Assembly (NCBI RefSeq): GCF_056746865.1
Contig: NZ_CM163382.1
Strand: one strand, 5' to 3'
Length of the DNA stretch: 64,000 nucleotides
Part shown: positions 1-64,000 of the stretch, one piece after another
Position numbering within the stretch: position 1 is the stretch's first letter
How the letters are laid out: every line of letters begins with the position of its first letter
The notes under the pieces: generated by a model
Told to the model about the DNA's origin: nothing
What the model saw: the letters and a program-made list of their open reading frames with translations, nothing else
Databases searched by the model: none
Translations under genes and position numbers: made by a program

Positions 1-10858: not shown

Positions 10859-12043
10859 ATGGAACAGACCTGGCGCTGGTACGGCCCAAACGATCCGGTT
10901 TCTTTAGCTGATGTCCGTCAGGCGGGCGCAACTGGCGTGGTTACCGCGCTGCACCATATCCCGAACGGCGAAGTATGGTCCGTTGAAGAGATCCTCAAAC
11001 GCAAGGCGATCATTGAAGACGCAGGCCTGGTGTGGTCTGTCGTAGAAAGCGTGCCAATTCACGAAGATATCAAAACCCACACTGGCAACTATGAGCAGTG
11101 GATCGCTAACTATCAGCAGACTCTGCGCAACCTGGCGCAGTGTGGCATTCGCACCGTGTGCTACAACTTCATGCCGGTGCTCGACTGGACCCGTACTGAC
11201 CTCGAATACGTGCTGCCAGACGGCTCCAAAGCTCTGCGCTTCGACCAGATCGAATTCGCTGCATTCGAAATGCATATCCTGAAACGCCCAGGCGCGGAAG
11301 CGGATTACACCGAAGAAGAAATTGCTCAGGCAGCTGAACGCTTCGCCACTATGAGCGATGAAGACAAAGCGCGTCTGACCCGTAACATCATTGCTGGTCT
11401 TCCGGGCGCGGAAGAAGGCTACACCCTCGACCAGTTCCGTAAACACCTGGAGCTGTACAAAGATATCGACAAAGCGAAGCTGCGCGAAAACTTTGCCGTC
11501 TTCCTGAAAGCGATTATTCCAGTTGCTGAAGAAGTCGGCGTGCGTATGGCTGTTCACCCGGACGATCCGCCGCGCCCGATCCTCGGCCTGCCGCGCATTG
11601 TTTCCACCATTGAAGATATGCAGTGGATGGTTGATACCGTAAACAGCATGGCAAACGGTTTTACCATGTGCACCGGTTCCTACGGCGTGCGTGCTGACAA
11701 CGATCTGGTTGATATGATCAAGCAGTTCGGTCCGCGTATTTACTTCACCCATCTGCGCTCCACCATGCGTGAAGATAACCCGAAAACCTTCCACGAAGCG
11801 GCGCACCTGAACGGTGACGTTGATATGTACGAAGTGGTGAAAGCGATTGTTGAAGAAGAACACCGTCGTAAAGCGGAAGGCAAAGAAGACCTGATCCCGA
11901 TGCGTCCGGACCACGGTCATCAGATGCTGGACGACCTGAAGAAGAAAACCAACCCAGGTTACTCCGCAATTGGTCGTCTGAAAGGCCTGGCCGAAGTTCG
12001 CGGTGTCGAACTGGCGATCCAGCGCGCTTTCTTTAGCCGTTAA
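10859..12043 (+). CDS. uxuA: D-mannonate dehydratase UxuA
   Basis: 394 aa from [35 protein letters not shown]; the track ORF has a 12-codon upstream extension. Confidence 0.92.
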
Positions 12044-12123
12044 TATCCACCGGCATGGCTGCGCGCCGTGCCGGTTCCTTCTTCCTTGCCGTCACTCTTT
12101 GAAGACGGATTCTGGAGTTTACG

Positions 12124-13584
12124 ATGACTACTATTGTTGACAGCAATCTGCCGGTTGCCCGCCCGTCATGGGATCATTCTCGTCTGGAATCACGCATTGT
12201 GCATCTCGGTTGCGGGGCGTTTCACCGCGCGCACCAGGCGCTGTATACCCATCATCTGCTGGAAAGCACCGACAGCGACTGGGGCATCTGCGAAGTTAAC
12301 CTGATGCCAGGCAACGACCGCGTGCTGATCGAAAACCTGAAAAAACAGCAACTGCTGTACACCGTAGCGGAAAAAGGCGCAGAGAGCACCGAGCTGAAAA
12401 TTATCGGTTCGATGAAAGAAGCGCTGCATCCGGAAATCGATGGCTGCGAAGGTATTCTCAACGCGATGGCGCGTCCGCAAACGGCGATTGTCTCTCTAAC
12501 GGTCACGGAAAAAGGCTACTGCGCTGATGCGGCAAGCGGTCAACTGGATCTCAATAACCCGCTGATCAAGCACGATCTGGAAAACCCGACTGCGCCGAAG
12601 TCCGCGATTGGTTACATCGTCGAAGCGTTGCGTCTGCGTCGTGAAAAAGGGTTGAAAGCGTTTACGGTGATGTCCTGCGATAACGTGCGTGAAAACGGTC
12701 ATGTGGCGAAGGTCGCGGTACTGGGGCTGGCTCAGGCGCGTGACCCGCAGCTGGCGGCATGGATTGAAGAAAATGTCACCTTCCCGTGCACCATGGTTGA
12801 CCGCATCGTTCCGGCGGCGACGCCAGAAACCTTACAGGAAATTGCTGACCAGCTGGGTGTTTACGACCCGTGCGCCATTGCCTGCGAACCGTTCCGTCAG
12901 TGGGTGATTGAAGATAACTTCGTTAATGGTCGCCCGGATTGGGATAAAGTGGGCGCACAGTTCGTTGCAGACGTTGTGCCGTTCGAAATGATGAAGCTGC
13001 GTATGCTGAACGGCAGCCACTCTTTTCTGGCGTACCTCGGTTACCTCGGCGGCTATGAAACCATTGCCGACACCGTGACTAACCCGGCTTATCGCAAAGC
13101 GGCCTTTGCCCTGATGATGCAGGAACAAGCGCCAACGCTGTCGATGCCGGAAGGTACAGACCTGAACGCCTATGCGACGCTGCTGATCGAGCGTTTCAGC
13201 AACCCGTCTCTGCGTCACCGTACCTGGCAGATTGCGATGGACGGCAGCCAGAAGTTACCGCAGCGTCTGCTGGACCCGGTGCGTCTGCACCTGCAAAACG
13301 GCGGCAGCTGGCGTCACCTGGCGCTGGGCGTGGCTGGCTGGATGCGTTACACCCAGGGCGTGGATGAGCAGGGTAATGCCATTGACGTGGTCGACCCGAT
13401 GCTGGCGGAGTTCCAGAAGATCAACGCGCAGTATCAGGGCGCAGACCGCGTGAAAGCGCTGCTGGGCCTGAGCGGTATTTTTGCCGATGATCTGCCGCAG
13501 AATGCCGACTTTGTTGGCGCAGTGACGGCGGCATATCAGCAGCTGTGCGAACGCGGTGCGCGCGAGTGTGTGGCTGCGCTGTAA
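12124..13584 (+). CDS. uxuB: D-mannonate oxidoreductase (fructuronate reductase) UxuB
   Basis: 486-aa mannitol-dehydrogenase-family protein immediately downstream of uxuA. Confidence 0.9.
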   Translation: MTTIVDSNLPVARPSWDHSRLESRIVHLGCGAFHRAHQALYTHHLLESTDSDWGICEVNLMPGNDRVLIENLKKQQLLYTVAEKGAESTELKIIGSMKEALHPEIDGCEGILNAMARPQTAIVSLTVTEKGYCADAASGQLDLNNPLIKHDLENPTAPKSAIGYIVEALRLRREKGLKAFTVMSCDNVRENGHVAKVAVLGLAQARDPQLAAWIEENVTFPCTMVDRIVPAATPETLQEIADQLGVYDPCAIACEPFRQWVIEDNFVNGRPDWDKVGAQFVADVVPFEMMKLRMLNGSHSFLAYLGYLGGYETIADTVTNPAYRKAAFALMMQEQAPTLSMPEGTDLNAYATLLIERFSNPSLRHRTWQIAMDGSQKLPQRLLDPVRLHLQNGGSWRHLALGVAGWMRYTQGVDEQGNAIDVVDPMLAEFQKINAQYQGADRVKALLGLSGIFADDLPQNADFVGAVTAAYQQLCERGARECVAAL

Positions 13585-13608
13585 CTAACTGATTACCCTA
13601 CAGACTTA

Positions 13609-13653
13609 CTGGTCAATCAAACTGATATTTGGTTGACCAGTTTTCGTTTTTTT
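13609..13653 (+). terminator. Rho-independent terminator of uxuAB
   Basis: CTGGTCAATCAAA / TTTGGTTGACCAG stem (13 bp, one mismatch) with a 6-nt loop, followed by TTTTCGTTTTTTTG. Confidence 0.6.
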
Positions 13654-13714
13654 GCCCACCTGTACGTGCCAACTTCCAGTGCTAATGGTATAGTTTGAGA
13701 TTAACGGGGGCCGT

Positions 13715-13775
13715 AAAATTGCCCGTTGTAGGCCGGATAAGGCGTTCACGCCGCATCCGGCAAAAATTTGATTAA
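13715..13775. repeat. REP element
   Basis: TGTAGGCCGGATAAGGCGTTCACGCCGCATCCGGCA canonical REP-type palindrome upstream of uxuR. Confidence 0.6.
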
Positions 13776-13798
13776 CCGCACCTAACGGACACAACACC

Positions 13799-14572
13799 AT
13801 GAAATCTGCCACCTCTGCGCAAAGACCTTACCAGGAAGTCGGGGCGATGATCCGCGATCTGATCATAAAGACGCCGTACAATCCTGGCGAACGGCTGCCG
13901 CCGGAGCGTGAAATTGCAGAAATGCTTGATGTCACGCGGACGGTGGTACGTGAAGCGCTGATCATGCTGGAGATCAAAGGGCTGGTGGAAGTACGCCGGG
14001 GTGCCGGTATCTATGTTCTTGATAACTCAGGCAGCCAGAACACAGACAGTCCGGATGCCAACGTCTGCAACGATGCCGGTCCTTTTGAGCTGTTACAGGC
14101 GCGGCAGTTATTGGAGAGCAACATCGCCGAGTTTGCCGCTTTGCAGGCTACCCGCGAAGATATCGTCAAAATGCGTCAGGCATTGCAACTGGAAGAGCGT
14201 GAACTGGCTTCCAGTGCGCCGGGCAGCAGCGAAAGCGGTGACATGCAGTTCCATCTCGCTATTGCCGAAGCAACGCATAACAGCATGCTGGTGGAGCTGT
14301 TCCGTCAGTCCTGGCAGTGGCGGGAAAACAATCCAATGTGGATCCAGTTGCACAGCCATCTGGATGACAGCCTGTATCGCAAAGAGTGGTTGGGCGATCA
14401 CAAACAGATCCTCGCCGCGTTAATCAAAAAAGATGCCCGAGCGGCGAAGCTGGCAATGTGGCAGCATCTGGAAAACGTTAAGCAACGTCTGCTGGAATTC
14501 TCGAACGTTGACGATATTTATTTTGATGGCTATCTGTTTGATTCATGGCCGCTGGATAAAGTCGACGCCTGA
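13799..14572 (+). CDS. uxuR: GntR/FadR-family transcriptional repressor UxuR
   Basis: 257 aa with N-terminal GntR-type winged HTH (...RLPPEREIAEMLDVTRTVVREALIMLEIKGLVEVRRGAGIYV) and FCD-type C-domain; follows uxuAB. Confidence 0.9.
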   Translation: MKSATSAQRPYQEVGAMIRDLIIKTPYNPGERLPPEREIAEMLDVTRTVVREALIMLEIKGLVEVRRGAGIYVLDNSGSQNTDSPDANVCNDAGPFELLQARQLLESNIAEFAALQATREDIVKMRQALQLEERELASSAPGSSESGDMQFHLAIAEATHNSMLVELFRQSWQWRENNPMWIQLHSHLDDSLYRKEWLGDHKQILAALIKKDARAAKLAMWQHLENVKQRLLEFSNVDDIYFDGYLFDSWPLDKVDA

Positions 14573-14585
14573 CTTATTATAATAA

Positions 14586-14616
14586 GCGCAAGGGTAAACG
14601 TTCCTTGCGCTTTCTT
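14586..14616 (+). terminator. Rho-independent terminator after uxuR
   Basis: GCGCAAGG-GTAAACGTT-CCTTGCGC hairpin followed by TTTCTT. Confidence 0.55.
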
Positions 14617-14712
14617 AAATTAAGAAGTCGCAATGAGTATTACTTTGTAAATTGCAGGGTATTGTTTAGCTATCTGTATAACCTGAATGTTAGTACTCAT
14701 TCTTCCTGGTAG

Positions 14713-15543
14713 TTATTTACCAATATAATTCCATTCACCATTTTTTAATTCAAACAGTTCTGGAAGAGATGACGGTTGCAGAGTCATACGTTTGAGTGGT
14801 GCATTTTCATCACCCGGGATAACTTTATATCCCATTTTTGCATGGATCTCCGCGGTACCGGGATAGGCTTCTATACCAATTATTGGGTCATTACCCAACT
14901 CAATATTAGCATTAAGTAATGCGGCAAGGGCGAATCCGGAAGAATTTGCTACCCCTGTTACCGTCATTATCTGATCAATATAGATATCAATCCTTGGCTG
15001 CTCATTGGTCCATCTTTTTGCCTGAGAAGCTGGAAGGGTTGAAATATATCCTATCGTGGTTCCGGCATAACCAGGAACATTGCAACCAGGGCCTAATGTT
15101 ATTTCATGAACTGTATAGTCCTCAACAGGATCGAAAGGGCTCTTCATAAATAAATTTAGCCGTAAACCTTCTGCTAACTCTGTGGTAGCATGCGCCTTTT
15201 TACATATGCCACCATATATTTCGTCTAAAGCTGAGGTGATTTTCAAGTTCCGATAGAGCATACGTCCTGTTGTTGTAATACCATCGGATTCTCTGCATGC
15301 TCCTGTCACATAATTAAATGGCCAAGGCTCTTTACTAATATCAAGTTTTCTAATTTCGACAACGCTTTTTCCATCGTAATTATGGTTATTGCCACGAGTA
15401 AGAGGCGGAAGATAGATGTTTTCCGAATCCATGCGTGCATATTTTAATTTACGTGTAAACTCACTGTCGACTATTGGGTGATGAAGGAAGTGAGCATCTG
15501 TAATAATTTGACTCTGAAGGGCATTGCTTAATGGCATAGACAT
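14713..15543 (-). CDS. yjiC: Uncharacterised protein YjiC
   Basis: 276-aa ORF with no recognisable motif; position and length match the yjiC I recall next to uxuR in E. coli. Confidence 0.7.
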   Translation of the reverse strand: MSMPLSNALQSQIITDAHFLHHPIVDSEFTRKLKYARMDSENIYLPPLTRGNNHNYDGKSVVEIRKLDISKEPWPFNYVTGACRESDGITTTGRMLYRNLKITSALDEIYGGICKKAHATTELAEGLRLNLFMKSPFDPVEDYTVHEITLGPGCNVPGYAGTTIGYISTLPASQAKRWTNEQPRIDIYIDQIMTVTGVANSSGFALAALLNANIELGNDPIIGIEAYPGTAEIHAKMGYKVIPGDENAPLKRMTLQPSSLPELFELKNGEWNYIGK

Positions 15544-16215
15544 AATAGTTACCTTTTATGAGTATTTCACTGATGTTTAGAAAAATAGATAAATTTTTCT
15601 GTAGTAAAAAGAGAAGTAAACAAATGACATGCATGTTTCTGTTGTAGTGATATCAACTCTACACGGTGATATTAAAGGGTAGGAAACACTCTAAAGTATC
15701 AAAAAACGCTCATTTAAAATTATTTGCATGCAATTTAAAAGCATATCTTATTACTAATTGGAATTTGATGTTGCTATATTGAGGTCTATATTAATAATGC
15801 CTGTGAATGGTATTTTTGATGTATTTGATATGTTATCAATTTATATTATTTACAAACTAATTGTTTCAAATAATACATGGCTGATTATGCGGAAATAAAT
15901 AATTTCCCACCGGAATTAAGTAGCAGCGGTGACAAGTATTTTCATCTACGTAACTATTCGGAATATTCAGAATATACTAGCGGTTTTTTTTTGAGTTTGA
16001 TGATTTTTATCAAATCATGACTTTTTTCCTGAAAAGTCAGTAGATATTCATAGGCAAGTAAGGTTTTATACTTTGCTGACAGGATTCAGGCCTGTCTCAG
16101 ACTGACATGGATGTAATGAACAAAAGGGAATGGCTATGGAAAATGAGCATCAATACAGTGGTGCCCGGTGTTCAGGGCAAGCCGCATATGTTGCTAAACG
16201 TCAGGAGTGCGCAAA

Positions 16216-16608
16216 ATGATGCGACAATCACTTCAGGCTGTTTTACCTGAAATTTCAGGCAATAAAACGTCATCGCTGCGTAAATCGGTATGCAGCGATC
16301 TCCTCACTCTTTTTAATTCTCCTCATTCGGCATTACCGTCATTACTTGTTTCAGGCATGCCCGAGTGGCAAGTGCATAACCCGAGCGACAAACATCTCCA
16401 GAGCTGGTATTGCCGTCAGCTGCGTTCTGCACTGTTATTTCATGAGCCACGGATTGCGGCGTTGCAGGTTAATTTGAAAGAAGCGTACTGCCACACTCTG
16501 GCGATCAGCCTTGAGATAATGCTGTACCACGACGATGAACCGCTAACGTTTGATCTGGTCTGGGATAATGGCGGTTGGCGCAGTGCGACGCTGGAGAATG
16601 TCAGCTAA
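16216..16608 (+). CDS. iraD: Anti-adaptor protein IraD (inhibitor of RssB-mediated RpoS degradation)
   Basis: 130 aa from [21 protein letters not shown]...; the track ORF starts 3 codons upstream at 16207. Confidence 0.8.
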
Positions 16609-17512
16609 GCACAATCTCCAGCTCGCGCAGTTCACGCCAGAAGCGTTCGGCAACGGGATTCATGCGGGTATTCATCCGGTATGCATAGGCCTGAATCGGG
16701 ATCACCAGTTCGTCCCGATTCAGTACAACGAGCTTCCCGCTGCGAATTTCTTGTTGGATGGCGTACTCCGGCAGCCAGGCAATCCCACAGCCGTCGAGGG
16801 CAACCTGCTTTAAAAGCTCGCTCATCGAAGAGACAAAAAAGGTGCTGAAACTTAACTCACTGTGGCGCGTCAGGGTGCGATTAATCAATCGCCCCATGTA
16901 GGAGTTGCGGCTGTAATTCAGTAACGGAAAGTGTGGCTGCGCGAGGTTAAAAAGTGCTTCTCCGTGTTCGTCACTGGCGCAGACAGGGAACAATTGAGAT
17001 TCAAATAAGCGAATGTGGTCAAACGGCGCTTCCAGCAAATCTTCGTCGTGAAAGGAAAAAATACAGTCACTTTGCCCTTCACGCAGTTTATCGACCGCTT
17101 CATCGACATCAATAGCTTCAATTGCCCAGGTAAAGAGCGGCGGCATCTGGCTGATAATGGACGGTAACAGCCCGAGGGAAAGAGAGTGTGCAGCGGCTAT
17201 CTTGATTTTTCGTTGCGCGTAATCGCTGCCGCCACGCAGCTCTGCCAGATTGCTCTCTAACTGTTGCAACAGATGGCGGATCTGCGAATGGAAGATTTTC
17301 CCTTGTTCTGAGAGTTGCAGCGGCGTTACCTGGCGGTTAAACAATTCAACACCAATCGCCTGTTCCAGCGCACGGATGCGGCGGCTGAATGCCGGTTGCG
17401 AGACGTTGCGACTGACTGCCGCCTGGGAAAAATTGCGGCATTTTTCCAGGGTCAGAAAATCATAAAGCCATTTGGTTTCAATATTATGCAAAATCGCACC
17501 ACAGTCATCCAT
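16601..17512 (-). CDS. hypT: LysR-family transcriptional regulator HypT (YjiE)
   Basis: 303 aa with N-terminal LysR HTH ([35 protein letters not shown]); 3' end overlaps iraD convergently by 8 nt. Confidence 0.85.
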
Positions 17513-17576
17513 TACGTTTTACTCTGTCAGCCGCCCTTGCGGGCATTCTACGTCCATTCGGGCGGCTGACAACCGT

Positions 17577-18749
17577 TTAAGCCGTTTCAAACGTTCCTTT
17601 CACGCAGGCTTTGCCGTCTTTGACCATCAGTTTGCCGCGAGCGTATACCTGCTCAATGCGCAGTTCTGGCGTCATGACCAGCAAGTCAGCATCATTGCCT
17701 GGCAGAATTTCGCCTTTCCCGGTCAGGTTAAGGAAACCGGCTACGCTACTGGTGAGCGGGCGCAGGGCATCGCTGATACTGAAATCATAGTCTTTGACCA
17801 GCACCTGCACGGTTTCCAGCAACGTTTCAAAACCGGCAACACCGATATGGGTTAAATTCCCTTCGTCATCGAAGAACGGCTGGCTACCGTTGCCGTCGGA
17901 GCTGAGGGTGACGCGTGCCAGCGGAATACCCGCCTGAACGGCGCGGGCAATACCTTCGGCAGGGGCGACCGGTTCGTCAATGCTGCTGGTGATATCGATG
18001 GTGCCGCCTTTGCGCGCGAACTCCAGCGCCTGCTCAAACAACGGTACGTTGCGGTTAACGTGGGTCGGCAGCAGCTTGCTGATCGGCACATCGCAGTTTT
18101 CCAGCAGGTCATAAATAGGCTGTAACGCCTTTTTACTGTCGCCCATGTGGAACACGGTGACGCCAGGTTTACCGCCGAGCAAACCGCCAACGCGGGATTC
18201 TGCCGCCATATTGGCCAGGTGATAAACGTCCGGTGCGGCAGAACGGTGATCAGAGATGGCGCATTTCACGCCAATCACACGATCGATAATCGCCACGTCT
18301 TTTTCCACGGAACCCGTAATGGTGCGGGAAGGGACATGATAAGCGCCGGTCAGCATCCAGGCGCTGATGCCTTCTTCATTGAGCGCACGGGTCTTGGCGA
18401 GCAGGGATTCCGGGTGGCGAGAGATAGAGTCGGTGCCCAGCAGACCAACCACTGACGTGACGCCCGCTTCCGTCAGGCGACTTAGCGCCACTTCCGGCGT
18501 GCGCGTCGTGGGACCTGCTTCGCCGCCACCGCCAATCAAATGGACGTGTTGATCAATAAAACCTGGGCAGAGGATCTGCCCACTGAGATCGACAACCGTG
18601 CAGTTCGGTACAATGTCAGAAGGGATATTGCTGGCAACGGCGATAATTTTGCCGTTAGCGACGAGGACATCGCAAATTCCCCGATCTTCCGGCGCATACA
18701 AATGCGCTCCCTGCAGCAGGGTAAAACCGGCTGCGGTATAATCAATCAT
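17577..18749 (-). CDS. iadA: Isoaspartyl dipeptidase IadA (amidohydrolase superfamily)
   Basis: 390-aa protein with metal-dependent hydrolase HxH signature (FIDQHVHLIGGGGE). Confidence 0.88.
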   Translation of the reverse strand: MIDYTAAGFTLLQGAHLYAPEDRGICDVLVANGKIIAVASNIPSDIVPNCTVVDLSGQILCPGFIDQHVHLIGGGGEAGPTTRTPEVALSRLTEAGVTSVVGLLGTDSISRHPESLLAKTRALNEEGISAWMLTGAYHVPSRTITGSVEKDVAIIDRVIGVKCAISDHRSAAPDVYHLANMAAESRVGGLLGGKPGVTVFHMGDSKKALQPIYDLLENCDVPISKLLPTHVNRNVPLFEQALEFARKGGTIDITSSIDEPVAPAEGIARAVQAGIPLARVTLSSDGNGSQPFFDDEGNLTHIGVAGFETLLETVQVLVKDYDFSISDALRPLTSSVAGFLNLTGKGEILPGNDADLLVMTPELRIEQVYARGKLMVKDGKACVKGTFETA

Positions 18750-18761
18750 GGTAACTCCTTG

Positions 18762-19223
18762 TTAAACAATAAGCTGCATAACCCAGATCGACAGCAATGC
18801 GTTAATCACGCAGACCGTAATGATATGCGGGTAATATTTGGCATTCACTTCGGCTGTCCCCAGGCAGCGACCGACATTTTGCACCGGGTTGCCCATTAAA
18901 TACATCGCGGGCAGTAAAACGGTGACATCGTGACCGGTTAATGCGCCAGCGGTTGCCAGACTGGCGGCAACACCGACTGCGCCACCCATACTCATTAATG
19001 CGGCTAAAAGGACGGTTGCCGCTTCACCGGGTAATCCCCACAGCGCCATTACGGGTTCACAGATATGCCCCACCCAGTCGAGCAGGCCGGTAATTTTCAG
19101 CGCCTGAATGATGACAAACGCCATCACCACGTTTGGCAGCAGGTTGGTCGTGGCGATAGTAAAGCCACGGCGCGCGCCATCGATAAACATATCCATGACG
19201 TTTTTGCGGACCTGAGTTGTCAT
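18762..19223 (-). CDS. yjiG: Inner-membrane protein YjiG (nucleoside-transporter-like half domain)
   Basis: 153-aa hydrophobic protein in an operon-like arrangement with yjiH and iadA. Confidence 0.75.
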   Translation of the reverse strand: MTTQVRKNVMDMFIDGARRGFTIATTNLLPNVVMAFVIIQALKITGLLDWVGHICEPVMALWGLPGEAATVLLAALMSMGGAVGVAASLATAGALTGHDVTVLLPAMYLMGNPVQNVGRCLGTAEVNAKYYPHIITVCVINALLSIWVMQLIV

Positions 19224-19903
19224 GCTTGCGCTCCTTGCGTTGGGTTGCGACGTTCTTCGAAGTTAAGCCAGACGCGCAAAATGTTGGCTCCGACAAATTT
19301 AAACACCAGGATGACGGCTAAAGGTACGATTACGGACGTGCCCAGAAAGGCAAACACCGCGACGCCGGAAGAGAAGTAGTTGGTGATGATGGCGCTACCG
19401 CTGGTTTGATATGCGGCGAAAATCACTTTATCGCGTTCGGTAATTTCACCTTCCTGCGCCAGCTCTTTGGTCATACCGGCGGCGGCATCGGTGTTTTGCA
19501 GGTTAGCGATCAGCGCCAGCGAGCAGATCCCTGGAATGCCCAACAACGGTTTTAGCACAGGTGTCATTAACTGCTGTGCGGCGCGTAATCCACCAAGACC
19601 ATCGGTAATTGAAATAATCCCCAGAGAGAGAATGACTGACGGTGCCAGCTCCAGCGCAAAGAGAAAGCCATCTTTAGCCCCCGCGCCACCCGCGCCGCGA
19701 AATGAGGTGGTGGCTCCGTTCGCACCAGGCAGTTGCCCAAACGATCCGTTCAGAACGGAAAAATCAAAAACGCGCCACCAGCTGTCTGTTCCGGAAAAAA
19801 CACCGGAAAAAAAGATTATGGTGAGAAAAAAGGCCAGATACCCTTTAATGCCCACTTTTTCTGTCGCCAGCTCCCCGGCTACAGCATCCCCTTGTTGTGT
19901 CAT
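19220..19903 (-). CDS. yjiH: Inner-membrane protein YjiH
   Basis: About 227-aa membrane protein; its start region overlaps the yjiG... correction: its stop overlaps the yjiG start by 4 nt (translational coupling). Start chosen at the MTQQGD Met; the track start 19915 is also possible. Confidence 0.7.
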   Translation of the reverse strand: MTQQGDAVAGELATEKVGIKGYLAFFLTIIFFSGVFSGTDSWWRVFDFSVLNGSFGQLPGANGATTSFRGAGGAGAKDGFLFALELAPSVILSLGIISITDGLGGLRAAQQLMTPVLKPLLGIPGICSLALIANLQNTDAAAGMTKELAQEGEITERDKVIFAAYQTSGSAIITNYFSSGVAVFAFLGTSVIVPLAVILVFKFVGANILRVWLNFEERRNPTQGAQA

Positions 19904-20152
19904 AACAATCCCCATTGTTTTTTTGTGTTTGTGTGTTGCTTGAGCCAGGAAAATTCCTGGAACTGAAAAACCTTATCAGCCATGTGGGTATGGGGAAAAT
20001 GCAAGTATGTTTCTGGCTATGCGTTTTTTGCATAGCGGAAAAATTACGCTGTGTGGAAAAGGCTCTGCGCAGGATTGAGTTGCAGAAAATTCATAAACCA
20101 AGTGACAATGACATCAGTAAATAAAAACAGAAAATCCAGGGACGAAAACGAG

Positions 20153-20707
20153 ATGGCAAAGTACAACGAAAAAGAGCTGGCGGATACGAGCAAGTTTTTA
20201 AGTTTTGTCCTCCGACACAAACCGGAGGCGATTGGTATCGTACTGGACCGTGAAGGATGGGCGGATATCGATAAGCTCATACTTTGTGCCCAAAAAGCGG
20301 GCAAGCGGTTAACCCGTGCATTGCTGGATACTGTGGTTGCCACCAGCGATAAAAAGCGTTTTAGTTATTCCAGTGATGGTAGGTGCATCCGCGCGGTTCA
20401 GGGGCATTCGACTTCGCAGGTCGCTATTTCCTTTGCCGAAAAAACACCGCCACAGTTTCTCTACCACGGTACGGCAAGCCGTTTCCTTGACGAGATAAAA
20501 AAACAGGGGCTGATTGCAGGTGAGCGTCACTACGTACATCTCTCTGCTGATGAAGCAACGGCACGCAAAGTGGGAGCAAGACACGGATCGCCGGTTATTT
20601 TAACCGTCAAAGCACAGGAAATGGCGAAACGAGGCCTCCCTTTCTGGCAAGCGGAAAACGGGGTCTGGCTGACATCAACGGTTGCGGTTGAGTTTCTTGA
20701 GTGGTAA
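20153..20707 (+). CDS. kptA: RNA 2'-phosphotransferase KptA (Tpt1 family)
   Basis: 184 aa from [39 protein letters not shown] (Tpt1/KptA signature); the track ORF is extended upstream. Confidence 0.88.
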
Positions 20708-20719
20708 GGGAAACTTCCC

Positions 20720-21898
20720 TCATGAAGTGACCACTTGTAGCTTAAATAATTGCACTGTGCTGATAAGCGCAGCAATAAACAACGCCGCCGCGCCGCAGAG
20801 AGTGGCGCTGGCAAGCGCCGATGTTCCATTGCTGAGCATACTGGTCAGCGCCGGGCCGAGGATTTGCCCAATGCCGTAAATGAGCGTCACAAAGCCTAAA
20901 AGATTGAGATTTCCCGGTACGCTCAGTTGGCGGGCGATAGTCATCACCAGAGATGTCGTGCCCATAAAGGTACCGCCAAAACCAAGACTGCTGATGATAA
21001 GCAAGAGAGGCGAGTCGCTGGCGAGAGTAAGCAGCACACAGATAGCCTGCACCAGCAAATTCGCCGTCAGGCAGGGCAAAGCCCCCCAACGTTTTGCTGC
21101 CCATAGCCAGCCAAAGCAACCAGGCACAATTGATAAGCCGACTAACGTCCAGAGATGGGCGGTTAACAATGGTGAGCCTGCATCTTTCGCCATGAGCGGC
21201 AGGTAAGTCGCGACGATGATATAACCAAATCCCGCCAGGCCGTACAGAATAGCCAGTAACCACCAGCTCATTATCTGTTGCTCCGTTTTTGCCAATGGCA
21301 TTGTTGTGATGGCGTGTTTTTTCGAGGGCATTAAAAGCGTAAGTGCAATCAGCATCATGCCAGAAAGCGCCCCGGCGCCTTGCCATAACGTTTGCGAGGA
21401 GAGGTCAAAATGCAGGCCTGCCAGAACATATTCATTGCCCAGTGCGATGCCAATGCCAACGCCAGAAAACAAAGCTGCCAGCACAAAAGGATGGCGCGTG
21501 TGCTGCATAATCAGCGTCGAACCAAAAATCAGCATACCGGCGCTGGCGACACCCGCCAGGACGCGAATCAATAACACCAGAATAAATGGCGGCAACCATG
21601 CCATTGCGAGGATCAACAACCCGCTCGCCAGGGCAGAAGCCAACAGAAATGGGCGCAGGCGCGATGGCTGGTGAAATGCGCCAAAAGAAAATAGCAGACT
21701 GCCAGCCAGATACCCCGCATAGTTGCCGCTGGCAATCCACGAGAGCTGGCTAAATGAAAACGATCCTTCCGCCATCATGACGGGCAACATAGGCGTATAA
21801 AGGAAGCGGCCTAAACCCATACCTAAGGTCAGAACCAGCATCCCGAAAAGCGCGGTGCTGAAAGAAAAGCGTTCTACGGGATGCGTGGACGAAGGCAT
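20720..21898 (-). CDS. yjiJ: MFS-family transporter YjiJ
   Basis: 392-aa protein with about 12 predicted hydrophobic segments. Confidence 0.78.
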
Positions 21899-21965
21899 GT
21901 TTAACCTTGTTTGTCATTTTTGTTGTTAACAAGTTAATAACAAAAAGGTGAAGCATGCCAGCCTG

Positions 21966-22961
<996 letters not shown>

Positions 22962-23144
22962 TCAGCCCAGGGATCACCCATTGTATTTCCTCGCCGGGGG
23001 GACAGGTCAGCCAAATGCATAACCCGCAGCCGCCGCGTAAATCACGGGGAATATCGCTGACGCGAAAAGTCATGCCCGCTGCCTGCAACGCTTTGCGGGT
23101 TTGTATGACGCCGACCGTGGAGTGAAATAAAAATAAAAACTCTT

Positions 23145-23918
<774 letters not shown>

Positions 23919-23921
23919 TCC

Positions 23922-25073
23922 TTACAGCATCTCAATAAAGGCCGCGACACGGGTACTGAGCTGCCCGACATCCGAGGTGGAGTAGTCTGTTTCAATAGCG
24001 ATATAAGGAATGTTGTGCTGCTGGCGCACATGACGTTTAATCGCCAGCGATTCCACCGCGTAGGTATGGCACGCCTGCAAAATCACATCAACTACGCCAT
24101 CGACCTGATATTCCTCCACCATCTGGCTGAGCATTTTCAGGCGCTGATCGTTCGGCGAAACACAGGAGCAGCCAATCGCCAGATATTTATCCGCCAGCGC
24201 GTCGTAGACATCGCCCGTTTCTGCCACGCATTGCTCGGTCGCTTTCGCCCCGGTGCAGTTTTCATAACCGACAACCCAGCCGCCATTCTCTTCAATCGCG
24301 CGCACCACTTTTTCTGCTGCGCCGCCAATCGGGCAGCCGGTGATTAAAATGCGCGGACGCGGGTCCAGTCGCTGGCCTTCTTCCCACTGCTGACGAACGC
24401 GGGCGGTCATTGCATCCAGTTCATTGATCAACGCCTCTTTATCGAACCGGAAGGTTGCGCCGTAAACCACTTTCAGAATGTCGCTGCCGCTAAGCGCCGG
24501 AGGATTTAACTGCCCAAGATGATAAAAATTAGCCAGTGCGCGACGTTCGCGGTTTTTCAGCGCAATGGCATCGCGCAGAACATCTTCGCTAATCTCGTGC
24601 CCAAAACGTTCTTCTACCGTTTTTTGCAAGCGCAGCATCTCGGCTTTCCATAACGCACGCGAGGCATCGTCCTTAACGCTGTTGGGCAATTGCATCACAT
24701 GAACAGGCTTAAACTCCGCCATGTATTCATACATTTTCTTTTTGCCGTCGCAGGTGGTTTCACCGACCACCAGATCCGAAAAGTAGAAGTAGGGGCATTT
24801 ATCGGTTTTGCCGAAGCCGTAGCTGCTTTTAATCAGCGGGCAGAGGTTGCGCGGCAGATCTTTCTCCGCTTCTTCAATGGTTTCATCAGAGGTGGAACAG
24901 AGCGAAACCACAACCGCACCGGCTGCCATCGGGATCTCTTGCGGCATAAAGGTGCAGTAAGTGCCAACCAGCGGAATGCCGCGCTCCTTGAGATCCATGA
25001 CGGTGAGAAAGCCTGTCTGGCGAGCTTCAGAGAACTGATCGAAAATGGCGGGTAGATCGGTGACAAGTGACAT
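23922..25073 (-). CDS. yjiM: 2-hydroxyglutaryl-CoA dehydratase D-component-like protein YjiM
   Basis: 383 aa from MSLVTDLPAIFDQFSEARQTGF; several conserved Cys clusters; paired with the activator-type ATPase yjiL. Confidence 0.78.
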   Translation of the reverse strand: MSLVTDLPAIFDQFSEARQTGFLTVMDLKERGIPLVGTYCTFMPQEIPMAAGAVVVSLCSTSDETIEEAEKDLPRNLCPLIKSSYGFGKTDKCPYFYFSDLVVGETTCDGKKKMYEYMAEFKPVHVMQLPNSVKDDASRALWKAEMLRLQKTVEERFGHEISEDVLRDAIALKNRERRALANFYHLGQLNPPALSGSDILKVVYGATFRFDKEALINELDAMTARVRQQWEEGQRLDPRPRILITGCPIGGAAEKVVRAIEENGGWVVGYENCTGAKATEQCVAETGDVYDALADKYLAIGCSCVSPNDQRLKMLSQMVEEYQVDGVVDVILQACHTYAVESLAIKRHVRQQHNIPYIAIETDYSTSDVGQLSTRVAAFIEML

Positions 25074-25188
25074 GATTTTCCTTCCCCGTACCACGGGAGA
25101 TAATGAAAAGAGGCCACATTATTACCATTCTTTTAGTATGGTTTATTTGATCTCTCTCGCGGTTAGCCACTTAGTTTTTCATGGATTT

Positions 25189-26469
25189 CTAAAAATTGCC
25201 GAGGGGGAACAAGGCCGGGAGCTGCGACAGCAAATATAAAATTAGCCCAATACAACCGCCAACCAGCGTACCGTTGACACGAATAAACTGCAGATCTTTG
25301 CCGATATTTAACTCTATTTGCCGCGACATATCCCGCGCATCCCAGCTTTTTACCGTATCGCTGATGTGGCGCGTCAGGAATGCGGAAAACTCAGGCGCGA
25401 CGCGGTGCGCGGCTTGTTCAAGATGACCATTTAACGACGCCCGCAAGGCATCATCGGCAATTAACGTTTCGCCAAACCATTGACCCGCTCGTGCGATGCG
25501 TTCTTTCACACGAGAATCTTCACTGTTGATATCCACTTTCAGCCATTCCCGTAAATCCCCCCACAATTCACTGAGATAGCGATTAAAAGCTTCATCTTCT
25601 TTCAGATAGCTTTTTACGGCATCGGCTCGCGCTGCCATTTCCGGATCGTTTTTCAGCTTGTCGATCAGGGCGAAGGTGGCGCGATCAAACGCATGGCGGA
25701 TCTGATGCGCACGATCGCGACTAATATCATCAAGCAAAGAATTCACCGCGTCAGAAACCAACTCCGCGCTATGTTCGCCCAACCATTCGGTGGGGAGAAT
25801 TTTGGCTTTCAGTGGATGCTCGCTCTCCAGCCAGCGAACAATTTGCTGGGCGATAAACTTGCGCGATTTATCGCGCTGGAGAAGGGCGATCAACTGTGCG
25901 ATCAGCGTATCCAGCAGCACCTGATGACGATCGTTTTTGGTCATACTCTCCAGCATCAACGCACTGGTGCCGGAAAGATCGACCTTATCAATCGCCCGAT
26001 GGACCGCGCGCTTAAGCAGGCGCTGAATACGCGCATCATCGGTAAGTTCGAGAAAACCGCTCATGATCTGCAACAGATGCTGACCAACGCGGCGGGCGTT
26101 TTCTGGCTGGCTAAACCAGTTGCCAATCAGCAACGCCGGTTCGTGGCGTCGAATCAATGCCACCAGGGATTGAGTATCAAGAAATTTTTCCTGCACGAAC
26201 TGGCCGAGATTTTCGCCAATCCGGTCTTTATTACGCGGGATAATCGCCGTATGGCGAGAAATGATCGGAATCGGCACGCGGCGAAACAGCGCCACCACCG
26301 CAAACCAGTCCGCCAGCGCGCCGACCATCGCCGCTTCAGCAATCGCCTTCACGCCGCTCACCCAAAAATTGGGCGGCAAAAACAGCGTAACGACAAAGGT
26401 AGCAGCGGCGATAAGCAGTAAAGAGAGCGCCAACCTTTTGGCGCGTCTGAGTTCGATGAGTTTATTCAT
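25189..26469 (-). CDS. yjiN: DUF445-family inner-membrane protein YjiN
   Basis: 426-aa ORF with N-terminal transmembrane segments; no catalytic motif recognised. Confidence 0.7.
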
Positions 26470-26509
26470 AACGTTAAGAATAGAGCCTGACGGCCGGATC
26501 GCGCAAAAA

Positions 26510-27742
26510 TCACTGCTCCTCCACTAGCTCGGCTGCCTGATGCTGGCGCACGCGATTGAGCAATCCCGCCAGGGTGAAAACGACGATAACGCCCGCCACA
26601 ACGGCTAACAGATGAAACGGCAAGCGACCGCCGTTAAACCATAGCCAGCGGCCGATTTCGACCGAGACCGACATCACCATCAGGATCACCATATTTAGCG
26701 ATGCGGAGACGGTCCCTTTCGGTAACTTATTGGAAAACAGCGTAAAGCGGAATAAGGTCGGGAAAATCAAACCAATCCCGAAAGCATACAGACTGGTGCC
26801 CAGCACCGACCACAGCCAGACGTGCGGCGACAGCAGATTGCCGACAATCAACAGCGAGAGGCCGACCAGTTGAATGGGTACGGCACGCCAGATAAACCGC
26901 GGTTCGGTCGGATCTTTAACAAAACGCGCCACGATGGCATTCGCAACAATCACCGCGCCGAACACCGGAACCTGTGTCCAGGCGAACTGCGAAGTTGTTA
27001 AGCTGCCTGCATCGATAAGGATCACCGGCGAGACAGCCACCCAGCTCATCATCGGGATATAGCTTAAAGAGATGGTTGCTGCGCCAAAGAGGAACAGCCG
27101 ATTGCAAAAGACATTACGAAAATCGCGCAAGACGCTTTTGGCGCTAAACGGAACCGCGCCGCGCTTCACCGTCTCTGGCATCGCCAACAGTAAGCCAACA
27201 AATGAGATAAAACCCATAACCGCAATGATGGCAAAAAGGACTTTCCAGTGCATAAAGTGCATCAGAGCTGCGCCGGAAAGCGGGCCGATAATCGGCGCAA
27301 TCAGTACGATGGAGGTGATAATCGCCATCAACTTGATCCCTTTTGTCTGTCCGAACGCCTCCTGCACCGTGACATAACCAACGGTGGCAATAAAACAGAT
27401 ACTGGTGCCCTGAATTGCACGCGCGATAAGAAACTGTGTCATAGACGTTGTGAACATTGTCGCGGCGCAGGCAAGGGTAAAAATTAGCGCCCCGGTAATC
27501 AGCACCGGCCTGCGGCCAATTCTGTCGGAAAGCGGCCCCAGCAGCCACTGTAACGCCATACCGCCAGCAAGATAGAGACTGACGGCAGCAGGGGCCAGAC
27601 TGACATCGGCATTAAAATCACGTACCACATTAATGATCCCAGGCTGGATCAGATCCGTCGACAGATACGCAGCAAAGTCATACAAAATCAACGCCATCGG
27701 GAAAAACAGCGTGGCGGCATGGCGGGTAAAAAAACGTGGCAT
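26510..27742 (-). CDS. mdtM: MFS multidrug efflux transporter MdtM (YjiO)
   Basis: 410 aa from [27 protein letters not shown]; MFS signature [13 protein letters not shown]; the track ORF has a 33-codon upstream extension. Confidence 0.85.
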
Positions 27743-28220
27743 AACAAACAACTCCTTGTCCGGAGAACCCCAACGGGGAAAACGAAATTCAATACCGTCG
27801 GTAATGACGAAAGGCAGGTGAGAAGGGCAACGAGACTGCAAATGTACTGAATTTCATGTAATCAACCACACTGCCTGTGAACACACAGACAGAGAAATAC
27901 TTTCTGACTTCGGGTCAGAATGTATAACGATTACAAATAGTCATCAGCACATTACACCTCTTGAATTGATGGGTTGCATAGAAAATATACACCTTAAGTG
28001 TAATTAAAATTTGCGGTTAATCAAAAGAGCGCGGTGGAAAGGGGAATATCTGCCGGGTACAGGACATGTAAAACGCGAGCTTGTTTCCGGAAAAATGTAT
28101 CGTTTGCAGAAGAATAAAAATAGCCTGGAAAGCGCCTCGGGGAATGGGAAATTGCCGGGTGAGAATGGTTTTGTTAGTCGCTAAAGTCAGGCCATCTTTT
28201 TCAACAGGTGATGGATCGCC

Positions 28221-29141
28221 ATGACAAACTTCACGACCAGCACGCCGCATGATGCATTATTTAAAACCTTTCTCACGCACCCTGACACTGCGCGGGATTT
28301 TATGGAGATTCATTTACCTAAAGATTTACGTGAACTGTGCGATCTCGATAGCTTAAAACTGGAATCCGCCAGCTTTGTCGATGAAAAATTGCGGGCGCTA
28401 CACTCCGATATTTTATGGTCGGTAAAGACCCGCGAAGGCGATGGCTATATCTATGTGGTGATTGAACATCAGAGCCGCGAGGACATTCATATGGCCTTTC
28501 GCCTGATGCGCTATTCCATGGCGGTGATGCAGCGCCATATAGAGCATGATAAACGCCAGCCGCTACCGTTGGTCATCCCGATGCTATTTTATCACGGTAG
28601 CCGTAGTCCTTACCCCTGGTCCCTGTGCTGGCTGGACGAATTTGCCGACCCGACTACCGCACGGAAGCTTTATAACGCCGCGTTCCCGCTGGTGGATGTT
28701 ACTGTCGTGCCAGACGACGAGATTGTGCAGCATCGCAGAGTCGCCCTGTTGGAGTTGATCCAAAAGCATATTCGCCAGCGCGATCTGATGGGGCTTATCG
28801 ATCAACTGGTAGTATTACTGGTTACAGAGTGTGCTAATGACAGCCAGATAACTGCGCTGTTAAATTACATTTTACTGACTGGCGATGAAGCGCGTTTTAA
28901 TGAGTTTATCAGTGAACTTACCCGTCGAATGCCACAACACAGGGAGCGAATAATGACGATTGCAGAGCGAATTCATAATGATGGATATATAAAAGGGGAG
29001 CAGCGCATTCTTCGATTGTTGTTGCAGAATGGGGCGGATCCTGAATGGATACAAAAGATTACCGGACTTTCGGCAGAGCAAATGCAGGCATTAAGGCAGC
29101 CCTTGCCTGAGCGTGAGCGCTATTCATGGCTCAAGAGTTAA
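28221..29141 (+). CDS. rpnD: Rpn-family recombination-promoting nuclease (PD-(D/E)XK, transposase_31-like), full length
   Basis: 306 aa, N-terminus [38 protein letters not shown] typical of the Rpn/YhgA family; uninterrupted reading frame. Confidence 0.8.
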
Positions 29142-29159
29142 TCAGAGACGGATGACAAA

Positions 29160-29330
29160 CGCAAAGCAGCCTGATGCGCTATGCTTATCAGGTCTACATA
29201 ACCCATTAAATATATTGAACTTTAAAGATTTTTGTAGACCTGGTCAGGCGTTCACATGGCATCCGGCATGAACAAAGCGTACTTTGCTTAATTCAGGCTG
29301 GAACGTGGCGATGACCCAGCAAAGATAAAA
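29160..29330. repeat. REP/BIME cluster
   Basis: GATGCGCTATGCTTATCAGGTCTACA and TGTAGACCTGGTCAGGCGTTCACATGGCATCCGGCATG palindromic REP units between rpnD and yjiR. Confidence 0.6.
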
Positions 29331-29384
29331 CGAGTCACAGGTTATGCATGAGAGGAAATCAGGCGCTTCGCCGCTATTTCGAAT

Positions 29385-30797
29385 TTATTCCATTGCCCGA
29401 TACACGGCCTCGCCAATTTGCTTCAGTGCTTCGCGATAGGTTTCGCTGAGCGGCAAAGCGCAGTTGATGCGCAGACAATTACGGTATTTGCCGGAAGCTG
29501 AGAAAATCGAGCCTGCCGCCACCTGGATTTTCATGCGGCACAGCTGCCGCGCGACGCAGACCATATCGACCTGTTCAGGCAATTCTATCCACAGTAAAAA
29601 TCCGCCTTTCGGGCGCGTAATACAGATTTCGCAGGGAAAATATTCCCGTATCCAGCAGGTATAAAGCGCCAAATTGCGCTGATAGATCTGCCGCATCCGC
29701 CGGATATGGCGATGATAGTGACCTTCCAGCACAAACGTTGCCGCCGCCATTTGCGTGGACGGCACATTAAAGCTGCTGATGGCGTATTTCATATGCATCA
29801 GTTTATCGTGATAACGCCCCGGTGCGACCCAACCCACGCGCAGGCCTGGTGCAATACTTTTACTGAACGAGCTGCACAACAGCACTCGCCCGTCGATATC
29901 CCAGGAATGAATGGTCCGCGGGCGCGGATACTCCGTCGCCAGTTCGCCATAGACATCATCTTCAAAAATCACAATATCATGACGCTGAGCGAGAGAGAGA
30001 ACGGCCCGTTTGCGCGCGTCCGGCATAATAAATCCCAGCGGATTATTACAGTTTGGCACCAGAATGATGCCTTTAATCGGCCACTGTTCCAGCGCCAGTT
30101 CCAGCGCTTCAACGCTGATGCCAGTTTCTGGATCGGTTGGGATTTCAATCACTTTCACGCCCATGCCGCGCAGCATCTGCATCGAACCGTAATAACAGGG
30201 GGATTCGACCGCGACAATATCGCCCGGTTTACACACTGCCATTAACGCCAGCGACATCGAGTTATGGCAGCCGCTGGTGATGATGATGTCATCGGCGGTG
30301 ACCACCGAGCCGCTGTCGAGCATCAGGCGGGCAATCTGCTCTCGCAATACTCGCTGACCGGCTAACAAGTCATAACCGAGAACGGTTTGCAGATTATGCT
30401 GCACCACCCGGCTTAGCTCCCGCCACAGCGGTTTCAGGCTGGGCGCTTCGACATCCGGTGTGCTTTTGCTTAACGGAACAATGGAACTGTCGCTATGCGC
30501 CTCCAGCATATCCAGCACCTGATCCCACTGGGTAATTTCCACCGGGCGCTGCACCGGACGCGTCATCGGCGGTACTGGCGGCTGGGCTTTACGTTGTGCG
30601 ACAAAATAACCCGAACGCGGCTGCGGAGTGATGAGCTTCATCGTCTCCAGCGTCTGATACGCCTGCTGCACGGTGCTGATACTGACGCCGTGCTCCTGAC
30701 TTAAGCTGCGCACCGACGGCAATTTCTCCCCGTGACGATACAGCCCTTGCTCAATCCGTTCGGCAAGCAGAGTCGCCAGATGTTGATAACGCGTCAT
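29385..30797 (-). CDS. yjiR: MocR-family transcriptional regulator (GntR HTH fused to aminotransferase-like domain) YjiR
   Basis: 470 aa; N-terminal HTH (LPSVRSLSQEHGVSISTVQQAYQTLE) and a large PLP-fold domain. Confidence 0.82.
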   Translation of the reverse strand: MTRYQHLATLLAERIEQGLYRHGEKLPSVRSLSQEHGVSISTVQQAYQTLETMKLITPQPRSGYFVAQRKAQPPVPPMTRPVQRPVEITQWDQVLDMLEAHSDSSIVPLSKSTPDVEAPSLKPLWRELSRVVQHNLQTVLGYDLLAGQRVLREQIARLMLDSGSVVTADDIIITSGCHNSMSLALMAVCKPGDIVAVESPCYYGSMQMLRGMGVKVIEIPTDPETGISVEALELALEQWPIKGIILVPNCNNPLGFIMPDARKRAVLSLAQRHDIVIFEDDVYGELATEYPRPRTIHSWDIDGRVLLCSSFSKSIAPGLRVGWVAPGRYHDKLMHMKYAISSFNVPSTQMAAATFVLEGHYHRHIRRMRQIYQRNLALYTCWIREYFPCEICITRPKGGFLLWIELPEQVDMVCVARQLCRMKIQVAAGSIFSASGKYRNCLRINCALPLSETYREALKQIGEAVYRAME

Positions 30798-30973
30798 GCT
30801 GTATTCCTTATGTGGACCATACAGAGAGAAAAACCGGTACAGATGAGGCTAAAAAACCGGATGCAGATGCTGTTTTAACCTGTCTGTATGTTAAATAAAA
30901 GTAATATTTGAATCTGTATTGTGAACTGCCAGAAGGTGGATGATGAAGCCTCTGAAAGATGAGGAGGTAGCAG

Positions 30974-31138
30974 ATGGAATTTCACGAAAACAGAGCTAAA
31001 GCGCCGTTTATCGGCTTGGTGCAACTCTGGCAGGCGGTGAGGCGTTGGCGGCGGCAAATGCAGACCCGACGCGTGTTACAGCAGATGAGTGATGAGCGGT
31101 TGAAGGATATCGGGTTACGCAGGGAGGATGTGGAGTGA
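30974..31138 (+). CDS. yjiS: Small DUF1127-family protein YjiS (54 aa)
   Basis: ATG at 30974 preceded by GAGGAGG; translation MEFHENRAKAPFIGLVQLWQAVRRWRRQMQTRRVLQQMSDERLKDIGLRREDVE, an Arg-rich DUF1127-like peptide. It is below the ORF-track length cutoff. Confidence 0.7.
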   Translation: MEFHENRAKAPFIGLVQLWQAVRRWRRQMQTRRVLQQMSDERLKDIGLRREDVE

Positions 31139-31588
31139 GGGGGGATATAGATTTATATATAATAAAACGTTTTTATGTTTTTAAATTAAGTTATAAAAAT
31201 TTTCCCGAGACAATTCATCAATAGGTATGGAGTGTACAGGAATATCTTCTTCACTAACCTCTTTAAACTCATGTCGATAACGGTCAAAAAACGCACAGTG
31301 ATTACTTGTGTTTTTTGACTGACTTTACAACTCTCATTATTCGCTATTGTGCAGTTTCTCTAATTGTTTTATACCCTGGAAAGTTAAATGTCAGCTACTG
31401 AATACTTTTTGATTGTTTGAGATTTATTTTCATTTGAAATTATAAAATCAGGTGATAAATGAGTTGTGATTAATAGATGGTTGATATCATTTTTATCTAA
31501 AATTGATTTATAGTATCGACCTGAAAAAATAGTTGTTGCCGCCTGAGTAACTATACAATATTCTGAAAGGTTTTCTTTCAAATTAGAA

Positions 31589-34500
31589 ATGTTGTGGGGT
31601 TTTGTTTTTGTATCTTTTATCTCTAAGGAGCTTGCTTTGGGTCAATCAGAATACATTTCATGGGTAAAATGTACTTCCTGGCTAAGTAACTTTGTGAATC
31701 TTAGAGGGTTGAGACAACCGGATGGCCGTCCTCTTTATGAATATCATGCAACCAATGATGAATATACCCAATTAACGCAGCTACTCCGTGCAGTCGGTCA
31801 ATCACAATCTAATATATGTAATAGGGACTTTGCTGCCTGTTTTGTTCTTTTTTGCTCTGAGTGGTACCGCAGGGATTATGAACGGCAATGCGGATGGACG
31901 TGGGACCCTATATATAAAAAAATAGGGATTTCATTCACCGCCACAGAGCTTGGTACTATCGTACCGAAAGGGATGGAAGATTACTGGCTGCGCCCAATTC
32001 GATTTTATGAATCTGAACGACGCAATTTTCTCGGAACATTATTCAGTGAAGGTGGTTTACCTTTCCGGCTACTCAAAGAATCAGACAGTCGCTTTCTGGC
32101 TGTTTTCTCCAGGATCCTTGGACAATATGAGCAAGCAAAGCAGTCAGGTTTTTCTGCCCTTTCGCTGGCAAGAGCTGTCATAGAAAAATCAGCGCTGCCA
32201 ACTGTTTTTAGCGAAGATACCTCTGTAGAACTTATCAGTCATATGGCTGATAACCTCAATTCCTTAGTACTTACTCACAACCTAATAAATCACAAAGAAC
32301 CAGTACAACAGCTTGAGAAGGTTCACCCTACCTGGCGAAGCGAGTTTCCAATACCGTTAGATGATGAAACAGGAACGCATTTTTTGAATGGACTGCTATG
32401 CGCAGCCTCTGTAGAGGCTAAGCCTCGACTACAAAAAAATAAGAGTACGCGTTGCCAATTCTATTGGTCAGAAAAGCATCCAGATGAGCTTAGGGTGATA
32501 GTATCTCTTCCGGACGAAGTTTCCTTTCCTGTAACAAGCGAGCCGTCAACTACGCGCTTTGAACTTGCCATTTGTGAAGATGGTGAGGAAGTCTCTGGCC
32601 TTGGGCCAGCCTATGCTTCTCTGGAAAACAGACAGGCAACAGTTCGATTACGTAAAAGCGAAGTGAGATTTGGCAGGCAAAATCCATCGGCAGGTTTGTC
32701 GTTAGTGGCTCGTGCTGGAGGGATGATTGTTGGGAGCATTAAACTTGATGACAGTGAAATTGCCATTGGTGAGGTGCCGTTAACCTTCATCGTTGATGCA
32801 GATCAATGGCTGTTACAGGGACAGGCTTCTTGCAGTGTGCGAAGCAGCGATGTTCTGATTGTGCTCCCTCGGGATAATAGCAATGTTGCTGGTTTTGATG
32901 GCCAATCGAGGGCAGTAAACGTATTAGGACTAAAAGCACTACCTGTGAAGGGATGTCAGGACGTTACAGTTACAGCAAATGAAACTTATCGGATTCGCAC
33001 CGGAAGAGAACAAATCAGCATCGGAAGGTTTGCTCTAAATGGAAAGCGTGCAAGCTGGGTTTGTCATCCAGATGAAACATTTATTGGTGTACCAAAAGTC
33101 ATTTCTACACTACCGGATATTCAAAGCATTGATGTAACGCGTTACCTGAGCGGAATTTCAATTGAGCAATGTCATATACAAGAGATGCTGGGGGCTCAAT
33201 ATCTTTCTATCCGTAATAGTAAGAATGAAACGCTCTTGCGTCGCAAAATCGGTATTTTGCCTGCTGATTTCAGTATTGAGATAAAAGGTGGAATACACGC
33301 AAATGAAGGCACTATCGTAATCACCACACAGCATCCTTGTGTAGCAAAACTTAAAGATAAAACATTGGAGGCTACACGTAAGCGTACTGAGGGGCGAACA
33401 GAGATACAACTCAAAGCGGAAGGGGTACCTCCGGCATTTATTACATTACAAGTTCTGCCTAATTTGGCGGCTGACCCCATCGATATTGAGTTACCTTTTC
33501 CCGCTAAAGGCTGTCTCGCTCTTGATGTAAACGGACGTCCTCTGGATAAAAACATTACGCTGCATGATCTGCTGGGTTCCAGAGCGTTTCTGTTCTCCAG
33601 AAATGGCGAGCCGACAAGATATACATTGCAGTTGCATTTGCGCTCCGTTAGTGGATTACAGGCATGGCACGAATGGTGTTATACGGCGTTGAGCGATCGT
33701 CCTGTTGAATTGAATCTCTATAGTCTGCGCGAACATATTGAGAACCTGATTTCACTTGAGGCAGGTATTGACCAGGTTGTTGAGATGCGTATTACGGGGG
33801 CGGGTGTGGTCATGGCCTGGCAAATTCGTCGCTATAAATACAGTCTGCGCTATGATTATGAAAAAGAACTATTACTCAGCCAGTCAGTGAACCATCGTGC
33901 TGGACAGATTCCTTCCCCCGTTATCATGCTGTTAAGTGAACCCGAGAGGAAATCCATCCCCTTAGCATCAAGAATGAGCGAGGGAGTGCCTGTCGGTGAA
34001 TATGAGTTGAGCTCAATCGTTAACAAAAATGGACCGTGGTTGGTTGTCCCTAAACCGGGTGAAGAGATGGCTTTTCGTCCCTGCTTCATTCGTGGCGAAT
34101 CTTCGTTACCGGTAGAAGAAAGCAACATCCGCTCATTGCAGAAAGCGACCCAGCTTTTTAATCCACAGGCAGAAGTTAATACCATCACACTGGTTCTCGG
34201 ACAGATGGCTAACGATCCTGCCCATTCCGGCTGGCAATTTATGCGTAGCCTGTACGATCAATTTGGTTATTTACCACTGGCAACCTTTGAAGTATGGCGT
34301 GCACTGGTGCAGCATCCGCAGGCATTGGCAATGTCGCTCTTCAAATTTGAAATGTCAGCAGAGTACCTGAGTCGTATTGAGAATGAGTTCCCTATTCTAT
34401 GGGAGTTTTTCCCCATCTTTGAGATCAAAGCGGCATCTGAGCGTTTCAAATTGTTCCTGAGCCAAAAAGGTGCACCGGAGGAAACCCAGAAATTACTGGT

Positions 34501-34927
34501 TACTAATATGTTTCAACGGCTGGGGCTCGTGTTCCCGACATATGCCGATGAAATTGAGAAATGGTTAAGTAACGGACATCTCCCCCCGTCTATTCCTGAG
34601 TCTTTTGTCCACGTGTGGTATCAGGAGCTTTTACGTGAGCATAGTGAAGCTCAATGGCCAGAGTACGGCAGCAAGCGGCTGCATAGCTGGATGGCATCAC
34701 AAAAAAATCCAGTGATTGGTATTAATCCTGACGCAAATCACCGCTATTCCGTGGCCTTGTTACCCGTCTTCGCTGCAGCTGTGGCAAGCGGAAATGCTTC
34801 TTTTGAATCTGTATTTGACCGTAAACCCGGTGCCGTATTTTTCCTGAGGCAAGTCAGGGATTTCGATTCCCGCTGGTTTAAGGCCATCTTCCAGTGCAGC
34901 CTGTTGCGTTATGTTGCTAAAAAATAA
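31589..34927 (+). CDS. Large protein of unknown function (up to 1112 aa), first gene of a two-gene candidate defence operon; DruH-like by architecture
   Basis: Long uninterrupted ORF ending 12 bp before the helicase gene. No P-loop, nuclease or methylase motif recognised by eye. Coding sequence is visibly AT-richer than its neighbours. An alternative TTG start at 31637 has an AAGGAG RBS 6 nt upstream. From memory this corresponds to a full-length version of the yjiT fragment of K-12. Confidence 0.75.
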   Translation: MLWGFVFVSFISKELALGQSEYISWVKCTSWLSNFVNLRGLRQPDGRPLYEYHATNDEYTQLTQLLRAVGQSQSNICNRDFAACFVLFCSEWYRRDYERQCGWTWDPIYKKIGISFTATELGTIVPKGMEDYWLRPIRFYESERRNFLGTLFSEGGLPFRLLKESDSRFLAVFSRILGQYEQAKQSGFSALSLARAVIEKSALPTVFSEDTSVELISHMADNLNSLVLTHNLINHKEPVQQLEKVHPTWRSEFPIPLDDETGTHFLNGLLCAASVEAKPRLQKNKSTRCQFYWSEKHPDELRVIVSLPDEVSFPVTSEPSTTRFELAICEDGEEVSGLGPAYASLENRQATVRLRKSEVRFGRQNPSAGLSLVARAGGMIVGSIKLDDSEIAIGEVPLTFIVDADQWLLQGQASCSVRSSDVLIVLPRDNSNVAGFDGQSRAVNVLGLKALPVKGCQDVTVTANETYRIRTGREQISIGRFALNGKRASWVCHPDETFIGVPKVISTLPDIQSIDVTRYLSGISIEQCHIQEMLGAQYLSIRNSKNETLLRRKIGILPADFSIEIKGGIHANEGTIVITTQHPCVAKLKDKTLEATRKRTEGRTEIQLKAEGVPPAFITLQVLPNLAADPIDIELPFPAKGCLALDVNGRPLDKNITLHDLLGSRAFLFSRNGEPTRYTLQLHLRSVSGLQAWHEWCYTALSDRPVELNLYSLREHIENLISLEAGIDQVVEMRITGAGVVMAWQIRRYKYSLRYDYEKELLLSQSVNHRAGQIPSPVIMLLSEPERKSIPLASRMSEGVPVGEYELSSIVNKNGPWLVVPKPGEEMAFRPCFIRGESSLPVEESNIRSLQKATQLFNPQAEVNTITLVLGQMANDPAHSGWQFMRSLYDQFGYLPLATFEVWRALVQHPQALAMSLFKFEMSAEYLSRIENEFPILWEFFPIFEIKAASERFKLFLSQKGAPEETQKLLVTNMFQRLGLVFPTYADEIEKWLSNGHLPPSIPESFVHVWYQELLREHSEAQWPEYGSKRLHSWMASQKNPVIGINPDANHRYSVALLPVFAAAVASGNASFESVFDRKPGAVFFLRQVRDFDSRWFKAIFQCSLLRYVAKK

Positions 34928-34939
34928 AAAGGAATAAGG

Positions 34940-37900
34940 ATGACTACACGCTATTTTTCGTCACTTATTGAACAATCGTTGTCTCGTTCAACTGAAGCAA
35001 CGCTCAGTATCATGGGCGTTACCAACCCGCAGCTGCGTGAACATCTCGCGCAACAAATGGGGGCTGATTGTGGGAAACCGGGCTCATTCCTTGCTTCTCC
35101 GGTATTCCAGCAAATGTTTGGCTGGAAGGAGTCAAACCACACGATGCGCAGCCTGACGGAAGGCAACGCATTGTTGAGCAAAGCAGTGGTTGATTCACTG
35201 GATGATCAGAATAATGGCCGGTACCGGTTTGGTGCTGACTGGAGGCCTTTTACGCACCAGTTAGCCAGTTGGAAAGCTTTGCTGGAAAAGAAACATTCAG
35301 TGGTGGTAACCAGTGGTACGGGTTCAGGTAAAACGGAATGTTTTATGGTACCGGTGCTGGAAGATCTTTACCGGGAACTGCATGAAAATGGCAACAATCC
35401 GTTGGTCGGTGTCCGAGCCCTTTTTCTCTATCCATTGAACGCCCTGATTAATTCACAGCGCGAGCGTCTGGATGCCTGGACGCGTGGTTTTGGTACAGGG
35501 ATCCGCTACTGCCTTTACAACGGCAACACCGAAAACCTACACGCTTCGGTAAAAAGCGAACAGGCAAAAAGGCCGAATGAGGTGCTCTCGCGCGAAAAAA
35601 TGCGTGAAGAACCTGCGCCGATTCTGGTGACCAACGGCACGATGCTGGAATATATGATGGTTCGCCAGGTCGACGCCCCGATTATCCAGCAATCTAAAGC
35701 ACAAAAATCACTACGCTGGATTGTACTGGATGAAGCGCATACCTATGTAGGGTCGCAGGCCGCTGAACTGGCGCTCCAGCTGCGTCGTGTGATGACCGCG
35801 TTTGGCGTGACACCAGATGACGTGCGCTTTGTCGCGACCTCTGCGACCATTGCCGGCAGCGACGCTGAAAAGCAGCTGAAAAAATTTCTCTCTGAATTAT
35901 CCGGTATCCCGCAGGAGCGCATCGATGTTCTGGACGGAAGTCGGGTGATTCCTGAACTGGAACCATCCAAAAACGTTTCTGTTCCGTTAGACGAGATAGA
36001 GCAAATACCTGATCTGGATCTAAGAGATAAAAATGATAATAAAATTAAAGGGATAAGTCCTGAGCGCTTTTATGCGCTTACGCATTCCCCCGAAGCGCGT
36101 TACATACGTGAGATGTTGGTCAAACAGCCCAATCCGATGAAGCTGGATGAGATAACAGAGCGGTTACACGTGCTGACAAAACAGCATTACAGCCAGCAGG
36201 AAGTACTGCGTTGGATCGATGTCTGTTCAGGGACTCAACCTAATGCAAAGGATCCCGCATTTCTTAAAGTCAGGGCGCATATCTTCCAGCGTAATACCCA
36301 GGGAATATGGGCTTGTGTTGATAAAGATTGCAGATTAAAGCACGGTACACCGCTCGACAAAGGCTGGCCCTTTGGCTATGTGTATGTGAACCAGCGACAA
36401 AATTGTGACTGTGGAAGCCCTGTATACGAAGTTGCATTCTGTAATGATTGTAATGAGCCTCATCTTCTGGCACGGGACAAAAAGGGCAAACTAGTCCAGT
36501 GGGAAAATAAAGGTGGCGATGAATTCTCTTTGCAGGATGAAGTACCTGTTGAACATGACGCTACAGAAGAAAAAGTCGAAAAAGAGAACAGTTTTCAGCC
36601 TCCGTTGATTATTGCCGCAGGAGAGACCAGCGAGGCAGGTTATACCCTACAACGCCTCGACCGTCAGACGCGCCGTATTGGCGTTATTAACAATGACAGC
36701 ATTCCGCTGATTATTAATGATATTGAACAGGTTTGTAGTGCCAGTGGCTGTGGCTACAGAGGCATGAGTGGGAAACAGCCCTTCCGGCGTGCACTATTAG
36801 GTGGGCCATTTTACGTTACTAATATCGTGCCCACCGTTCTAGAGTATTGTCAGGACTTTACCAGTGATGAAGGCAAAGAGGGCGTCGGACCAGATTCGTT
36901 GCCAGGACGAGGTCGTCGACTCATCACCTTTACAGACAGTCGACAAGGGACAGCCCGAATGGCGGTGCGTATGCAGCAAGAAGCAGAACGCAGTCGCTTA
37001 CGCGGAAGCGTAGTCGAAATTCTCAGCTGGCATCAAAGGACGCAAACGTCTACAGCGCCGAATGCCAATGCCGATCTGGAAAAATTAGCGGCCAGGGCGA
37101 AGCAAGCCCGTGAGCAGGCAGAAGAATATCGAAGCTGGGGAATGCCAGACCAGGCGAAATTGTCACAAGCACAGGCTGAACAGCTTGAACAGGCTTATCA
37201 GGCTGCAACCGGTGGGAAAGCTGCGACTATCCTGGTATCCCGAACCTGGACGGAGATGGTTAACGAGCTTAAAGAGAGAGCCGATATCCGCGGGCCGGTT
37301 CTGCAATATAACCATTATCTTAAGCCTGAAGTGTTTAATGAAAACGGCGGCCCCCTTAAGCTTTCTGAAATGTTGTTGTTCCGGGAATTCATGCGTCGCC
37401 CTAAACGGACTAACAGCCTGGAAACACAGGGGCTGGTTCAGGTTGGTTACCAGGGGCTGGAGAAAATACATAAGAGCCCCTTGCACTGGCAGGAAAAAGG
37501 ATTAACGCTGGATGACTGGCGCGATTTTCTCAAGGTTACGTTGGATCATTACGTTCGCGAGAGCAACTTCACACAGCTGGATGATGAGCTGAAAAACTGG
37601 ATTGGTAGCCGTTTTTCATCAAAATTCGTCCGTAACCCGGAATCAAAAGATCCTGAAGATAATCAGAACAGACGCTGGCCTCAAATTCGTAATGGCAACG
37701 TATCCCATCGTTTAGCGAAGTTGCTGATGCTGGGGGCTGGATTCAAAACCGTCAATGCGGCAACTATTGATATTATCAATACATGGCTGAAAGAAGCATG
37801 GGCCCAACTTACCGGACCGCTTGCAGTACTGAAACCCGATGGCAACCGTTTTTATTTACCGAAAGAGCATATGACTTTTTCTTTAATCACGGATGCCTGG

Positions 37901-40900
37901 ATTTGCCCGGTAACCAATAAAATCCTGGATACGGCTTTTAAAGGCTTAACCCCTTATCTGCCTACCCATATTTCGTTCGAGCATCTTACCCTGGCGCAAT
38001 ATGACACTTTTGTCGCGCAGAAAGTCACAATGCCGGAAATCTGGAAGCTGGATCGTTCACAGGAAGACTACGCAGAGGGTCTGGCAAAAGCACGCGACTG
38101 GGTCAGCCATGATCCGCTGATCGCACAATTGCGGTCGGAAAACGTCTGGACAGACATTAACGATCGTGTCGTGGAAGGCGGCTTCTACTATCGTACTGCC
38201 GAGCACTCTGCCCAGCAGTCGTCAGAACGTCTGCAAAGCTATGAAAAGATGTTCAAGAATGGGCAACTAAATGTTCTCAACTGTTCCACCACCATGGAAA
38301 TGGGGGTTGATATCGGGGGTATTACTGCGGTGGTAATGAACAACGTACCGCCACATCCGGCCAACTATTTACAGCGCGCCGGGCGAGCCGGGCGTAGTAA
38401 AGAATCACGCGCGATCTCTTACACCCTATGTAAAGGTAACCCACACGACCAGCAGGTTTTTGCCAACCCGCTCTGGCCATTTGAAACCATGATCCCGGCA
38501 CCCATGGTCGCGATGAACTCCGCCCGACTGGTGCAACGTCACGTCAATGCATTATTACTGTCCGACTTTTTATGTAACGTTATTGGCGAAACCGATAAAG
38601 AAAAAACCAGCCTCGATAGCCTCTGGTTTTTCGGTGAAGATGACGGGCAGTCAAAATGCGAACGCTTTAAAATCTGGCTGGAACGTCCGGTTCTTGATAT
38701 CGACACGGCGCTGGAACGGCTGGTGAAAGGTACGGCGTTGCATGGTGCAAGAGCCGAATATCTGCGGGATAAAACAATCAACGCGATCACCTTCCTGCAA
38801 CAGCGGTGGCTCTCCGTTTATCGCGATCTCGTGACACAGGAGCGTGAGTCGCAGCCGCAAACGCCTTATCGTAAGCGCATAGAGCTGGAGAAGAAACGGC
38901 ACTGTGGCGAGTATCTGCTGCGCGATCTGGCTGCCAGAACCTTCCTGCCGGGATACGGTTTCCCGACAGATGTAGTGACGTTTGATAACTTCACGATGGA
39001 AGATTATATCCGCGAAAAATCGCAGAAAAGTCGTGATAAAAAGGACCGTGAAGATAACGTTTCCCGTTATAAAGGATTACCTTCCCGTAACCTCGGTGTT
39101 GCCATTCGTGAATATGCACCGGGAGCAGAGATCATCCTTGATGGCCGTGTCTTCCGCTCTGCCGGTGTCTCACTGCACTGGCACAACATTAATGCTGATA
39201 CCAATGAAGCCCAGCGTCTGGATTGCGCCTGGCGCTGTCACAAATGCGGGACCATTGGCTATGAAGAGGGGATGAGCAGTTCCGGGATGCTCTTTTGCTC
39301 CAATAGCGCCTGCGGCGAAAAAATAATCATGGATAATCGCCGTCAGGTGCTGCAGCCTGCCGGGTTTGTCACCGATGCACACGCTCCGGTAACGAACAAT
39401 ATTGAAACCATGAAATTCGTCCCGGTTGTCCCCGCGTGGGTCTTTGTTAAAGCAGAGCCCGTACCGTTGCCTAACCCGCTAATGGGTTATATGGCTTCTG
39501 GGGCTGATGGGCATGTTTTCCAGCAAAGTTTGGGGGAAGGTGGACACGGTTATGCATTGTGTCTGAGCTGTGGCCGTGCTGAGTCGATGCTGAATGAAAA
39601 TGATGCGCCGAAAAGTATGGAAGCTCACTATCCACCGCGTCCGGGTAAAGCGGATCGCGACAGCCAGAATCATCGTCTGATTTGCCCCGGTTCGACGGCA
39701 CTCATGAAGAATGTCACCCTGGGCGCACTGGCGCGTACCGATGTCTTTGAAATGGTTCTGCGCAAACCGCAAAACGGCGAGTATCTGCCAGATAACACAG
39801 AGGAGGGGCGGATTGTTGCCATGACTCTGGCGGTTGCTCTGCGTCAGGCGCTGGCGGGCGTTCTGGGTATCTCCGCCGCAGAACTCGGCTATTCTGTACG
39901 TCCGGTCAGACTGGAGGATGGGCAATCGGTATTAGCCGTACAGCTTTATGATGTGATCAGCGGTGGTGCAGGTTTTGCCTCCAGCGCACCGGTACACATT
40001 GAAGCTATATTGCAGGGAATGGTGAAACAGTTAGGCTGCCGCCATTGTGAGACTGCATGTAGTGAATGCCTGCTTGATTCCCAGACTCGCCACGATCACG
40101 ATTTGCTGGATCGCAAAGCGGCGCTGGCCTGGCTTGGCGATGACTTCACGTATTACATCGGTTTACCGGATGAAGAGACATTCTCGCTGCCGGATGCCCG
40201 CTACTGCCCTGGCGCCATTGGCGATACGATTCGCCGGGCGATTAACGAAGGCGCTGAAAAGCTCACCCTGTGGATGACCGGCGCGCCCAATGAGTGGGAT
40301 TTATACGCACGTCAGTTCCGCGCGGCGGTTCAGAACTATCGGCTAAAAGACAACGTCGAGGTCGATCTTGTTATTCCTACGGGAGTGGATGACCCGGACC
40401 TGTTGCATGAACTATCGCAATTTACTGCGCTGGGTGTGCGGCTGTGCCATGTTGAACAGGATCTGCAATTACCGATCGTTGCCCAGGTCACCTTTACCGA
40501 TCGCGTGATGACGCTGGCCTCTCGCAGCCAGCAGGCAACGATTCCGGGGCCGGAGTGGCACCTGAATGACGAACTGGTGGTGCGTAGTCTCGGTTATAAA
40601 ACGGTAGAACTGAACGAGTTTATTCTGCCGGCTAAAGCCACCAACGCTGTCGAGCGGGTCAAAGACATTCAGATCCACAAACAGTTGAATGGACCACTGT
40701 CGCAGTTTGGGCAACGCTTCTGGGACGTGCTGTTTAACGACCATGAAGAAGCGCAGTCACTGATGAATAACACGCGAATTACCGGCGTTCACTATACCGA
40801 TCGCTATCTGCAAAACCCGGTTGCGCTGGCGTTGTTGGGATCAATTCTGAGACCGCTAAAAACAAAGCTGACCGATGGCGCTGAAGTGACGCTGGATACG

Positions 40901-41284
40901 CTATTTAAAGATAAAGATCGCCCCGGTAACCGGCCTTTCCATGACTGGATGAGCATAGCGGATTTTCAGGATTTCGCTGATCAGTGGTTTGCTGCTGCGC
41001 TGGGCAGGCCGGTAGAACTGACGGTGTTCGACTCGCCGCGCGATATCCCTCACCATCGTAAACTGACGGTGACTTTTGAGGATGGTCAGGTATTGAAGAT
41101 CCGCTTCGATCAGGGGATGGGCTACTGGCGCATCAACTTTTCATCGCAATGGCATTACTTTGATTTCCGCGATGACGTTTCTTTCCAGTTAGTCAAAATG
41201 GCTCAGGCCTGCAAGGAAGGGAATGTCGCCAACAGCGAAGAGAGTTGGGCAACGGATGTGCTGGTGGAGGTGATCGCCTCCTGA
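34940..41284 (+). CDS. Giant (2114 aa) superfamily-2 DEAH-box helicase with Zn-ribbon / DUF1998-like Cys clusters; DruE-like by architecture
   Basis: ATG at 34940 with AAGGA RBS. Walker A GTGSGKTE (35315-35338), motif II IVLDEAH (35720-35740), motif [10 protein letters not shown] (38372-38395), Cys clusters CAWRCHKCG (39224-39247) and [11 protein letters not shown] (40037-40069). Operonic with the upstream 1112-aa gene. Confidence 0.85.
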
Positions 41285-41291
41285 TGATGAG

Positions 41292-41326
41292 CCGCTCCCG
41301 ATGTGGTGTCGGGAGCGGTATTTTCT
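41292..41326 (+). terminator. Rho-independent terminator of the two-gene operon
   Basis: CCGCTCCCGA-TGTGGTG-TCGGGAGCGG hairpin directly followed by TATTTTCT, 8 bp after the helicase stop codon; placed between the convergent helicase gene and mcrC. Confidence 0.7.
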
Positions 41327-41340
41327 ATAAAACTTACCGC

Positions 41341-42387
41341 TTATTTGAGATATTCATCGAAAATGTCGAGTAATTCTTGATGTATACACGGCCATTCCTG
41401 ACCTAAATTGACGGTACACAAGCCAATATCGAAGCCATTAATTTTATAACGATGTTTCACTGCGGTATCTACGTGGGGATATATTAATAATCCCCCTATG
41501 TTTTCGCCATTTTCAGGCTTTAACGACCATAAGTAATTCATCAGTTGATAAAGATTTTGCGAATGAAATTTTTCTGTTCCCATTCGTCGTGAAAAAATGC
41601 TCTTATAGTATTTGGCGTCAACGATAAGTATTTTTTCTGATGAGCGAATGGTGATGTCAGTTTCCATTCGAGGTAACAAATTAAGTGACTGATCCGATAT
41701 ACTCGATGCATCCCATTTTAAATAAGAGCGGGTTGTGTTTGCAGACGTTAATTCACGACGGCAAAATTCATAAAGAAACTTTTGATAAAGTAATGACATC
41801 TCTTTTTCGTTTCTTTCAAAATCATAGAAACGGTAGTGTCCTTTGTTTTGACCTGGAATAGAATTATTGACGATGAATTTGCAGACACTGATAACGAATT
41901 TATAATAACGCGTATTTTTTCCGCCATTCAGATAGCTGAAATGCTGCGGAGTTAAATGAAGAGTGCTAATGCCCGGTAATTTTCTATAAAGTGAACGAGC
42001 TTCATCTCTGATAGTTGAATTTAACTTTTCATGCTTAATTAATATGGCTAATGTGCTTTTTATAATTCGGTTAGCCAGCGTGTCTTCATTAAGCATATCA
42101 AAAGTACTGACGGTTTTCCCATGATTAAGATGGAAGCCGCGTATTGTTTTAGCAAACTCTATTCGCCCTTTGATGCCAGGAATGATCTCGGTATTAGGAT
42201 TGTAATCAAGCTCAAGCCCTCGGCGTGAAAGCTGTAAAACCCCTTTATTTAATACATACCCCAGGATATCAAGAAGATTGTTACCGGGTATGGCTTCAAG
42301 GTTTGCCTGCTTAATTTCCTGTAAATAACCCCATGCATAGGTAAGCATGTAATAGATATTACGGACAGGTATCACGGGCTGTTCCAC
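41341..42387 (-). CDS. mcrC: 5-methylcytosine-specific restriction enzyme McrBC, endonuclease subunit McrC
   Basis: 348 aa from a GTG start (VEQPVIPVRNIYYMLTYAWGYLQ...) sharing 1 nt with the mcrB stop codon; the track ORF extends 10 codons upstream to an ATG at 42417. Confidence 0.85.
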   Translation of the reverse strand: MEQPVIPVRNIYYMLTYAWGYLQEIKQANLEAIPGNNLLDILGYVLNKGVLQLSRRGLELDYNPNTEIIPGIKGRIEFAKTIRGFHLNHGKTVSTFDMLNEDTLANRIIKSTLAILIKHEKLNSTIRDEARSLYRKLPGISTLHLTPQHFSYLNGGKNTRYYKFVISVCKFIVNNSIPGQNKGHYRFYDFERNEKEMSLLYQKFLYEFCRRELTSANTTRSYLKWDASSISDQSLNLLPRMETDITIRSSEKILIVDAKYYKSIFSRRMGTEKFHSQNLYQLMNYLWSLKPENGENIGGLLIYPHVDTAVKHRYKINGFDIGLCTVNLGQEWPCIHQELLDIFDEYLK

Positions 42388-43766
42388 TATGAGTCCCCTA
42401 ATAATTTGTTGGTCCATTTCTGTTGTTTATAGGGGTCATCAAAGAAATATTCTTCGAGTAAAGGGGCGATATCCGTCATCACAATTTCATTAAGCCATTG
42501 CGTATCCGGAGAGGTGCCATCTTCCAACCCACAGCAGAAGTAACTATGCCCAATGCGGAATCCTTTCCCAAGGATAGTGGCCTCTTTGCTGATTTCCTGG
42601 TTCAACTCGTTCATTTTTTGGCATAAAGACTCAACAAATGAAGGTTCTGCTTTTTTATTCAGTAAAAAATTCCGGAACTGTGGTGTATCAAAACCTGGCT
42701 CAATATCTATGAAAGAAAATCGTCTGCGTAGGGCATAGTCAACAACGGCCAGAGAGCGATCGGCAGTATTCATTAAACCGATGATATAAACATTCTCCGG
42801 GACATAGAATCGTTCTTCATCGTTTTCGGAGTAGGTTAGGGGAACAGACCAGTTTTCACCTCGTTTATCATGTTCCATTAACATCATCACTTCGCCAAAT
42901 ACTTTACTGAGATTGGCACGATTGATTTCATCTATAATAAAAATATACTTTTTCTCTGGCTGCTCTTTAGCTTGCTGACAAAAATTGTAAAATATGCCGT
43001 CTTTACGTCGGAAGCCGACGCCATTCGGACGATAGCCCTGTATAAAATCCTCATAGCTATAGGATTGATGGAACTGAACCATATTGACGCGTTGCGGAGC
43101 CTTTTCTCCTGTCAGCAAGTAAGCCAGACGGCGTGCAACAAAGGTTTTTCCAACGCCGGGCGGCCCCTGGAGGATAATATTTTTTTTGATGGTTAATCGT
43201 TTGAGTATCGTCTCTATTGTGGTTTCAGGGATAAACAAATCATTTAACGCATCTTCCAGACAGTATGATTCAGTTTTTGACATAGGTGGAATAACACTCT
43301 TGCCAGAATTAAATATTAATTTATAGTCGTTGATTATGTTGTCCAGCATAGAGGCAAATCGGGTGTAATCAATACCCTGTGAGACTTTTTGGGAACAGGC
43401 GTAATAGGACTGTCCGTATTTTTTAGGATATACACCCGAAGTTGCCTGAAAATACTCTGCGATTGTTTTAGGTATGTCTGAAGAGAACTGCCATTGGGCA
43501 TGTGGTTCATTCGTGTCGCTTATACCATAAGCCAAAACCAACTCATCAAAATCTTTATAATAGAGAATAACGGGATATATACCGTTAGAAGCTTCCTGAC
43601 CTTCTCCAAGAAATGCAAACCAGGGAATAGACGTAAAATTACCATAACCGAAACTCAATTTTACTCGCAGGTTACGGTAAGACGTTGGATAATCTTTAGT
43701 GGATTGCGAACGTTGTTGCTGTGCTTGCTTAATAAATTTTTCAATCCAGGGTTGAATAGATTCCAT
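42387..43766 (-). CDS. mcrB: 5-methylcytosine-specific restriction enzyme McrBC, GTPase/DNA-binding subunit McrB (AAA+)
   Basis: 459 aa from MESIQPWIEKFIKQAQQQRSQ; Walker A GPPGVGKT and AAA+ motifs; markedly AT-rich coding sequence. Confidence 0.9.
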   Translation of the reverse strand: MESIQPWIEKFIKQAQQQRSQSTKDYPTSYRNLRVKLSFGYGNFTSIPWFAFLGEGQEASNGIYPVILYYKDFDELVLAYGISDTNEPHAQWQFSSDIPKTIAEYFQATSGVYPKKYGQSYYACSQKVSQGIDYTRFASMLDNIINDYKLIFNSGKSVIPPMSKTESYCLEDALNDLFIPETTIETILKRLTIKKNIILQGPPGVGKTFVARRLAYLLTGEKAPQRVNMVQFHQSYSYEDFIQGYRPNGVGFRRKDGIFYNFCQQAKEQPEKKYIFIIDEINRANLSKVFGEVMMLMEHDKRGENWSVPLTYSENDEERFYVPENVYIIGLMNTADRSLAVVDYALRRRFSFIDIEPGFDTPQFRNFLLNKKAEPSFVESLCQKMNELNQEISKEATILGKGFRIGHSYFCCGLEDGTSPDTQWLNEIVMTDIAPLLEEYFFDDPYKQQKWTNKLLGDS

Positions 43767-43927
43767 AAGATATGCCTTCCTCATTGCTAAGCCTCTATTA
43801 TCGCTTTCGCAACGTACTGAAACAATAGATTTTTACTGCAAAATCAGACTGGTAAATATTTACTGAGGGGGAAAGTTTCTATTGAGTCAGTGGAAGGCTC
43901 CCGGTGGTTAACCGGGAGTAAACGCTG

Positions 43928-44269
43928 TTACGCGACTTTCTGTTTACCGGCAATCACTCCAATAAACGCCTGCACCTGCTTTTGTTTACGCGCCGACAGT
44001 TTGCACACCTGGCGTAGCGACTGCATCAGTTCGCTCTCCTCGGCGGCGGGTGGTTGGGCGGTGAGGACAATACAGCCTTCCATCACTTTGACATCTACCG
44101 CCGTGCCAGTGGCAAAACCGGCGGCTTCCAGCCACTGACCTTTCAGGGTGATGGCGGGAATACGGCTGTAATCCGGGTAGCGACTCGCATAACCGACGGT
44201 GACATGACGGTTATTTGCCGGGGAGACTTCTGCTTCGAACGGTTGTGCAATAGAATGCGTGTCAGTCAT
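43928..44269 (-). CDS. symE: SOS-induced toxin-like protein SymE (type I toxin-antitoxin, AbrB-fold)
   Basis: 113 aa from [34 protein letters not shown]; located between mcrB and hsdS; the track ORF is extended upstream. Confidence 0.8.
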
Positions 44270-44338
44270 AACTGCTATTCTCCAGGAATAGTGATTGTGA
44301 TTAGCGATGCGGGTGTGTTGGCGCACATCCGCACCGCG
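44262..44338 (+). ncRNA. symR: Candidate antisense sRNA SymR (RyjC) overlapping the symE 5' end; coordinates approximate
   Basis: Established knowledge that a roughly 77-nt cis-antisense RNA overlaps the symE ribosome-binding site and start codon. The exact ends cannot be fixed from sequence; a 9-bp stem hairpin at 44309-44332 lies within the region. Confidence 0.25.
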
Positions 44339-44346
44339 CTAAATAC

Positions 44347-44362
44347 CTGTATATATCATCAG
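44347..44362. promoter_or_regulatory. Candidate LexA (SOS) box in the symE promoter
   Basis: CTGTATATATCATCAG matches the CTGT-N8-ACAG consensus with one mismatch, about 80 bp upstream of the symE start. Confidence 0.5.
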
Positions 44363-44496
44363 TAAATATGGGGAAAGTCCAGCTAAAAATAGAATAAAAT
44401 GGGCAATTTCTGGAATGATTTAAATATATTTATGTGGGTTATGATTGGCGTGAAATAATAAAAAGCGCACCGGAAAGGTGCGCCAGAAAATAATGT

Positions 44497-45891
44497 TCAG
44501 GATTTTTTACGTGAGGCTTTTTTACCCCCGCTAGCTGCGCGTTCAGCTTTGATTTTTTCCAGCAACGCGGCGGCGCTGTTTTCTCCGCTGATCAAATCCG
44601 GGTTTTCGGCCCGCCACTGGGCGGTAAGTTCACCACGGAACGCTTTTGCCAGGATGGATTGCGTCAGGTTGTTGACGCGGGCTAAGGCGTTGTTGACCTG
44701 TTTTTCTATGGTGTCGGCGTAGGCGAAGAGTTGCTCGACGCGGCGAACGATTTCGGCTTGTTCTTTTACTGGAGGTAATAAAACAACTTGGGATTTGATA
44801 TCTTTTCCTGAAATACCTTTTTGACCAGAAGTTGTTTTCACGCAGTTCATCATTGCATTTCGTGCTGAGGGGGATGAAAAAAATATTTCGATATATTCTG
44901 GTAAAGCATCTTTGGTTAATCGAGCTCGAATAAGTTTATCAGGATATAGCAAATTTTGATGTTGTAATTTTTTCAATAACCCACAAACACCAACAAATTC
45001 TAAACTTCCGTTATAGCGAGTAAATAAAAGATCTCCATCTTGTAATTTGTGGCGGTTTAGTTCACTTTCTGAACATTCTAGAAACCGAATATCGTTTTGA
45101 TCTACATGGCCAGCACGTACAGAACTAATGCGTAGTATTGGATGACCAACACCACTTTCATTTGGCTTTGATGAAAGACCATTACGTAATTCAGTTAAGA
45201 TAGATTCAAAATTTAACTTCTTAAATACAGAATGTTGCGGCTCAAAATTACGCCATTTTTCTGTCAATTTTCCATTAACTGCGCCCCCCAATACCGCTTG
45301 ACGAAAACGTTTCAGGATTTGTGGGATTTGCTCAAAACGTGCTTTGGTGCTGTCTACCTGCGCCAGCAGCGTATCGAGTTTTTCAGCGATGATTTTTTGT
45401 TCGGCAAGTGGTGGGATTGGTATATTTATCAAATCAAAGCTTGCCGGCTTAATATTATTAATATTTGCACCAGCAGAAAGTGATGAAATTTTGTTTCGAT
45501 AAAGAGAAGATTTTGTGAAATGAGCAATAAAACCAGAAAATATAAGTTTTTCAGGACGTAATACACCGCAAAATGCGCCGAAACTACATTCAAATGGTAG
45601 ATGCTGATGTGCGGATTTACCAACTACGGATTTGCTCCCTGATGACATTGCAATAACAATATCTTCAGGAGATATTTTTTGATTTTCTTTAACAAGATTT
45701 TTAGGAACAAAAACCAAGTCCGTAGTATCAAACTTGCCATTCTGAATATTGTTCGCACGGATAAGAGGCAAATAATCATCTTTTAGATAATTTATTGCCT
45801 GCTCTTTTTTATACGTTACTCCTCGGATTAGAGTTGTGACCGTAGATACTGGGGCGATAACCCACCCCTCCGGCAATTTCCCCGCACTCAT
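44497..45891 (-). CDS. hsdS: Type I restriction-modification specificity subunit HsdS
   Basis: 464 aa with two target-recognition domains separated and followed by conserved helical repeats; start ATG overlaps the hsdM stop (ATGA). The N-terminus MSAGKLPEGWVIAPVSTV is consistent with the EcoKI-family HsdS as I recall it. Confidence 0.88.
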   Translation of the reverse strand: MSAGKLPEGWVIAPVSTVTTLIRGVTYKKEQAINYLKDDYLPLIRANNIQNGKFDTTDLVFVPKNLVKENQKISPEDIVIAMSSGSKSVVGKSAHQHLPFECSFGAFCGVLRPEKLIFSGFIAHFTKSSLYRNKISSLSAGANINNIKPASFDLINIPIPPLAEQKIIAEKLDTLLAQVDSTKARFEQIPQILKRFRQAVLGGAVNGKLTEKWRNFEPQHSVFKKLNFESILTELRNGLSSKPNESGVGHPILRISSVRAGHVDQNDIRFLECSESELNRHKLQDGDLLFTRYNGSLEFVGVCGLLKKLQHQNLLYPDKLIRARLTKDALPEYIEIFFSSPSARNAMMNCVKTTSGQKGISGKDIKSQVVLLPPVKEQAEIVRRVEQLFAYADTIEKQVNNALARVNNLTQSILAKAFRGELTAQWRAENPDLISGENSAAALLEKIKAERAASGGKKASRKKS

Positions 45892-47477
45892 TCCTTCACC
45901 CCACCAAACGCTTCTTCCAGCAACTGACGCTGCAAATCGGCCTCATCGCTCGCCCCCAGTTCACGCATCAGCGCATCCAGTTCAGACAGCGCCTGTACCA
46001 GTTCGCCCATCGCTTCTGCCGCTAATACATCCGGCTCCGGCAGGCTGTCGGCATCAATACTGTCTTTATCTTTCAGCCAGGAGATATCCAGCGAATCGGA
46101 TTTTGCGGTGCGGATCCACTCACGGCTGAACTTGCGCCAGCGGCTGGTAGCAAGATGCTGGTCGGTGTTTTTGTTCTCTTCGCTGTCGGCAACTTCCGTC
46201 TCTTCGGCGTTAAAACTCCATTCACCTTCAGTGCGCGGGCTTAAACCGTGCGGGTCTTCGCCATACACGCGCTCAAACGGCTGCAAATGCTCGTCGGTAA
46301 ACGGTGTGCGCTTGCCGAAACTCGGCATATTGGTACGCAGGTCATACACCCACACGTCGTCGGTGCAGTTCTTATCCTGATGCGGGTTCGCCACTGTGCC
46401 TTTGGTAAAGAACAGCACGTTGGTCTTCACGCCCTGCGCGTAAAAAATACCGGTCGGCAGACGCAGAATGGTGTGCAGATGACACTTATCCATCAGGTCA
46501 CGACGGATGTCGGTGCCTTTGCCGCCTTCAAACAACACGTTATCTGGCACCACCACCGCCGCACGACCGCCGGGATGCAGCGTTTCGATAATATGCTGCA
46601 TAAAGCACAGCTGTTTGTTGCTGGTCGGGTGAACAAAGGTGCGGGTAATGTTGGTGCCTGCGGCGCTGCCAAACGGCGGGTTAGTGGCGACAATATGCGC
46701 CTTCGGCAGGTTTTCACCGTCGCTGCCCAGGGTGTTGCCCAGACGGATTGCGCCGCCGTGGTCGAGGTTGCCTTCAATATCGTGCAGCAGGCAGTTCATC
46801 AGTGCCAGACGACGGGTGCCGGGCACCAGTTCGAGGCCGATAAACGCGCGGTGGATCTGGAAATCCTGCGTGTCGCCATCAAGGTCGTCCAGATCATTGG
46901 TTTGCGACTTAACATAGCGGTCGGCTTCAATCAAAAAGCCCGCCGTACCTGCCGCCGGGTCCTGCACCACTTCACGCGGCTGCGGTTTCAGCAGATGAAT
47001 AATGGTTTTAATCAGCGGACGCGGGGTGAAGTACTGGCCTGCACCAGACTTGGTTTCATTCGCGTTCTTCTGCAACAGCCCTTCGTACATATCGCCGAAG
47101 TCATCGCGCGACTTACCGTGCGCGCCGTTGTACCAGTCCAGCGAATCCATATTGCTGACCAGTGCGGTTATTTGTTTCGGCTCGGTGATGGTGGTACTAA
47201 CATTATGAAAAACTGCCTGTACCAGCTTTTTGTCATCTTCGCCTAAATGCACGAGCATTTTTCGGTAGAACTGCAACTGCTCCTGGCCGATGCGGGATTT
47301 CAGGTCATCCCAGCGGTAACCTTCCGGCAGGTATTCCGCTTCCTGACCGGTCTCTTTACACATTTTCAAAAACAGCAGCGAGGCGAGTTCATTGACGTAG
47401 TTTTGATAGGAAACGCCGCCATCGCGCAGGTTGTCGCACAGCTTCCACAGCTTCGCGACCAGATCGTTATTGTTCAT
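45888..47477 (-). CDS. hsdM: Type I restriction-modification N6-adenine DNA methyltransferase HsdM
   Basis: 529-aa protein with N-terminal HsdM domain and methyltransferase motif (ATNPPFGSAAG, the NPPF catalytic motif). Confidence 0.92.
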   Translation of the reverse strand: MNNNDLVAKLWKLCDNLRDGGVSYQNYVNELASLLFLKMCKETGQEAEYLPEGYRWDDLKSRIGQEQLQFYRKMLVHLGEDDKKLVQAVFHNVSTTITEPKQITALVSNMDSLDWYNGAHGKSRDDFGDMYEGLLQKNANETKSGAGQYFTPRPLIKTIIHLLKPQPREVVQDPAAGTAGFLIEADRYVKSQTNDLDDLDGDTQDFQIHRAFIGLELVPGTRRLALMNCLLHDIEGNLDHGGAIRLGNTLGSDGENLPKAHIVATNPPFGSAAGTNITRTFVHPTSNKQLCFMQHIIETLHPGGRAAVVVPDNVLFEGGKGTDIRRDLMDKCHLHTILRLPTGIFYAQGVKTNVLFFTKGTVANPHQDKNCTDDVWVYDLRTNMPSFGKRTPFTDEHLQPFERVYGEDPHGLSPRTEGEWSFNAEETEVADSEENKNTDQHLATSRWRKFSREWIRTAKSDSLDISWLKDKDSIDADSLPEPDVLAAEAMGELVQALSELDALMRELGASDEADLQRQLLEEAFGGVKE

Positions 47478-47677
47478 TGTGAGTTCCGTAAATTAAGCAG
47501 CGGCCCAAATTCATCGAGCCGCAGAAGAAGAAATTGCCGAGGGTAATATACACAAAATCATTCAGGTTGCATCAAGGCGGCAAGTGAGTGAATCCCCGGG
47601 AGCGTACAGAAGTACGTGACCGGGGTGAACGAGCGCAGCCAACGCAGAGGCAGCCTGAAGGATGAAGTGTATACGTG

Positions 47678-50600
47678 TCAGGCCAGCTCGTCCCAGATAT
47701 AATCGCTGAATTTGCCCAGCAGGGTATCGAGATTATCGTCAAAGGTTCTTTGCAGCATCGCCTTCCCGCCGCGACGGTGGAAGTTGCCGGTTTTGAAGAC
47801 ATCGTCGTCGAGCACCACTTTCTCTTTCAGCGCCTGCGCTAAACGATCGAGCCAGCTTAATTGCTCGCTGCTCCAGTCGTTTTCGCCCTTAATGCGCGTC
47901 AGCGCGTGATCGACACGTTCCTCAAACGGTTTCAGCGCATCGCCCACCGCAGCGCGGCGAATATGACCAATCAGCCGGGCGGCGATATCTTCATTGCGCG
48001 TCTCTTTCCATGCTTTGCGCAGGGAAGATTCCTCAAAGTGCTGGCGGTCAAACCACTCCTGTAGCTCGACCAGCCCTTTACGGGTGAGATCGCGCGGGCG
48101 ATTAATAACTGCCTGCAATGCCGGTTGCGCGTTCGGGGAACGTTGCACCAGCGAGTCAAAGGCTTCGAGGAAATCCTGCGGCGTGTCGTAATCACCGTAC
48201 AGCGATTTTACACTCACCACTTCATCGTCGATATCGAGGAAGATCGGCGCATCATTCAGGTTGTTGATGTCCGTTTTCAGCTTTTCCAGACGGGCGATAA
48301 AGCCAGGCAGTTTGTTAAAGACTTCGGCGCTCCAGTGCGGCCCTTTTTCCCGCAGGCGCGAGGCGAAGCCGTTAAAGCCCACCCCCGCCGCGTCCTGGCA
48401 TAGCTCATCCAGACGACGCACCTGTTTATCTATCGTTTCGCTGCGGTCACGGTTAAACGTGGCCAGGCCGATGATGCGCTGGAGCTTCGCCACCAGTTGT
48501 TCATGGCTGTGCTCGGCAAAACTGCGGCCATCCGCTTCGGTGATTTTATAGGTTTCTGAATCGGTAATTTCGTTGACCAGCGTTTGCAGCTCCACCTTAG
48601 GACGCACCACCACCGGACGCATGGTGTCGACGCTCTCCAGCGTGCTGTATATATCGACGCAGTCGAAAATCTTAAAGCTGGTTTTATTCACGTCCGGGCA
48701 CAAGCGCGTGGCGCGGCCTTTCATCTGCTCGTACAGAATACGGCTGCGTACTTTACGCAGGAACACGATGTTACAGATCGACGGAATATCGACGCCGGTC
48801 GTCAGCAGGTCGACGGTTACCACAATATTGGGCAGCCGCTCTTTATTGAAGCGGGTGATCATGGTCTGCACTTTGCGCGCGTCTTTATCGGCATCACCGG
48901 TGATCTTGATTATCGCGTCGTGCTCCAGTTGCGGATACTTTTTCTTGAACGCGGTACGCAACTCTTCCACCACCATATCGGCATGGGCATTGGTGACGCA
49001 GAAGACCAGCGTTTTTTGCGACCCGGTCGGGTCAAGGTAGTTGGTGAGTTCGTTACAGACGGCGCGGTTAAACGCCGGGATCACCAGGCCACGGTTAAAG
49101 TCGGCGACCTCAAAATCCTGATCGTCTTCCAGGGTGTCGTTGATTACTTCCCCCTGCGGGCTGATGCGCTCTACCTGTTCGCCTTTGGAGAGATAAACAC
49201 CCTCCTGTGCGTTGCGGGTGGTGATCTGAATTGGTGGATCCTGGTCGATCAGAAAACCGTCGATAACCGCGGTACGGTAGGTATAACGGTAAACCGGCTC
49301 GCCGAAAATCTGCACCGTATGCAACGCCGGGGTGGCGGTGAGGGCGATTTTTATCGCATCGAAGTGATCGAGAATGCGACGGTAGGCAGAGACATAATCC
49401 AGCTGGCTGCGGAACTGTAGTTCGCCTTCGGTCTGCTCTTTATCGAGAATATAGCCGCGATGCGCTTCATCGACGACGATACAGTCGTAACGGGCCACCG
49501 GCATCGGTTCATCTGATTGCAGGGTGCGTTTCACCAGCGACTGTACGGTGGCAACGTGAATTTTGGTGCTGTCTTCCGGGAATTTATCCGTCAGCCCTTT
49601 AATGTCGAAAATGCTGTTGAAGGTGTCGCCGTTAATACGCGTATCTTCAAACGCCCCCAGCGCCTGCTCGCCAAGAGAACGGCGATCCACAAGGAAGAGA
49701 ATGCGTTTAAAACGCTGGGACTGGATCAGGCGGAACATCATGGCAATTGCGGTGCGGGTTTTACCGGTACCGGTCGCCATCGCCAGCAGGATCTCTTGTT
49801 GACCCTTGACGATTGCCTTTTCCACCGCGCGGACGGCATCTTCCTGATAATAACGCAGGCCCAGCTCGCTCATGCCGGGATTATCGGCAAACCACTGATT
49901 CTGTTTTTGCGGTTCGCTGCCGAGCATTTCCAGCAGCTCTTCCGGGCGATGCCACTCGGGTAAGGCTTTCGACATATTGCGGGTATCACGCACGTCGCGA
50001 TACCAGATGCCACTTTTAGTCTTCATTGCTGCGCGGTATTCGCGCCCGTTGGTGGAGTAGCAGAAGGGGATTTTAAACCGTTGTTGGCCGCTGGAGTCCT
50101 GCCAGCTAGTTTCATACTCCGGCACCGCTTCATGCACTTCATCCGGTGAGTAGTGCTCAAGCAAGGTTTCCCGCAGGAAGCCATTATCGAAGCATTTACT
50201 GTAGCGATACGACTCATTGAGCTTGCCGGGAACGTCGATATTTTTACGTTTCGCCTCTACCACCGCGATGGGTTTGAGGCCGACAAACAGCACATAATCC
50301 GCAAAGCCCTGTTTACCCGTTTCATCTTTCCCGGTCGGCCATTCGGCAATGGCTTTATTGACGCCGGGTTCCGGGCGCGCGCCTTTGGAGAAGCGCAGGG
50401 TTTTGCTATCGGCCTGCCAGCCTGCTTTACGCAGTTGCGCATCAATCAGGAAGCGGCTCTCTTCTTCGCTAAGGTTGAGTGTGCGCTTGATGGCCTGATC
50501 GGTAATTTCTTTGTGGTAAGCCTTACGTTCCTGTTCAGTCTGTTTGGCCAGTTCCGCGTTCTTCTCGGCGAGCTGTGCTTCCAGCGCCGCAAGGCGAGCC

Positions 50601-51190
50601 TGGGTTTGCGCTTCTGTTTCCTGCTGTTTGCCTTCCAGAATAGCGATATAGCCGTTCAGGGCAACCAGCTTCTGCTGTTGCGCTTCGACTTCTGCCTGAG
50701 TCTGCGCTTTTTCTCGCACCTGCTGTTCAAGCTGTTGTTTTAGCGTCAGCACTTCCTGGTGATAGAGGTTCTCGCCACGTTCTGGTAACACAAACACCGG
50801 CACCGGGAAGTCATAATCTTTAGTGACCAGACGGTAGTACCAGACAGCCAGGCGGAACCCGAGTCGCAGGCACATCTGGGCATCGTCGAGATCGTTGTGA
50901 TATTCGTGCACCGCCTGGTTACCAATGCGGCGTAATTTGTGAAATACAGAGAGAATGTTGTCATCAACGAAGGCGATTTTGCCGAGTTCGCGCAGGAGAT
51001 CGTGTTGATTCTCACAAGGGGGGATGTTGAGTAACAGACCAAGATGTTTCGCTGTGGCTTCGCCAAACATACGCATTTTAATTAGCGTCGTGTTGGGATC
51101 ATCCGGGTAGTTATTTTCCGCCGCACAGGCGATGGCATAAGTGAAGTCGTTGACGCCCTTCAGGAATTCGAAGTTGGATTTATTCATCAT
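47678..51190 (-). CDS. hsdR: Type I restriction enzyme endonuclease/translocase subunit HsdR
   Basis: 1170 aa; SF2 helicase motifs (AMATGTGKT Walker A, DEAH-type VVDEAHRG) and an N-terminal nuclease region. Confidence 0.92.
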   Translation of the reverse strand: MMNKSNFEFLKGVNDFTYAIACAAENNYPDDPNTTLIKMRMFGEATAKHLGLLLNIPPCENQHDLLRELGKIAFVDDNILSVFHKLRRIGNQAVHEYHNDLDDAQMCLRLGFRLAVWYYRLVTKDYDFPVPVFVLPERGENLYHQEVLTLKQQLEQQVREKAQTQAEVEAQQQKLVALNGYIAILEGKQQETEAQTQARLAALEAQLAEKNAELAKQTEQERKAYHKEITDQAIKRTLNLSEEESRFLIDAQLRKAGWQADSKTLRFSKGARPEPGVNKAIAEWPTGKDETGKQGFADYVLFVGLKPIAVVEAKRKNIDVPGKLNESYRYSKCFDNGFLRETLLEHYSPDEVHEAVPEYETSWQDSSGQQRFKIPFCYSTNGREYRAAMKTKSGIWYRDVRDTRNMSKALPEWHRPEELLEMLGSEPQKQNQWFADNPGMSELGLRYYQEDAVRAVEKAIVKGQQEILLAMATGTGKTRTAIAMMFRLIQSQRFKRILFLVDRRSLGEQALGAFEDTRINGDTFNSIFDIKGLTDKFPEDSTKIHVATVQSLVKRTLQSDEPMPVARYDCIVVDEAHRGYILDKEQTEGELQFRSQLDYVSAYRRILDHFDAIKIALTATPALHTVQIFGEPVYRYTYRTAVIDGFLIDQDPPIQITTRNAQEGVYLSKGEQVERISPQGEVINDTLEDDQDFEVADFNRGLVIPAFNRAVCNELTNYLDPTGSQKTLVFCVTNAHADMVVEELRTAFKKKYPQLEHDAIIKITGDADKDARKVQTMITRFNKERLPNIVVTVDLLTTGVDIPSICNIVFLRKVRSRILYEQMKGRATRLCPDVNKTSFKIFDCVDIYSTLESVDTMRPVVVRPKVELQTLVNEITDSETYKITEADGRSFAEHSHEQLVAKLQRIIGLATFNRDRSETIDKQVRRLDELCQDAAGVGFNGFASRLREKGPHWSAEVFNKLPGFIARLEKLKTDINNLNDAPIFLDIDDEVVSVKSLYGDYDTPQDFLEAFDSLVQRSPNAQPALQAVINRPRDLTRKGLVELQEWFDRQHFEESSLRKAWKETRNEDIAARLIGHIRRAAVGDALKPFEERVDHALTRIKGENDWSSEQLSWLDRLAQALKEKVVLDDDVFKTGNFHRRGGKAMLQRTFDDNLDTLLGKFSDYIWDELA

Positions 51191-51377
51191 TGTTATTAAT
51201 CCATTGCTGTGTGGGCCTGTCCAAATATTTAAGGCCCATAACGTCTTATCTTAGCTTTCTGTACCTTTCCGGACAATGACCGGAGTCACAGCAACTGACT
51301 CATTTCTAACGTGTTCGTCTATTTTGGTAGTGTTATAGTAGCCGAAAAACATCTACCTGATTCTGCAAGGATGTACT

Positions 51378-52292
51378 ATGACGGTTCCTACCTATGACAA
51401 ATTTATTGAACCTGTTCTGCGTTATCTGGCGACAAAACCGGAAGGTGCAGCCGCGCGTGATGTTCATGAGGCTGCCGCGGATGCATTAGGACTGGATGAC
51501 AGCCAGCGAGCGAAAGTCATTACCAGCGGACAACTTGTTTATAAAAATCGTGCAGGCTGGGCACATGACCGTTTAAAACGTGCCGGGTTGTCGCAAAGTT
51601 TGTCGCGTGGCAAATGGTGCCTGACTCCTGCGGGTTTTGACTGGGTTGCGTCTCATCCCCAGCCAATGACGGAGCAGGAGACGAACCATCTGGCCTTCGA
51701 TTTTGTGAATGTCAAACTTAAGTCACGGCCGGATGCCGTCGATTTAGATCCGAAAGCCGACTCTCCCGATCATGAAGAACTAGCAAAGAGCAGCCCGGAC
51801 GATCGGTTAGATCAGGCGCTAAAAGAGCTTCGTGATGCGGTGGCTGATGAGGTTCTGGAAAACTTATTGCAGGTTTCTCCTTCGCGCTTTGAAGTCATTG
51901 TTCTGGATGTTTTGCATCGCCTGGGGTATGGCGGCCACCGTGATGATTTGCAGCGTGTTGGCGGTACTGGAGATGGTGGCATCGATGGTGTGATATCGCT
52001 TGATAAACTTGGCCTGGAGAAAGTTTATGTTCAGGCAAAACGTTGGCAGAACACTGTAGGCAGGCCAGAATTACAGGCATTTTACGGCGCACTGGCTGGG
52101 CAAAAGGCGAAACGTGGGGTGTTTATTACCACTTCTGGATTTACGTCTCAGGCGCGTGACTTTGCTCAATCCGTCGAGGGTATGGTGTTGGTTGATGGGG
52201 AACGCCTGGTGCACTTAATGATCGAAAACGAAGTAGGGGTTTCTTCACGTTTGTTGAAGGTGCCGAAACTGGATATGGACTATTTTGAGTGA
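51378..52292 (+). CDS. mrr: Modification-dependent (type IV) restriction endonuclease Mrr
   Basis: 304 aa; N-terminal winged-helix and C-terminal Mrr-cat PD-(D/E)XK region (...VYVQAKRW...); divergent from hsdR. Confidence 0.88.
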   Translation: MTVPTYDKFIEPVLRYLATKPEGAAARDVHEAAADALGLDDSQRAKVITSGQLVYKNRAGWAHDRLKRAGLSQSLSRGKWCLTPAGFDWVASHPQPMTEQETNHLAFDFVNVKLKSRPDAVDLDPKADSPDHEELAKSSPDDRLDQALKELRDAVADEVLENLLQVSPSRFEVIVLDVLHRLGYGGHRDDLQRVGGTGDGGIDGVISLDKLGLEKVYVQAKRWQNTVGRPELQAFYGALAGQKAKRGVFITTSGFTSQARDFAQSVEGMVLVDGERLVHLMIENEVGVSSRLLKVPKLDMDYFE

Positions 52293-52295
52293 AAT

Positions 52296-52340
52296 ATCAG
52301 GCCGGATGCGGCTGCGCCTTATCCGGCCCATAACCCCTTA
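52296..52340. repeat. REP element
   Basis: GGCCGGATGCGGCTGCGCCTTATCCGGCCCATAA REP-type palindrome between mrr and yjiA. Confidence 0.55.
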
Positions 52341-53294
52341 CTTCCTCAACCCCGCAAACGCCGCCCGAATCTCATCCTCCGGCAACTGAATCCCGATAAA
52401 CACCATCGTGCTATGCGGTTTTTCATCGCCCCACGGTCTGTCCCAGTCGGCGCTGTAGAGGCGCTGGACGCCCTGGAACAGCAGGCGGTTAGCTTCGCCG
52501 TCAATCCACAGCATCCCTTTGTAACGCAGCAGTTTATCCGCCGATTCCAGCAGCAGGTTTTCCATCACGCGGGAAACTTCGCTGATATCTACCGGGTAAT
52601 CCAGTTCCACCACAATCGACGAAATATCGTTTTGTTTATCCGCGATAAAGTGGAAACGCGGTTTGGTGCTGACGACGTTCTCTTCCAGCATAAAACCGTT
52701 GGTGTTGAACAGCAGGCCCAGGTCGATGTCGCCGTGGGTAACGGTGTAGACCGGTGCACGGGCGTTGATGCGCGCCAGGCGTTCGCGCAGTTTTTCTGCT
52801 TCGCCTGCGACGTCGGTTTTAGTCAGCAGAATACGGTCGGCGTAGCCAACCTGTGACTGGGCGATGGTGAACTGGTTCATCTGCTCATCGGCATGTACCG
52901 CATCCACCAGCGCAATCACGCCGTCCAGCAGGTAACGCTGGCATAAAATCTCATGGGAGAAAAAGGTCTGAATAATCGGGCCGGGATCGGCCATGCCGGT
53001 GCATTCAATGACCAGACGGTCGAACTGAATATTGCCCTTGTCGAGATTATCCAGCAGGTCGAGTAGCGCGTCCTCCAGCTCGTTGGAGCGCGAACAGCAG
53101 ATGCAGCCGTTGGTCAGCGTTTTGATCTGCGTGGCGCGGTCACCAATCAGTTGATCATCAACGGAGACTTCGCCGAATTCGTTTTCAATCACGGCAATCT
53201 TGTAGCCGTGTTGTTCGTTAAGAATATGGCGCAGCAGGGTGGTTTTGCCCGCGCCTAAAAAACCGGTGAGTAGGGTAACTGCAATCGGGTTCAT
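52338..53294 (-). CDS. yjiA: COG0523-family metal-chaperone GTPase YjiA
   Basis: 318 aa from MNPIAVTLLTGFLGAGKTTLL (P-loop) with a CxCC-type metal-binding motif (GCICCS); the track ORF is extended 28 codons upstream. Confidence 0.88.
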   Translation of the reverse strand: MNPIAVTLLTGFLGAGKTTLLRHILNEQHGYKIAVIENEFGEVSVDDQLIGDRATQIKTLTNGCICCSRSNELEDALLDLLDNLDKGNIQFDRLVIECTGMADPGPIIQTFFSHEILCQRYLLDGVIALVDAVHADEQMNQFTIAQSQVGYADRILLTKTDVAGEAEKLRERLARINARAPVYTVTHGDIDLGLLFNTNGFMLEENVVSTKPRFHFIADKQNDISSIVVELDYPVDISEVSRVMENLLLESADKLLRYKGMLWIDGEANRLLFQGVQRLYSADWDRPWGDEKPHSTMVFIGIQLPEDEIRAAFAGLRK

Positions 53295-53304
53295 GCTCTC
53301 TCCA

Positions 53305-53508
53305 TTAACAACAGCGCATACCGCCTTTACCATCGCCGCCGTAGCGCGCGTTCTGGCGTTCGCGGAAGAATTCTTCATAGCTCATGTACGGCTTGTCGGG
53401 ATGGTTGGTCTTCATATGCTCGACGTAGTTGTCGTAGTCTGGAATGCCAATCAACATCTTCGCCGCCTGGCCGAGATATTTTTTTGCCTGTCCTAAGTTA
53501 CCAAACAT
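53305..53508 (-). CDS. yjiX: Small DUF466-family protein YjiX (CstA/BtsT-associated)
   Basis: 67-aa ORF immediately downstream of btsT, ending in a Cys-rich tail (...[11 protein letters not shown]). Confidence 0.75.
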
Positions 53509-53557
53509 AGTTCACTCTGATAAGAACAAAGCCCCGCCGAAGCGGGGCTAAACACGG

Positions 53558-55708
53558 TTAGTGGTGCGAAGAGATCTTCACGCCGCCTTCCGGGATTGGA
53601 ACGTACGGTGTTTCTTTGTCAGTACGTTTGTCGCTGTTACGCACCTTCAGCCAGGTTTTGAAACCGTAGAAGATGATGCTGTACACCACAATCAGGAACA
53701 GAATACTCAGGCCCGCGTTGGTGTAGTTGTTCACAACAATGTGGTTCATGTTGGCAATCTGCTGCGCCGTCAGGTCAGTACCGTTAGCAATCTTCTCTTT
53801 GTACTGGCTTGCCATGTAGAAGAAGCCTTCCATCTGTGGGTTGGTGCTGAACAGTTTCAGACCCAGTGCCCAGGTGGTGCAGATAAGCAGCCATACAGCC
53901 GGAACAACGGTAACCCAGATGTATTGGGTGCGCTTCATCTTAATCAGCACAACGGTGCCCAGTACCAGCGCCACGGCTGCCAGCATCTGGTTGGAGATAC
54001 CGAACAGCGGCCACAGGCTCTTAACGCCGCCCAGCGGATCGACCACGCCCTGATACAGCAGGTAGCCCCACAGACCCACACAGCCCGCAGTACCGATGAT
54101 ACCGGCAACCAGAGAGTCGGTTTTTTTCAGGAACGGGATGAAGTTACCCAGCAGGTCTTGCAGCATAAAGCGGCCAGAACGGGTACCCGCATCCAGCGCG
54201 GTCAGGATGAACAGGGCTTCGAACAGAATACCGAAGTGATACCAGAAGCCCATGTCAGCCATCGGCAGCACTTTGTGGAACACATGAGCGATACCTACCG
54301 CCAGCGTCGGCGCACCACCTGCACGGTTCAGGACAGAAGGCTCACCAATGTCTTTCGCGGTTTGCAGGATCTGCTCTGGCGAAATCACGAAGCCCCAGGA
54401 GCTGACGGTTGCCGCCGCGTGTGCGGTAACGTCTTTCAGCTGCGCCATGATGATCGGCGCGTTCTCGCCACCCATTTCATGCAGGTTAGGCATGGTGATG
54501 CCAAGGCCAGCAGGCGGGGTATTCATCGCGAAGTAAAGACCCGGTTCGATGATGGACGCAGCAACCAGCGCCATAATCGCCACGAAGGACTCCATCAGCA
54601 TTGCGCCGTAGCCAATGAAACGCGCGTCGGTTTCATTAGCCAGCAGTTTCGGCGTCGTACCGGAAGAGATCAGCGCGTGGAAGCCAGATACCGCACCACA
54701 GGCGATGGTGATGAACAGGAACGGGAACAGAGCGCCTTTCCACAGCGGGCCAGTACCGTCAATGTACTGGGTCATCGCAGGCATTTTCAGTTCCGGGTTC
54801 AGCACCACGATACCCAGCGCCAGGCCGACGATAACGCCGATTTTCAGGAAGGTTGCCAGATAGTCGCGCGGTGCGAGGATCAGCCACACCGGCAGCAGTG
54901 CGGAAACAAACGCATAGCCAATCAGCGCGAAGGTAATGGTGGTGTCTTTAAAGGTCAGTGCCGGACCCCAGTACGGATCGTGAGCAATCACGCCACCGAA
55001 GTAGATAGAGGCAACCAGCAGCACGATACCAATGACAGAGACTTCACCCACACGCCCCGGACGGATAAAGCGCATGTAGATACCCATAAACAGCGCAATC
55101 GGTACGGTTGAGCAAACGGTGAAAACACCCCACGGGCTTTCGGCCAGGGCTTTAACCACAATCAGCGCCAGGACGGCAAGGATGATGATCATGATTAAGA
55201 AACAGCCAAACAGCGCGATAGTCCCCGGTACTGGTCCCATCTCTTCTTTGATCATCTCACCGAGAGATGCGCCGTTACGGCGAGAGGAGATAAACAGCAC
55301 CATAAAGTCCTGTACCGCACCGGCCAGTACTACCCCCGCCAGCAGCCACAGCGTGCCAGGTAGGTAGCCCATCTGCGCGGCGAGAACCGGACCAACCAGC
55401 GGACCAGCACCGGCGATAGCGGCGAAGTGGTGACCAAACAACACGTAACGGTTGGTCGGAACGTAGTTCAGACCGTCGTTGTTAATAACCGCAGGCGTCG
55501 CGCGCGTGGGGTCGAGTTTCATCACCTTCTGGGCGATGTACAAACTGTAGTAGCGATACGCCACCAGATACACCGACACAGAGGCGACCACGATCCACAG
55601 GGCGCTGACGTGCTCCCCCCGACGTAATGCAACTACCGCGAGGCAGAATGCACCGATGATTCCGAGAATCACCCAGGGTATGTGCTTGAATAGTTTTTTC
55701 GTATCCAT
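53558..55708 (-). CDS. btsT: CstA-family pyruvate:H+ symporter BtsT (YjiY)
   Basis: 716 aa from MDTKKLFKHIPWVILGIIGAF; large polytopic CstA-family membrane protein. Confidence 0.88.
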   Translation of the reverse strand: MDTKKLFKHIPWVILGIIGAFCLAVVALRRGEHVSALWIVVASVSVYLVAYRYYSLYIAQKVMKLDPTRATPAVINNDGLNYVPTNRYVLFGHHFAAIAGAGPLVGPVLAAQMGYLPGTLWLLAGVVLAGAVQDFMVLFISSRRNGASLGEMIKEEMGPVPGTIALFGCFLIMIIILAVLALIVVKALAESPWGVFTVCSTVPIALFMGIYMRFIRPGRVGEVSVIGIVLLVASIYFGGVIAHDPYWGPALTFKDTTITFALIGYAFVSALLPVWLILAPRDYLATFLKIGVIVGLALGIVVLNPELKMPAMTQYIDGTGPLWKGALFPFLFITIACGAVSGFHALISSGTTPKLLANETDARFIGYGAMLMESFVAIMALVAASIIEPGLYFAMNTPPAGLGITMPNLHEMGGENAPIIMAQLKDVTAHAAATVSSWGFVISPEQILQTAKDIGEPSVLNRAGGAPTLAVGIAHVFHKVLPMADMGFWYHFGILFEALFILTALDAGTRSGRFMLQDLLGNFIPFLKKTDSLVAGIIGTAGCVGLWGYLLYQGVVDPLGGVKSLWPLFGISNQMLAAVALVLGTVVLIKMKRTQYIWVTVVPAVWLLICTTWALGLKLFSTNPQMEGFFYMASQYKEKIANGTDLTAQQIANMNHIVVNNYTNAGLSILFLIVVYSIIFYGFKTWLKVRNSDKRTDKETPYVPIPEGGVKISSHH

Positions 55709-56100
55709 AGTAAAACCTGGCATTTTACTCGTCGTCTTTTGGCTTACAGGTGCGGCAGCTGCGTTCGTTCACCTCTGACACTTACTGTTGTAAGCTCCCG
55801 GGGATTCACTCACTTGCTGCCTTCCTGCAAACCAAAATCCATAGAGTAATTTGTTAATCATAGGCCGAAGCCGTTCTAGGTTTGCGTTGCGTTTGAGGAG
55901 GTAAATTGACCGCTATCCTGCAGTGATGTTGCCAGAGATACGCGCGCGTAAAGTAAGGTAAATAACTGAGTGGTTATTTTAGGGATGTAAGCGGTCAGGA
56001 ATGGCGGTGAGCGGTTGGGCAAGAATTATTCATCGGGTGGATATGTGATTGAGATCACAATAAAAATGCCCCTTCGACGAATGCGTGAAGGGGCTGGAGC

Positions 56101-56613
56101 TTAAATCGCAGCTTCCATTTCCAGCATCACCGGATGGAAACGGCGTTTAAAGTAGATAAGTCCGTGACCTTCTGCACTGAGGATGATGTTTTTAATCTCC
56201 ACCAGATACACCAGATGTGTGCCAATTGCCTGCACATCGCGGATCTCACCTTCAAGACTGGCCAGCGAACCTTTTAGCACCGGCTGCGCCAGCGGACCTT
56301 TTTGCCAGCATGAGAGGCTAAAACGCTCTTCCATCGCCATGCCTGTCATGCCCGCGAAGTGGCGTGCCATCAGTTCCTGCTCATGGTTGAGGACGTTGAC
56401 GCACAACTTGCCGTTGCCCTGAAAAACCGGGTTCATCGCACTGTTGGCGTTAATGCACACCATCAGCGACGGTGGTGTATCCGTGACCGAGCAGACAGCC
56501 GTTGCCGTAATCCCGCATTGTCCGGTGTCGCCCTCGGTGGTGATAATATTTACCGCTGCCGACAGGCTGGCCATCGCGTCACGAAAGCGCAGGCGTTGTT
56601 CATCTAATTGCAT
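56101..56613 (-). CDS. hpaC: 4-hydroxyphenylacetate 3-monooxygenase, flavin:NADH reductase component HpaC
   Basis: 170-aa flavin-reductase-family protein directly downstream of hpaB. Confidence 0.88.
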   Translation of the reverse strand: MQLDEQRLRFRDAMASLSAAVNIITTEGDTGQCGITATAVCSVTDTPPSLMVCINANSAMNPVFQGNGKLCVNVLNHEQELMARHFAGMTGMAMEERFSLSCWQKGPLAQPVLKGSLASLEGEIRDVQAIGTHLVYLVEIKNIILSAEGHGLIYFKRRFHPVMLEMEAAI

Positions 56614-56630
56614 CTTAACCTCCTGCTGCG

Positions 56631-58193
56631 TTATTTCAGCAGCTTATCCAGCATGTTGATATCGTCGTTGTTGTGCAGGTGCGGCACAGTCCAGCCGTTC
56701 TGGTCGTATTCCGACAGGCAGCGATCAACCATCGCCATCATCTTGTCCATATTGCCGGAGCTTTGTGCCTGGCGCAGACACTGCAGGCGAATCTCATCCT
56801 GGCTACCGGAGTAGTTGATTTCATACAGTTCGTGGCGACCACCAAACTCGCTGCCAATGGCGTCCCACATCAGTTTGAGGATCTTGATGCGCTGGACGTG
56901 ATCCATACCATTCGAACCGCGCACATACTTCGCCAGATACTGGTCGATCTGCGGATTGTTCAGGTCACGGGCACTGGAAGGGAGGTAGATCAGGCCACTG
57001 GTAACGTTGCGTTCGATAATGTTTTTGATCTTCGCGTAGGCCATTGGTGCCAGTACGCGATAGGTTTGCAGTGCGGCATGATCCGGTAAATAAGCCCCGT
57101 TGACCCACGGCGTCGCTTCAGAACACATCGAGTCACTCAATGCCCAGAAGGTGTTGCGCCACGCCACCACTTCACCGAGATCGGCCTGCACACCACGGAA
57201 CTCCAGGGTGCCGGTACATTCGAGTGATTTTTTCAGCAGTGCCGTAATGAAGTCGAGTTTCACTGCCAGGCGCACACAGGCTTGCAGCGGATACATACGG
57301 GCAAAACCGCCTTCCATCGTCCAGCGACGGCAGCGATCAAAATCGCGGTAGATCAGCACGTTTTCCCATGGGATCAGCACGTTATCCATCACCAGAATCG
57401 CATCATTCTCATCGAAGCGGCTGGAGAGCGGGTAGTCATACGGTGAGCCGGTAGCACCCGCGACCATCTCATAAGAGGCGCGGGAGATTAATTTCACGCC
57501 ATCAGCATCCATTGGCGCAACGAACATCAGCGCGAAGTCCGGGTTTTCGCCCATTACTTGTGCCGAGCCGAAGCCAACCATGTTGTAGTGAGTCAGCGCC
57601 GAGTTGGTGGCAACCACTTTCGCACCGCTAACGATAATCCCGGCGTCAGTCTCTTTTTCCAGCTTGATGTAAACGTCTTTCACTTTATCGGTCGGCAAAT
57701 GACGATCGATCGGTGGGTTAACAATCGCGTGGTTAAAGTAGAGGCCAGTTTCCTGAATACGGGTATACCAGTTACGGGCGTTCTGCTCGAACTGACCGTA
57801 AAAGCCCGGATTCGCGCCCAGTGCGCAACCGAAAGCAGCTTTGTAGTCTGGGGTACGGCCCATCCAGCCATAGCTCAGGCGTGACCACTCAGCGATGGCG
57901 TCGCGTTGCTGGCGCAGGTCGTCGGCACTTTTCGCCACGCGGAAGAATTTATGGGTATAGCCGCCGCTGCCGGTGTCGGTGTTCCAACACAGAGAGTCCT
58001 GCATCTCCGGTTTGTGCAGCGCGTCGTACAGTTGGGCAACAGACGCTGCCGCATTACGAAATGCCGGATGAGTAGTGACGTCTTTCACTCGCTCGCCATA
58101 GATATAGATCTCGCGACCATCCTGCAGGCTTTTCAGATACTCTTCCCCGGTGAACGGACGTTGGGTACTGGCGCGGAAATCTTCTGGTTTCAT
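56631..58193 (-). CDS. hpaB: 4-hydroxyphenylacetate 3-monooxygenase, oxygenase component HpaB
   Basis: 520-aa two-component FADH2-dependent monooxygenase-family protein (MKPEDFRASTQRPFTGEEYLKSLQDGREIYIYGERV...). Confidence 0.9.
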   Translation of the reverse strand: MKPEDFRASTQRPFTGEEYLKSLQDGREIYIYGERVKDVTTHPAFRNAAASVAQLYDALHKPEMQDSLCWNTDTGSGGYTHKFFRVAKSADDLRQQRDAIAEWSRLSYGWMGRTPDYKAAFGCALGANPGFYGQFEQNARNWYTRIQETGLYFNHAIVNPPIDRHLPTDKVKDVYIKLEKETDAGIIVSGAKVVATNSALTHYNMVGFGSAQVMGENPDFALMFVAPMDADGVKLISRASYEMVAGATGSPYDYPLSSRFDENDAILVMDNVLIPWENVLIYRDFDRCRRWTMEGGFARMYPLQACVRLAVKLDFITALLKKSLECTGTLEFRGVQADLGEVVAWRNTFWALSDSMCSEATPWVNGAYLPDHAALQTYRVLAPMAYAKIKNIIERNVTSGLIYLPSSARDLNNPQIDQYLAKYVRGSNGMDHVQRIKILKLMWDAIGSEFGGRHELYEINYSGSQDEIRLQCLRQAQSSGNMDKMMAMVDRCLSEYDQNGWTVPHLHNNDDINMLDKLLK

Positions 58194-58443
58194 GTCGACC
58201 TCTACAGTATTAATCGGAATACGATTGTTAATTTTGTGTGTTGTTTTTGTTATTCAATTGAAGCTTGCAGGGGCGATTACGGGAAGAGACTTTTGGGACA
58301 ATGGCTGGTACTTTTCAGGTCGGGTACGGTTTTGTGATCGAGGTCGCTTTTAGCGATTTTTGACGTTACTAAATCCCCTTGCTCCAGGCGGAGAAAGGGG
58401 AATAGCAGGTGGTGCCTGGTTTCCCGTTAAGGCTAAGGGATTT

Positions 58444-59334
58444 TCACGTCACAGGTACTTTTTTGGCACGATAAGCACTGGGCGAGCAACCGACTAAGCG
58501 ATAAAAAAAGCGCGCAAAATAAGCCGGATCCTTAAAACCGAGTTGCCAGGCAATATTGTTCACGGCGTTATCAGAAAACAGCAGCAGCCGCTTGGCTTCT
58601 CGCAGCTGCCTGTCGAAAATCAACCGTTTTGGCGGACGGTTGGCAAAGCGACGGCAGATGTCCGTGAGTCGTGATTCGGTGATATGCAGTTCGTTAGCGT
58701 AATCCGGTACTGTCCAGTGCTGATGAAAATGGCTTTCAATCAGCATATGAAAACGCTGGAACAGTTTTAATTCTCCGCGCATCCCGCTGGCGGCATGGTC
58801 GTCGAGTTTTGCGTTACGCAGCAGTAGGGTGAACACTGCCTGTGCCAGGAGCGTCAGGGTGTGTTCCCGTCCAGGCAGTTGTTCCACCGATTCCCGCTCT
58901 ATCAGTTGCCAATAGTGTTCCAGCGCCGCCAGTTCGTCGGGTTTATCTGCCAGTGACAGGCAAATCCCCGGCAGGCCGAAGGTTTCCCGAGTGCCCGGAT
59001 ACAGAACTTCCAGCAGGGGCCAGATCAGATCTTCCCGTACCGTCAACACATGACCGTCGGCGTCAGACTCCGTAATAAACGCATGAGGTACTGACGGCGG
59101 CGTCAGGACAAACAGGGGCGCTTCCACCGAGTAGCGATGATCGTCAAGCTGTAGCTCAATCTGTCCGCTATTGAGGAAATGCATCTGAAAGTACTGTTCG
59201 TGGCGATGTGGCAGCATATGGCGGCCAAAAAATGCCGCCATGCGGGCGAACGACTGATAATGCACATCGTCCGTACCCAGGCTTTCATCGTACTCTTTGC
59301 TGATATCAATATTGGCAATCTGACGGTCACGCAT
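58444..59334 (-). CDS. hpaA: AraC/XylS-family activator of hpaBC, HpaA
   Basis: 296 aa with C-terminal AraC-type HTH; sits upstream of hpaBC. Confidence 0.85.
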   Translation of the reverse strand: MRDRQIANIDISKEYDESLGTDDVHYQSFARMAAFFGRHMLPHRHEQYFQMHFLNSGQIELQLDDHRYSVEAPLFVLTPPSVPHAFITESDADGHVLTVREDLIWPLLEVLYPGTRETFGLPGICLSLADKPDELAALEHYWQLIERESVEQLPGREHTLTLLAQAVFTLLLRNAKLDDHAASGMRGELKLFQRFHMLIESHFHQHWTVPDYANELHITESRLTDICRRFANRPPKRLIFDRQLREAKRLLLFSDNAVNNIAWQLGFKDPAYFARFFYRLVGCSPSAYRAKKVPVT

Positions 59335-59343
59335 CGTCGTTCC

Positions 59344-60720
59344 TTACGGGGTCGCTCGCGGACGGGAGGACTGCATTGGAATCGCCCAGATAATCCCCGC
59401 ACCAATCACCAGCAGCGCGGCAACAAACCACAATCCACTGTTAAAGCTGCCGGTCAGATCTTTCAACCAGCCGATCATAAACGGACTTAATGCTGAACCA
59501 ATGTTGCCAGTGGCGTTGATCACCGCAATACCGATCGCTCGTGCCCGCAGGCTGATGGACTGATCCGGTGTTGTCCAGAAAATCGCCATTGCGCTGAATG
59601 ATCCGGTCGAAGCCATAATGATCCCCAGCATCTGGATCATGTTGTGATCAGTTGCCGAAGCCAGTAACCAACCAGCGGCAGCGAACAAATAAGGAAGGGC
59701 GGTGTGATGCCTTCGTTCCTGGCGGTGATCTGAGTGACGGCTCCAGTAAATCATCCCGAGAATGGTACAAATCTGCGGTACGGCGGCCAGCAGGCCGATG
59801 GTGATATTACTGCTGCCCTGATTAAAGCTTTGCAGGATCTGCGGTGTCCAGATGCTGATCGCACTAAGTGTGTTGGTCAGGCAGAAATACGCCAGGGTAT
59901 ACATCATCACCACCGGAGTGAAGATCTCCCGCCACATGCTGCGTTGTTGCATGGCGTGGTGGCTGATGGCTCCCTCTGGCTGAACCAGCGTCAGACGATC
60001 GTTATCCATCATCTCTTGCAGGCATTTTTTGTCTTCTTTCGTCAGCCACTTAGCTTTGTCCGGTGAGTCATCAAGCCAGAACCACACCATGATGCCGAGT
60101 AATACCGACGGGAAGCCTTCCAGCAAAAACAGCCACTGCCAGCCTTTTAATGCCATTACGCCATCCAGCGACAAAATGTAGCCGGAAACGATCGATCCCA
60201 ACGCTGTCGTTACCGGCATTGCCACCATAAACAAGGCGTTGGCACGGGCGCGGAAATAGGCCGGAAACCAGAAGGTTAAATACAGCAGAATGCCAGGCAG
60301 AAAGCCGGCTTCGGTAATGCCAACCAGTATACGCAGTACGTACAAGCTGGTGGGGCCAGTGGCAAACATGGTGGCAGTAGAGGCGATGCCCCAAAGCACC
60401 ATGATGGTGGCGATCCAGCGCCGCGCACCGACAATACTCAGCATAATGTTGCTGGGAATGCCGAAGATGACATAAGCGGCGTAGAACAGGGTGGTGGCGA
60501 GGCCAAACATGGTGGCGCTCAGACCGAGGTCGCGTCCCATCGTGAGTCCGGCAAAGCCGATGTTGATGCGATCAAGGAACGAGAAGATAAACAGCACGAA
60601 CAGAAAGACGATCAGGCGGCGAAACAGCTTCTTAATAACCGCCTGTTGTCCGGCAGTCAGCGCTTTATGCTGATTCGCCGGATCGATACTCTCCGGTATG
60701 GCAGGTGAGGTGTCGCTCAT
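59344..60720 (-). CDS. hpaX: 4-hydroxyphenylacetate MFS permease HpaX
   Basis: 458-aa 12-TM MFS protein from MSDTSPAIPESIDPANQHKAL; the track ORF has a 20-codon upstream extension. Confidence 0.82.
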   Translation of the reverse strand: MSDTSPAIPESIDPANQHKALTAGQQAVIKKLFRRLIVFLFVLFIFSFLDRINIGFAGLTMGRDLGLSATMFGLATTLFYAAYVIFGIPSNIMLSIVGARRWIATIMVLWGIASTATMFATGPTSLYVLRILVGITEAGFLPGILLYLTFWFPAYFRARANALFMVAMPVTTALGSIVSGYILSLDGVMALKGWQWLFLLEGFPSVLLGIMVWFWLDDSPDKAKWLTKEDKKCLQEMMDNDRLTLVQPEGAISHHAMQQRSMWREIFTPVVMMYTLAYFCLTNTLSAISIWTPQILQSFNQGSSNITIGLLAAVPQICTILGMIYWSRHSDHRQERRHHTALPYLFAAAGWLLASATDHNMIQMLGIIMASTGSFSAMAIFWTTPDQSISLRARAIGIAVINATGNIGSALSPFMIGWLKDLTGSFNSGLWFVAALLVIGAGIIWAIPMQSSRPRATP

Positions 60721-60764
60721 TTTTCTTCCTCTAATGGGATTTTTGTAGGGTACGACAAGGTTTA

Positions 60765-60894
<130 letters not shown>

Positions 60895-60900
<6 letters not shown>

Positions 60901-61683
60901 CACGTCGGGCTTAATCGCTGTAGCCTGCGCACCAAACCGTGCTGCCAGCGCTTCGGCGGCGCGGGCGAGCAGGGTGGTGTCAACGCCGACGGCGACAAAC
61001 AGCGCGCCCAGTTCCAGATAGCGTTTTGCCAGTTGCTCATTGGCGATCAGGATCCCCGGCGCTTTGCCCGCTTCGCGGATCTGCACGATCGCCTGCTCAA
61101 TCGCGGCCTGTACTTCCGGGTGCTGAGGATTACCGGCATAACCCATATCGGCGCTCAGATCCGCCGGGCCGATAAACACGCCGTCGACCCCTTCCACGTC
61201 CAGAATCTGCGGTAAGTTCTTCATTGCCTCACGCGTTTCGATCTGCACCAGCACGCACATTTGATCGTTGGCTTTTTGCAGGTAATCAGGAATACGATTC
61301 CAGCGCGAGGCTCGGGCCAGCGCACTGCCCACACCGCGAATACCGGCGGGGGGATAACGGGTGGCGCGTACCGCTTCACGGGCTTCGTCAGCGTTTTGAA
61401 CCATCGGCACCAGTAAGGTTTGTGTGCCGACATCCAGCAGTTGTTTGATTTGCACCGGATCGTTCCACGACGGACGTACCACCGGCTGGCTGGGGTAGGG
61501 CGCAATCGCCTGTAGCTGGGTGAGCACGGTTTGCACGTTATTCGGCGCGTGCTCACCGTCGATCAATAACCAGTCGAATCCTGCTCCGGCCAGTAACTCT
61601 GCGCTGTAGCTGCTACTTAGCCCCAGCCATAATCCGATCTGCGGGCGGCCTGCTTTCAGCGCCGCTTTAAAACTGTTTTCCAT
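60895..61683 (-). CDS. hpaI: 4-hydroxy-2-oxoheptanedioate (HpcH/HpaI) aldolase
   Basis: 262 aa from [48 protein letters not shown] (HpcH/HpaI aldolase family); the track ORF is extended upstream into the REP cluster. Confidence 0.88.
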
Positions 61684-61693
61684 CGTTCTCTCC

Positions 61694-62497
61694 TTAAACA
61701 AAGCGGCAGCTAATGGAGCCCATGTTGCCGTAATCGACGTGGAAGGTATCGCCCTTACGCGCCGGAACCGGGCGGGTGAACGAACCGCCGAGAATGATTT
61801 GCCCGGCTTCCAGTTGTACGTCATACGGTGCGAGTTTGTTCGCCAGCCAGGCCACGCCGTTTGCCGGATGATTTAGCACACCAGCGGCGACGCCAGTTTC
61901 TTCAATCACGCCATTGCGATACATCAGGGCGGAGATCCAACGCAGATCCAGTTCGTCTGGTTTGATCGGACGACCGCCGAGGATCACTCCGGCGTTGGCG
62001 GCGTTATCAGAAATGGTGTCGAACACTTTGCGCGGGCGCTGGGTTTCCGGATCGATGTTGTGGCAGCGGGCGTCGATCAGCTCCAGCGCCGGGATCACGT
62101 AGTCCGTGGCGTTGTAGACGTCGAACAGCGTGCAGTTTGGCCCACGCAGCGGTTTTGCCAGCACAAAAGCCAGCTCCACTTCAATGCGCGGCACGATAAA
62201 GCGATCGGTCGGGATATCGCTGCCATCGTGGAAGAACATGTCGTCCAGCAATGCACCGTAATCTGGCTCGCTGATTTGTGAGCTGGCCTGCATCGCTTTC
62301 GAGGTCAGGCCGATTTTGTGGCCTTTCAGCGTGCGGCCTTCGGCGATTTTCAGTCGGACCCATTCGCGCTGTACGGCGTAGGCGTCTTCAATGGTGATCT
62401 CCGGGTAATCCAGCGAGATCGCGCGGATCTGTTCACGCTGTTTTTCTGCCTGATCCAGACGCTGGGCGATCAGGGTGTGGGTGTGTTTATCGAACAT
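61694..62497 (-). CDS. hpaH: 2-oxo-hept-4-ene-1,7-dioate hydratase HpaH
   Basis: 267 aa from [31 protein letters not shown]/hydratase family; position within the hpa meta-cleavage operon. Confidence 0.85.
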
Positions 62498-62514
62498 AGC
62501 GATATCCTGTGGCA

Positions 62515-62550
62515 TTGCCGGATGCGGCTGCGCCTTATCATCCAGCCTGG
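62515..62550. repeat. REP-like element
   Basis: GCCGGATGCGGCTGCGCCTTATC REP-type sequence between hpaH and hpaF. Confidence 0.45.
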
Positions 62551-62564
62551 AAGCTGGTGCAAAT

Positions 62565-62945
62565 TTATTTAAACAACGCGTGTACGTTGTTCTGTTTGAA
62601 ATTCAACGTCGGGTGCAGCTCTGCAATCTCAAATGAAAGCGCCAGGTAACGGCTCTCCATCAGTGAGGCGAAGTGCGTTTTAATCAGATCAAACAGCATT
62701 TCGCCTACTTCCTGACGGCTTTCCAGACTGCGCCCGCTGCCGATTTTTAGCGTCATATGCACAAAGGCGTAATCGTGCTTGCCATCAGCCATTTGCCAGG
62801 TATCGATCCAGTGTGCCCGGCTACGTATTCCCCCAAGCGGAAAAATCCCCGTCGCCGCCAGTGCGGTGTTAACACTGGCAAACAGCTCAGGTAAGCGGGC
62901 TTCTTGACGAATATTTTCAGTACATTCCACGATAAAGTGCGGCAT
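62565..62945 (-). CDS. hpaF: 5-carboxymethyl-2-hydroxymuconate isomerase HpaF
   Basis: 126-aa tautomerase-like protein with N-terminal [12 protein letters not shown]. Confidence 0.85.
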
Positions 62946-62954
62946 GGTTTTTCC

Positions 62955-63806
62955 TTACGCGGGAAGCGGGAAAACAGCGTTAACCTGACCAGTGCCAGAG
63001 CTTGGGAACAGCTCGGTAATAAACTCCACCTTGCCGTCGTATTTATCCCAGCCGAGCATCCCCAGCAGCATCACCGTGTCGTGCATATTGCCTTCGCCGT
63101 AGCAGTAGTCGGCGTACTCCGGCAGCATATTGCAGAACTCTTTGAACTGGCCTTCGCGCCACAACTTCACCACGCGCTCGTCCATCTGGCGGTCGAACTC
63201 GCGGGTGTAGCTGTTCATCCCTTCTTCCGCACGCTGATCGTCAATAAAGCGGTGCGATAACGAACCGCTGGCAAGGACCGCCACGGTGCCGTCGTACTGT
63301 TCGATCGCTTTCAGAATCGCTTCGCCCAGCTTGCGGCTGTCGGCAAAATCATGAACGGTACAGAATGCGGAGATGGAGACCACTTTGAAGTGCTTGTCTT
63401 CATTCATGTAGCGCATCGGCACCAGCGTGCCGTATTCCAGTTTCAGGCTGGGAATATTGTGCGCTTTTGCCCGCACGCCGAGCTTTAAGGCTTCATCGGC
63501 AATAAGCTGCCCCAACTCCGGGTTGCCCTCGTAGTTGTAGGTCATGTCACGAATAAAATGCGGCAGCTCGTTACTGGTGTAGACGCCTTCAAAATGGTCT
63601 GCACAGTTGATGTGATAAGCACTGTTGACCAGCCAGTGGGTATCGAAAACGATAATGGTATCGACGCCCATTTCCCGGCAACGCTTGCTGATCTCTTTAT
63701 GCCCGTCGATCGCGCCCTGGCGGCAACCGTGGTTTTTCCCTGGCAGTTCAGAGAGATACATCGACGGTACGTGCGTGATCTTGGCGGCTAACGCTAACTT
63801 ACCCAT
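62955..63806 (-). CDS. hpaD: 3,4-dihydroxyphenylacetate (homoprotocatechuate) 2,3-dioxygenase HpaD
   Basis: 283-aa extradiol dioxygenase class III (LigB-type) protein. Confidence 0.88.
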   Translation of the reverse strand: MGKLALAAKITHVPSMYLSELPGKNHGCRQGAIDGHKEISKRCREMGVDTIIVFDTHWLVNSAYHINCADHFEGVYTSNELPHFIRDMTYNYEGNPELGQLIADEALKLGVRAKAHNIPSLKLEYGTLVPMRYMNEDKHFKVVSISAFCTVHDFADSRKLGEAILKAIEQYDGTVAVLASGSLSHRFIDDQRAEEGMNSYTREFDRQMDERVVKLWREGQFKEFCNMLPEYADYCYGEGNMHDTVMLLGMLGWDKYDGKVEFITELFPSSGTGQVNAVFPLPA

Positions 63807-63807
63807 A

Positions 63808-64000
63808 TCAGACTCCCCATTTCGGAATTGGATGGTCGCCCATGGAAATGCAGACGTTCTTCATTTCCGCGAACACTTCGAAGCTGTACTCACCGCCTTC
63901 ACGCCCGGTGCCGGAGGCTTTTACGCCGCCAAATGGCTGGCGCAGGTCACGCACGTTCTGGGTGTTGACGAACACCATGCCTGCTTCAATGCCACGCGCC
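63808..64000 (-). CDS. hpaE: 5-carboxymethyl-2-hydroxymuconate semialdehyde dehydrogenase HpaE, 3' end only (gene continues beyond the window)
   Basis: Minus-strand frame ending in a TGA stop at 63808-63810, 1 nt from the hpaD start; the fragment has aldehyde-dehydrogenase C-terminal character. Truncated by the window edge. Confidence 0.7.
   Translation of the reverse strand, partial: ARGIEAGMVFVNTQNVRDLRQPFGGVKASGTGREGGEYSFEVFAEMKNVCISMGDHPIPKWGV

Follow-up and report, generated by a model that had tools for sequence, protein, structure and literature searches.

A UxuR site upstream of the E. coli uxuR gene is already listed in comparative-genomics catalogues. Both UxuR and ExuR, GntR/FadR-family regulators of the hexuronate regulon, have been reported to be autorepressors (PMC9369180). 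Genomic SELEX with UxuR revealed a binding peak in the gntP/uxuA spacer; the text of that report gives a single site in this spacer and a figure legend gives two sites in the operon (PMC5934670). The UxuR consensus site AAATTGGTATACCAATTT was used in a biosensor and attributed there to the E. coli uxuR promoter (PMC8092373). In the paralogous exuT-exuR spacer of E. coli K-12, taken here for comparison (8560-8630 of L082, NC_000913.3), the box AAAGTGGTATAACAAATA abuts a TATAGT hexamer. A literature search for precedents of an operator overlapping a terminator returned nothing relevant, and no description of the uxuR operator as belonging to the uxuB terminator turned up in the literature searched, which is weak evidence of absence.

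The element described here lies in the E. coli gntP-uxuA-uxuB-uxuR locus, which is core DNA (gntP on the minus strand, yjiC also in order), within a stretch of 64,000 nt referred to below as the window. Over positions 13300-14100 the sequence agrees fully (100% identity) with that of K-12 MG1655 and of many other strains. From the open reading frames and the K-12 annotation, uxuB occupies 12124-13584 of the plus strand, with its TAA stop codon at 13582-13584, and uxuR follows on the same strand at 13799-14572, with the ATG at 13799. Of 5,426 complete E. coli genomes, 5,396 have a single copy of the 116 bp between the uxuB stop and the uxuR -10 hexamer, with an identity of at least 99% in 4,767 of these 5,396 and no annotation there; a repeated or mobile element was rejected on the single-copy count. 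Elsewhere in the window, the K-12 offset of the uxu region misplaces the lgoR/lgoD spacer (about 55060-55225), so collinearity with K-12 is lost across the variable restriction-system region. The uxuA-uxuB spacer contains a GC-rich 11-bp hairpin (12049-12075) with no T-run after it, which may be an intercistronic stabiliser rather than a terminator.

An earlier note on this DNA had pointed to a strong hairpin with a T-run after uxuB, about 150 bp upstream of uxuR, and both statements proved accurate. The plus-strand stem is formed by a 5′ arm, ACTGGTCAATCAAA (13608-13621), and a 3′ arm, TTTGGTTGACCAGT (13628-13641), joined by the 6-nt loop CTGATA (13622-13627); it begins 24 nt past the uxuB TAA and ends 158 nt ahead of the uxuR ATG. 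Five of its 14 pairs are G-C and one is G-U. The T-run TTTTCGTTTTTTT (13641-13653), which we read as a terminator U-tract, shares its first T with the last base of the stem, and the tail directly after the stem is UUUUCGUUUUUUU, so that the stem-loop and U-tract of an intrinsic terminator are both found. Folded alone, the hairpin RNA reaches -18.8 kcal/mol (z = -6.5), and none of 200 shuffled sequences folded equally well; folding within an 86-nt context gave -20.9 kcal/mol with z = -3.35. On the minus strand the fold is weaker, an A.C mismatch replaces the G-U pair and no T-run follows, which makes the hairpin signal directional for uxuB transcripts. Assignment of the hairpin to a known RNA family was rejected, the only Rfam result being a sub-threshold REP-type match downstream. 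There are no entries for uxuA, uxuB or uxuR in the 3′-end supplements of Adams 2021 and TERMITe 2025, nor in the SMRT-Cappable-seq supplement of full-length transcripts, probably because the operon was silent in those media.

To follow the hairpin across species we used a UxuR protein scan with one genome per species, which gave 80 loci. The hairpin alignment comprised 18 of them, from 6 Escherichia, 9 Citrobacter and 3 Klebsiella (oxytoca group), all with uxuB ending immediately upstream and with an equivalent hairpin. Standard pairs are formed in 99.2% of the pair cells over the 18 species, vs. 17-50% when the partners are slid by 1-3 columns. Double-sided compensation was observed at two pairs: the outer pair, U-A in Escherichia, is G-C in Citrobacter and Klebsiella, and an A-U pair has become C-G in K. 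michiganensis. Four further pairs carry one-sided changes with pairing kept through G-U, and in the Klebsiella 5′ arm three consecutive bases have changed from TCA to CTG and still pair with an unchanged 3′ arm, as C-G, U-G and G-U. Half of the columns of the 5′ arm vary between genera, most changes keeping the pairing by compensation or wobble. Within the 3′ arm, TTTGGTTGACC is nearly invariant in the 18 species, its sole change being the compensated T-to-G in K. michiganensis. Within Escherichia the loop sequence differs in all six lineages, and the arms are constant save for one base in Escherichia sp. E1V33; this species and Citrobacter sp. On2M each have a single mismatch, located at the base of the stem. 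As G-U pairs are meaningful only in the plus-strand RNA, selection at the RNA level is indicated, through a covariation signal of about six substitution events in three related genera. Together, the pattern indicates that the hairpin is under selection as RNA, and it stands where a uxuAB terminator would be expected. Of the 12 nt that follow the stem, 8-11 are T in Escherichia and Citrobacter and 5-6 in Klebsiella, a poor U-tract. Taken separately, we regard the terminator assignment as probable, judging from the fold and the comparative data.

The right arm of the hairpin contains a UxuR/ExuR-type operator box, TATTTGGTTGACCAGTTT (13626-13643), identified by motif, position weight matrix (PWM) and conservation. 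It matches the consensus at 13 of 18 positions, and its 3′ flank consists of the first three Ts of the T-run; in E. coli, T accounts for 10 of the 12 nt that follow the box core. The earlier note had read TGGT-N2-ACCA-like half-site pairs in both arms of the hairpin, and this holds for the right arm, where the core TGGTTGACCA (13630-13639) is exact, and not fully for the left, where TGGTCAATCA (13610-13619) has ATCA for ACCA. With a PWM built from 19 training boxes, none of them from the uxuB hairpin, which themselves score 15.5-25.2 bits, the right-arm box reached 21.4 bits and ranked second among 63,983 window positions. This value falls between those of the two boxes of the gntP/uxuA spacer, AAATTGGTCAACCATTGT at 10573-10590 (20.3 bits) and GATGTGGTTAACCAATTT at 10679-10696 (21.6 bits), and the 10-bp core of the right-arm box is the reverse complement of the gntP/uxuA box core at 10577-10586. 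The exact motif TGGTNNACCA occurs four times in the 64-kb window vs. 0.95 expected; three of the four occurrences are in the uxu locus, where the two besides that of the hairpin belong to the gntP/uxuA control region. The fourth, TGGTGTACCA at 33085-33094, is within coding DNA (yjiT by K-12 mapping), scores 11.4 bits and has probably arisen by chance. A CRP-like site of the gntP/uxuA spacer, TGCGATGAATGTCACA, with one mismatch to the consensus half-sites, abuts the box at 10573-10590 (together 10573-10606). A CRP site between the uxuR box and its promoter was rejected; the best match there has three mismatches, vs. one in the gntP/uxuA spacer. The 18-mer AAATTGGTATACCAATTT is absent from the window and the native uxuR box differs from it at five positions, so that the biosensor sequence represents the consensus and not the native site. 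A full-text literature search for the box sequence returned unrelated primers only.

The box is conserved well beyond the hairpin. At 54 of the 80 species-level loci the 350 nt before uxuR contain one GGTYRACC and no more, and 35 of these 54 do not have uxuB immediately upstream, among them those of Salmonella, Morganella, Providencia, Photorhabdus and Photobacterium. At none of these 35 is the box paired with an upstream arm and followed by a T-run; only the 18 uxuB-adjacent loci pair it with a closely adjacent 5′ arm as a terminator-like hairpin. In Salmonella arizonae and S. diarizonae, where the upstream gene is divergent and no hairpin is formed, the box has been retained at an unchanged distance from the -10. 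At two loci (L021 and L022) uxuB is closed by a GC-rich hairpin of its own, and the box that follows is unpaired; in Photorhabdus the upstream gene has its own separate terminator, after which the box follows. As the box is kept across these contexts and the hairpin is found only next to uxuB, we conclude that the box is older than the hairpin and independent of it. T-rich tracts like TTTnnnGTTTTT follow the box even where no hairpin is formed (loci L016/L017, L021 and L055-L066, with Salmonella and Photorhabdus among them), so the T-run may predate the terminator. The same two Salmonella (L016/L017) carry a second, perfectly palindromic box, TTATTGGTAAACCAATAA, at about -233 from uxuR, toward the divergent gene. 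Considered by itself, the operator appears highly probable on this comparative evidence.

The only good sigma-70 match in the uxuB-uxuR spacer is GTGCCA-17-TATAGT on the plus strand (13666-13694), a predicted uxuR promoter with its -10 at 13689-13694 and a TG at 13686-13687 (extended -10). In vitro, SELEX with RNA polymerase holoenzyme gave a peak in the uxuB>uxuR spacer, with the same two hexamers as the best promoter (PMC3946193), and TGnTATAGT is conserved in Escherichia, Citrobacter, Klebsiella, Salmonella, Cedecea, Edwardsiella and Pantoea. If transcription starts near 13701, about 7 nt past the -10 and placed from it, the box would be centred at about -66.5; provided that the TATAGT promoter is used, such a position would be unusual for simple steric repression. 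One possibility, which we infer from this position, is that repression from about -66 would work through interference with alpha-subunit or upstream-element contacts. Escherichia and Klebsiella both have offsets of 58-60 between box core and -10, Salmonella diarizonae has 58 and Pantoea allii 57. All nine Citrobacter share an offset of 39. In Cedecea, Morganella and Providencia the offset is 17-18, and the box falls within the core promoter. These offset classes step by about 20-21 bp, that is, by whole helical turns. In Photorhabdus and Photobacterium the TTGACC of the box serves as the -35, and in Photorhabdus the T-rich tract forms the promoter spacer. For E. coli such use of TTGACC was rejected, there being no -10-like hexamer at 16-18 nt; the layout is that of Photorhabdus and Photobacterium.

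Downstream of the promoter, and outside the terminator and operator, the uxuR leader contains a REP-type repeat on the plus strand (13722-13776), with a partial match to the REP-derived Rfam family naRNA4 at 13731-13776 (40 bits, below the gathering score). The spacers of most Citrobacter and those of Klebsiella lack it. A separate REP-like insert is found at three Citrobacter loci (L010, L012 and L014), and the other Citrobacter and Klebsiella have none; in other Escherichia lineages the uxuR leader is about 55 bp longer.

Dual use of the segment, as the earlier note had suggested, is the best reading by comparative inference, with pairing kept in 18 species and a conserved box at 54 of 80 loci. 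We put at roughly 0.68 the probability that the element is an intrinsic uxuAB terminator in which the 3′ arm and the first Ts double as the autoregulatory UxuR/ExuR operator of uxuR. Polymerases that have started at the uxuA promoter would transcribe 13608-13641 into a 14-bp RNA hairpin followed by a U-tract, which would end the uxuAB transcript a few dozen nucleotides past uxuB and leave uxuR as a separate unit. In double-stranded DNA the 3′ arm and first Ts (13626-13643) would form a palindromic box upstream of the uxuR promoter, to which UxuR, and probably ExuR, would bind and so repress uxuR. The 5′ arm would have no regulatory role of its own and would serve to pair with the operator. In the lineage of Escherichia, Citrobacter and Klebsiella, a complementary arm may have arisen beside an existing operator with its T-rich flank, and a terminator would have resulted.

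The overlap may amount to functional coupling of operator and terminator, beyond economy, but we think such coupling rather unlikely. On this reading, the release point would lie downstream of the operator, so each polymerase transcribing uxuAB would cross the box before terminating; in the induced operon, it might sweep UxuR off the operator of uxuR, and in the repressed state bound UxuR might be a roadblock in support of a terminator that is rather AU-rich. According to the same idea, an older operator with its T-rich promoter spacer would have gained a complementary arm and so become the terminator; this module of box and T-tract would still serve as -35 and spacer in Photorhabdus and Photobacterium, and the operator would have moved outward on the same helical face, through offsets of about 18, 39 and 59 bp.

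Another explanation would be that the hairpin is a terminator only, and that its box-like 3′ arm is a relic which has ceased to regulate uxuR in E. coli. About 58 bp separate the box from the -10 downstream of it, clear of the core promoter, and the text of the SELEX report names the gntP/uxuA site alone (PMC5934670). Yet TTTGGTTGACC hardly changes in 18 species next to a loop saturated with changes, the box keeps the strength of a full site, and its distance from the -10 stays within 57-60 in Escherichia, Klebsiella, Salmonella and Pantoea allii. The Salmonella box is moreover conserved without any hairpin, and uxuR autorepression has been reported (PMC9369180). A box that has lost its role thus seems to us quite improbable, and retention of the operator within the terminator is the preferred reading.

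No better does the proposal fare that the hairpin is a protective or processing structure at the 3′ end of the uxuAB mRNA, termination being Rho-dependent or placed further downstream. It could account for an AU-rich stem with five G-C pairs of 14, for a stem that is conserved in Klebsiella although the tails there have few Us, and for T-rich tracts that follow the box without a hairpin in Salmonella and Photorhabdus and are hence not specific to termination. Against it stand the Escherichia and Citrobacter hairpins, in which a stem followed by 8-11 T in 12 nt is the canonical layout of an intrinsic terminator, and the uxuR promoter, which lies within 50 bp and leaves little room for another stop signal. 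We judge this proposal unlikely and infer that termination would occur at the hairpin itself.

The earlier note had further seen tandem GntR-type palindromes in the hairpin, and it is this claim that the data do not bear out. The left arm (13606-13623) matches the consensus at 9 of 18 positions and departs from the regulon motif by its ATCA, found in both Escherichia and Citrobacter, a change without cost to the RNA as it gives a G-U pair. In E. coli it scores 12.2 bits, below the weakest training site (15.5 of 15.5-25.2 bits), and in the orthologous regions it does not behave as a conserved motif: the score is 8.6 bits in Citrobacter and -1.4 to 0.6 bits in Klebsiella, and pairing is retained throughout. 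As the box is palindromic, any arm complementary to it will resemble it, and the second "site" is accounted for as a by-product of the hairpin. From the sequence comparison, then, the element is best described as one operator and its pairing partner, not tandem operators; weak auxiliary binding of the left arm may occur in E. coli itself. In another spacer, about 330 nt upstream of uxuR in Edwardsiella (L024 and L025), two full-strength boxes, TTTGGTCAACCAATTT and TTTGGTTGACCAATAA, stand inverted about 29 nt apart (about 40 bp by another count) with no T-run after them, and they seem to be a true pair of operators, probably serving another gene. That both arms of the uxuB hairpin are operators for UxuR/ExuR dimers 20 bp apart, with hairpin potential as a side effect of two inverted palindromes, is very unlikely: the left arm is the seventh best PWM match in 64 kb, the centre-to-centre spacing is about two helical turns and paired boxes do exist in the regulon, as in Edwardsiella, but its score is under all 19 training sites and decays while pairing is preserved, partly by G-U pairs that are meaningless to a DNA-binding protein, and no second box at -20 was found in the taxa that have the box but no upstream uxuB.

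Both components are elements of textbook kinds in a well-studied regulon, and with uxuR autorepression already known, the understanding of the system is unchanged. The segment provides a worked example of dual constraint, with protein binding acting on one arm, as predicted, and RNA pairing on both, and the asymmetric pattern of substitutions reveals which constraint acts where. It also calls for caution in motif searches, as a palindromic operator incorporated into a hairpin will invariably give the appearance of a second one, and in the editing or reuse of the uxuB terminator or the uxuR promoter region, as neither can be separated without touching the other.

Compared with intrinsic terminators of E. 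coli, the uxuB hairpin has the stable stem-loop and U-rich tract, past the stop codon and on the coding strand only, and its pairing is kept by compensatory and wobble substitutions. It differs in its stem, which is long and AU-rich where theirs are short and GC-rich, and in a frozen 3′ arm that leaves nearly all adjustment to the 5′ arm, probably because the 3′ arm is also the predicted protein-binding site. With the UxuR/ExuR operators of the hexuronate regulon the right arm shares the TGGT-N2-ACCA core with T-rich flanks, and a place upstream of a regulon gene that is conserved in orthologous regions. Unlike them, it stands about 58 bp upstream of the -10, embedded in the terminator of the preceding operon; in Cedecea, Morganella and Photorhabdus, and at the paralogous exuR promoter, the box overlaps the core promoter, and at E. 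coli uxuR it does not. The closest parallel is the exuT-exuR junction of E. coli K-12, where a structural gene is likewise followed by the gene of its GntR-family autorepressor, and terminator, operator and a -10 with the same TATAGT hexamer as at uxuR come in the same order. There, however, the GC-rich terminator, GCCGCCTTCTCAGGCGGC followed by TTTTT, is separate from the ExuR-type box, whereas at uxuB-uxuR the two are fused. As the exuT-exuR junction keeps its elements apart, the fusion at uxuB-uxuR appears to be a lineage-specific compaction and not a requirement.

Follow-up and report, generated by a model that had tools for sequence, protein, structure and literature searches.

Introduction

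What lies between the divergent genes yjiC and iraD in Escherichia coli, and does this DNA do more than keep the two genes apart? The question arose from a sequence-only reading of the window, the 64,000-nucleotide (64-kb) stretch of DNA analyzed here. That reading had described the roughly 670 bp upstream of iraD as an unusually long, AT-rich, non-coding region with no convincing ORF, which probably holds multiple promoters and a long iraD 5' UTR and could encode an unannotated small RNA. The window corresponds to positions 4540778-4604777 of E. coli K-12 MG1655, and the NC_000913.3 annotation reproduces its genes; window coordinates, used throughout, are genome coordinates minus 4540777. We find that the position, length and composition of the region bear the observation out, and that the control region it points to is already known and is neither new nor non-coding. 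The yjiC/iraD spacer is very probably a divergent control region, a dense and already dissected regulatory unit rather than an empty spacer.

Length, composition and identity of the spacer

Positions 15544-16215 are exactly the gap between yjiC and iraD, from the start codon of yjiC (14713-15543, minus strand) to the iraD ATG at 16216. The divergent neighbor yjiC encodes a DUF2686 protein (annotation and Pfam PF10887, E = 1.8e-165) and has a GC content of 0.35-0.43; iraD (16216-16608, plus strand; annotation and NCBIfam NF010726, 303 bits) encodes the anti-adaptor that protects RpoS. According to the annotation tables, the intervening 672 bp are the longest gap between conventional genes in the 64 kb, and the runners-up measure 618 (yjjP/yjjQ), 498, 481, 478 and 477 bp. 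The GC content of the spacer is 0.323, compared to 0.501 for the window as a whole, and the 0.55% of 672-bp segments that are as low all lie at the yjiC/iraD locus. The minimum over 200 bp is 0.24, at 15700-15899, and the A/T tracts include a run of nine T residues (T9) at 15984-15992. Thus, the length, the AT-richness and the A/T tracts that had drawn attention to this region are all confirmed.

The description of the region as non-coding does not survive comparison with the reference annotation. NC_000913.3 places three small genes, ytiC, ytiD and idlP, inside the spacer, and lacZ fusions to the frames designated ORF23, ORF47 and ORF27 show that all three are translated (Park et al. 2017, PMC5574718). 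The statement that there is no convincing ORF fails on a second count as well, since idlP is mechanistically required for iraD translation. The 672 bases of the spacer match those of BW25113 and other K-12 records with 100% identity, and they are the same DNA as the iraD P1/P2 promoters and idlP leader that have been studied in K-12 (Park 2017, PMC5574718; Sass 2021/2022). All of the published K-12 coordinates, namely the starts at -417 and -137, the CsrA sites BS1-BS4, the DnaA box at -81 and the ATGA overlap between idlP and iraD, map onto the spacer with no difference.

The segment closest to yjiC (15544-15764) has no mapped element and is the least conserved, with 54% identity to E. albertii. 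It presumably holds the promoter and 5' UTR of yjiC; the minus-strand RNA fold of this segment is unremarkable (z = -0.03).

Two promoters upstream of iraD

The iraD start sites were reportedly first mapped by Merrikh in 2009, a result that we take from its restatement in later papers. The published starts are at -417 (P1) and -137 (P2) (Sass et al.); 280 nt separate them, and the first GGA comes 3 nt downstream of the P2 start (PMC5574718). Each published coordinate falls on a fitting motif in the window. For P1 (15765-15799, plus strand), a -35 hexamer TTGATG at 15765-15770 and a -10 hexamer TATATT at 15787-15792, separated by 16 bp, precede the start at G15799, and this pair was recovered by a consensus promoter scan independently of the literature. 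For P2 (16044-16079, plus strand), the -10 hexamer TATACT at 16067-16072 matches the published start at A16079. Promoter-like sites in the consensus scan were not in excess over dinucleotide shuffles (6 versus 5.2 +/- 2.3).

P1 is sigma-70 dependent and rises in late log phase, with ppGpp and with AZT (Sass et al. and sigma-factor data), and P2 is constitutive, active in all growth phases and dependent on sigma-70 or sigma-S. Both promoters are responsive to ppGpp and DNA damage, and their response to the replication inhibitor AZT is independent of LexA. Luciferase fusions carrying the identical 672 bp have been reported, as have effects of the DnaA box at -81, ppGpp, AZT and SspA, the last being a further input to iraD (Sass et al.). 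In AZT RNA-seq data, no gene of the genome is induced more strongly than ytiC, at 260-fold, and the inductions are 33-fold for ytiD, 18-fold for idlP, 14-fold for iraD and 11-fold for yjiC; the response of ytiC, ytiD, idlP and iraD is LexA-independent, and the same paper describes ytiC as cotranscribed with iraD. The expected multiple promoters are therefore present as P1 and P2, and the expected long 5' UTR is the 417-nt leader of the P1 transcript. This promoter and leader interpretation is right, and it was published between 2009 and 2022.

The role of DnaA is less settled. At -81 lies a putative DnaA box (16135-16143, minus-strand sequence TTTTCCATA) that overlaps the idlP start codon; the box, given as TATGGAAAA, was studied by mutagenesis and EMSA (Sass et al.). 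DnaA ChIP-seq detected no binding at iraD (PMC11317965), and direct control of iraD by DnaA is disputed for that reason.

A leader ORF couples CsrA to iraD translation

The gene closest to iraD, idlP (b4722 in NC_000913.3, 16136-16219, plus strand), is a 27-aa leader ORF, the 'ORF27' of Park. It has a Shine-Dalgarno (SD) sequence, AAGGGA, 7-8 nt before its ATG at 16136, and its TGA (16217-16219) overlaps the iraD ATG (16216-16218) in the tetranucleotide ATGA. Translational coupling of idlP and iraD has been shown in vivo and in vitro, and CsrA represses idlP, as established by footprints, toeprints and mutants (Park et al. 2017, PMC5574718). The reported protection covers -112 to -103, -90 to -84 and -78/-77. 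We placed the four sites, BS1-BS4 (16082-16140, plus strand), by computing positions from the published footprints: their GGA motifs lie at 16082, 16109, 16127 and 16138, that is, at -134, -107, -89 and -78, and match the reported footprint positions, the binding itself being taken from the literature. BS3 is the idlP SD sequence, BS1 acts on P1 transcripts only (PMC5574718), and a further GGA that CsrA does not bind sits in the iraD SD sequence at 16204. The GGA motifs of BS2 and BS3 are invariant in six lineages, BS1 is restricted to K-12-type E. coli, and BS4 is lost in E. albertii.

The minimum free energy (MFE) fold predicts a hairpin at 16200-16238 (plus strand) that encloses the iraD SD sequence (GGAG, at about 16204) and start codon by pairing GGAGUG and AUG. 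Park et al. report an SD-sequestering structure, with RNase T1 mapping in support (PMC5574718). Across six lineages, 94-100% of cells in this hairpin are paired, with zero compensatory changes. The P2 leader as a whole folds no better than its shuffles (z = -0.22), and RNAalifold found double changes at 2 of 33 pairs, with a covariation term of -1.36, in an alignment of six sequences that are 85% identical. The K-12 MFE structure evaluated over the six lineages likewise contained no compensatory pairs and scored no higher than shuffles, six sequences being too few for such a comparison.

The resulting mechanism operates as follows. iraD is transcribed from the distal P1 (15799) and the proximal P2 (16079), the 417-nt leader of the P1 transcript carrying ytiC, ytiD and idlP and the P2 transcript only idlP. 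The hairpin would bury the iraD ribosome-binding site, so that IraD synthesis would rely mainly on ribosomes that translate idlP, disrupting the hairpin and stopping at the overlapping ATGA. CsrA bound to the GGA sites around the idlP SD sequence blocks translation of idlP and hence of iraD. The steps from P1/P2 transcription to the CsrA block of iraD are shown in the literature.

Comparative data bear on what is selected in idlP. The frame, the 27-codon length, the SD sequence and the ATGA overlap are intact in all ten Escherichia sequences, and the six sequences that differ from K-12 carry 6-12 non-synonymous codon changes versus 0-2 synonymous ones. Because the frame is kept while the changes are mostly non-synonymous, idlP appears to be selected for in-frame translation and not for its peptide, and would thus be a coupling device rather than a functional peptide. 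The leader smORFs of the pssL and yoaL type (Weaver et al. 2019, bioRxiv 10.1101/511675) are likewise short upstream ORFs (uORFs) that have their own SD sequence and end overlapping the start of the regulated gene, and there, as with idlP, losing translation of the uORF reduces translation downstream. In contrast to that comparison, the input at idlP-iraD is CsrA acting on the ribosome-binding site of the leader ORF, with no ribosome stalling or attenuation, and the peptide sequence of idlP is free to drift.

We also considered whether idlP might be a relic of an hcp 3' end. Searches with Hcp (tblastn) and hcp (blastn) against seven Escherichia upstream regions gave only chance matches (E of at least 0.8), and this idea was dropped. 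The nearest non-Escherichia relatives of IraD are Citrobacter tssE genes in T6SS clusters, with 48-54% identity; these lie directly after hcp, and one overlaps it.

A proposed composite origin for the spacer

When species-representative genomes were scanned with IraD, all of the loci returned were from Escherichia. In four of these lineages (L004, L006, L007 and L008), similarity to K-12 breaks off at the uxuR stop codon and picks up again at about 15937-15952, and uxuR and iraD are only 406-417 bp apart. The block from 14573 to about 15950 is missing from these four lineages and from E. coli A22 (L013), where uxuR is followed by 414 bp and iraD. The 414-bp spacer without yjiC occurs, at 95% identity or more, in 492 of 5426 complete E. 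coli genomes, UTI89 included, and has no annotated feature inside; the long K-12 form is found in 4903 of the 5426. E. albertii (L005) has yjiC and the entire spacer at about 75% identity. As regards gain versus loss of the yjiC block, E. albertii has it and four other lineages are without it.

Besides yjiC and the promoter side of that gene, the block takes in P1, ytiC and the first half of ytiD, and its GC content is 0.24-0.43. The segment that remains is the better conserved: identity to E. albertii is 90% in the P2 segment, and in an alignment of five E. coli strains the least variable part is 16021-16078, with variable columns at 0 of 58 positions, together with 16079-16135, with 1 of 57. 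We infer from these comparisons that the spacer is an evolutionary composite, in which 14573 to about 15950 behaves as one insertion/deletion block. The right-hand ~265 bp (about 15950-16215, with P2, the palindromes upstream of it and idlP) would represent the ancestral Escherichia iraD promoter and leader, and the left-hand ~400 bp (P1, ytiC and the 5' half of ytiD) would have come or gone with the low-GC yjiC. The spacer would then be long because a low-GC yjiC-P1-ytiC block adjoins an older P2-idlP core.

A composite of this kind invites the view that the distal ~400 bp are a horizontally acquired, H-NS-silenced AT-rich spacer with no dedicated function, and that only the P2-proximal part matters for iraD. 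The low GC content, the presence/absence polymorphism of the block and its tolerance of IS1 insertions and deletions all fit such a view, as does the inclusion of the spacer in the 'promoter islands' of Panyukov and Ozoline (2013, PMC3661553), where it is entry 4554354_526 yjiC/iraD, marked as H-NS bound in two ChIP datasets and overlapping predicted foreign DNA; our conversion of the older coordinates used there to the window is approximate. We nevertheless regard it as very unlikely that the distal part is inert: P1 drives the late-log rise of iraD and is AZT-inducible in fusions controlled with a P1 -10 mutant (Sass et al.), CsrA BS1 acts on P1 transcripts alone (PMC5574718), and ytiC RNA increases 260-fold on AZT. 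The spacer resembles promoter islands in its low GC content and in being part of a presence/absence block. It differs in that most islands give little productive RNA, whereas the yjiC/iraD island has a mapped, regulated and productive P1, and in that the excess of promoter sites typical of islands was not seen by our consensus scan, the published study having used a different predictor (PMC3661553).

Conserved DNA blocks upstream of P2

Three short blocks upstream of P2 persist across the lineages. The first, TATTCGGAATATTCAGAATAT at 15955-15983, was identified in a repeat search as 1-3 copies of the 9-bp tandem unit TCRGAATAT and is kept in all six Escherichia lineages, with one copy in E. 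albertii and three in P0097. A gSELEX peak for HusR has been reported between ytiD and idlP, with the proposed motif CAGAATATACTAGCGG (PMC12844172); we locate this motif at 15968-15983, where it overlaps the conserved block. The other two blocks, at 15996-16014 and 16019-16038, are conserved inverted repeats, TTTGATGA..TATCAAA and GACTTTTTT..AAAAGTC, which form hairpins in the MFE fold (15996-16038). All three are retained in lineages that lack P1, and they are for this reason more likely to be DNA sites serving P2 than parts of the P1 leader RNA.

ytiC and ytiD as protein-coding genes

In NC_000913.3, ytiC (b4720, 15797-15898, plus strand) is annotated as a 33-aa ORF with an internal ATG at 15830 that yields a 22-aa form, and it matches the Pfam family PF23685 (YtiC-like) with 93.8 bits; ytiD (b4721, 15877-16020, plus strand), the 47-aa 'ORF47' of Park, straddles the junction between the island and the ancestral segment. 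PGAP annotates small CDSs in most other E. coli genomes, with ytiD and idlP named in most of the 4903 carriers, and in BW25113 it calls the 22-aa form of ytiC from the ATG at 15830, which is probably Park's 'ORF23'. The names ytiC and ytiD most likely derive from Park's ORFs, given the consecutive numbers b4720-b4722. Weaver 2019 was considered as their source and set aside, as that paper has no mention of either gene and merely cites Park 2017. The annotated ytiC ATG (15797) sits 2 nt upstream of the mapped P1 start (15799), and the 33-aa form would thus need a leaderless or alternative transcript, unless its start is misannotated.

Could ytiC, and perhaps ytiD, be functional micro-protein genes, with YtiC a small hydrophobic membrane peptide made on replication stress? 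Translation of both ORFs, the existence of a Pfam family for ytiC and its place as the most AZT-induced gene of the genome would suit this idea. In addition, YtiC hardly varies over residues 1-27 among five E. coli strains, and E. albertii has a hydrophobic 26-aa ORF beginning at most 3 nt from the ytiC start position. However, a hydrophobic frame of 26 codons is not rare in T-rich DNA of 30% GC (we estimate about 0.1 per frame), and ytiC shares only 49% nucleotide identity with E. albertii. In three of the five E. coli strains (L011, L012 and L014), codon W28 reads as a stop, the two mutations responsible being G15879A and G15880A, and these polymorphic stops truncate the C-terminus of ytiC. 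One of the two doubles as an ATG-to-ATA change in ytiD, whose start codon is lost in this way in two of the five strains (L011 and L014).

ytiD is poorly constrained. Its first ~60-75 bases belong to the indel block, in E. albertii its N-terminal half is riddled with stops, and its database variants include frameshifts at the T9 run and 1-3 copies of the 9-bp unit, read as SEY, SEYSEY or SEYSEYSEY. YtiD forms 72 clusters at 90% identity, all of them from E. coli, Shigella or one further Escherichia, and outside E. coli the gene is either missing or disrupted. Neither ytiC nor ytiD is preceded by an SD sequence, 492 E. coli genomes do without the entire block, and removal of the start codon of either gene left iraD expression unchanged, with no phenotype known (PMC5574718). 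The combination expected of a micro-protein, a kept frame and start together with a bias toward synonymous change, was found in neither. It is therefore unlikely that either ORF is a functional micro-protein gene, and ytiD in particular, judged by its pattern of variation, is probably a fortuitous ORF that is translated but not selected as a protein.

A useful point of reference is provided by tisB/istR-1 and dinQ/agrB, which are systems of DNA-damage-induced small hydrophobic peptides with RNA antitoxins. Like them, ytiC combines a hydrophobic peptide of ~30 aa with an RNA that is strongly induced by replication stress. Unlike them, its induction is LexA-independent, and no antitoxin RNA, toxicity or membrane localization is known for it; the gene is also missing from 9% of strains.

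Search for a small RNA in the leader

The suggestion that the spacer could encode an unannotated small RNA found no support in any of the searches that we made. A scan of 14400-16800 against Rfam 15 returned only chance-level matches, with scores well short of gathering. None attained a tenth of the gathering E-value range of any family; the top match, to a eukaryotic snoRNA model, scored 24 bits where the cut-off is 50. A terminator scan of 15300-16400 gave no terminator-like site. Among the Term-seq entries listed by Adams 2021, obtained under conditions of low P1 activity, there is no 3' end in 4556300-4556899 and no entry for iraD, ytiC, ytiD or idlP. As for covariation, there was no compensatory support in six lineages, a result that is uninformative because the sequences are too few.

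Self-complementarity looked promising at first. The P1-P2 segment folds at -71.8 kcal/mol, compared to -50.5 +/- 4.7 kcal/mol for its shuffles (z = -4.5), and 0 of 200 shuffles folded as well. The reverse complement of the segment gives z = -4.0. An excess that is the same on both strands would come from inverted repeats in the DNA and is not specific to RNA, and a structured P1 leader RNA was therefore dropped as a candidate. It is also for this reason that we read the inverted repeats upstream of P2 as sites acting at the level of DNA.

These data bear directly on whether the spacer produces a discrete, unannotated trans-acting sRNA, which could be either a short P1 transcript ending at T9 (15984-15992) or a minus-strand antisense RNA. 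For the former, T9 lies 186 nt downstream of P1, and the AZT induction drops along the leader from 260- to 33- to 18-fold, which fits partial termination or processing; for the latter, a promoter-like site on the minus strand, at 15839..15812, would direct transcription across P1. The P1-P2 z score would be expected of a folded RNA, were it not matched on the reverse strand. T9, for its part, has no GC-rich stem before it, is not conserved in other lineages and varies in length within E. coli, with the ytiD frameshifts as a consequence. Together with the absence of an Rfam family match, a terminator-like hairpin and a 3' end among the listed Term-seq entries, and with the loss of the left part of the spacer from 9% of E. 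coli genomes and four sister lineages, these observations make a discrete sRNA extremely improbable.

A weaker version of this proposal is that the P1-specific leader is more than passive, either because a leaderless, stress-induced YtiC has a role in damage tolerance or because the palindrome-rich RNA could be regulatory or processed. The position of the ytiC ATG at the P1 start, the 260-fold AZT response and the z score of -4.5 are compatible with an active leader and do not prove one, and we consider it quite unlikely.

Significance

The yjiC/iraD spacer sets the level of IraD, which keeps the stress sigma factor RpoS from being degraded. Starvation (ppGpp and SspA), LexA-independent replication stress and carbon status (CsrA) are integrated at the spacer, and all of this had been published previously. 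What our comparison contributes beyond the literature is modest: it proposes that the spacer is composite, it brings out a 414-bp haplotype that lacks P1 and holds an unannotated idlP-like uORF, and it contrasts the constraint acting on each of the three small ORFs. The ~9% of E. coli genomes without P1, UTI89 among them, should lack the P1-driven late-log induction of iraD, and they keep an intact, unannotated idlP-like uORF.

A short haplotype of the uxuR-iraD interval

In E. coli A22 (locus L013), uxuR and iraD are separated by a spacer of only 414 bp (L013 1528-1941) from which yjiC, the iraD promoter P1 and the small ORF ytiC are all missing. This form is shared by UTI89 and 490 other genomes and is found in 9% of complete E. 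coli genomes. RefSeq annotates zero features within the short spacer; it carries an intact, unannotated idlP-like uORF of 27 codons, MEYEHQPSGVRQPGQDTDATKRQECAK, that keeps the ATGA overlap with iraD. The uxuR terminator hairpin is wholly different in the two haplotypes, lying at window 14585-14612 in the long K-12 form and at L013 1530-1565 in the short one. The gene after iraD in A22 is ptsP-like, in place of hypT. On the uxuR side of the long form, the supplement of Adams (2021) lists a plus-strand site at window ~14706 (genome 4555483), which lies antisense to yjiC at its 3' end and suggests that uxuR transcription continues into yjiC.

Insertions of IS1 into the AT-rich yjiC/iraD region have occurred repeatedly. 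Two IS1 copies stand in place of window ~14655-16090 in NZ_AP023286.1, which therefore has neither yjiC nor either iraD promoter. A single IS1 lies between idlP and iraD in NZ_CP170374.1 and should uncouple iraD from idlP, and an IS1B is found within the spacer in NZ_CP071073.1.

ytiC and the segment between P1 and P2

The curated K-12 ATG of ytiC (33 aa; window 15797-15799) begins 2 nt 5' of the published P1 start (-417, window 15799). Either a leaderless or alternative transcript is translated, or the true start is the ATG at 15830, which gives the 22-aa form that PGAP calls in BW25113. In natural strains the W28 codon of ytiC (15878-15880) has become a stop through separate changes, G15879A or G15880A, the first of which also converts the overlapping ytiD ATG to ATA.

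Between the two promoters, each strand of window 15799-16078 is far more self-complementary than its dinucleotide shuffles (z = -4.5 for the plus strand, -4.0 for the minus strand), owing to several inverted repeats and to a long-range pairing between 15799-15809 and ~16046-16056. The palindromes upstream of P2 are conserved.

iraD, its neighbors and its relatives

The convergent hypT and iraD overlap by 8 bp at their coding ends (window 16601-16608). A 605-bp contig labelled Bacillus coahuilensis m4-4 (NZ_ABFU01000118.1) is 99.8% identical to window 16088-16692, spanning idlP, iraD and the end of hypT, and is almost certainly E. coli contamination of that draft assembly.

Outside Escherichia, IraD has its closest relatives in tssE baseplate genes on three Citrobacter contigs (L017, L019 and L021, each at 2501-2881), where they sit within tssB-tssC-hcp-tssE-tssF-tssG clusters. 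Some Citrobacter tssE genes bear the NCBI label 'anti-adapter protein IraD', which looks like over-annotation; the iraD of Escherichia is an orphan copy.

Follow-up and report, generated by a model that had tools for sequence, protein, structure and literature searches.

The tail-to-tail overlap of iraD and hypT in Escherichia coli: a possible rearrangement scar with a palindrome at the junction

The coding regions of iraD and hypT share eight nucleotides at their 3′ ends in the 64,000-nucleotide stretch of DNA analysed here (the window). We put the probability at about one half that this overlap, though real, is no more than an incidental structural scar, that the hairpin at the junction is now a 3′-end element shared by both mRNAs, and that antisense effects between the two genes are unselected. 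The overlap itself is already known, as it is visible in the reference annotation. Three points appear to be undescribed in the literature searched: the derived origin of the overlap via loss of the iraD stop, a second and independent junction, and a palindrome that bears both stop codons. These points are of specialist interest only.

The overlap and its reading frames

In both the ORF list and RefSeq, iraD occupies 16216–16608 on the + strand and encodes the 130-aa anti-adaptor IraD, and hypT (yjiE/qseD) occupies 16601–17512 on the − strand and encodes a LysR-type regulator of 303 aa. Direct reading gives 16601–16608, TCAGCTAA, as the 8 nt common to the two 3′ ends. On the + strand iraD ends GTC AGC TAA, with its stop at 16606–16608. 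On the − strand hypT ends GTG CTT AGC TGA, with its stop at 16603–16601, which reads tca on the + strand. The centre of the overlap, AGCT, supplies the last Ser codon for IraD and HypT alike.

The same ends are found in every annotation compared. The ORF list gives 16207–16608 (+) and 16601–17512 (−), and RefSeq for strain 7/2 gives, in window-equivalent coordinates, 16216–16608 for iraD and 16601–17512 for hypT. The curated MG1655 record carries the same overlap (iraD b4326, 4556993–4557385; hypT b4327, 4557378–4558289), and the window is 100% identical to MG1655 over 11723–16723. The overlap is invariant in all K-12-type junction haplotypes compared and is annotated likewise in six further K-12-type strains (6/6 compared). 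A preliminary description of this DNA had given the gene names, strands, stops and 8-nt overlap length, and all of these agree with the sequence, the ORF list, RefSeq and the MG1655 annotation.

Two side observations concern coordinates. The iraD start is placed at GTG 16207 in the ORF list and at ATG 16216 in RefSeq, which leaves the 3′ end unaffected. As a whole the window is not MG1655: positions 20001–64000 are identical to FDAARGOS_497 (hpa cluster, intact yjiT and yjiV), and MG1655 coordinates are invalid past 33 kb of the window.

The preliminary description had named a different stop assignment for either gene as a result that would overturn it. An annotation artefact of this kind, with one stop misassigned and the genes not truly overlapping, has a negligible probability. 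Both stop-bearing frames carry significant Pfam domains, GPW_gp25 over IraD residues 20–106 and HTH_1 with LysR_substrate over HypT residues 14–297. The crystallised IraD construct (PDB 6OD1 chain B, residues 17–130) ends at residue 130 with ...LENVS, and the hypT product equals its Salmonella orthologue (PDB 5YDW) in length within one residue. The curated MG1655 annotation agrees. Because Pfam homology and solved structures back both frames, no alternative stop assignment is possible. As genuine coding genes on opposite strands with 3′ nucleotides in common, iraD and hypT form a convergent overlapping pair.

We also considered what the overlap costs the two proteins. Residues N128, V129 and S130 of IraD, together with the preceding three, lie outside its gp25 domain. 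In the IraD–RssB crystal 6OD1, residues 18–124 were built from the 17–130 construct and residues 125–130 were unmodelled (PMC6546054). IraD tails vary among lineages in sequence as well as in length (127 to 134 aa). The last five residues of HypT vary too (EIVLS, EIEPG, and LQAA plus one in Salmonella); they lie past the LysR domain, and length is conserved in Salmonella. Because the extra IraD residues are unmodelled and the HypT end lies past the LysR domain, there is no cost to either protein, and the overlap constrains nothing important.

The window has seven convergent junctions (gaps of 242, 140, −8, 12, 243, 56 and 45 nt), tabulated from the annotation of the matching strain, and only at iraD–hypT do coding regions overlap. 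For E. coli, Huvet and Stumpf counted 75 pairs that overlap convergently (PMC4161906). The iraD–hypT overlap is an ordinary member of this common class and is not beyond chance. With some 75 such overlaps in E. coli and no function attached to this one, it matters little in itself.

Origin of the junction within Escherichia

Of 5426 complete E. coli genomes, 4880 (~90%) have the iraD–hypT junction as one contiguous match to a 62-nt probe, and 4879 to a 200-nt probe. The other ~10% have no contiguous junction, and two alternative forms were found. GimA+ strains, for example JA0265, carry uxuR, an iraD of 127 aa (...WHRTMPQ and stop), a 12-bp hairpin and convergent ptsP, with which the ~20-kb GimA cluster begins. 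The cluster's other end has nhaC/ibeT opposite hypT across 86 nt that contain a second hairpin. In remnant strains a 372-nt ptsP fragment lies between iraD and hypT. Homburg et al. 2010 describe three yjiD–yjiE patterns (GimA+, remnant and GimA−) and argue that in group B2 GimA is the ancestral state (PMC2878320). In the window iraD and hypT overlap with no GimA-derived sequence between them, which is the GimA− pattern.

Related Escherichia differ further. In E. albertii, where the stretch analysed stops short of hypT, yjiC and iraD (127 aa) are accompanied by the same hairpin and by ptsP of full length (90% aa identity), which iraD faces. Escherichia sp. E1V33 has the remnant form, and there, as in GimA+ and remnant E. 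coli, iraD and hypT are both present and kept apart. E. whittamii and SCPM-O-B-8794 have a different direct junction, in which IraD is 134 aa long and overlaps hypT by 21 nt. The lineage of E69, P0018 and P0008 has kept an iraD tail ending ...KVS and ~20 nt of the hypT 3′ end, and the hypT body is deleted. Matches to the ptsP protein by tblastn, in a database that excludes the window, were limited to GimA+, E. albertii and remnant loci. A scan of IraD alignments with one genome per species returned Escherichia loci only, plus one contaminant contig. No orthologous iraD–hypT pair was found outside Escherichia; the nearest IraD homologues there are Citrobacter tssE genes in T6SS clusters.

This distribution bears on whether the overlap could be a selected cis-antisense or interference device, in which induction of iraD by DNA damage or in stationary phase would lower hypT, or the reverse, and so would link RpoS with the hypochlorite response. 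We consider such a device improbable. In its favour, about 90% of E. coli genomes carry the junction almost unchanged, but near-invariance within E. coli is expected from recent common descent. B2 E. coli (GimA+ or remnant), E. albertii and Escherichia sp. E1V33 lack the arrangement, hypT is deleted in E69-type lineages, and the E. whittamii junction is a different one. The conservation looked for in a functional cis-antisense pair or excludon-like module is lacking here, since the junction differs among relatives.

The iraD tails and the flanking homology point to how the overlap arose. A table of tails showed that iraD forms facing ptsP stop at codon 128 (TAA or TGA), and that in both direct-junction types codon 128 encodes an amino acid and reading continues to the next stop. 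In the window, the probe matches and this table delimit a junction-derived iraD end, AAT GTC AGC TAA (N128, V129, S130 and stop), at 16597–16608 on the + strand. In the partial matches of both probes, position 16597, which lies 4 nt beyond the hypT stop, is the first with homology to the GimA+ sequence beside hypT. The two GimA+ ends share a microhomology, with CCGCAG followed by TAAATG after iraD and TTGCAG followed by AATAATGTCAGCTAA before hypT. Joined directly, these ends would read ...CAG AAT AAT GTC AGC TAA; the window reads ...GAG AAT GTC AGC TAA, with one AAT fewer.

From these comparisons we infer both the direction and the mechanism of the rearrangement. In ancestral Escherichia, iraD would have ended at codon 128, with its own hairpin, opposite ptsP, and hypT would have stood opposite the last GimA gene. 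In the lineage of most non-B2 E. coli, the DNA from the iraD stop to 4 nt short of the hypT stop would then have been lost, possibly via the short GCAG/AA(T) homology at both ends. With its stop gone, iraD would read three further codons (N-V-S) to the first in-frame TAA, which is antisense of hypT codons L302/S303. The hypT gene would have stayed put, and the surviving junction would be the one whose frame adds only three residues. Entering hypT antisense in the iraD frame gives an overlap of 8 nt, and the other two frames give 88 and 213 nt.

The identities of the two genes indicate a less direct path. K-12-type iraD DNA is ~81–82% identical to every other allele, including that of E. albertii, and hypT is ~99% identical, so the junction did not arise by a simple, recent deletion. 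Judging from these identities, recombination that broke at the hypT stop and replaced the allele was probably part of the origin. The polarity, GimA loss and not insertion, is suggested by a handful of outgroup genomes, one of which, E. albertii, offers a locus that is cut off ahead of hypT. As another source of the iraD tail, an inverted duplication of the hypT end was considered and rejected, because the codons that form the left arm of the junction palindrome align with ancestral iraD tails (K-12-type codons 122–127).

The palindrome and the 3′ ends of the two transcripts

A strong palindrome, which the preliminary description had overlooked, holds the overlap in its loop. It is imperfect, spans 46 nt (16583–16628) and forms a hairpin on both strands with a stem of 14 bp and a bulged C16589. 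Its left arm, GTGCGA(C)GCTGGAGA, lies within iraD codons S123–N128, and its right arm, TCTCCAGCTCGCGC, lies within hypT codons R296–I300; an inverted-repeat search returned arms at 16590–16601 and 16611–16622. Both stop codons fall in the loop, inside which a few further pairs form. RNAfold gave −25.3 kcal/mol (+) and −24.2 kcal/mol (−) for the 46-mer, with z scores of −5.4 and −4.5, and 0/200 shuffles reached these values. When all 50-nt segments of the 64-kb window, both strands included, are ranked by stability, it lies in the top 0.04% and is sixth among distinct loci. None of the hairpins at the other six convergent junctions of the window is as strong, and four of the seven junctions have one of −22 kcal/mol or better. 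The palindrome is statistically unusual, and selection for it is not demonstrated.

The same scar could have arisen with a palindrome that is accidental, in which case the transcripts would run on until Rho ends them and selection would act on the reading frames alone. We regard this as a possible, somewhat doubtful account. The rank of the hairpin among 50-nt windows and the failure of all shuffles to match it argue against an accident, as does its centring exactly on the two stop codons. Comparable hairpins at both ancestral junctions and at most other convergent junctions of the window argue in the same direction. On the other side, ordinary genes of the window contain internal hairpins of −25 to −28 kcal/mol, such as those at 3424 and 17875, and the left arm comes from ancestral iraD tail codons and not from a dedicated element.

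The flanks of the stem also favour an accidental palindrome. A U-tract after the stem is absent on both strands, where the tails are AGUUCACGCC (+) and CACUGCGCCAACC (−). Of the two features of an intrinsic terminator, the GC-rich stem-loop is thus present on both strands and the U-tract on neither, so the palindrome is not a canonical terminator. At the comparison junction, between convergent uxuR and yjiC, both tracts are present. The ancestral (GimA+) junctions have one hairpin each, of −21 to −29 kcal/mol, likewise without a clean U-tract.

Variation in the stem gives further support to an accident. E. coli variants include C16589T in the bulge, C16622T, which turns a G-C pair into G-U, and C16610T in the loop. 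In the O157:H7 lineage a synonymous change, G16593T, is fixed; it breaks a central G-C pair and takes the fold from −27 to −20.8 kcal/mol. There is no covariation: among five haplotypes, which vary little, we found neither compensatory changes in the stem nor double changes. No hairpin was found at the independent 21-nt junction (z scores of +0.8, −0.15 and +1.3), so a hairpin is unnecessary for such a junction to persist. In an Rfam scan of the window symR was the sole match, with nothing at the junction.

We then considered where the transcripts would end. A standard scan found no canonical intrinsic terminator in 15500–18000 on either strand. There is no intergenic room, no canonical terminator and no U-tract behind the hairpin, and primary transcripts that run over both stops are therefore complementary. 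The preliminary description had stated that the transcripts must be complementary at their 3′ ends, and for such primary transcripts this is a sound inference. The two mRNAs would have been left without a canonical terminator because the deletion removed both ancestral intergenic hairpins. Polymerases leaving either gene would read the opposite gene in antisense.

Weak terminator-like hairpins were found in both directions by a relaxed scan only. For read-through hypT RNA, ATCGCUGC...GCAGCGAU followed by GACGUUUUAUUG (16260–16299, − strand; −15.1 kcal/mol, z −2.0) lies ~300 nt inside iraD, antisense in its 5′ part. For read-through iraD RNA, UGCCGC...GCGGCA followed by UUUUU (17417–17445, + strand; about −9 kcal/mol) lies ~800 nt inside hypT, again antisense in the 5′ part. 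Rho normally terminates untranslated antisense RNA of this kind. Over its first 80 nt, the RNA past the hypT stop is C-rich and G-poor, with a C/G ratio of 1.65; this is a mild Rho-loading signal, not a decisive one, and it fits an accidental palindrome with termination by Rho. Past the iraD stop the RNA shows no marked C-richness (C/G roughly 1.0–1.2), which does not fit.

If the overlap is a scar with a shared 3′-end element, as we favour, the palindrome would act on both mRNAs in one of two ways. It could make polymerases pause or collide, as at a "bidirectional terminator", or it could block 3′ exonucleases once Rho has terminated transcription beyond it. Mature 3′ ends would be expected at ~16630 for iraD and ~16580 for hypT, and the mature mRNAs would have ~46 nt in common, each self-folded. 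Self-folding of each 3′ end would lessen pairing between the two mRNAs and not promote it. Antisense or interference effects are probably a small and unavoidable side effect of the junction and not a selected regulatory device.

The transcripts bear on the selected device from both sides. Their primary forms are necessarily complementary with no canonical terminator between the genes, and iraD is strongly inducible, so antisense into hypT could rise under stress. Upon AZT treatment ytiC is induced 260-fold, ytiD 33-fold, idlP 18-fold and iraD 14-fold (PMC11228462). E. coli also offers a precedent in the arfA 3′ coding sequence and the mscL 3′ UTR (PMC10070815). However, complementary 3′ ends are found without known function in 75% of convergent operons; Conway et al. 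2014 reported them for 276 of 370 in E. coli, with a mean of 286 nt (PMC4161252). The hairpin would, moreover, sequester the complementary 3′ ends intramolecularly.

Both genes are weakly expressed, which also argues against a device, and Term-seq recorded no 3′ ends for them. The leader ORF idlP (16136–16219, + strand, RefSeq) belongs to the iraD transcription unit and overlaps the iraD start by ATGA (16216–16219). The two are translationally coupled with low transcript abundance, and Northern blotting failed to detect an iraD fusion transcript (PMC5574718). Upstream of hypT, a consensus scan found a putative promoter-like site, TTGTCA-16-TAGAAT, with 10/12 matches to consensus (17545–17572, − strand). 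The Term-seq supplements of Adams et al. 2021 list no 3′ ends or Rho regions for iraD, hypT, yjiE or idlP, and the SMRT-Cappable-seq supplements have no entry for any of the four. We found no mention of an iraD–hypT link in the literature or in accessible 3′-end data sets, and thus no literature support for a device. The preliminary description had proposed transcriptional interference or antisense effects between the RpoS anti-adaptor and HypT. That coupling is unsupported: complementary ends are common, the arrangement is not conserved and the literature is silent on it.

A more elaborate possibility is that the palindrome is a working bidirectional 3′-end element in which translation gates the choice between pausing or termination and antisense read-on. 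Once both ancestral terminator hairpins had been deleted, the palindrome would have arisen from the two ORF tails. With both stops in the loop, ribosomes that terminate on either mRNA would hold the stem open. The choice between pausing or termination and antisense reading would then depend on translation of iraD, which is CsrA-gated through idlP, or of hypT. We think this unlikely to be how the junction works. If true, translation gating would form a link between RpoS and the hypochlorite response in non-B2 E. coli only.

Significance and comparison with known systems

Under the scar reading that we favour, the junction has modest value as a worked example of how an overlap is born: a large deletion or allele replacement would have taken one stop and both terminators, and the surviving junction is one whose frame adds only three disordered residues. 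The strains also provide a natural experiment, with the overlap and its hairpin in the K-12 type, a weakened hairpin in O157:H7, and genes 20 kb apart with hairpins of their own in B2. Comparing these strains could ask whether U-tract-less hairpins define mRNA 3′ ends and whether convergent genes without terminators interfere. The junction also matters for the design of iraD or hypT deletions, since removing either ORF end destroys the partner's stop region and the shared stem.

Several known systems resemble the junction in part. Bidirectional terminators at convergent pairs need an RNA stem-loop and resemble neither intrinsic nor Rho-dependent sites, and the SEnd-seq class (Ju et al. 2019) has been proposed to involve pausing and polymerase collision, as described in a preprint (bioRxiv 10.1101/2022.10.23.513370). 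The palindrome is like this class in its location at a convergent junction and in its stem-loop in both directions, a likeness at the level of sequence. It differs in that its stem consists wholly of coding sequence of the two genes and both stops are in its loop.

The arfA–mscL pair (PMC10070815) has a similar tail-to-tail layout, in which a 3′ coding sequence is complementary to the partner's 3′ end and both genes are stress-related. For that pair a regulatory effect and enriched co-localisation in Enterobacterales have been shown, whereas the adjacency of iraD and hypT is unconserved even within Escherichia. Complementary 3′ ends of the kind reported by Conway et al. 2014 (PMC4161252) are expected for iraD–hypT too. 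The same authors use the word excludon where transcripts that start at divergent promoters overlap and are thought to repress the opposite strand; iraD and hypT are convergent.

With respect to the GimA polymorphism (PMC2878320), the window represents the GimA− pattern, and the other two patterns were recovered in complete genomes. The relevant passages of Homburg et al. 2010 make no mention of the GimA− overlap, the altered IraD C-terminal tail or the palindromic junction. Convergent overlapping pairs (PMC4161906) are the closest class, as they likewise consist of two coding genes sharing 3′ ends, with stop-codon displacement as the mechanism proposed for the overlap. The iraD–hypT pair differs from them in that its history appears readable: the stop would have been lost together with a 20-kb cluster, and a sister species has a second, independent junction at which the overlap is 21 nt.

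Divergence of iraD beside a conserved hypT

The K-12-type junction joins iraD (16216-16608, + strand) directly to hypT (16601-17512, - strand) through an 8-nt tail-to-tail overlap (16601-16608). When the iraD allele of the window was compared with those of five fetched loci (L006, from a GimA-positive E. coli; L008; L009, from E. albertii; L010; and L012, which carries the ptsP remnant), it exhibited only 81-82% nucleotide identity to all of them. The B2 and E. albertii alleles share 87% identity, and the K-12-type is the most divergent iraD allele of the genus among those compared. The neighboring hypT gene, in contrast, exhibits ~99% identity between the K-12-type and B2. Divergence therefore changes sharply at the hypT stop, and this boundary suggests an old replacement of the iraD allele.

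The body of hypT has been deleted in Escherichia strain E69 and in metagenome contigs (L008 4380-4470; L022 1630-1720; L023). In these lineages, iraD (ending ...GKVS*) retains GTCAGCTAA and ~15 nt from the 3' end of hypT, after which it adjoins the hypT upstream region and then iadA. This retained sequence dates the K-12-type junction to before the deletion. Among lineages that keep the overlap, hypT of the O157:H7 strain Z852 (L015 1217-2071) is annotated as an N-terminally shortened protein of 284 aa, and hypT of strain 99_0849 (L005 1597-2509) as a frameshifted pseudogene. Judged from these annotated sequences, hypT would thus be dispensable or altered in some overlap-keeping lineages.

The junction was also found in a 605-nt contig filed as Bacillus coahuilensis m4-4 (NZ_ABFU01000118.1), whose sequence matches the E. 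coli iraD/hypT junction, including the overlap, at 100% identity. This contig is almost certainly E. coli contamination of the Bacillus assembly.

Sequences flanking the junction

The leader ORF idlP (16136-16219, + strand) ends in an ATGA at 16216-16219 that overlaps the iraD start, a known site of translational coupling (PMC5574718). Every Escherichia iraD allele fetched keeps both the ATGA and the idlP ORF, even where idlP is not annotated.

On the other side of hypT, 64 nt separate its start (17512) from the iadA stop (17577), and this spacer holds a hairpin, GTCAGCCGCCC...GGGCGGCTGAC (17524-17573, + strand; -31.0 kcal/mol), that ranks second in stability among 50-nt hairpins of the entire window. 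This hairpin overlaps a promoter-like consensus match on the - strand (17572-17545). It could be a terminator for iadA and could also influence hypT transcription. Within the 3' part of hypT, two perfectly complementary 11-nt arms, CTGAATCGGGA / TCCCGATTCAG, form an inverted repeat around an 11-nt spacer (16691-16723).

Differences from MG1655 and relatives of IraD

Parts of the window are not K-12-like; the regions concerned are 31637-41284, 33146-36162, 38313-40494 and 56101-64000. MG1655 lacks two segments of the window, 3.0 and 2.2 kb in length. In the window, yjiT (3291 nt) and the DEAD/DEAH helicase gene after it (6345 nt), which is yjiV in K-12, are both intact long ORFs; in MG1655, yjiT is short and yjiV is a pseudogene. 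The hpa (4-hydroxyphenylacetate) cluster follows btsT. At gathering level, Rfam gives a single match in the window, the SymR antitoxin RNA (44264-44340, + strand; 95.3 bits), which lies antisense to symE (43928-44269) at the 5' end of that gene.

Outside Escherichia, the nearest IraD homologues are tssE genes of Citrobacter (L019, L020 and L021, each at 4001-4381), with ~47-54% identity. Each belongs to a complete type VI secretion cluster (tssB, tssC, hcp, tssE, tssF, tssG and clpV), and IraD therefore looks like an orphan TssE/gp25 descendant restricted to Escherichia. Some of the Citrobacter tssE genes bear the NCBI name "anti-adapter protein IraD"; the name has passed onto true TssE proteins.

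Follow-up and report, generated by a model that had tools for sequence, protein, structure and literature searches.

An undecayed immigration control region of E. coli, in all probability, with a Druantia type III cassette and with yjiR and yjiS as conserved flanking genes

We analysed a stretch of 64,000 nucleotides (hereafter the window), focusing on positions 28221-52292, which read rpnD, yjiR, yjiS, druH-druE, mcrCB, symE/symR, hsdSMR and mrr according to ORFs and the RefSeq annotation of a strain with 100% identity. Gene identities were taken from this annotation and from comparison with K-12. An earlier note on the same DNA had described at least five adjoining nucleic-acid-targeting systems in the immigration-control arrangement of E. 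coli, to which it added an uninterrupted rpnD and a further large system of two genes. The genes it named are all present at their claimed coordinates in the ORFs and the RefSeq annotation; six such modules lie side by side in the same gene order as in K-12, and both the additional system and the intact rpnD, relative to K-12, were recovered. The clustering goes beyond chance, because full-length PADLOC matches with E-values of 0 or near were obtained for DruH, DruE, HsdR, HsdM, HsdS and Mrr.

At the left end, rpnD (28221-29141, + strand) is an uninterrupted gene of 306 aa annotated in RefSeq as 'Rpn family recombination-promoting nuclease' (RpnL), a family for which PADLOC 2.0 has no model. 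The K-12 gene differs by a single C>T at window position 28530 (Q104*), because of which K-12 can make the short Rpn form only. Rpn proteins are known as RpnL/RpnS toxin-antitoxin pairs (PMC10400941), and the presumed intragenic antitoxin RpnS would start here at M245 (around nucleotide 28953). In other strains, 8 or 12 additional amino acids are inserted 12 residues past M245, in agreement with the 4-aa-repeat polymorphism published for RpnS (PMC10400941). RpnD would be a toxic DNA endonuclease, and the C-terminal fragment produced from its internal start would restrain it.

The following gene, yjiR (29385-30797, - strand), encodes a MocR/GabR-type regulator composed of a wHTH and an aminotransferase-like PLP domain, and yjiS (30974-31138, + strand) a 54-aa DUF1127 protein; both products match their K-12 counterparts at every residue. 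YjiR gave full-length matches to MocR-like transcription factors of NCBIfam, the best being PdxR (267 bits, under cut-off), and scored under the cut-off of every named NCBIfam subfamily. Its PDB matches include GabR (over residues 10-432), and PADLOC returned weak PLP-fold matches only. The divergent promoter region shared by the two genes (30798-30973) carries five conserved ATACAG, CTGTAT or CTGTAC hexamers, a putative YjiR operator array. Across 27 aligned sequences, which represent more than 12 genera, the hexamers were invariant and the intervening sequence variable, and this intergenic region is the sole place in the 64-kb window with at least three such hexamers in 150 bp. No array of this putative ATACAG motif was found in the window upstream of druH, mcrB, hsdM, hsdR or mrr. 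From this conservation we infer that YjiR binds the ATACAG repeats and, through this operator, probably regulates the divergent promoter region that it shares with yjiS, and thereby yjiS as well. In E. coli, YjiS is reported to bind and modulate the sensor kinase PhoR and to have PhoR-linked phenotypes (PMC12501420), and in Salmonella its reported phenotypes are membrane- and virulence-linked (PMC11707872). If true, control of yjiS by YjiR via the ATACAG array would tie an amino-compound signal to PhoR signalling.

An AT-rich leader of 498 bp (31139-31636) separates yjiS from the Druantia cassette, GC content being 0.39 at 31001-32000. In this interval a sigma-70-like promoter was not detected, and an AAGGAG Shine-Dalgarno sequence lies 6 nt 5' of the TTG start of druH at 31637. 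The leader holds no convincing ORF, just short low-complexity ones, and the suggestion that other small ORFs embedded in the block might be defence components found no candidate in it.

The large two-gene system consists of druH (31637-34927, + strand, 1096 aa), i.e. full-length yjiT, which encodes the Druantia type III partner protein (PADLOC DruH3), and of druE (34940-41284, + strand, 2114 aa), i.e. the intact form of the K-12 pseudogene yjiV, which encodes a YprA/MrfA-like SF2 helicase and presumed effector (PADLOC DruE3). druH lies directly upstream of druE in the same orientation, with a gap of 12 nt. Residues 1-1096 of DruH aligned with positions 1-1099 of the 1100 of the PADLOC profile DruH3 (PDLC00049, E=0, 1828 bits), and residues 1-2110 of the 2114 of DruE with DruE3 (PDLC00037, E=0, 2701 bits). 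DruE also matched the solved DruE (PDB 9tu7) over its full length (1029 bits); its helicase motifs I, II and VI are intact (GSGKT at 128, DEAH at 264 and RAGRAGR at 1146) and its zinc-binding cysteines are kept (CRHC..CSEC at 1700-1710), as expected of the MZB/DUF1998 module of DruE. No other genes were found between yjiS and mcrC in the ORFs and annotation, hence the type I/II genes druA-D, druM, druF and druG are absent. By its predicted proteins, each with the features expected of DruE or DruH, the two-gene system is Druantia type III. With phmmer, DruH matched the solved DruH (9tud) over N-terminal residues 14-258 only; since the likeness is confined to these ~250 residues, its behaviour may differ from that of the studied systems, and ICR-type DruH, unlike studied DruH outside the N-terminal domain, could sense a different trigger. 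The mechanism of Druantia III has been described for other alleles, both genes being required for phage protection (PMC13192584; 10.64898/2026.05.13.724758), and no experimental test of this ICR-type druHE allele was found in the literature searched; that it is active is a prediction from intact ORFs and motifs only. DruE would be a 3'-5' helicase (according to one study, also a nuclease) engaging ssDNA-containing phage intermediates, with DruH serving as its partner or sensor. In E. whittamii, DruH is likewise full length, and DruE could be followed for at least ~1,950 residues from its N terminus, the locus breaking off within druE.

A terminator-like hairpin with a 13-bp stem (41291-41319, + strand) lies between the convergent druE and mcrC. 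The latter (41341-42387, - strand) and mcrB (42387-43766, - strand) encode a type IV modification-dependent restriction system, and both proteins have exactly the amino acid sequences of K-12 EcoKMcrBC. The mcrB stop (TAG) and mcrC start (GTG) have one base in common at 42387, reading TAGTG, which is the 1-nt overlap that the earlier note had announced. With a DNA-binding domain and AAA+ GTPase in McrB, a nuclease in McrC and overlapping genes, the predicted system is McrBC of type IV, and it would cut DNA bearing foreign methylation. As a side observation, this mcrBC is essentially always joined in E. coli to druE or to a druE remnant, druE and mcrC being convergent across a single hairpin terminator.

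Next to mcrB, symE (43928-44269, - strand) encodes a toxin with the same amino acid sequence as K-12 SymE. Its antisense RNA symR (44264-44340, + strand; Rfam RF01809, 95.3 bits), with which it forms a type I toxin-antitoxin pair, overlaps the symE start codon at 44269. A LexA-box-like sequence, CTGTATATATCATCAG, is located at 44347-44362 with one mismatch; the pattern is not enriched across the window. The pair is classified as SymE/SymR from its predicted cis-antisense RNA over the 5' end and LexA-type site; SymE would be an SOS-induced toxin repressed by SymR.

The right part comprises hsdS (44497-45891), hsdM (45888-47477) and hsdR (47678-51190), all on the - strand and with full-length matches to PADLOC Specificity_I, MTase_I and REase_I, respectively, followed by the type IV restriction endonuclease gene mrr (51378-52292, + strand; PADLOC mREase_IV, 2.7e-174). 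The hsdM stop (TGA) and hsdS start (ATG) form ATGA at 45888-45891, and this second overlap of the earlier note is equally real. Differences from EcoKI of K-12 amount to 13 residues in HsdR, one in HsdM and one in HsdS (N70 here, S70 in K-12), and Mrr is identical to EcoKMrr of K-12 at 303 of its 304 residues. With hsdR, hsdM and hsdS all present and apparently intact, and with hsdM and hsdS predicted to be co-transcribed, the genes specify a type IA (EcoKI-family) R-M system, and the winged-helix N-terminal domain and Mrr-cat predicted in Mrr are those of the Mrr type IV restriction enzyme. HsdRMS would methylate host DNA and cut unmodified DNA, and Mrr would cut DNA bearing foreign methylation. 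Judging from published work on each family, each defence module in the block would act on its own.

Comparison with four other E. coli strains placed the variable region between the yjiS stop codon (31138) and the yjiA 3' end (52338). On the left, homology stops at 31138-31143, i.e. at the yjiS stop codon, and on the right the conserved flank begins at 52337/52338, i.e. at the yjiA 3' end. The sole conserved islet in between is 43932-44390 (symE/symR), which is thus a conserved anchor inside the variable region. It separates slot 1 (31144-43931), occupied by one linked cassette of Druantia type III (druH-druE) and McrBC, from slot 2 (44391-52337), occupied by the EcoKI-family type IA R-M system and Mrr; slot contents differ among the four strains. 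The reading of 28221-52292 as a defence block stands as far as the presence of the named modules goes, but the hypervariable defence segment is 31139-52337 only, and rpnD, yjiR and yjiS form its conserved left flank. These three genes show core-gene-like divergence, with 95-96% identity between strains. We propose that rpnD/yjiR/yjiS at the left end and yjiA at the right end, together with the central symE/symR, would be homology anchors between which defence cassettes are swapped by recombination.

The presence or absence of each module, a comparison proposed by the earlier note, was surveyed in 5,426 complete E. coli genomes and ranged from 78% for rpnD (4230/5426 genomes) to 4% for full-length druHE (231 genomes, 97-100% nucleotide identity). 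Intermediate values were obtained for yjiR-yjiS (65%), symE (53%), mrr (943 genomes, 17%), hsdRM (927 genomes, 17%) and mcrBC (581 genomes, 11%), the mcrBC, hsd and mrr counts being inflated by the over-representation of laboratory K-12 and B derivatives among complete genomes. The whole block, with at least 80% of it covered, occurred in 226 genomes (4%), and its matches were all chromosomal except in six plasmid places. By megablast, the druHE allele of this locus had matches in only 672 genomes, all with at least 95% identity. The junction between the druE 3' end and mcrC was contiguous in 587 genomes, compared with 581 genomes having mcrBC.

Taken as a whole, 28221-52292 is very probably the chromosomal immigration control region (ICR) of E. 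coli, i.e. defence hotspot #36, with the K-12-type cassette set in an undecayed state. This hotspot has been described with yjiN and yjiA as bounds and with rpn, symE/symR and brnTA as listed toxin-antitoxin systems (PMC12707154). The word "Druantia" has 0 occurrences in the text of that review and is absent from its ICR census; the location of the YjiT family, to which DruH belongs, in the ICR is already in the literature (PMC13192584).

That the 24-kb block could instead be a single mobile genomic island, gained and moved as one unit, is very doubtful. Such an origin would agree with the 226 genomes having at least 80% of the block at identities of up to 100%, and with the whole block accompanying full-length druHE in 226 of 231 genomes. 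However, the RefSeq annotation shows neither an integrase nor a tRNA nor any other mobility gene in or beside 28221-52292, module frequencies spread ~20-fold, and GC content is a mosaic across modules, lower in mcrBC and hsdS (~0.40-0.42) than in hsdM and hsdR (0.53-0.57). Moreover, the breakpoints fall at conserved chromosomal anchors, the slots vary independently, and rpnD, yjiR and yjiS diverge as core genes do. The undecayed state could also be questioned if druHE were silent or heading for decay as in K-12 and B, so that the active content of the island would be that of K-12. We consider this unlikely, even if the K-12 copy has two deletions and that of E. coli B an IS1-associated deletion, druHE is broken by IS5 or IS3 insertions in some further strains, and the AT-rich leader of druH lacks a recognisable sigma-70-like promoter. 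Against it, both ORFs are whole with end-to-end profile matches, helicase motifs and zinc-binding cysteines are unbroken, and full-length copies persist in the 231 genomes at 97-100% nucleotide identity, with DruH and a partial-locus DruE also in E. whittamii.

The earlier note had also flagged yjiR and yjiS as possible accessory or regulatory components of neighbouring defence system(s), a role that we regard as most improbable. In E. coli they directly adjoin defence cassettes, and YjiR is a transcription factor. Orthologues of yjiR were located at 58 Enterobacteriaceae species loci, with yjiS as divergent neighbour in nearly all; within 10 kb of yjiRS, 21 of the 58 loci had recognised defence genes, including ZacABC and type I R-M right at the yjiR 3' end in Enterobacter and Klebsiella, and a further 11 had rpnD or symE only. 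No defence gene was detected in the remaining 26, which is an upper bound, as this census ran selected neighbour clusters through PADLOC and mostly left out singletons and small proteins. In Leclercia, Mangrovibacter and Shimwellia, the 30 genes neighbouring yjiRS gave no PADLOC system match. The proposed association of yjiR/yjiS homologues with defence loci was thus found in position, not as a link with any consistent particular system, and we read it as an anchor effect. No specific partner emerged, since the neighbours vary (Druantia III with McrBC, GmrSD, nothing, penicillin acylase, ZacABC or type I R-M), and yjiRS are unchanged in E. coli strains beside differing cassettes, an empty slot or a penicillin acylase gene without defence genes; one strain retains them without any defence cassette. 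E. coli B, a classical EcoBI-restricting strain, has lost both genes via an IS1-associated deletion and yet retains mcrBC and hsdSMR. The operator-like array occurs only in the yjiR-yjiS intergenic region, and the reported phenotypes of YjiS are PhoR-linked (PMC12501420) or, in Salmonella, linked to membrane and virulence (PMC11707872). With their conserved position, varied or absent defence neighbours, the 26 loci devoid of a detected defence gene and their loss in E. coli B, yjiR and yjiS are conserved flanking genes and part of none of the defence systems.

Neither of two candidate roles was supported. As defence-system genes, yjiR and yjiS showed no consistent co-occurrence with a particular system, the cassettes beside them being unrelated or lacking. 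As for YjiR as a defence regulator, no array precedes the defence genes, the putative ATACAG motif being clustered at 30798-30973 only.

The locus is a textbook E. coli defence island that was already known, and its extra system, Druantia III, had been catalogued before. Above all, a lead is closed, the flagged embedded genes being conserved anchor genes with unrelated roles. By-products that may be of use are a clean map of the cassette slots with exact breakpoints, a description of yjiT/yjiV in K-12 and of the fragment in E. coli B as remnants, each with deletions of its own, of a single Druantia III cassette always linked to mcrBC, and a putative operator of YjiR, a regulator so far uncharacterised. 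That Druantia III and McrBC of slot 1 are selected together as a unit, instead of being neighbours independent of each other, is a speculative idea that we hold to be improbable; in that case the two could cooperate, with cytosine-modified DNA as the target of McrBC and different DNA intermediates as that of this Druantia lineage.

Among known loci, the K-12 ICR is the closest counterpart, with the same gene order from mdtM to yjiA and nucleotide identities of 99.9% in the left part and 98.7% in the right part. It differs in rpnD, which is broken by Q104* in K-12 and intact here, and in druHE, which has two internal deletions in K-12, corresponding to window positions 33146-36162 (3017 bp) and 38313-40494 (2182 bp), and is whole here; these deletions leave a yjiT fragment and the yjiV pseudogene. 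The Rpn family annotation, the internal M245 and a length polymorphism at the expected place bring rpnD close to the RpnL/RpnS systems (PMC10400941, PMC5350276). As in GabR/PdxR-type MocR regulators, YjiR, which gave full-length alignments with GabR and MocR-like factors, has a divergent partner gene and short direct and inverted repeats with TGT in the common promoter region; a TGT group of this kind has been reported as a usual feature of MocR motifs (PMC5320631). The partner gene, yjiS, encodes no metabolic enzyme but the 54-aa DUF1127 protein. Finally, the Druantia III systems of E. coli ECOR19, ATCC8739 and EDL933 (PMC13192584; 10.64898/2026.05.13.724758) have in common with ours the two-gene druH-druE operon, a DruE of ~2,100 aa homologous over its full length with the same helicase motifs and zinc-binding cysteines, and the N-terminal domain of DruH. 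The rest of DruH differs, and the studied systems lie on a satellite-like element beside Zorya II and ARMADA II, whereas the present one lies in the ICR beside McrBC.

The 24-kb segment running from rpnD to mrr (window 28221-52292) is E. coli chromosome, 100% identical to many RefSeq strains by nucleotide search, and its gene order, beginning with mdtM and ending with yjiA, was taken from the RefSeq annotation of one such strain and from our ORF list. It comprises rpnD (28221-29141, + strand), yjiR (29385-30797, -), yjiS (30974-31138, +), yjiT (31637-34927, +), a gene for a 2114-aa DEAD/DEAH helicase (34940-41284, +), mcrC (41341-42387, -), mcrB (42387-43766, -), symE (43928-44269, -), hsdS (44497-45891, -), hsdM (45888-47477, -), hsdR (47678-51190, -) and mrr (51378-52292, +). 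The RNA gene symR was assigned by Rfam (95 bits) at 44264-44340, antisense to the symE start. RefSeq annotation, ORFs and Rfam confirmed the content read earlier from the sequence (rpnD, helicase pair, McrBC, SymE/symR, hsdSMR and mrr), and both reported overlaps were verified: within TAGTG at 42387, 1 nt belongs both to the mcrB stop and to the GTG start of mcrC, and hsdM and hsdS overlap in ATGA at 45888-45891. RpnD, McrC, SymE and YjiS had no PADLOC match, which is a gap in the library and not counter-evidence; their identities stand because of their identity to K-12 and their RefSeq names.

The large two-gene system is the catalogued Druantia type III. Full-length YjiT matched PADLOC DruH3 over residues 1-1096 (profile 1-1099 of 1100; E=0, 1828 bits), and the helicase matched DruE3 over its full length (2701 bits, E=0). 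DruE aligned over its whole length with the solved structure 9tu7 (1029 bits) and keeps helicase motifs I (GSGKT, 128), II (DEAH, 264) and VI (RAGRAGR, 1146) as well as the zinc-binding cysteines at 1700-1710. A simple pattern search of DruE for the PLD motif HxK(4)D gave zero matches, from which no inference on PLD-like domains was drawn. The match of DruH to the solved DruH 9tud is confined to the N-terminal ~250 residues, and the DruH of the window therefore belongs to a divergent lineage of the family. DruH has been placed in the YjiT family, whose E. coli member is located in the immigration control region (ICR) (PMC13192584), whereas the experimentally tested Druantia III systems occupy another locus, beside Zorya II and ARMADA II (10.64898/2026.05.13.724758); no experimental test of the ICR-type lineage was found in the papers searched. 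Escherichia whittamii carries an ICR-type pair (locus L010, positions 3-9176 within it; DruH 95% and DruE 97% aa identity) beside yjiS, with a ~490-bp leader as in the window, so the cassette is not confined to E. coli. In some strains druH-druE (druHE) is interrupted by two copies of IS5 or by an IS3-family element, and the fragments are annotated as 'STY4851/ECs_5259 family protein' (NZ_CP145703.1, NZ_CP032515.1).

The druH leader is an AT-rich stretch of 498 bp between yjiS and a TTG start codon preceded by AAGGAG; small ORFs in this gap were rejected as genes, being short and of low complexity. A hairpin with a 13-bp stem (41291-41319) separates the convergent druE and mcrC, and a terminator-like hairpin lies 3' of hsdS. 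The LexA-box-like site at 44347-44362 has meaning only from its position upstream of symE, the pattern showing no enrichment in the 64-kb window (18 matches, with 17 expected). Scanning 30700-44600 for sigma-70 promoters was uninformative (12 sites against 21.5 in shuffled controls, zero in the druH leader). The minimum GC of the window (0.347, 15001-16000) falls on the yjiC-ytiD-idlP/iraD intergenic region.

To delimit the variable part, the window was aligned with O157:H7, an echidna isolate (strain A1), ST131 and strain MBT-5. In this alignment, the conserved left flank stops at 31138-31143, i.e. the yjiS stop codon, an internal islet is conserved at ~43932-44390 (symE/symR), and the right flank begins at 52337/52338, the yjiA 3' end. 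Two slots are thereby delimited, at 31144-43931 and 44391-52337. The first holds DruHE and McrBC in the window, DUF262/GmrSD genes in O157:H7 and MBT-5, and nothing in ST131; the second holds type IA hsd and mrr in the window, type IB hsd in O157:H7 and MBT-5, and another type I system, a restriction endonuclease and BrnTA in ST131. In the echidna isolate, a penicillin G acylase gene is all that lies between yjiS and yjiA, with no defence gene. In this layout, rpnD, yjiR and yjiS belong to the flank and not to the cargo.

Module counts in 5,426 E. coli genomes (at least 80% of the query matched) ranged from 4230 for rpnD, 3532 for yjiR-yjiS and 2859 for symE/symR to 943 for mrr, 927 for hsdRM, 581 for mcrBC and 231 for full-length druHE (672 with any match); the whole block was found in 226. 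The presence/absence comparison across E. coli envisaged in the earlier note revealed module frequencies that differ about 20-fold. That the block might be a single mobile island was rejected on its composition, these module frequencies and the breakpoints at the anchors. In 587 genomes the druE-3'/mcrC-3' junction is unbroken; practically every copy of this mcrBC is thus joined to druE or a druE remnant, the two forming one cassette. Druantia III of the ICR type always occurs linked to mcrBC. The composite island of ICR type was rightly recognised, but it was already known, cassette-like variation having been described for this region as defence hotspot #36 (PMC12707154).

The earlier note had also proposed yjiR and yjiS as accessory or regulatory defence components. 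YjiR is a MocR/GabR-type regulator: it gave a full-length PDB match to GabR and matched NCBIfam MocR-like transcription factors, though under every subfamily cut-off. Its weak PADLOC matches to SspA/DndA (E ~1e-5) were discarded as defence evidence because of the shared PLP fold. Orthologues of yjiR, sought in one genome per species, gave 58 loci (45-99% identity) in Escherichia, Citrobacter, Klebsiella, Kluyvera, Leclercia, Lelliottia, Silvania, Mangrovibacter, Shimwellia and other genera; almost every locus has yjiS as the divergent neighbour of yjiR, ~177 bp off. Two records labelled as a 'Collinsella sp.' MAG and 'Chryseobacterium sp.' (L009, L040) contain a yjiR of 99% and 76% identity in surroundings like those of Enterobacteriaceae, probably through assembly contamination or mislabelling.

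Neighbouring ORFs at the 58 loci were clustered and PADLOC was run on selected clusters. Recognised defence genes (type I R-M, GmrSD, Mrr-like, ZacABC or McrB-like) lay within 10 kb of the pair in 21 loci and rpnD or symE alone in 11, and in the remaining 26 no defence gene was detected within 10 kb in the clusters so searched. Frequent neighbours were a MarR/SlyA-like regulator, an EmrA/MdtN-like adaptor, a LysE-type exporter, cystathionine beta-lyase, transporters and aldehyde dehydrogenase. The yjiR 3' end adjoins defence cassettes in Klebsiella and Enterobacter. Insertions thus occur at either outward-facing end of the pair, in agreement with an anchor role rather than a functional link. 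Enterobacter sp. kpr-6 (L041, 11590-17742) has a complete ZacABC (ZacA 1.4e-133, ZacB 8e-174, ZacC E=0) immediately at the yjiR 3' end, in the position of E. coli rpnD. Lelliottia, Leclercia, Huaxiibacter and Silvania loci (L044-L049, L057; ~7700-9250) have a second MocR-like paralogue (~463 aa, 24-26% identity to YjiR) flanking yjiS opposite yjiR, together with a 171-aa gene; these loci have no ICR anchors nearby.

The yjiR-yjiS intergenic region contains five hexamers (ATACAG, CTGTAT or CTGTAC), invariant with variable spacers in an alignment of 27 sequences from more than 12 genera. The cluster is unique within the 64-kb window, whose scan gave no such array upstream of druH, mcrB, hsdM, hsdR or mrr. 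MocR operators are reported to contain, typically, a conserved TGT group (PMC5320631). From these sequence patterns, we infer a candidate operator by which YjiR would regulate its own divergent promoter region, and so yjiS, rather than the cassettes; no earlier account of YjiR targets was found in the papers searched on MocR regulons and on yjiR. YjiS itself binds PhoR and affects phosphate uptake in E. coli (PMC12501420), and Salmonella YjiS, a small protein associated with the membrane, influences macrophage escape (PMC11707872). With the pair in a conserved flank, defence genes undetected in the searched clusters at 26 of 58 loci and the operator-like array only in its own intergenic region, a hidden defence function for yjiR/yjiS is not supported.

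RpnD varies in length between strains, 8 or 12 additional residues being present 12 residues past the internal methionine M245. Rpn nucleases are reported to show this pattern: their C-terminal portion is also translated on its own and acts as an antitoxin, in which 4-aa repeats vary (PMC10400941). A review of the ICR counts rpn among the toxin-antitoxin systems of the locus (PMC12707154).

The ICR of K-12 has the gene order of the 24-kb segment. McrB, McrC, SymE, YjiR and YjiS are aa-identical to those of K-12, HsdR differs by 13 residues, and HsdS, HsdM and Mrr differ by 1 residue each. The aligned segments have a nucleotide identity of 99.9% to the left of the island but of 98.7% on the right (40495-55723), which, with the HsdR differences, hints at a possible recombination boundary inside the island. 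Similarity stops at 55723, save for a short segment at 55851-56014 (93%): after btsT, the window has the 4-hydroxyphenylacetate (hpa) catabolic cluster (55724-64000), whereas K-12 has tsr directly there. K-12 has three lesions: one C>T change (window 28530) that creates a stop at codon 104 of rpnD, a 3017-bp deletion (33146-36162) that takes DruH from residue 504 to its end and DruE residues 1-408, and a 2182-bp deletion (38313-40494) that takes DruE residues 1125-1852; K-12 yjiT and yjiV are therefore remnants of this Druantia III. E. coli B keeps mcrBC, symE and hsdSMR and has an IS1-associated deletion from inside rpnD through yjiR, yjiS, druH and the 5' part of druE. In E. coli B-LamR (NZ_CP115179.1; L066, 7466-12354), IS1A separates a truncated rpnD from a druE that lacks its 5' part and is annotated as 'DUF1998 domain-containing protein', with yjiR, yjiS, druH and ~1,000 codons of druE absent. 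The Druantia III lesion of E. coli B is thus unlike the two deletions of K-12.

Follow-up and report, generated by a model that had tools for sequence, protein, structure and literature searches.

An intact wild-type allele of rpnD, with a predicted internal antitoxin frame, at the border of the Escherichia coli immigration control region

The stretch of DNA analysed here (64,000 nucleotides of contig NZ_CM163382.1, RefSeq assembly GCF_056746865.1; hereafter the window) carries what is nearly certainly, as regards both its identity and its intactness, a wild-type allele of the chromosomal Rpn-family gene rpnD of Escherichia coli. Its product is probably a nuclease toxin that is restrained by a separately made copy of its own C-terminal domain and that plays a conditional role in defence. 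The gene, its lesion in K-12, the activity of the repaired protein, the gene-within-gene antitoxin and the place in the island have already been published (2015, 2017, 2023, 2025); in particular, the studies of Kingston (2015-2017) described that K-12 has a stop, that most E. coli have the gene intact and that the repaired protein is active. Among the mildly new observations made here, the chief one is that three independent lesions which break the long reading frame all spare the small frame nested within it. The features of the locus are collected in Table 1.

Table 1. Coordinates of rpnD, of the elements within it and of the downstream genes in the window.
Feature	Position	Strand	Basis or remark
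rpnD (formerly yjiP/yjiQ), long form RpnD_L, predicted nuclease toxin	28221..29141	+	ORF, PF04754, TIGR01784, RefSeq twin, K-12 identity
Transposase_31 / YhgA-like domain, residues 8-210, containing the PD-(D/E)XK core	28242..28850	+	Pfam match
Catalytic motif codons D63 (28407-28409), E82 (28464-28466), Q84 (28470-28472)	28407..28472	+	Alignment; RpnA mutagenesis
D11, R94, D165 of the PDDE motif	28251-28253, 28500-28502, 28713-28715	+	Further residues important in RpnA
Codon 104, CAG (Gln) in the window, K-12 amber site (TAG)	28530..28532	+	Comparison with NC_000913.3
Promoter-like site (ATGACA, 18 nt, TAAATT, TG before the second hexamer), candidate rpnD_S promoter	28837..28866	+	Consensus scan
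Shine-Dalgarno AGGGAG, 6 nt 5' of the internal start	28941..28946	+	Duplex energy
rpnD_S, in-frame from Met245, 62 aa plus stop, predicted intragenic antitoxin and oligomerisation domain	28953..29141	+	Alignment with RpnA
Strain-variable four-residue repeat tract, shortest form YIKGEQ	28986..29003	+	Allele alignment
yjiT, full-length	31637-34927		
DEAD/DEAH helicase, 2114 aa	34940-41284		
mcrC, mcrB, symE, hsdS, hsdM, hsdR, mrr	mrr 51378-52292		Downstream of yjiR and yjiS, beyond the helicase

The window gene and its K-12 counterpart

The rpnD frame runs uninterrupted on the + strand from an ATG at 28221 to a TAA ending at 29141, that is, over 306 codons plus stop. A chance ORF is excluded and the gene is real, since its product matches PF04754 (Transposase_31, YhgA-like) with an E value of 4.5e-87 and 291.3 bits (cut-off 21), the match covering positions 1-202 of the 203 in the profile, as well as TIGR01784 ('Rpn family recombination-promoting nuclease/putative transposase') with 160.6 bits against a cut-off of 52.1. 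The original prediction of a full-length, uninterrupted Rpn-family gene of 306 codons at this place is borne out by the frame and by both matches. The same sequence is found in RefSeq as an intact Rpn-family CDS (WP_000181202.1) of E. coli FDAARGOS_497, and the identity between that strain and the window amounts to 99.998% over 41.4 kb.

Within the family, the window protein is 48-62% identical to the K-12 Rpn paralogues in alignments, and it scored 392.6 bits with the RpnA equivalog model NF007361 of NCBIfam, below the cut-off of 583; it is a paralogue of RpnA and not RpnA itself. RpnA (YhgA) of K-12, which is the biochemical exemplar of the family, is 58% identical to the window protein and has a like order of domains, its catalytic residues falling at matching numbers and its internal methionine M244 corresponding to M245 of the window. 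The two differ in their location, the gene of RpnA lying at feoC-bioH, and in the C-terminal end, which is longer by 14 residues in RpnD.

In the MG1655 chromosome (NC_000913.3), positions 4568998-4569918 are annotated 'rpnD, b4584, pseudogene' and likewise span 921 bases. By base-by-base comparison, 918 of the 921 bases are identical to those of the window (99.7%). The order yjiN, mdtM, rpnD, yjiR, yjiS, yjiT is also common to the window, K-12 and FDAARGOS_497, with yjiN and mdtM upstream of rpnD on the opposite strand and yjiR, yjiS and yjiT downstream. Because of this synteny and of the DNA identity, the window gene can be taken as the orthologue of K-12 rpnD. Two of the three differences are synonymous, and the sole coding difference is a C to T in K-12 at gene base 310; it falls at position 28530 of the window and replaces CAG (Gln) by TAG as codon 104. 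The K-12 lesion is a single nonsense (amber) mutation, neither a frameshift nor an insertion. The earlier statement that K-12 carries a disrupted copy under the names yjiP/yjiQ was thus correct, and the pairwise alignment that had been proposed for locating the lesion has now reduced it to one C to T, K-12 not being intact.

The K-12 gene described in the literature (b4584; PMC4498929, PMC5350276) shares its locus and its length with the window gene, and the encoded proteins are identical except at codon 104; with TAG at that codon the long form is not made in K-12, whereas the window has CAG. The premature stop was reported, and a repaired copy made, by Kingston in 2015 (PMC4498929). The codon chosen for the yjiPc repair is not stated in the main texts of the Kingston papers (PMC4498929, PMC5350276); provided that the repair used Gln, the window protein would be the very YjiPc/RpnD that was tested experimentally. 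Gln occupies codon 104 in every other allele compared. Strains with supE44 (glnV44) insert Gln at amber codons, and in common cloning strains the K-12 amber might be read through to exactly wild-type RpnD.

The distribution of the two versions was followed in complete E. coli genomes with a 61-base query centred on the codon 104 site. Exact matches to the CAG version were found in 258 genomes and to the TAG version in 338, all 11 of the sampled TAG genomes being K-12 laboratory derivatives, including ER1709, NEB 5-alpha, S17-1, J53, BW25113 and MG1655. One K-12-derived strain, ET12567 (NZ_CP045457.1, hit H83), is one base off the K-12 amber 61-mer (98.4%) and may have a non-K-12 or reverted rpnD region. 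Of 5426 complete E. coli genomes, 4242 have a homologue of rpnD; the copy number per genome has a median of one and a maximum of two, and 4247 of the 4249 places are chromosomal. K-12, the usual host in which phage defence is assayed, is devoid of the long form of RpnD.

The predicted nuclease toxin and its internal antitoxin

The rpn genes have been described as genes within genes, the variable C-terminal domain of the long protein (RpnL) being also made separately, as RpnS, from an internal start (Zhong 2023; PMC10400941). This study has revealed that RpnS binds RpnL and blocks its toxicity, its induction of the SOS response and its cleavage of DNA, neutralisation by the small protein having been shown for RpnA, B, C and P2, and that strains differ in the C-terminal domain by repeats of four residues, on which the specificity of pairing depends. 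An internal transcription start was found in all five K-12 rpn genes, and for each of them a small protein carrying an SPA tag was detected (PMC10400941). Similarly, Ribo-RET experiments have yielded internal initiation peaks for all five, rpnD included (10.1101/520783).

The window gene shares this architecture: its variable C-terminal domain opens with an in-frame start codon that has a ribosome-binding site of its own. The small protein RpnD_S had been overlooked by the original prediction. The duplex of the Met245 start region with the 3' end of 16S rRNA is the strongest among the in-frame start codons of rpnD (-7.4 kcal/mol, against -3.8 for the main start). Met245 aligns with Met244 of RpnA, which mutagenesis has proven to be the start of RpnA_S, and this methionine is invariant in RpnA-E. 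The first residue of 7TH0, the crystallised chain of RpnA_S and the only solved structure related by sequence, also aligns with residue 245 of the window protein. On its own, the rpnD_S product gave nothing but noise in Pfam (E at least 0.08), with no match to DUF4351. Genome annotations give the locus as 'Rpn family nuclease/putative transposase' only, and leave the internal small protein out.

As for transcription of the small frame, the promoter-like site inside rpnD has an extended -10 element, matches the consensus at 9 of 12 positions and lies about 87 nt upstream of Met245. The consensus scan that found it returned three sites where 2.2 were expected by chance, so that it is weak evidence alone, and its hexamers are invariant in 10 alleles, yet they are also coding sequence. 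This site may be where transcription internal to rpnD starts. No + strand promoter was detected upstream of the main rpnD start at the threshold of the scan.

With regard to the long protein, the residues D11, D63, E82, Q84, R94 and D165 are all present in the window protein, numbered as in RpnA, and an alignment with RpnA-E and five other rpnD alleles shows no change at any of them. The catalytic residues have therefore not been lost from this copy, as the earlier suggestion that it may be functional presupposed. In RpnA, activity was lost when D11, D63 or E82 was replaced by alanine or Q84 by lysine, and it was modulated by R94 and by D165 of the PDDE motif (PMC5350276). Mg-dependent DNA endonuclease activity has been demonstrated in vitro only for RpnA (PMC5350276, PMC10400941). 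An AlphaFold2 model, computed from an alignment of 10 sequences (five rpnD alleles plus RpnA, B, C and E), is too weak to confirm the fold, with a mean pLDDT of 57 and a pTM of 0.38; around D63 and E82 it has a strand-strand-strand-helix-strand arrangement compatible with a PD-(D/E)XK fold. In vivo, about 90% of recA-deficient cells died when the repaired yjiPc was induced, and a dinD reporter of the SOS response was switched on (PMC4498929). The protein YjiPc was subsequently renamed RpnD, and the loss of its last 45 residues was found to weaken it (PMC5350276).

We propose that the locus most probably works as follows. RpnD_L (306 aa) would be a PD-(D/E)XK DNA endonuclease with D63, E82 and Q84 in its active site, which when free would damage DNA, induce the SOS response and bring about the death of recA-deficient cells, a rise in RecA-independent recombination being a by-product of the free protein. 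RpnD_S (62 aa) would be made in-frame from Met245, probably from a short transcript that starts inside rpnD, by means of a ribosome-binding site predicted to be much stronger than that of RpnD_L. The small protein, whose predicted sequence is that of the C-terminal domain of RpnD_L, would bind this domain, probably in a two-plus-two complex in which the nuclease is off, and the pairing between the small and the long protein would be set by the tract of four-residue repeats that lies in the domain's first helix. The nuclease would then be freed by phage infection, or by some other disturbance in which RpnD_S is lowered or released, and phage yield would be limited.

For RpnD itself, the literature has shown the toxicity of the repaired K-12 protein, its induction of the SOS response and its boost to recombination, as well as synthesis of the small protein in K-12, while RpnD-specific neutralisation, cleavage in vitro and protection against phage are extrapolated from RpnA, RpnB, RpnC and RpnP2. 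The last of these, encoded by the plasmid gene rpnP2 of ECOR13, is the only Rpn protein for which protection against phage has been shown; it acts against T-even phages, and only at pH 8.5 or at low temperature (PMC10400941). RpnP2 belongs to the Rpn family and has the long-plus-small architecture according to that paper, but it is plasmid-borne whereas RpnD is chromosomal. PADLOC v2.0.0, whose database is of the same year as the Rpn paper, had no model matching the long or the small RpnD protein, and the defence role is thus uncorroborated by PADLOC.

Recombination, decay and transposition as alternative readings

RpnD might instead be a recombination enzyme that promotes RecA-independent replacement of the neighbouring defence island or of other horizontally acquired DNA. 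Induction of yjiPc raised RecA-independent recombination about 5-fold (4.7- to 5-fold; PMC4498929, PMC5350276), and rpnD is located at the border of a variable region, both of which speak for such an enzyme. However, overexpression of YjiPc left the distribution of crossover classes around the island unchanged, indicating no targeting (PMC4498929), and recombination and toxicity were uncorrelated between paralogues (PMC5350276). Deletion of the four active rpn genes of K-12, rpnA-D, was also without effect on basal recombination (PMC5350276), which suggests that their physiological activity is low or conditional. The effects on recombination were later reinterpreted as consequences of toxin overexpression (PMC10400941), and an enzyme dedicated to such replacement appears unlikely. 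The idea that an intact copy could contribute to plasticity of the island survives in so far as the repaired protein does raise recombination about 5-fold, but not as regards any targeting of the island (PMC4498929).

It is more doubtful still that rpnD is an inert remnant on its way to decay, intact by chance in a lineage that has not yet acquired a lesion. Independent inactivating lesions have arisen in K-12, O157:H7 and strain 1604D011, and the paralogue RpnE is inactive (PMC5350276), as such a remnant would lead one to expect. When the window allele was compared with five other intact alleles, however, dN/dS was 0.05-0.10 over codons 1-244, at a synonymous divergence of 0.13-0.23, and 0.32-0.58 over the final 44 codons. 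Given these values, the nuclease domain is under strong purifying selection, which is not the case of the tail, where constraint is relaxed. All catalytic residues are kept, and the repaired K-12 protein was active in vivo (PMC4498929, PMC5350276), two further points against an inert gene.

The synonymous divergence just mentioned was obtained over 28221-28952 between the window and loci L004 and L006-L009. Values of 0.13-0.23 look high for an E. coli chromosomal gene. Such high divergence fits the description of the region as a 'bastion of polymorphism' (PMC12707154).

Finally, rpnD could be read as an insertion-sequence transposase from the names that databases use ('putative transposase', 'ISNCY family transposase', and Transposase_31 for the Pfam family) and from a sub-threshold match, of 386.8 bits, to the NCBIfam model NF007418 ('ISNCY family transposase'), but this is refuted for practical purposes by a score under the 583-bit cut-off of NF007418, by the absence of terminal inverted repeats and of flanking direct repeats (target duplications) around rpnD, by a median of one copy per genome at one fixed chromosomal locus across 4242 genomes, and by the lack of evidence for autonomous transposition of rpn genes (PMC10400941).

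Defence island, allelic variation and broken alleles

The rpnD gene lies 2.4 kb from the mcrBC/hsd/mrr defence island, and its placement at the edge of a defence island, as first proposed, is confirmed by mcrBC, hsdRMS and mrr downstream and agrees with the published position at the proximal border of the immigration control region (PMC4498929, PMC12707154). According to a 2025 review, rpn is one of the three toxin-antitoxin systems of this region, and the conserved genes that bound it are yjiN and yjiA (PMC12707154). In place of the full-length yjiT and the 2114-aa helicase of the window, one finds in K-12 a yjiT that is truncated and the pseudogene yjiV, and rpnD is thus not the sole gene of the island border that is intact here and damaged in K-12. 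Two stretches of the window are missing from K-12 within 31589-41284, one of 3.0 kb (33145-36163) and one of 2.2 kb (38312-40495), and these account for the full-length yjiT and the helicase.

In every locus that was opened except one, rpnD is flanked by mdtM/yjiN and by yjiR. In the exception, strain CFSAN067215 of serotype O18:H1 (L009:1-1721), yjiN rather than mdtM is directly upstream of rpnD, and no yjiR was found within 400 bp downstream. In the annotation of some other genomes, the end of the rpnD match falls on a GntR-family regulator. Both cases indicate that the immediate flanks of rpnD vary between lineages.

To describe variation within the gene, eight other rpnD loci from across the identity range were fetched and aligned with the window. 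The differences between alleles concentrate just after HNDG, 11 residues past Met245. At this place the tract reads YIKGEQRIL in the window and in K-12, and WLLGREKGKEEGEQRLL (8 more residues) or WLLGRERGRKEGKEEGEKSLL (12 more) in others, examples of the forms with 8 or 12 extra residues being WLLGREKGKEEGEQ and WLLGRERGRKEGKEEGEK, while O157:H7 has 4 extra residues; the numbers of extra residues, 0, 4, 8 or 12, are all multiples of four. Four-residue repeats were reported to begin 8-20 residues after the internal methionine (PMC10400941), and the start of the window tract, which falls within this range, matches that description. The last ten residues exist in two forms, one of which is ESKRDPWIEY, and these combine variously with the number of repeats. 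Other wild alleles, such as WP_000181180.1, WP_000181166.1 and WP_000181175.1, share the locus with the window gene, are 92-95% identical to it in protein and have an almost unchanged nuclease domain, but they have 8 or 12 extra residues in the tract and often differ from it in the last 10 residues. The short-tract class to which the window belongs, with at least 95% DNA identity to the window, is a minority of 867 among the 4242 genomes, the remaining 3375 being 90-95% identical.

The long frame is broken in three of the loci, those of K-12 (L001:4999-5919), strain 1604D011 (L010:401-1344) and O157:H7 F7349 (L005:401-1358), and the RpnD_S frame is kept in all three. In strain 1604D011 a single base pair is deleted near codon 76, and the small ORF, of 70 aa, is intact. 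In O157:H7 F7349, the frameshift leaves an intact small ORF of 66 aa, and the lesion (L005:1133-1182) is a tandem duplication of 25 bp, the internal ATG among them. The first copy of the duplicated segment, with the Shine-Dalgarno, opens a frame of 16 codons, and the second copy opens the intact small ORF, 25 nt farther from the Shine-Dalgarno. This 958-bp form of rpnD was found in several O157:H7 records.

The pattern allows a bolder reading, which we consider tentative and rather improbable. The long-plus-small pair of wild E. coli would be a conditionally triggered anti-phage nuclease that guards the border of the immigration control region, lineages would inactivate it only by lesions that spare the small frame, and an orphan RpnD_S would be useful in itself, for instance by neutralising an incoming rpnD allele that matches it. 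The amber at codon 104 in K-12, the 1-bp deletion near codon 76 and the 25-bp duplication of O157:H7 all fit the sparing of the small frame, with three lesions (n=3) and no statistic attached to them. If this were true, K-12 strains with supE44 would re-express exactly the wild-type toxin.

Some smaller elements were noted around the gene. The spacer between rpnD and yjiR contains a REP-like imperfect inverted repeat at 29169-29247, with arms at 29184-29210 and 29221-29247. In an Rfam scan of 27500-31600, the only match was a sub-threshold one, to ES036, on this element (minus strand, 30.3 bits against 37.6). Fourteen bases at the left end of the element, GCCTGATGCGCTAT, recur exactly within rpnD (28501-28514), probably by chance, since these bases encode the conserved residues RLMRY. 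On the other side of rpnD, transfer of coordinates from K-12 places the 11-codon small-protein gene ytiE on the minus strand at 27915-27950, in the intergenic region between mdtM and rpnD.

Follow-up and report, generated by a model that had tools for sequence, protein, structure and literature searches.

The systems described so far that come closest to the locus here presented belong, for the gene itself, to the small and arginine-rich proteins of the DUF1127 family. In E. coli the family is described as having a single member, represented in K-12 by YjiS (b4341). A single 2025 paper links this protein to phosphate signalling, reporting that it binds the sensor kinase PhoR in two-hybrid assays (in one fusion orientation only) and in far-western blots, and that, in a mutant lacking yjiS, phosphate uptake is accelerated and pstS is over-expressed, the latter as detected by northern blot (PMC12501420). 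PhoR is also bound by the Agrobacterium tumefaciens proteins SDP1-3, and a triple DUF1127 mutant of Agrobacterium is complemented by E. coli YjiS, with restoration of pstS regulation, as well as by CcaF1 of Rhodobacter, SDP1 and E. coli YjiS sharing only ~24% identity (PMC12501420). SDP1-3 and CcaF1 are similar to YjiS in their Pfam domain, small size and richness in arginine, whereas the YjiS proteins of enteric bacteria group in a clade of their own, with an extra N-terminal segment. CcaF1 further differs in being reported as an RNA binder (PMC8034643, as summarised in later papers).

The YjiS protein of Salmonella Typhimurium is a 54-aa orthologue with which the core MSDE.L.DIGL is held in common, the identity being 56% for the S. 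diarizonae representative. Its translation was demonstrated by Ribo-seq and western blot, and it was described as expressed under SPI-2-inducing conditions, associated with the inner membrane, able to pull down SsrA/B and responsible for a delay in macrophage escape (PMC11707872). A review adds that SsrA, the partner of the Salmonella protein, is absent from E. coli, and that the Agrobacterium mutant is not complemented by Salmonella YjiS.

Regarding the neighbours of the gene, two further types of system are of relevance. Regulators of the MocR/GabR type, to which YjiR is similar, consist of a GntR helix-turn-helix and an aminotransferase domain with a PLP lysine, and the pairs gabR-gabT and pdxR-pdxST share with yjiR-yjiS a divergent disposition of regulator and target, together with several direct or inverted hexamer repeats that contain TGT. 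Such TGT-containing repeats are typical of MocR operators (PMC5320631). On the opposite side of the gene, the so-called immigration control region has been described as a replaceable cassette "between yjiS and yjiA", with yjiS as a flanking framework gene (PMC3874165, PMC2481252).

In the window, meaning here the whole stretch of 64,000 nucleotides that was analysed, yjiS occupies positions 30974..31138 of the plus strand, from ATG to TGA, and its translation is the 54-aa peptide MEFHENRAKAPFIGLVQLWQAVRRWRRQMQTRRVLQQMSDERLKDIGLRREDVE. This peptide is 100% identical to K-12 YjiS (b4341) over its 54 residues, and its location between yjiR and yjiT is also the same, the difference with the K-12 locus lying only in the downstream cargo, since druH and druE are intact in the window and their K-12 counterparts (yjiT/yjiV) are pseudogenes. 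The accession WP_000394280.1, which RefSeq names "yjiS: DUF1127 domain-containing protein", is that of YjiS both in the K-12-type strain 9A and in E. coli FDAARGOS_497; the 791 bp from 30798 to 31588 are 100% identical to the latter strain and 99.9% identical to K-12-type strains. The gene is thus an already known, named member of the core genome. A preliminary description of the window, made from the letters alone, had proposed an Arg-rich, DUF1127-like ORF of 54 aa with a good ribosome binding site, which it named yjiS, flanked by a MocR-type regulator and, downstream, by a candidate defence operon. All of this holds, the peptide that it quoted being contained in the translation, the motif GAGGAGG (30961..30967, plus strand) standing 6 nt 5' of the ATG, and the neighbours being yjiR and a Druantia type III operon.

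The interpretation that we favour, with a probability of about 0.85, is that yjiS is a core DUF1127 gene that makes up one half of a yjiR-yjiS module, its position beside Druantia III being incidental. In such a scheme (i) YjiR would sense an amino compound through PLP, bind ATACAG boxes and set the transcription of both yjiS and yjiR, as predicted in 2016, (ii) the yjiS mRNA, which has a strong Shine-Dalgarno sequence, would yield a basic peptide that is for the most part helical, its translation being supported by sequence evolution and shown by experiment in Salmonella, (iii) the peptide would bind PhoR at the membrane and dampen the Pho regulon, both the binding and the dampening having been published in 2025 for the identical E. 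coli protein, and (iv) defence cassettes are swapped from a point ~5 nt past the yjiS stop codon.

Fold and reported partners of YjiS

The Pfam DUF1127 model (PF06568) matches residues 18-54 of YjiS with E = 3.8e-14 and 52.6 bits, the gathering cut-off being 23.3, and the match covers positions 1-37 of the 37 in the profile. Arginine accounts for 10 of the 54 residues. Among 33 orthologues, D45, G47 and L48 are invariant, and the D-I/V-G-L motif is present near the C-terminus. An AlphaFold model computed with these 33 orthologues reached a mean pLDDT of 81.6 and presents a long helix at residues 11-37, at first hydrophobic and then Arg-rich, followed by two short helices (residues 40-45 and 50-53) that surround the invariant MSDE.L.D.GL core. 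A sequence search of the PDB returned no solved DUF1127 structure, its best match having E = 0.57.

That DUF1127 peptides are often regulatory, as the preliminary description stated, agrees with the effects on PhoR and pstS and with the SsrA/B pull-down cited above (PMC12501420, PMC11707872). The way in which YjiS would exert such a role admits a second explanation, namely that it acts mainly as an RNA-binding protein in the manner of CcaF1, on the maturation or stability of RNA and not on a sensor kinase. Its Pfam domain is the one found in CcaF1, its basic helix is rich in arginine, and CcaF1 itself is reported to bind RNA via its DUF1127 arginines, as summarised in later papers (PMC8034643); the fact that CcaF1 and E. 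coli YjiS each complement the Agrobacterium triple mutant points in the same direction (PMC12501420). On the contrary, pull-downs of Salmonella YjiS gave no sign of RNA association, the protein being found in the inner-membrane fraction (PMC11707872), and the binding of E. coli YjiS to PhoR was observed by two-hybrid and by far-western (PMC12501420). Considering both sets of data, a mainly RNA-directed function of YjiS appears unlikely and is a minority alternative to the action on PhoR.

Divergent pairing with yjiR and the intervening spacer

The divergent partner of yjiS is yjiR (29385..30797, minus strand), which encodes a MocR-type regulator of 470 aa. Its Pfam domains are a GntR winged helix-turn-helix and Aminotran_1_2, corresponding to the fold-type-I, class I/II aminotransferases, and it matches GabR (4n0b) along its full length with E = 1e-21, retaining the SFSK motif of the PLP lysine. 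Among the evaluable Enterobacterales species loci, ranging from Escherichia to Dickeya, Brenneria and Lonsdalea, yjiR is the divergent neighbour of yjiS in 71 of 72, and the outer flanks on both sides of the pair vary by genus; in Klebsiella and Citrobacter, for example, yjiS is followed by genes for an efflux system and for a regulator of the MarR type. In Salmonella, yjiS is kept, and yjiR has been lost together with spacer boxes 1-5 (see below). The conserved gene order thus argues that yjiR-yjiS is an old two-gene module and that, of the neighbours of yjiS, yjiR is the meaningful one. Neither the presence of yjiS nor its pairing with yjiR is obligatory, since the gene is absent or truncated in ~30% of the complete E. 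coli genomes and Salmonella has yjiS without yjiR.

The control region between both genes (30798..30973) measures 176 bp in the window. Its length is 175-180 bp in 72 Enterobacteriaceae loci, a set that includes repeated records of E. coli, Klebsiella and Citrobacter, and 181-193 bp in the Pectobacteriaceae (Dickeya, Brenneria and Lonsdalea). The spacer contains five or six boxes of the type ATACAG, GTACAG or CTGTAT, four of them invariant across 19 genera and the other two largely conserved. Box 1 (30799..30804, minus strand, read as CTGTAT on the plus strand) abuts the yjiR start codon and is a candidate half-site of a YjiR operator. It is followed on the plus strand by box 2 (ATACAG, 30819..30824), inside the conserved block CCATACAGA, by box 3 (GTACAG, 30837..30842), invariant in the 19 genera and inside the conserved block CC(A/G)GTACAGAT, and by box 4 (ATGCAGAT, 30861..30868), a degenerate copy that is weaker and less conserved than the others. 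Boxes 5 (30884..30889) and 6 (30914..30919) are both ATACAG on the minus strand, CTGTAT on the plus strand, and both are invariant, box 6 being a direct repeat of box 5 at a distance of 30 bp.

In an alignment of 70 species, exactly five RTACAG sites are found in 55 of the 70 spacers. Within the window, four exact copies of ATACAG are gathered in 121 bp, compared with 32 in the whole 64 kb, a density ~70-fold above the window average. Because synonymous sites of yjiS are saturated among the species compared (median dS 1.45), the invariant blocks of the spacer are indicative of selection. What is most conserved about yjiS is that it is paired divergently with yjiR, over a spacer locked in length and provided with largely invariant ATACAG boxes.

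A SELEX study placed an RpoD-holoenzyme site in the yjiR-yjiS spacer and proposed promoters by in-silico assignment (PMC3946193). When mapped by eye onto the window, the proposed yjiS promoter, TTAACC-15-TAAAAG, falls at 30875-30901 on the plus strand, with box 5 between its -35 and -10 elements, and the proposed yjiR promoter, TTCACA-19-TTTTAT, falls at 30925-30895 on the minus strand (PMC3946193). As so mapped, boxes 5 and 6 bracket the back-to-back -10 hexamers of yjiS and yjiR. Both positions are taken from that study alone and are to be regarded as weak, since a sigma-70 consensus scan of the spacer found no promoter.

Control of yjiS by YjiR through these boxes is a prediction, and one already made in comparative genomics. 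COG5457 is taken here to be the DUF1127/YjiS family, an assumption supported by yjiS being the divergent neighbour of yjiR. In a 2016 supplement, COG5457 is given as the regulated gene of the regulog "YjiR - Enterobacteriales" (E. coli b4340), and Rhizobiales MocR regulogs with COG5457 are included as well (PMC5320631). Among the alphaproteobacterial DUF1127 matches inspected, a MocR gene adjoined in one of four (Neorhizobium), a sample too small to generalise. A search of the literature returned no paper containing both "DUF1127" and "MocR", yjiR is not mentioned in the Salmonella YjiS paper, and, as far as it could be searched, the experimental DUF1127 literature mentions neither MocR nor yjiR. 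With respect to gabR-gabT and pdxR-pdxST, the yjiR-yjiS pair would differ in that the regulated gene encodes a signalling peptide of 54 aa where the other pairs have an enzyme of metabolism or a transporter, and in that binding of the regulator is predicted only. If true, control of yjiS by YjiR would reveal the input that acts upstream of a small protein reported to tune PhoR, which would represent an incremental advance and not a discovery.

Other elements considered in this region were discarded. A hairpin GCCUCU...GAGGAG (30948-30967) that could mask the Shine-Dalgarno sequence folds no better than shuffled sequences (z = -1.0), and its 5' arm becomes CCAC or CUAC in Enterobacter and Leclercia, without compensation. 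An upstream ORF in another frame, beginning at 30940 and running over the start of yjiS, lacks conservation in other genera. Pho boxes were also contemplated, as CTGTAT resembles the half-site CTGTCA. Pho boxes have an 11-bp tandem spacing, and the spacer boxes, when measured by eye, lie 18-30 bp apart. When positions 30500-31800 were compared with Rfam (E <= 1), no known RNA element was recognised, the output being limited to sub-threshold noise from archaeal snoRNA families.

The cassette junction and the downstream Druantia III operon

Downstream of yjiS, the window carries an intact Druantia type III operon (31589..41284, plus strand). It is formed by druH/yjiT (31589-34927; PADLOC DruH3, 1827 bits; start at 31637 in RefSeq) and by the helicase gene druE (34940-41284; PADLOC DruE3, 2701 bits), both on the plus strand. 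Between yjiS and druH lies an AT-rich spacer (31147..31588, plus strand) of ~450 bp and ~31-33% GC, in common only with the Druantia-type loci of K-12 and E. whittamii; it travels with the Druantia cassette and not with yjiS. An RpoD site of its own, TTGAGA-18-TATAAA (31417-31446), and an H-NS site have been reported in it (PMC3946193).

The left junction of the immigration control region cassette was located at 31139..31146, in agreement with two comparisons. When 30798-31588 was used as megablast query, 3,739 E. coli genomes were matched and only 626 of these matches extended past yjiS, those in the other ~3,100 genomes ending at query positions 341-349, equivalent to window positions 31138-31146. 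Similarly, the alignment of Druantia-type with other E. coli loci diverges ~5 nt after the yjiS TGA. Five arrangements were found after an intact yjiS in E. coli: intact Druantia III, degraded Druantia III, a DUF262/GmrSD system, symE with a type I R-M system, and penicillin G acylase followed by yjiA. In the GmrSD-type loci the next gene starts ~96 bp past yjiS on the same strand, whereas in the ST131-type loci symE is convergent at 42 bp from yjiS and is followed by the type I R-M system. Among 72 species-level Enterobacterales yjiS loci, DruH/DruE were present at one, that of E. whittamii; the remaining Druantia-type yjiS loci that were seen are those of E. coli, namely the window, FDAARGOS_497 and K-12 with its degraded copy.

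These data bear on the possibility of a passive coupling, by which the YjiR-controlled yjiS promoter would read into whichever co-oriented cassette lies downstream, YjiS having no role at the protein level. The co-orientation of yjiS with druH agrees with it, as does that with the next gene in the GmrSD-type loci. In addition, a consensus scan detected no intrinsic terminator between yjiS and druH, and the sequence after the yjiS stop folds into no stable hairpin (z = -0.08). Against it, the spacer of ~450 bp is a part of the cassette, and its proposed promoter and H-NS site would tend to block read-through; no ATACAG box is found between 30919 and 33838, so that the yjiS-druH spacer holds none of the candidate YjiR sites; the convergent symE of the ST131-type loci indicates that co-orientation is not a general design; and a terminator-like hairpin follows yjiS in Enterobacter soli, though not in Klebsiella. 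Passive coupling is consequently judged improbable. A stronger version would have transcription from the yjiS promoter pass the junction into druH-druE, with the yjiR-yjiS module serving as a metabolite-responsive expression port for any defence cassette that lands there. Were this the case, Druantia expression would be tied to the PLP-sensed signal of the MocR regulator and, via YjiS and PhoR, to the phosphate status of the cell. Such a port seems very doubtful, and read-through as a designed feature is unlikely because the AT-rich spacer is bound by H-NS and lacks YjiR boxes, and because other strains have a convergent symE.

Even less can be said for YjiS being dedicated to the Druantia III system downstream, either as its regulator or as an accessory subunit, which the preliminary description had contemplated from the position of the ORF between yjiR and the defence operon. 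What speaks for it is that yjiS stands directly upstream of druH-druE in the same orientation, that proteins of its family are regulatory, and that no terminator was detected in between. Nonetheless, (i) YjiS matches zero PADLOC-DB families at E <= 0.01, Druantia models included, (ii) the Druantia-side spacer accompanies the yjiS region in just the 626 of 3,739 E. coli genomes mentioned above, and other cargo (penicillin G acylase, GmrSD, or symE with a type I R-M system) follows an intact yjiS elsewhere, (iii) DruH/DruE are missing at 71 of the 72 species-level yjiS loci, (iv) no DUF1127 ORF was found in a six-frame HMM scan of four plasmid-borne DruH-DruE loci (Pseudomonas luteola, Marinobacter, Azotobacter and an E. 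coli IncY plasmid), where the best hit reached 13.6 bits, antisense to druE, versus 113-116 bits for the positive controls, and (v) the AT-rich gap of 450 bp has RpoD and H-NS sites of its own reported. The comparison of loci thus largely refutes a dedicated role, which is left as highly improbable. It indicates instead, consistent with the favoured module, that yjiS is not part of Druantia III, the adjacency being incidental and yjiS constituting the fixed left framework gene of a slot for defence cassettes. A false lead is cleared in this way, and in the window yjiS is to be left out of both the components and the regulators of Druantia III.

Coding status and conservation of yjiS

When the yjiS sequence alone was searched by blastn against the complete genomes of E. 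coli (5,426), it was detected in 4,159, at full length in 3,736, and its annotation is present in ~3,700 of them. Orthologues were collected from 79 species-level loci, 59 of which were used to evaluate dN/dS. Across these 59 species the length of the protein stays within 53-56 aa, the start codon is ATG in 58, and the median pairwise dN/dS is 0.158 at the median dS given above. Column entropy summed per codon position amounts to 37, 25 and 66, variation being thus mostly concentrated at third positions. Upstream of the start, the Shine-Dalgarno sequence is largely conserved in both the 19-genus and the 70-species alignments, and the two G's at its centre show little or no variation in the former. 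Altogether, yjiS is under purifying selection, and the ORF is well conserved among homologous loci, an aspect on which the preliminary description had made its proposal depend.

The last explanation, a chance and unexpressed open frame, has in its favour only that yjiS is short and that many ORFs of similar length arise by chance in the window, and it is refuted, its likelihood being practically nil, by a Pfam score far above the gathering cut-off, by a dN/dS of 0.16 with conserved start, length and Shine-Dalgarno sequence, and by the observation of the Salmonella orthologue in Ribo-seq and western blot (PMC11707872) and of a phenotype for the E. coli mutant (PMC12501420). The gene is regarded as genuine because of the combination of domain match, annotation and selection signal, not because of the length of its ORF. 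The earlier remark that it had been missed by the ORF track is correct in that it is absent from the default list, the reason being solely a length threshold, as the ORF lister uses a default minimum of 60 aa and does report yjiS when min_aa = 30. An ORF of 54 codons is in itself unremarkable, dozens of similar size being found in the window.

Promoter proposals and the Salmonella locus

Regarding the control region (30798-30973) that separates yjiS (30974-31138, + strand) from the divergent MocR-type gene yjiR, the SELEX paper (PMC3946193) proposes TAAAAG (+ strand) as the -10 hexamer of yjiS and TTTTAT (- strand) as that of yjiR. These two hexamers overlap on opposite strands at 30895-30901 of the window, between boxes 5 and 6 of the ATACAG-type candidate YjiR operators, and a consensus scan across the whole spacer detected no sigma-70-like promoter.

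A different arrangement is displayed by Salmonella enterica subsp. diarizonae (locus L070, 4427-6165), where yjiS is retained while yjiR and spacer boxes 1-5 have been lost. The upstream region of yjiS is here rebuilt, being preceded by a + strand gene of 456 aa and a terminator-like hairpin. Such a layout is in keeping with reports that yjiS in Salmonella has a different, SPI-2-type expression (PMC11707872).

Variation of yjiS and yjiR among E. coli genomes

A blastn search with the ORF alone shows that ~420 complete E. coli genomes retain just the 3' half of yjiS (query positions 73-163). It returns no match whatsoever in ~1,270 others, even though the species is said to have no other DUF1127 gene. 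In E. coli FDAARGOS_1301 (L010, 7900-8100), where yjiR and mdtM are absent, yjiS lacks its 5' half and the remnant directly adjoins an Rpn-family gene. In E. coli O157:H7 TR01 (L002, 6588-8000), the annotation marks yjiR, which has an internal stop, as a pseudogene; the adjoining yjiS is intact.

Genes flanking the yjiR-yjiS pair

In the window, rpnD (yjiP/yjiQ), encoding an Rpn-family recombination-promoting nuclease of 306 aa, is intact (28221-29141), while a K-12-type record carries an internal stop in this gene. Likewise, the Druantia type III operon (31589-41284), formed by druH/yjiT and the gene for the 2114-aa DruE helicase, is intact, whereas its E. coli K-12 counterparts are the fragmented pseudogenes yjiT and yjiV. 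Downstream of the operon lie mcrBC, symE, hsdSMR and mrr, as they also do in K-12. The longest druH ORF starts at 31589 (1112 aa), versus a RefSeq yjiT start at the position equivalent to 31637, and in PADLOC the top-scoring alignment to DruH sets in only at residue 19; the real start is probably the downstream ATG rather than 31589. In E. coli NN5 (L095, 4693-7233), a penicillin G acylase gene is the sole content of the yjiS-yjiA slot, which contains no restriction or defence genes.

DUF1127 genes in alphaproteobacteria and in two MAGs

The alphaproteobacterium Neorhizobium alkalisoli (L089, 4421-6111) carries a DUF1127 ORF with a divergent MocR-type gene upstream, whose product shares 24% identity with YjiR over 467 aa. 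This pair echoes the Rhizobiales MocR-COG5457 regulogs of the 2016 supplement (PMC5320631). None of the three Mesorhizobium DUF1127 loci inspected has a MocR-type neighbour. Finally, two MAGs, one classed as Collinsella sp. and the other as Bacillota, include short contigs (L012 and L013) whose yjiS shares 93% identity with that of E. coli, which most likely reflects E. coli contamination of both bins.

Follow-up and report, generated by a model that had tools for sequence, protein, structure and literature searches.

The AT-rich interval between yjiS and druH (yjiT) probably both serves as the 5′ regulatory leader of a Druantia type III cassette (druH/yjiT-druE), which was acquired horizontally and lies directly after yjiS, and forms the left junction of this cassette. 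The interval lies at positions 31139-31636 of the 64,000-nucleotide stretch of E. coli DNA that was analysed (the window) and has a GC content of 29.5% over 498 bp. Homology with other E. coli lineages breaks off at 31142/31143, the leader is linked to druH, and druH relatives in other genera are likewise preceded by an AT-rich leader with a promoter-like element, a Shine-Dalgarno sequence, and a TTG or GTG start codon. Thus, the interpretation given in a preliminary description of this DNA, an AT-rich leader typical of H-NS-silenced foreign DNA upstream of a candidate defence operon, is supported as a whole. Binding of the spacer by RNA polymerase and H-NS is already known from published K-12 data; what is new here is a ten-locus sequence comparison, which points to a weak but conserved promoter candidate (P2) and not to the published one (P1).

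An AT-rich spacer at the left edge of a variable island

The window as a whole has a GC content of 50.1%, and merely 0.45% of all its 502-bp windows are as low in GC as the spacer (29.7% over 31139-31640). The GC content of the neighbouring genes is 55.2% for yjiS, 55.1% for yjiR, and 45.5% for druH. Runs of at least 12 nt consisting of A and T only have a density of 8.0 per kb in the spacer versus 0.57 per kb elsewhere, and the two long A/T runs singled out in the preliminary description were found at 31171-31203 and 31422-31452. When the 30 annotated intergenic regions that measure 50 bp or more (median length 182 bp, median GC content 43%) are compared, the spacer is the longest and has the third-lowest GC content, after fimB-fimE and yjiC-ytiD with 27.3% each. 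As in the class of H-NS targets, its AT content thus lies far above that of the flanks over hundreds of base pairs. The AT-richness described before therefore stands, and the length of about 450 bp does not, as the spacer measures 498 bp. Its right edge had been drawn at 31640, and is moved to 31636 because the TTG start codon of druH is located at 31637.

The small DUF1127 protein gene yjiS (30974..31138, plus strand, based on the PGAP annotation of a near-identical genome) marks the end of the conserved core genes, beyond which the variable island begins, and is common to all 2,633 matching E. coli genomes. The spacer itself is 100% identical to that of E. coli K-12, where it covers positions 4,571,916-4,572,413 of MG1655. 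A junction alignment showed that all lineages compared are identical up to 31142, and that homology with the other E. coli lineages stops at 31142/31143, 4 bp past the yjiS stop codon, which places the left boundary of the variable Immigration Control Region at 31143. In ST131, yjiS is directly followed by symE, and in O157:H7 by DUF262 and GmrSD genes. Of 5,426 genomes, 631 contain the spacer and 632 druH, and the spacer occurs only together with druH. This strict linkage and the homology break after yjiS indicate that the spacer forms the left-hand end of a mobile cassette residing in the Immigration Control Region, and the variable presence among strains bears out the proposal that this DNA was acquired horizontally. 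The Druantia literature has placed YjiT in the same region (PMC13192584). The spacer starts exactly at the left boundary of this region (yjiS ... mcrBC-symE-hsdSMR-mrr ... yjiA), at the point occupied by symE, or by the DUF262 and GmrSD genes, in other lineages; it differs from the region in being the leader of just one alternative occupant, and is apparently neither a recombination site nor a mobility element. The left segment of the spacer (31143..31280), in which 100-bp windows go down to 24% GC, is recognisable in Escherichia only and is retained in E. whittamii apart from a deletion of 14 bp, whereas blastn and the ten-locus alignment revealed no sequence similar to the first 140-170 bp outside Escherichia.

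The candidate defence operon turned out to be a genuine defence system. Both druH (31637..34927, plus strand, 1,096 aa) and druE (34940..41284, plus strand, 2,114 aa), annotated as a DEAD/DEAH box helicase and encoding the helicase-nuclease effector, are full-length PADLOC matches (DruH3 and DruE3, E = 0 for both), and their adjacency is what identifies a Druantia type III system. Of note, the K-12 copy of this operon is a pseudogene, and the copy described here is intact. The start codon of druH annotated by PGAP, TTG at 31637, is conserved across genera as a non-ATG start (TTG at eight loci, GTG at two), the protein that begins there is matched by the PADLOC profile from its first residue onwards, and a Shine-Dalgarno sequence, AAGGAG (31625..31630, plus strand), lies 6 nt upstream and is conserved in the ten-locus alignment. 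An in-frame ATG at 31589, taken from the list of open reading frames, was rejected as the druH start since it is not conserved in E. whittamii and other genera, whereas the Shine-Dalgarno sequence and the TTG at 31637 are kept.

A distant blastn search revealed no further type of druH in E. coli at the DNA level. The Druantia III-A operon that is linked to Zorya II (ATCC 8739 / ECOR19 / EDL933 type) also has a short AT-rich spacer 5′ of druH, which measures 211 bp with 31.8% GC in the plasmid copy examined, and in that system a native upstream region, the putative promoter, was enough for defence in MG1655 when carried on a low-copy plasmid (bioRxiv 2026.05.13.724758). It differs in that its DruH is about 27% identical over the aligning N-terminal region, its druH starts with GTG, and its spacer is divergent with zorA and has no detectable sequence similarity to the one studied here.

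The druH leader across genera and its promoter candidates

The leader was compared among ten druH loci from eight genera. Relatives of druH in eight other genera reside in different island contexts, with P4-like integrase, tRNA-Leu, YagK/YfjJ, DUF932 or HNH genes as neighbours. The 300 bp 5′ of druH have a GC content of 28-33% at all nine Enterobacterales loci, and such an AT-rich upstream stretch of 300 bp is missing at the Salinisphaera locus. Patches of similarity to the Citrobacter amalonaticus leader begin at about 31312 (blastn), and the segment 31312..31636 (plus strand), the cassette-linked part of the leader, resembles in patches the sequences 5′ of druH in other genera, which lie at unrelated chromosomal sites. 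According to these comparisons, an AT-rich leader of its own travels with the cassette between genomes.

A strict consensus scan with a threshold of 9 out of 12 positions called no promoter in the spacer, and candidates were then ranked with a home-made position weight matrix (PWM). The best-supported candidate core promoter is P2 (TTGCCG-17-TATTCT, 31536..31564, plus strand), which matches 8 of the 12 consensus positions and has its −35 and −10 hexamers separated by 17 bp, within the 17 ± 1 bp of sigma-70 and sigma-S promoters. It is the top PWM match in the E. coli leader with a score of 10.4, a value that shuffled leaders also reach (their top scores average 9.1, with a 95th percentile of 11.4), and it is conserved across genera. 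In the six closest loci, P2 ranks first five times and third in the remaining one, its spacer is always 17 bp, and its distance from the start codon is 56-72 nt. The TAnnnT of the −10 hexamer is invariant in all ten loci. In an alignment-wide promoter profile, the mean score of P2 was 9.25 against a background of −1.85 ± 2.65. Transcription from P2 is predicted to start at about 31569-31572 (about 4,572,346-4,572,349 of MG1655, NC_000913.3), resulting in a predicted 5′ untranslated region (UTR) of about 66 nt. Just 5′ of the −35 hexamer lies a conserved A-tract, AAAAAATAGT (31524..31533, plus strand), with nearly invariant A columns at 31525-31527, which we take to be akin to a proximal UP element.

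The suggestion that the interval holds the operon promoter agrees both with this phylogenetically conserved hexamer pair and with the RpoD-holoenzyme binding site that was mapped in vitro to the K-12 yjiS>yjiT spacer by Genomic SELEX (Shimada et al. 2014, PMC3946193). An RpoS-holoenzyme peak has been reported at 4570642, about 200 bp inside yjiT (PMC5493296), ChIP-exo binding of the LysR-type regulator YiaU at yjiT and differential expression of yjiT have been described (bioRxiv 2021.12.22.473864), and transcripts within K-12 yjiT have been seen on tiling arrays (PMC3009722).

There is a limited chance that the working promoter is not P2 but P1 or P3, or that several of them fire as in ‘promoter islands’, in which case the 5′ UTR would be 140-185 nt. 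The starts predicted for P1 and P3 are at about 31453 (MG1655 4,572,230) and about 31497 (4,572,274), respectively. P1 (TTGAGA-18-TATAAA, 31417..31446, plus strand) is the sequence-based prediction of Shimada et al. (PMC3946193, Table 3), which we located in the spacer, and sites about 100 bp apart are inseparable at the resolution of the SELEX-chip. P3 (31482..31490, plus strand) is an extended −10-like sequence, TGaTATCAT, and the second PWM match in E. coli; it falls within a sequence block (AT..TTGaTAT) that hardly varies among the ten loci, and could serve either as an alternative promoter or as the binding site of a regulator. However, P1 is only the fifth-ranked PWM match (score 5.85), its −10 lacks the final T, and conservation of its −35 does not even extend to E. 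whittamii. In the ten-locus profile, P3 reached 3.4, well below P2, and P1 fell outside the top eight. Moreover, the published list of 78 ‘promoter islands’ (Ozoline and co-workers), which ends at yjiC/iraD, contains no yjiS/yjiT entry, and the spacer has one dominant conserved promoter candidate instead of the dense overlapping ones that characterise such islands.

Hairpin and the question of functionless DNA

Between yjiS and the promoter region, an inverted repeat (I6) at 31281..31321 (plus strand) can form a hairpin consisting of an A6 tract, a stem, and a U6 tract. Its predicted folding energy is −20.1 kcal/mol (z = −4.6), a stability reached by none of 200 shuffled sequences, and it is conserved in E. 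whittamii. A6:U6 makes up much of the stem, the core of which has few G-C pairs, and the hairpin was not called by a terminator consensus scan. According to the folding prediction, it may separate yjiS from the operon by acting as a terminator, either a weak one or one that works in both directions.

The spacer could also be largely functionless DNA of an island-insertion junction that became AT-rich by mutational bias and relaxed selection, with the operon being read through from yjiS or transcribed from an unremarkable gene-proximal promoter. The leader is 78% identical between E. coli and E. whittamii, compared to 87% at four-fold sites. It thus diverges faster than synonymous sites, indicating that most of it is without sequence constraint, and both the missing counterpart of the first 140-170 bp outside Escherichia and the failure of the consensus scan to call a terminator after yjiS would fit with this reading. 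We nevertheless consider it improbable, since an AT-rich leader of 300-500 bp is present at nine out of nine Enterobacterales loci in unrelated contexts, and the conservation is confined to discrete blocks, the P2 hexamers and their 17-bp spacing being kept while the intervening sequence varies. The in vitro binding of RNA polymerase holoenzyme, and the very stable hairpin between yjiS and the promoter region, argue against it as well.

The idea that the spacer contains an overlooked small gene or structured RNA regulator, such as a 65-aa open reading frame on the minus strand (31384-31581), a small RNA or a riboswitch-like leader, is scarcely credible: 65 codons is somewhat long for DNA with 30% GC, and the hairpin is stable, but the reading frame is interrupted by in-frame stops in E. 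whittamii and two further E. coli alleles and was rejected as a gene, its substitutions show no third-position bias, PGAP annotated nothing in the spacer in nearly all genomes listed, no Rfam family was found in it even at E = 0.1 (archaeal snoRNA matches were at chance level, with E-values of at least 0.17 and far below gathering scores), and the predicted 5′ UTR shows less structure than shuffled sequences do (z = +1.2).

H-NS binding in vitro and possible control of Druantia expression

The proposed association with H-NS is backed by an in vitro H-NS binding site, marked by Genomic SELEX in the K-12 yjiS>yjiT spacer (Shimada et al. 2014, PMC3946193), the sequence of which is identical to the one analysed here. 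Since binding of both RNA polymerase and H-NS was thus already published for this sequence, the feature is real but ordinary. The high-affinity H-NS 10-mer TCGATAAATT is not enriched in the spacer, which contains one match with two mismatches. Comparable H-NS-bound regulatory regions of horizontally acquired E. coli loci are the fimB-fimE, fimE-fimA and yjiC-iraD spacers in the window, and the casA CRISPR-Cas promoter. Like the yjiS-druH spacer, these are long, have a GC content of about 27-32%, are located 5′ of accessory genes, and bind RNA polymerase as well as H-NS in Genomic SELEX; the yjiS-druH spacer differs in falling outside the 78 published ‘promoter islands’. Because K-12 yjiT is detectably transcribed, any silencing must be partial.

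If the spacer is indeed the regulatory leader of the cassette, transcription of the operon would start mainly from the weak conserved promoter P2, aided by the upstream A-tract. The conserved −10 hexamer of P2 (TAnnCT) resembles that of sigma-S-preferred promoters. H-NS would polymerise across the approximately 500 bp of AT-rich DNA and thereby dampen P2, and the hairpin at 31281-31321 would curb read-through from yjiS. In combination, the weakness of the promoter, the binding of H-NS, and the TTG start codon could ensure a low basal level of a helicase-nuclease system that may damage its own cell.

A more speculative reading, to which we give little chance, is that the AT-rich leader acts as an infection-responsive switch. 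H-NS and StpA would repress a weak sigma-S-like promoter, and druHE would become derepressed when phage anti-H-NS proteins (T4 MotB/Arn, T7 gp5.5) act, or when incoming AT-rich phage DNA titrates H-NS. According to a 2026 preprint, both H-NS and StpA become enriched with DruE upon infection and help in defence (bioRxiv 2026.05.13.724758), which makes such a functional link conceivable. If true, the loss of xenogeneic silencing would itself be the alarm.

The significance of the spacer is modest, and its analysis reveals no new kind of element. It does establish the start codon of druH in an intact Druantia III operon and where the promoter of this operon probably lies, which is useful for cloning Druantia III with its native control region, and the exact positions given here can be used to study how a helicase-nuclease defence system that may be toxic to its own cell is held at a low level.

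Setting and base composition of the yjiS-druH spacer

The 64-kb window, which spans fimB through the hpa operon, differs from E. coli FDAARGOS_497 at 4 bases. In this region, yjiR (minus strand) lies 5' of yjiS (30974-31138, plus strand), which is followed by the spacer (31139-31636), a gene annotated as yjiT (1,096 aa), a DEAD/DEAH helicase gene (2,114 aa), and then mcrC, mcrB, symE, hsdS, hsdM, hsdR and mrr, in this order. The two large proteins are DruH and DruE of Druantia type III (PADLOC models, full length, E = 0); a 2026 preprint (PMC13192584) likewise counts DruH as a member of the YjiT family, with its E. coli representative lying in the Immigration Control Region. The gap between druE and mcrC (41285-41340) is 56 bp long, with 52% GC and convergent stop codons.

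K-12 strains show 100% identity over 601 bp around the spacer, and the MG1655 coordinate (NC_000913.3) equals the window coordinate plus 4,540,777, so that K-12 data are directly applicable to the spacer. Despite this identity, the source strain is not K-12, since the window contains the 4-hydroxyphenylacetate (hpa) catabolic operon (56100-64000), which K-12 lacks. Compared to the intact operon, K-12 has two deletions, corresponding to 33146-36162 (3,017 bp) and 38313-40494 (2,182 bp), which result in the yjiT/yjiV pseudogenes. The rpnD gene for an Rpn-family recombination-promoting nuclease (28221-29141) is intact in the window (306 aa); in K-12, an internal stop makes it a pseudogene. Among the 632 E. 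coli genomes carrying this druH type, coverage of druH reaches 80% in just 222, and the remaining carriers are mostly K-12 laboratory derivatives with only its first 1,509 nt.

The preliminary description had pointed to an AT-rich interval with long A/T runs upstream of the operon, and the calculated composition bears this out. The GC content is 29.7% over 31139-31640, against 50.1% for the window, and 29.5% over the exact 498 bp between the yjiS stop and the druH start, compared to 55% in yjiR and yjiS and 45.5% in druH. Across the whole stretch, a GC content this low is reached in only 0.45% of 502-bp windows. Both A/T-rich strings that had been cited were located (31171-31203 and 31422-31452), and the spacer has 14 times as many A/T-only runs of 12 nt or longer, per unit length, as the remainder of the window. 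Ranked against the 30 intergenic regions annotated in the window (median GC 43%, median length 182 bp), the spacer comes first in length and third in AT-richness, with a lower GC content found only in fimB-fimE and yjiC-ytiD. The other deep AT troughs, fimB-fimE (783-1259), fimE-fimA with the fimS switch (1857-2337), and yjiC-ytiD/iraD (15544-15829), are all in the published list of H-NS-associated promoter islands, from which the yjiS-druH spacer is missing (PMC3661553).

Island junction and relatives in other genera

A mobile cassette has its left end in this spacer. Alignment of ST131, O157:H7 and E. whittamii showed identity through 31142, 4 bases past the yjiS TGA, and unrelated sequence beyond, with symE directly after the shared segment in ST131, and DUF262 and GmrSD genes at the same junction in O157:H7. 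The spacer is retained in only 629 of the 2,633 E. coli genomes matching the query; in the others, the match consists of the last 44 bases alone, the 3' end of yjiS. The horizontal acquisition that had been proposed thus agrees with both the abrupt end of E. coli homology and this patchy distribution. In E. coli, 631 genomes carry the spacer and 632 carry druH, indicating that they are co-inherited. Some loci are truncated: in E. coli AMSCJX03, an IS1 is inserted in the AT-rich leader (junction 31433/31434, between the two hexamers of the P1 motif discussed below), and from this junction on druHE, mcrBC, symE and the sequence into hsdS are absent. In E. coli strain 120899, yjiT breaks off after 1,575 nt, and paeA, ytfK and ytfJ take the place of druE, which points to a large rearrangement that ends on one side within druH.

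DruH has relatives with 62-95% identity in E. whittamii, Citrobacter (two species), Pseudenterobacter, Serratia, Enterobacter, Raoultella and Proteus (two species), and one with 41% identity in a Salinisphaera MAG. The yjiR-yjiS context recurs in E. whittamii alone. In Serratia sp. Ag1, the cassette directly follows a P4-type tyrosine integrase (L003 10-1239), and in C. portucalensis a tRNA-Leu(CAA) gene (L008 2583-2667) lies 333 bp upstream of it, both of which are classic genomic-island insertion contexts; YagK/YfjJ, DUF932 or HNH genes adjoin other loci. In each of the nine Enterobacterales loci, GC is down to 28-33% over the 300 bp preceding druH, compared to 44-56% farther upstream, so the AT-rich leader moves with the cassette within the H-NS-bearing Enterobacterales. 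The Salinisphaera locus showed no GC dip upstream of druH. In E. coli and Klebsiella, conjugative IncF plasmids carry a distant Druantia III type, whose DruH is ~27% identical to that of the window over the aligning N-terminal region. In plasmid pQnrS1_005237 (L021 2754-2964), this druH has a GTG start and is divergent from the Zorya II gene zorA, with a 211-bp spacer of 31.8% GC.

Promoter assignment and conserved elements

A 65-aa minus-strand ORF (31384-31581) was rejected as a gene, as it has in-frame stops in other alleles and no codon-position bias, and an Rfam search of the spacer matched no family. Identity of the leader to E. whittamii is 78%, compared to 87% at druH four-fold degenerate sites and 94% in the yjiR-yjiS spacer, and beyond Escherichia only patches align, from ~31312 on. 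Judged from these alignments, the leader as a whole is poorly constrained.

Several short elements are conserved across ten aligned druH loci. The Shine-Dalgarno sequence AAGGAG (31625-31630) and the start site at 31637, a TTG (GTG in Proteus), are kept in all ten. The PGAP start is confirmed by this, and the ATG farther upstream, at 31589, is excluded. An A-tract (31524-31529) just upstream of the P2 -35 described below is nearly invariant and resembles a proximal UP element. Equally, hardly any variation is seen in the block AT..TTGaTAT (31477-31487), which in E. coli can be read as an extended -10, TGaTATCAT (P3, 31482-31490), and might serve as an additional promoter or as a binding site for a regulator. 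In addition, a hairpin flanked by A6 and U6 tracts (31281-31321), retained in E. whittamii, has a predicted energy of -20.1 kcal/mol (z = -4.6), well above shuffled sequence in stability. It may block read-through from yjiS, but was not called in a terminator consensus scan.

That the leader may carry the operon promoter is consistent with an RpoD-holoenzyme Genomic-SELEX site reported in the yjiS>yjiT spacer (Shimada et al. 2014, PMC3946193), where the best promoter sequence match was TTGAGA-18-TATAAA. This motif, P1, is located at 31417-31446. The conserved -35/-10 pair is a different one, P2, with TTGCCG (31536-31541) and TATTCT (31559-31564) separated by 17 bp. The T, A and last T of its -10 are invariant in 10/10 loci, the TTG of its -35 is retained in the six closest loci, and the spacer length is constant while its sequence varies freely. 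The conserved form of the -10, TAnnCT, resembles that of sigma-S-preferred promoters. With a simple sigma-70 PWM, P2 was top-ranked in E. coli, and alignment-free scanning placed it first in five of the six closest loci and third in the remaining one, at 56-72 nt from the start codon throughout. In a column-wise promoter profile, P2 scored 9.25 against a background of -1.85 +/- 2.65, with the runner-up at 5.9. Not even E. whittamii retains the P1 -35, the P1 -10 is missing the critical final T, and the resolution of SELEX-chip is too coarse to tell P1 from P2; we therefore lean slightly towards P2 as the promoter. The predicted 66-nt 5' UTR is unstructured.

H-NS binding and expected expression

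The H-NS 10-mer motif is not enriched in the spacer. The identical K-12 spacer is marked as containing an H-NS SELEX site (Shimada et al. 2014, PMC3946193), so the notion of H-NS-type AT-rich DNA is backed by binding in vitro. Within yjiT, an RpoS-holoenzyme peak lies ~200 bp into the gene (PMC5493296), and the LysR-type regulator YiaU has been reported to bind at yjiT and to alter its expression (bioRxiv 2021.12.22.473864). K-12 yjiT transcripts were detected by tiling arrays (PMC3009722), hence any silencing is only partial.

Overall, the hedged interpretation in the preliminary description is supported, and the spacer is an already documented, ordinary case of a known kind, in which an AT-rich leader bound by RNA polymerase and H-NS precedes a horizontally acquired operon. 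What is added here is the exact island junction, the linkage to the cassette across genera, and a better-supported promoter assignment. The cassette would carry its own weak promoter, set within ~500 bp of AT-rich DNA, on which H-NS would be expected to damp initiation, while the hairpin would limit transcription input from yjiS and the conserved TTG start codon would lower output further. Combined, these features would hold a helicase-nuclease defense system at a low basal level.
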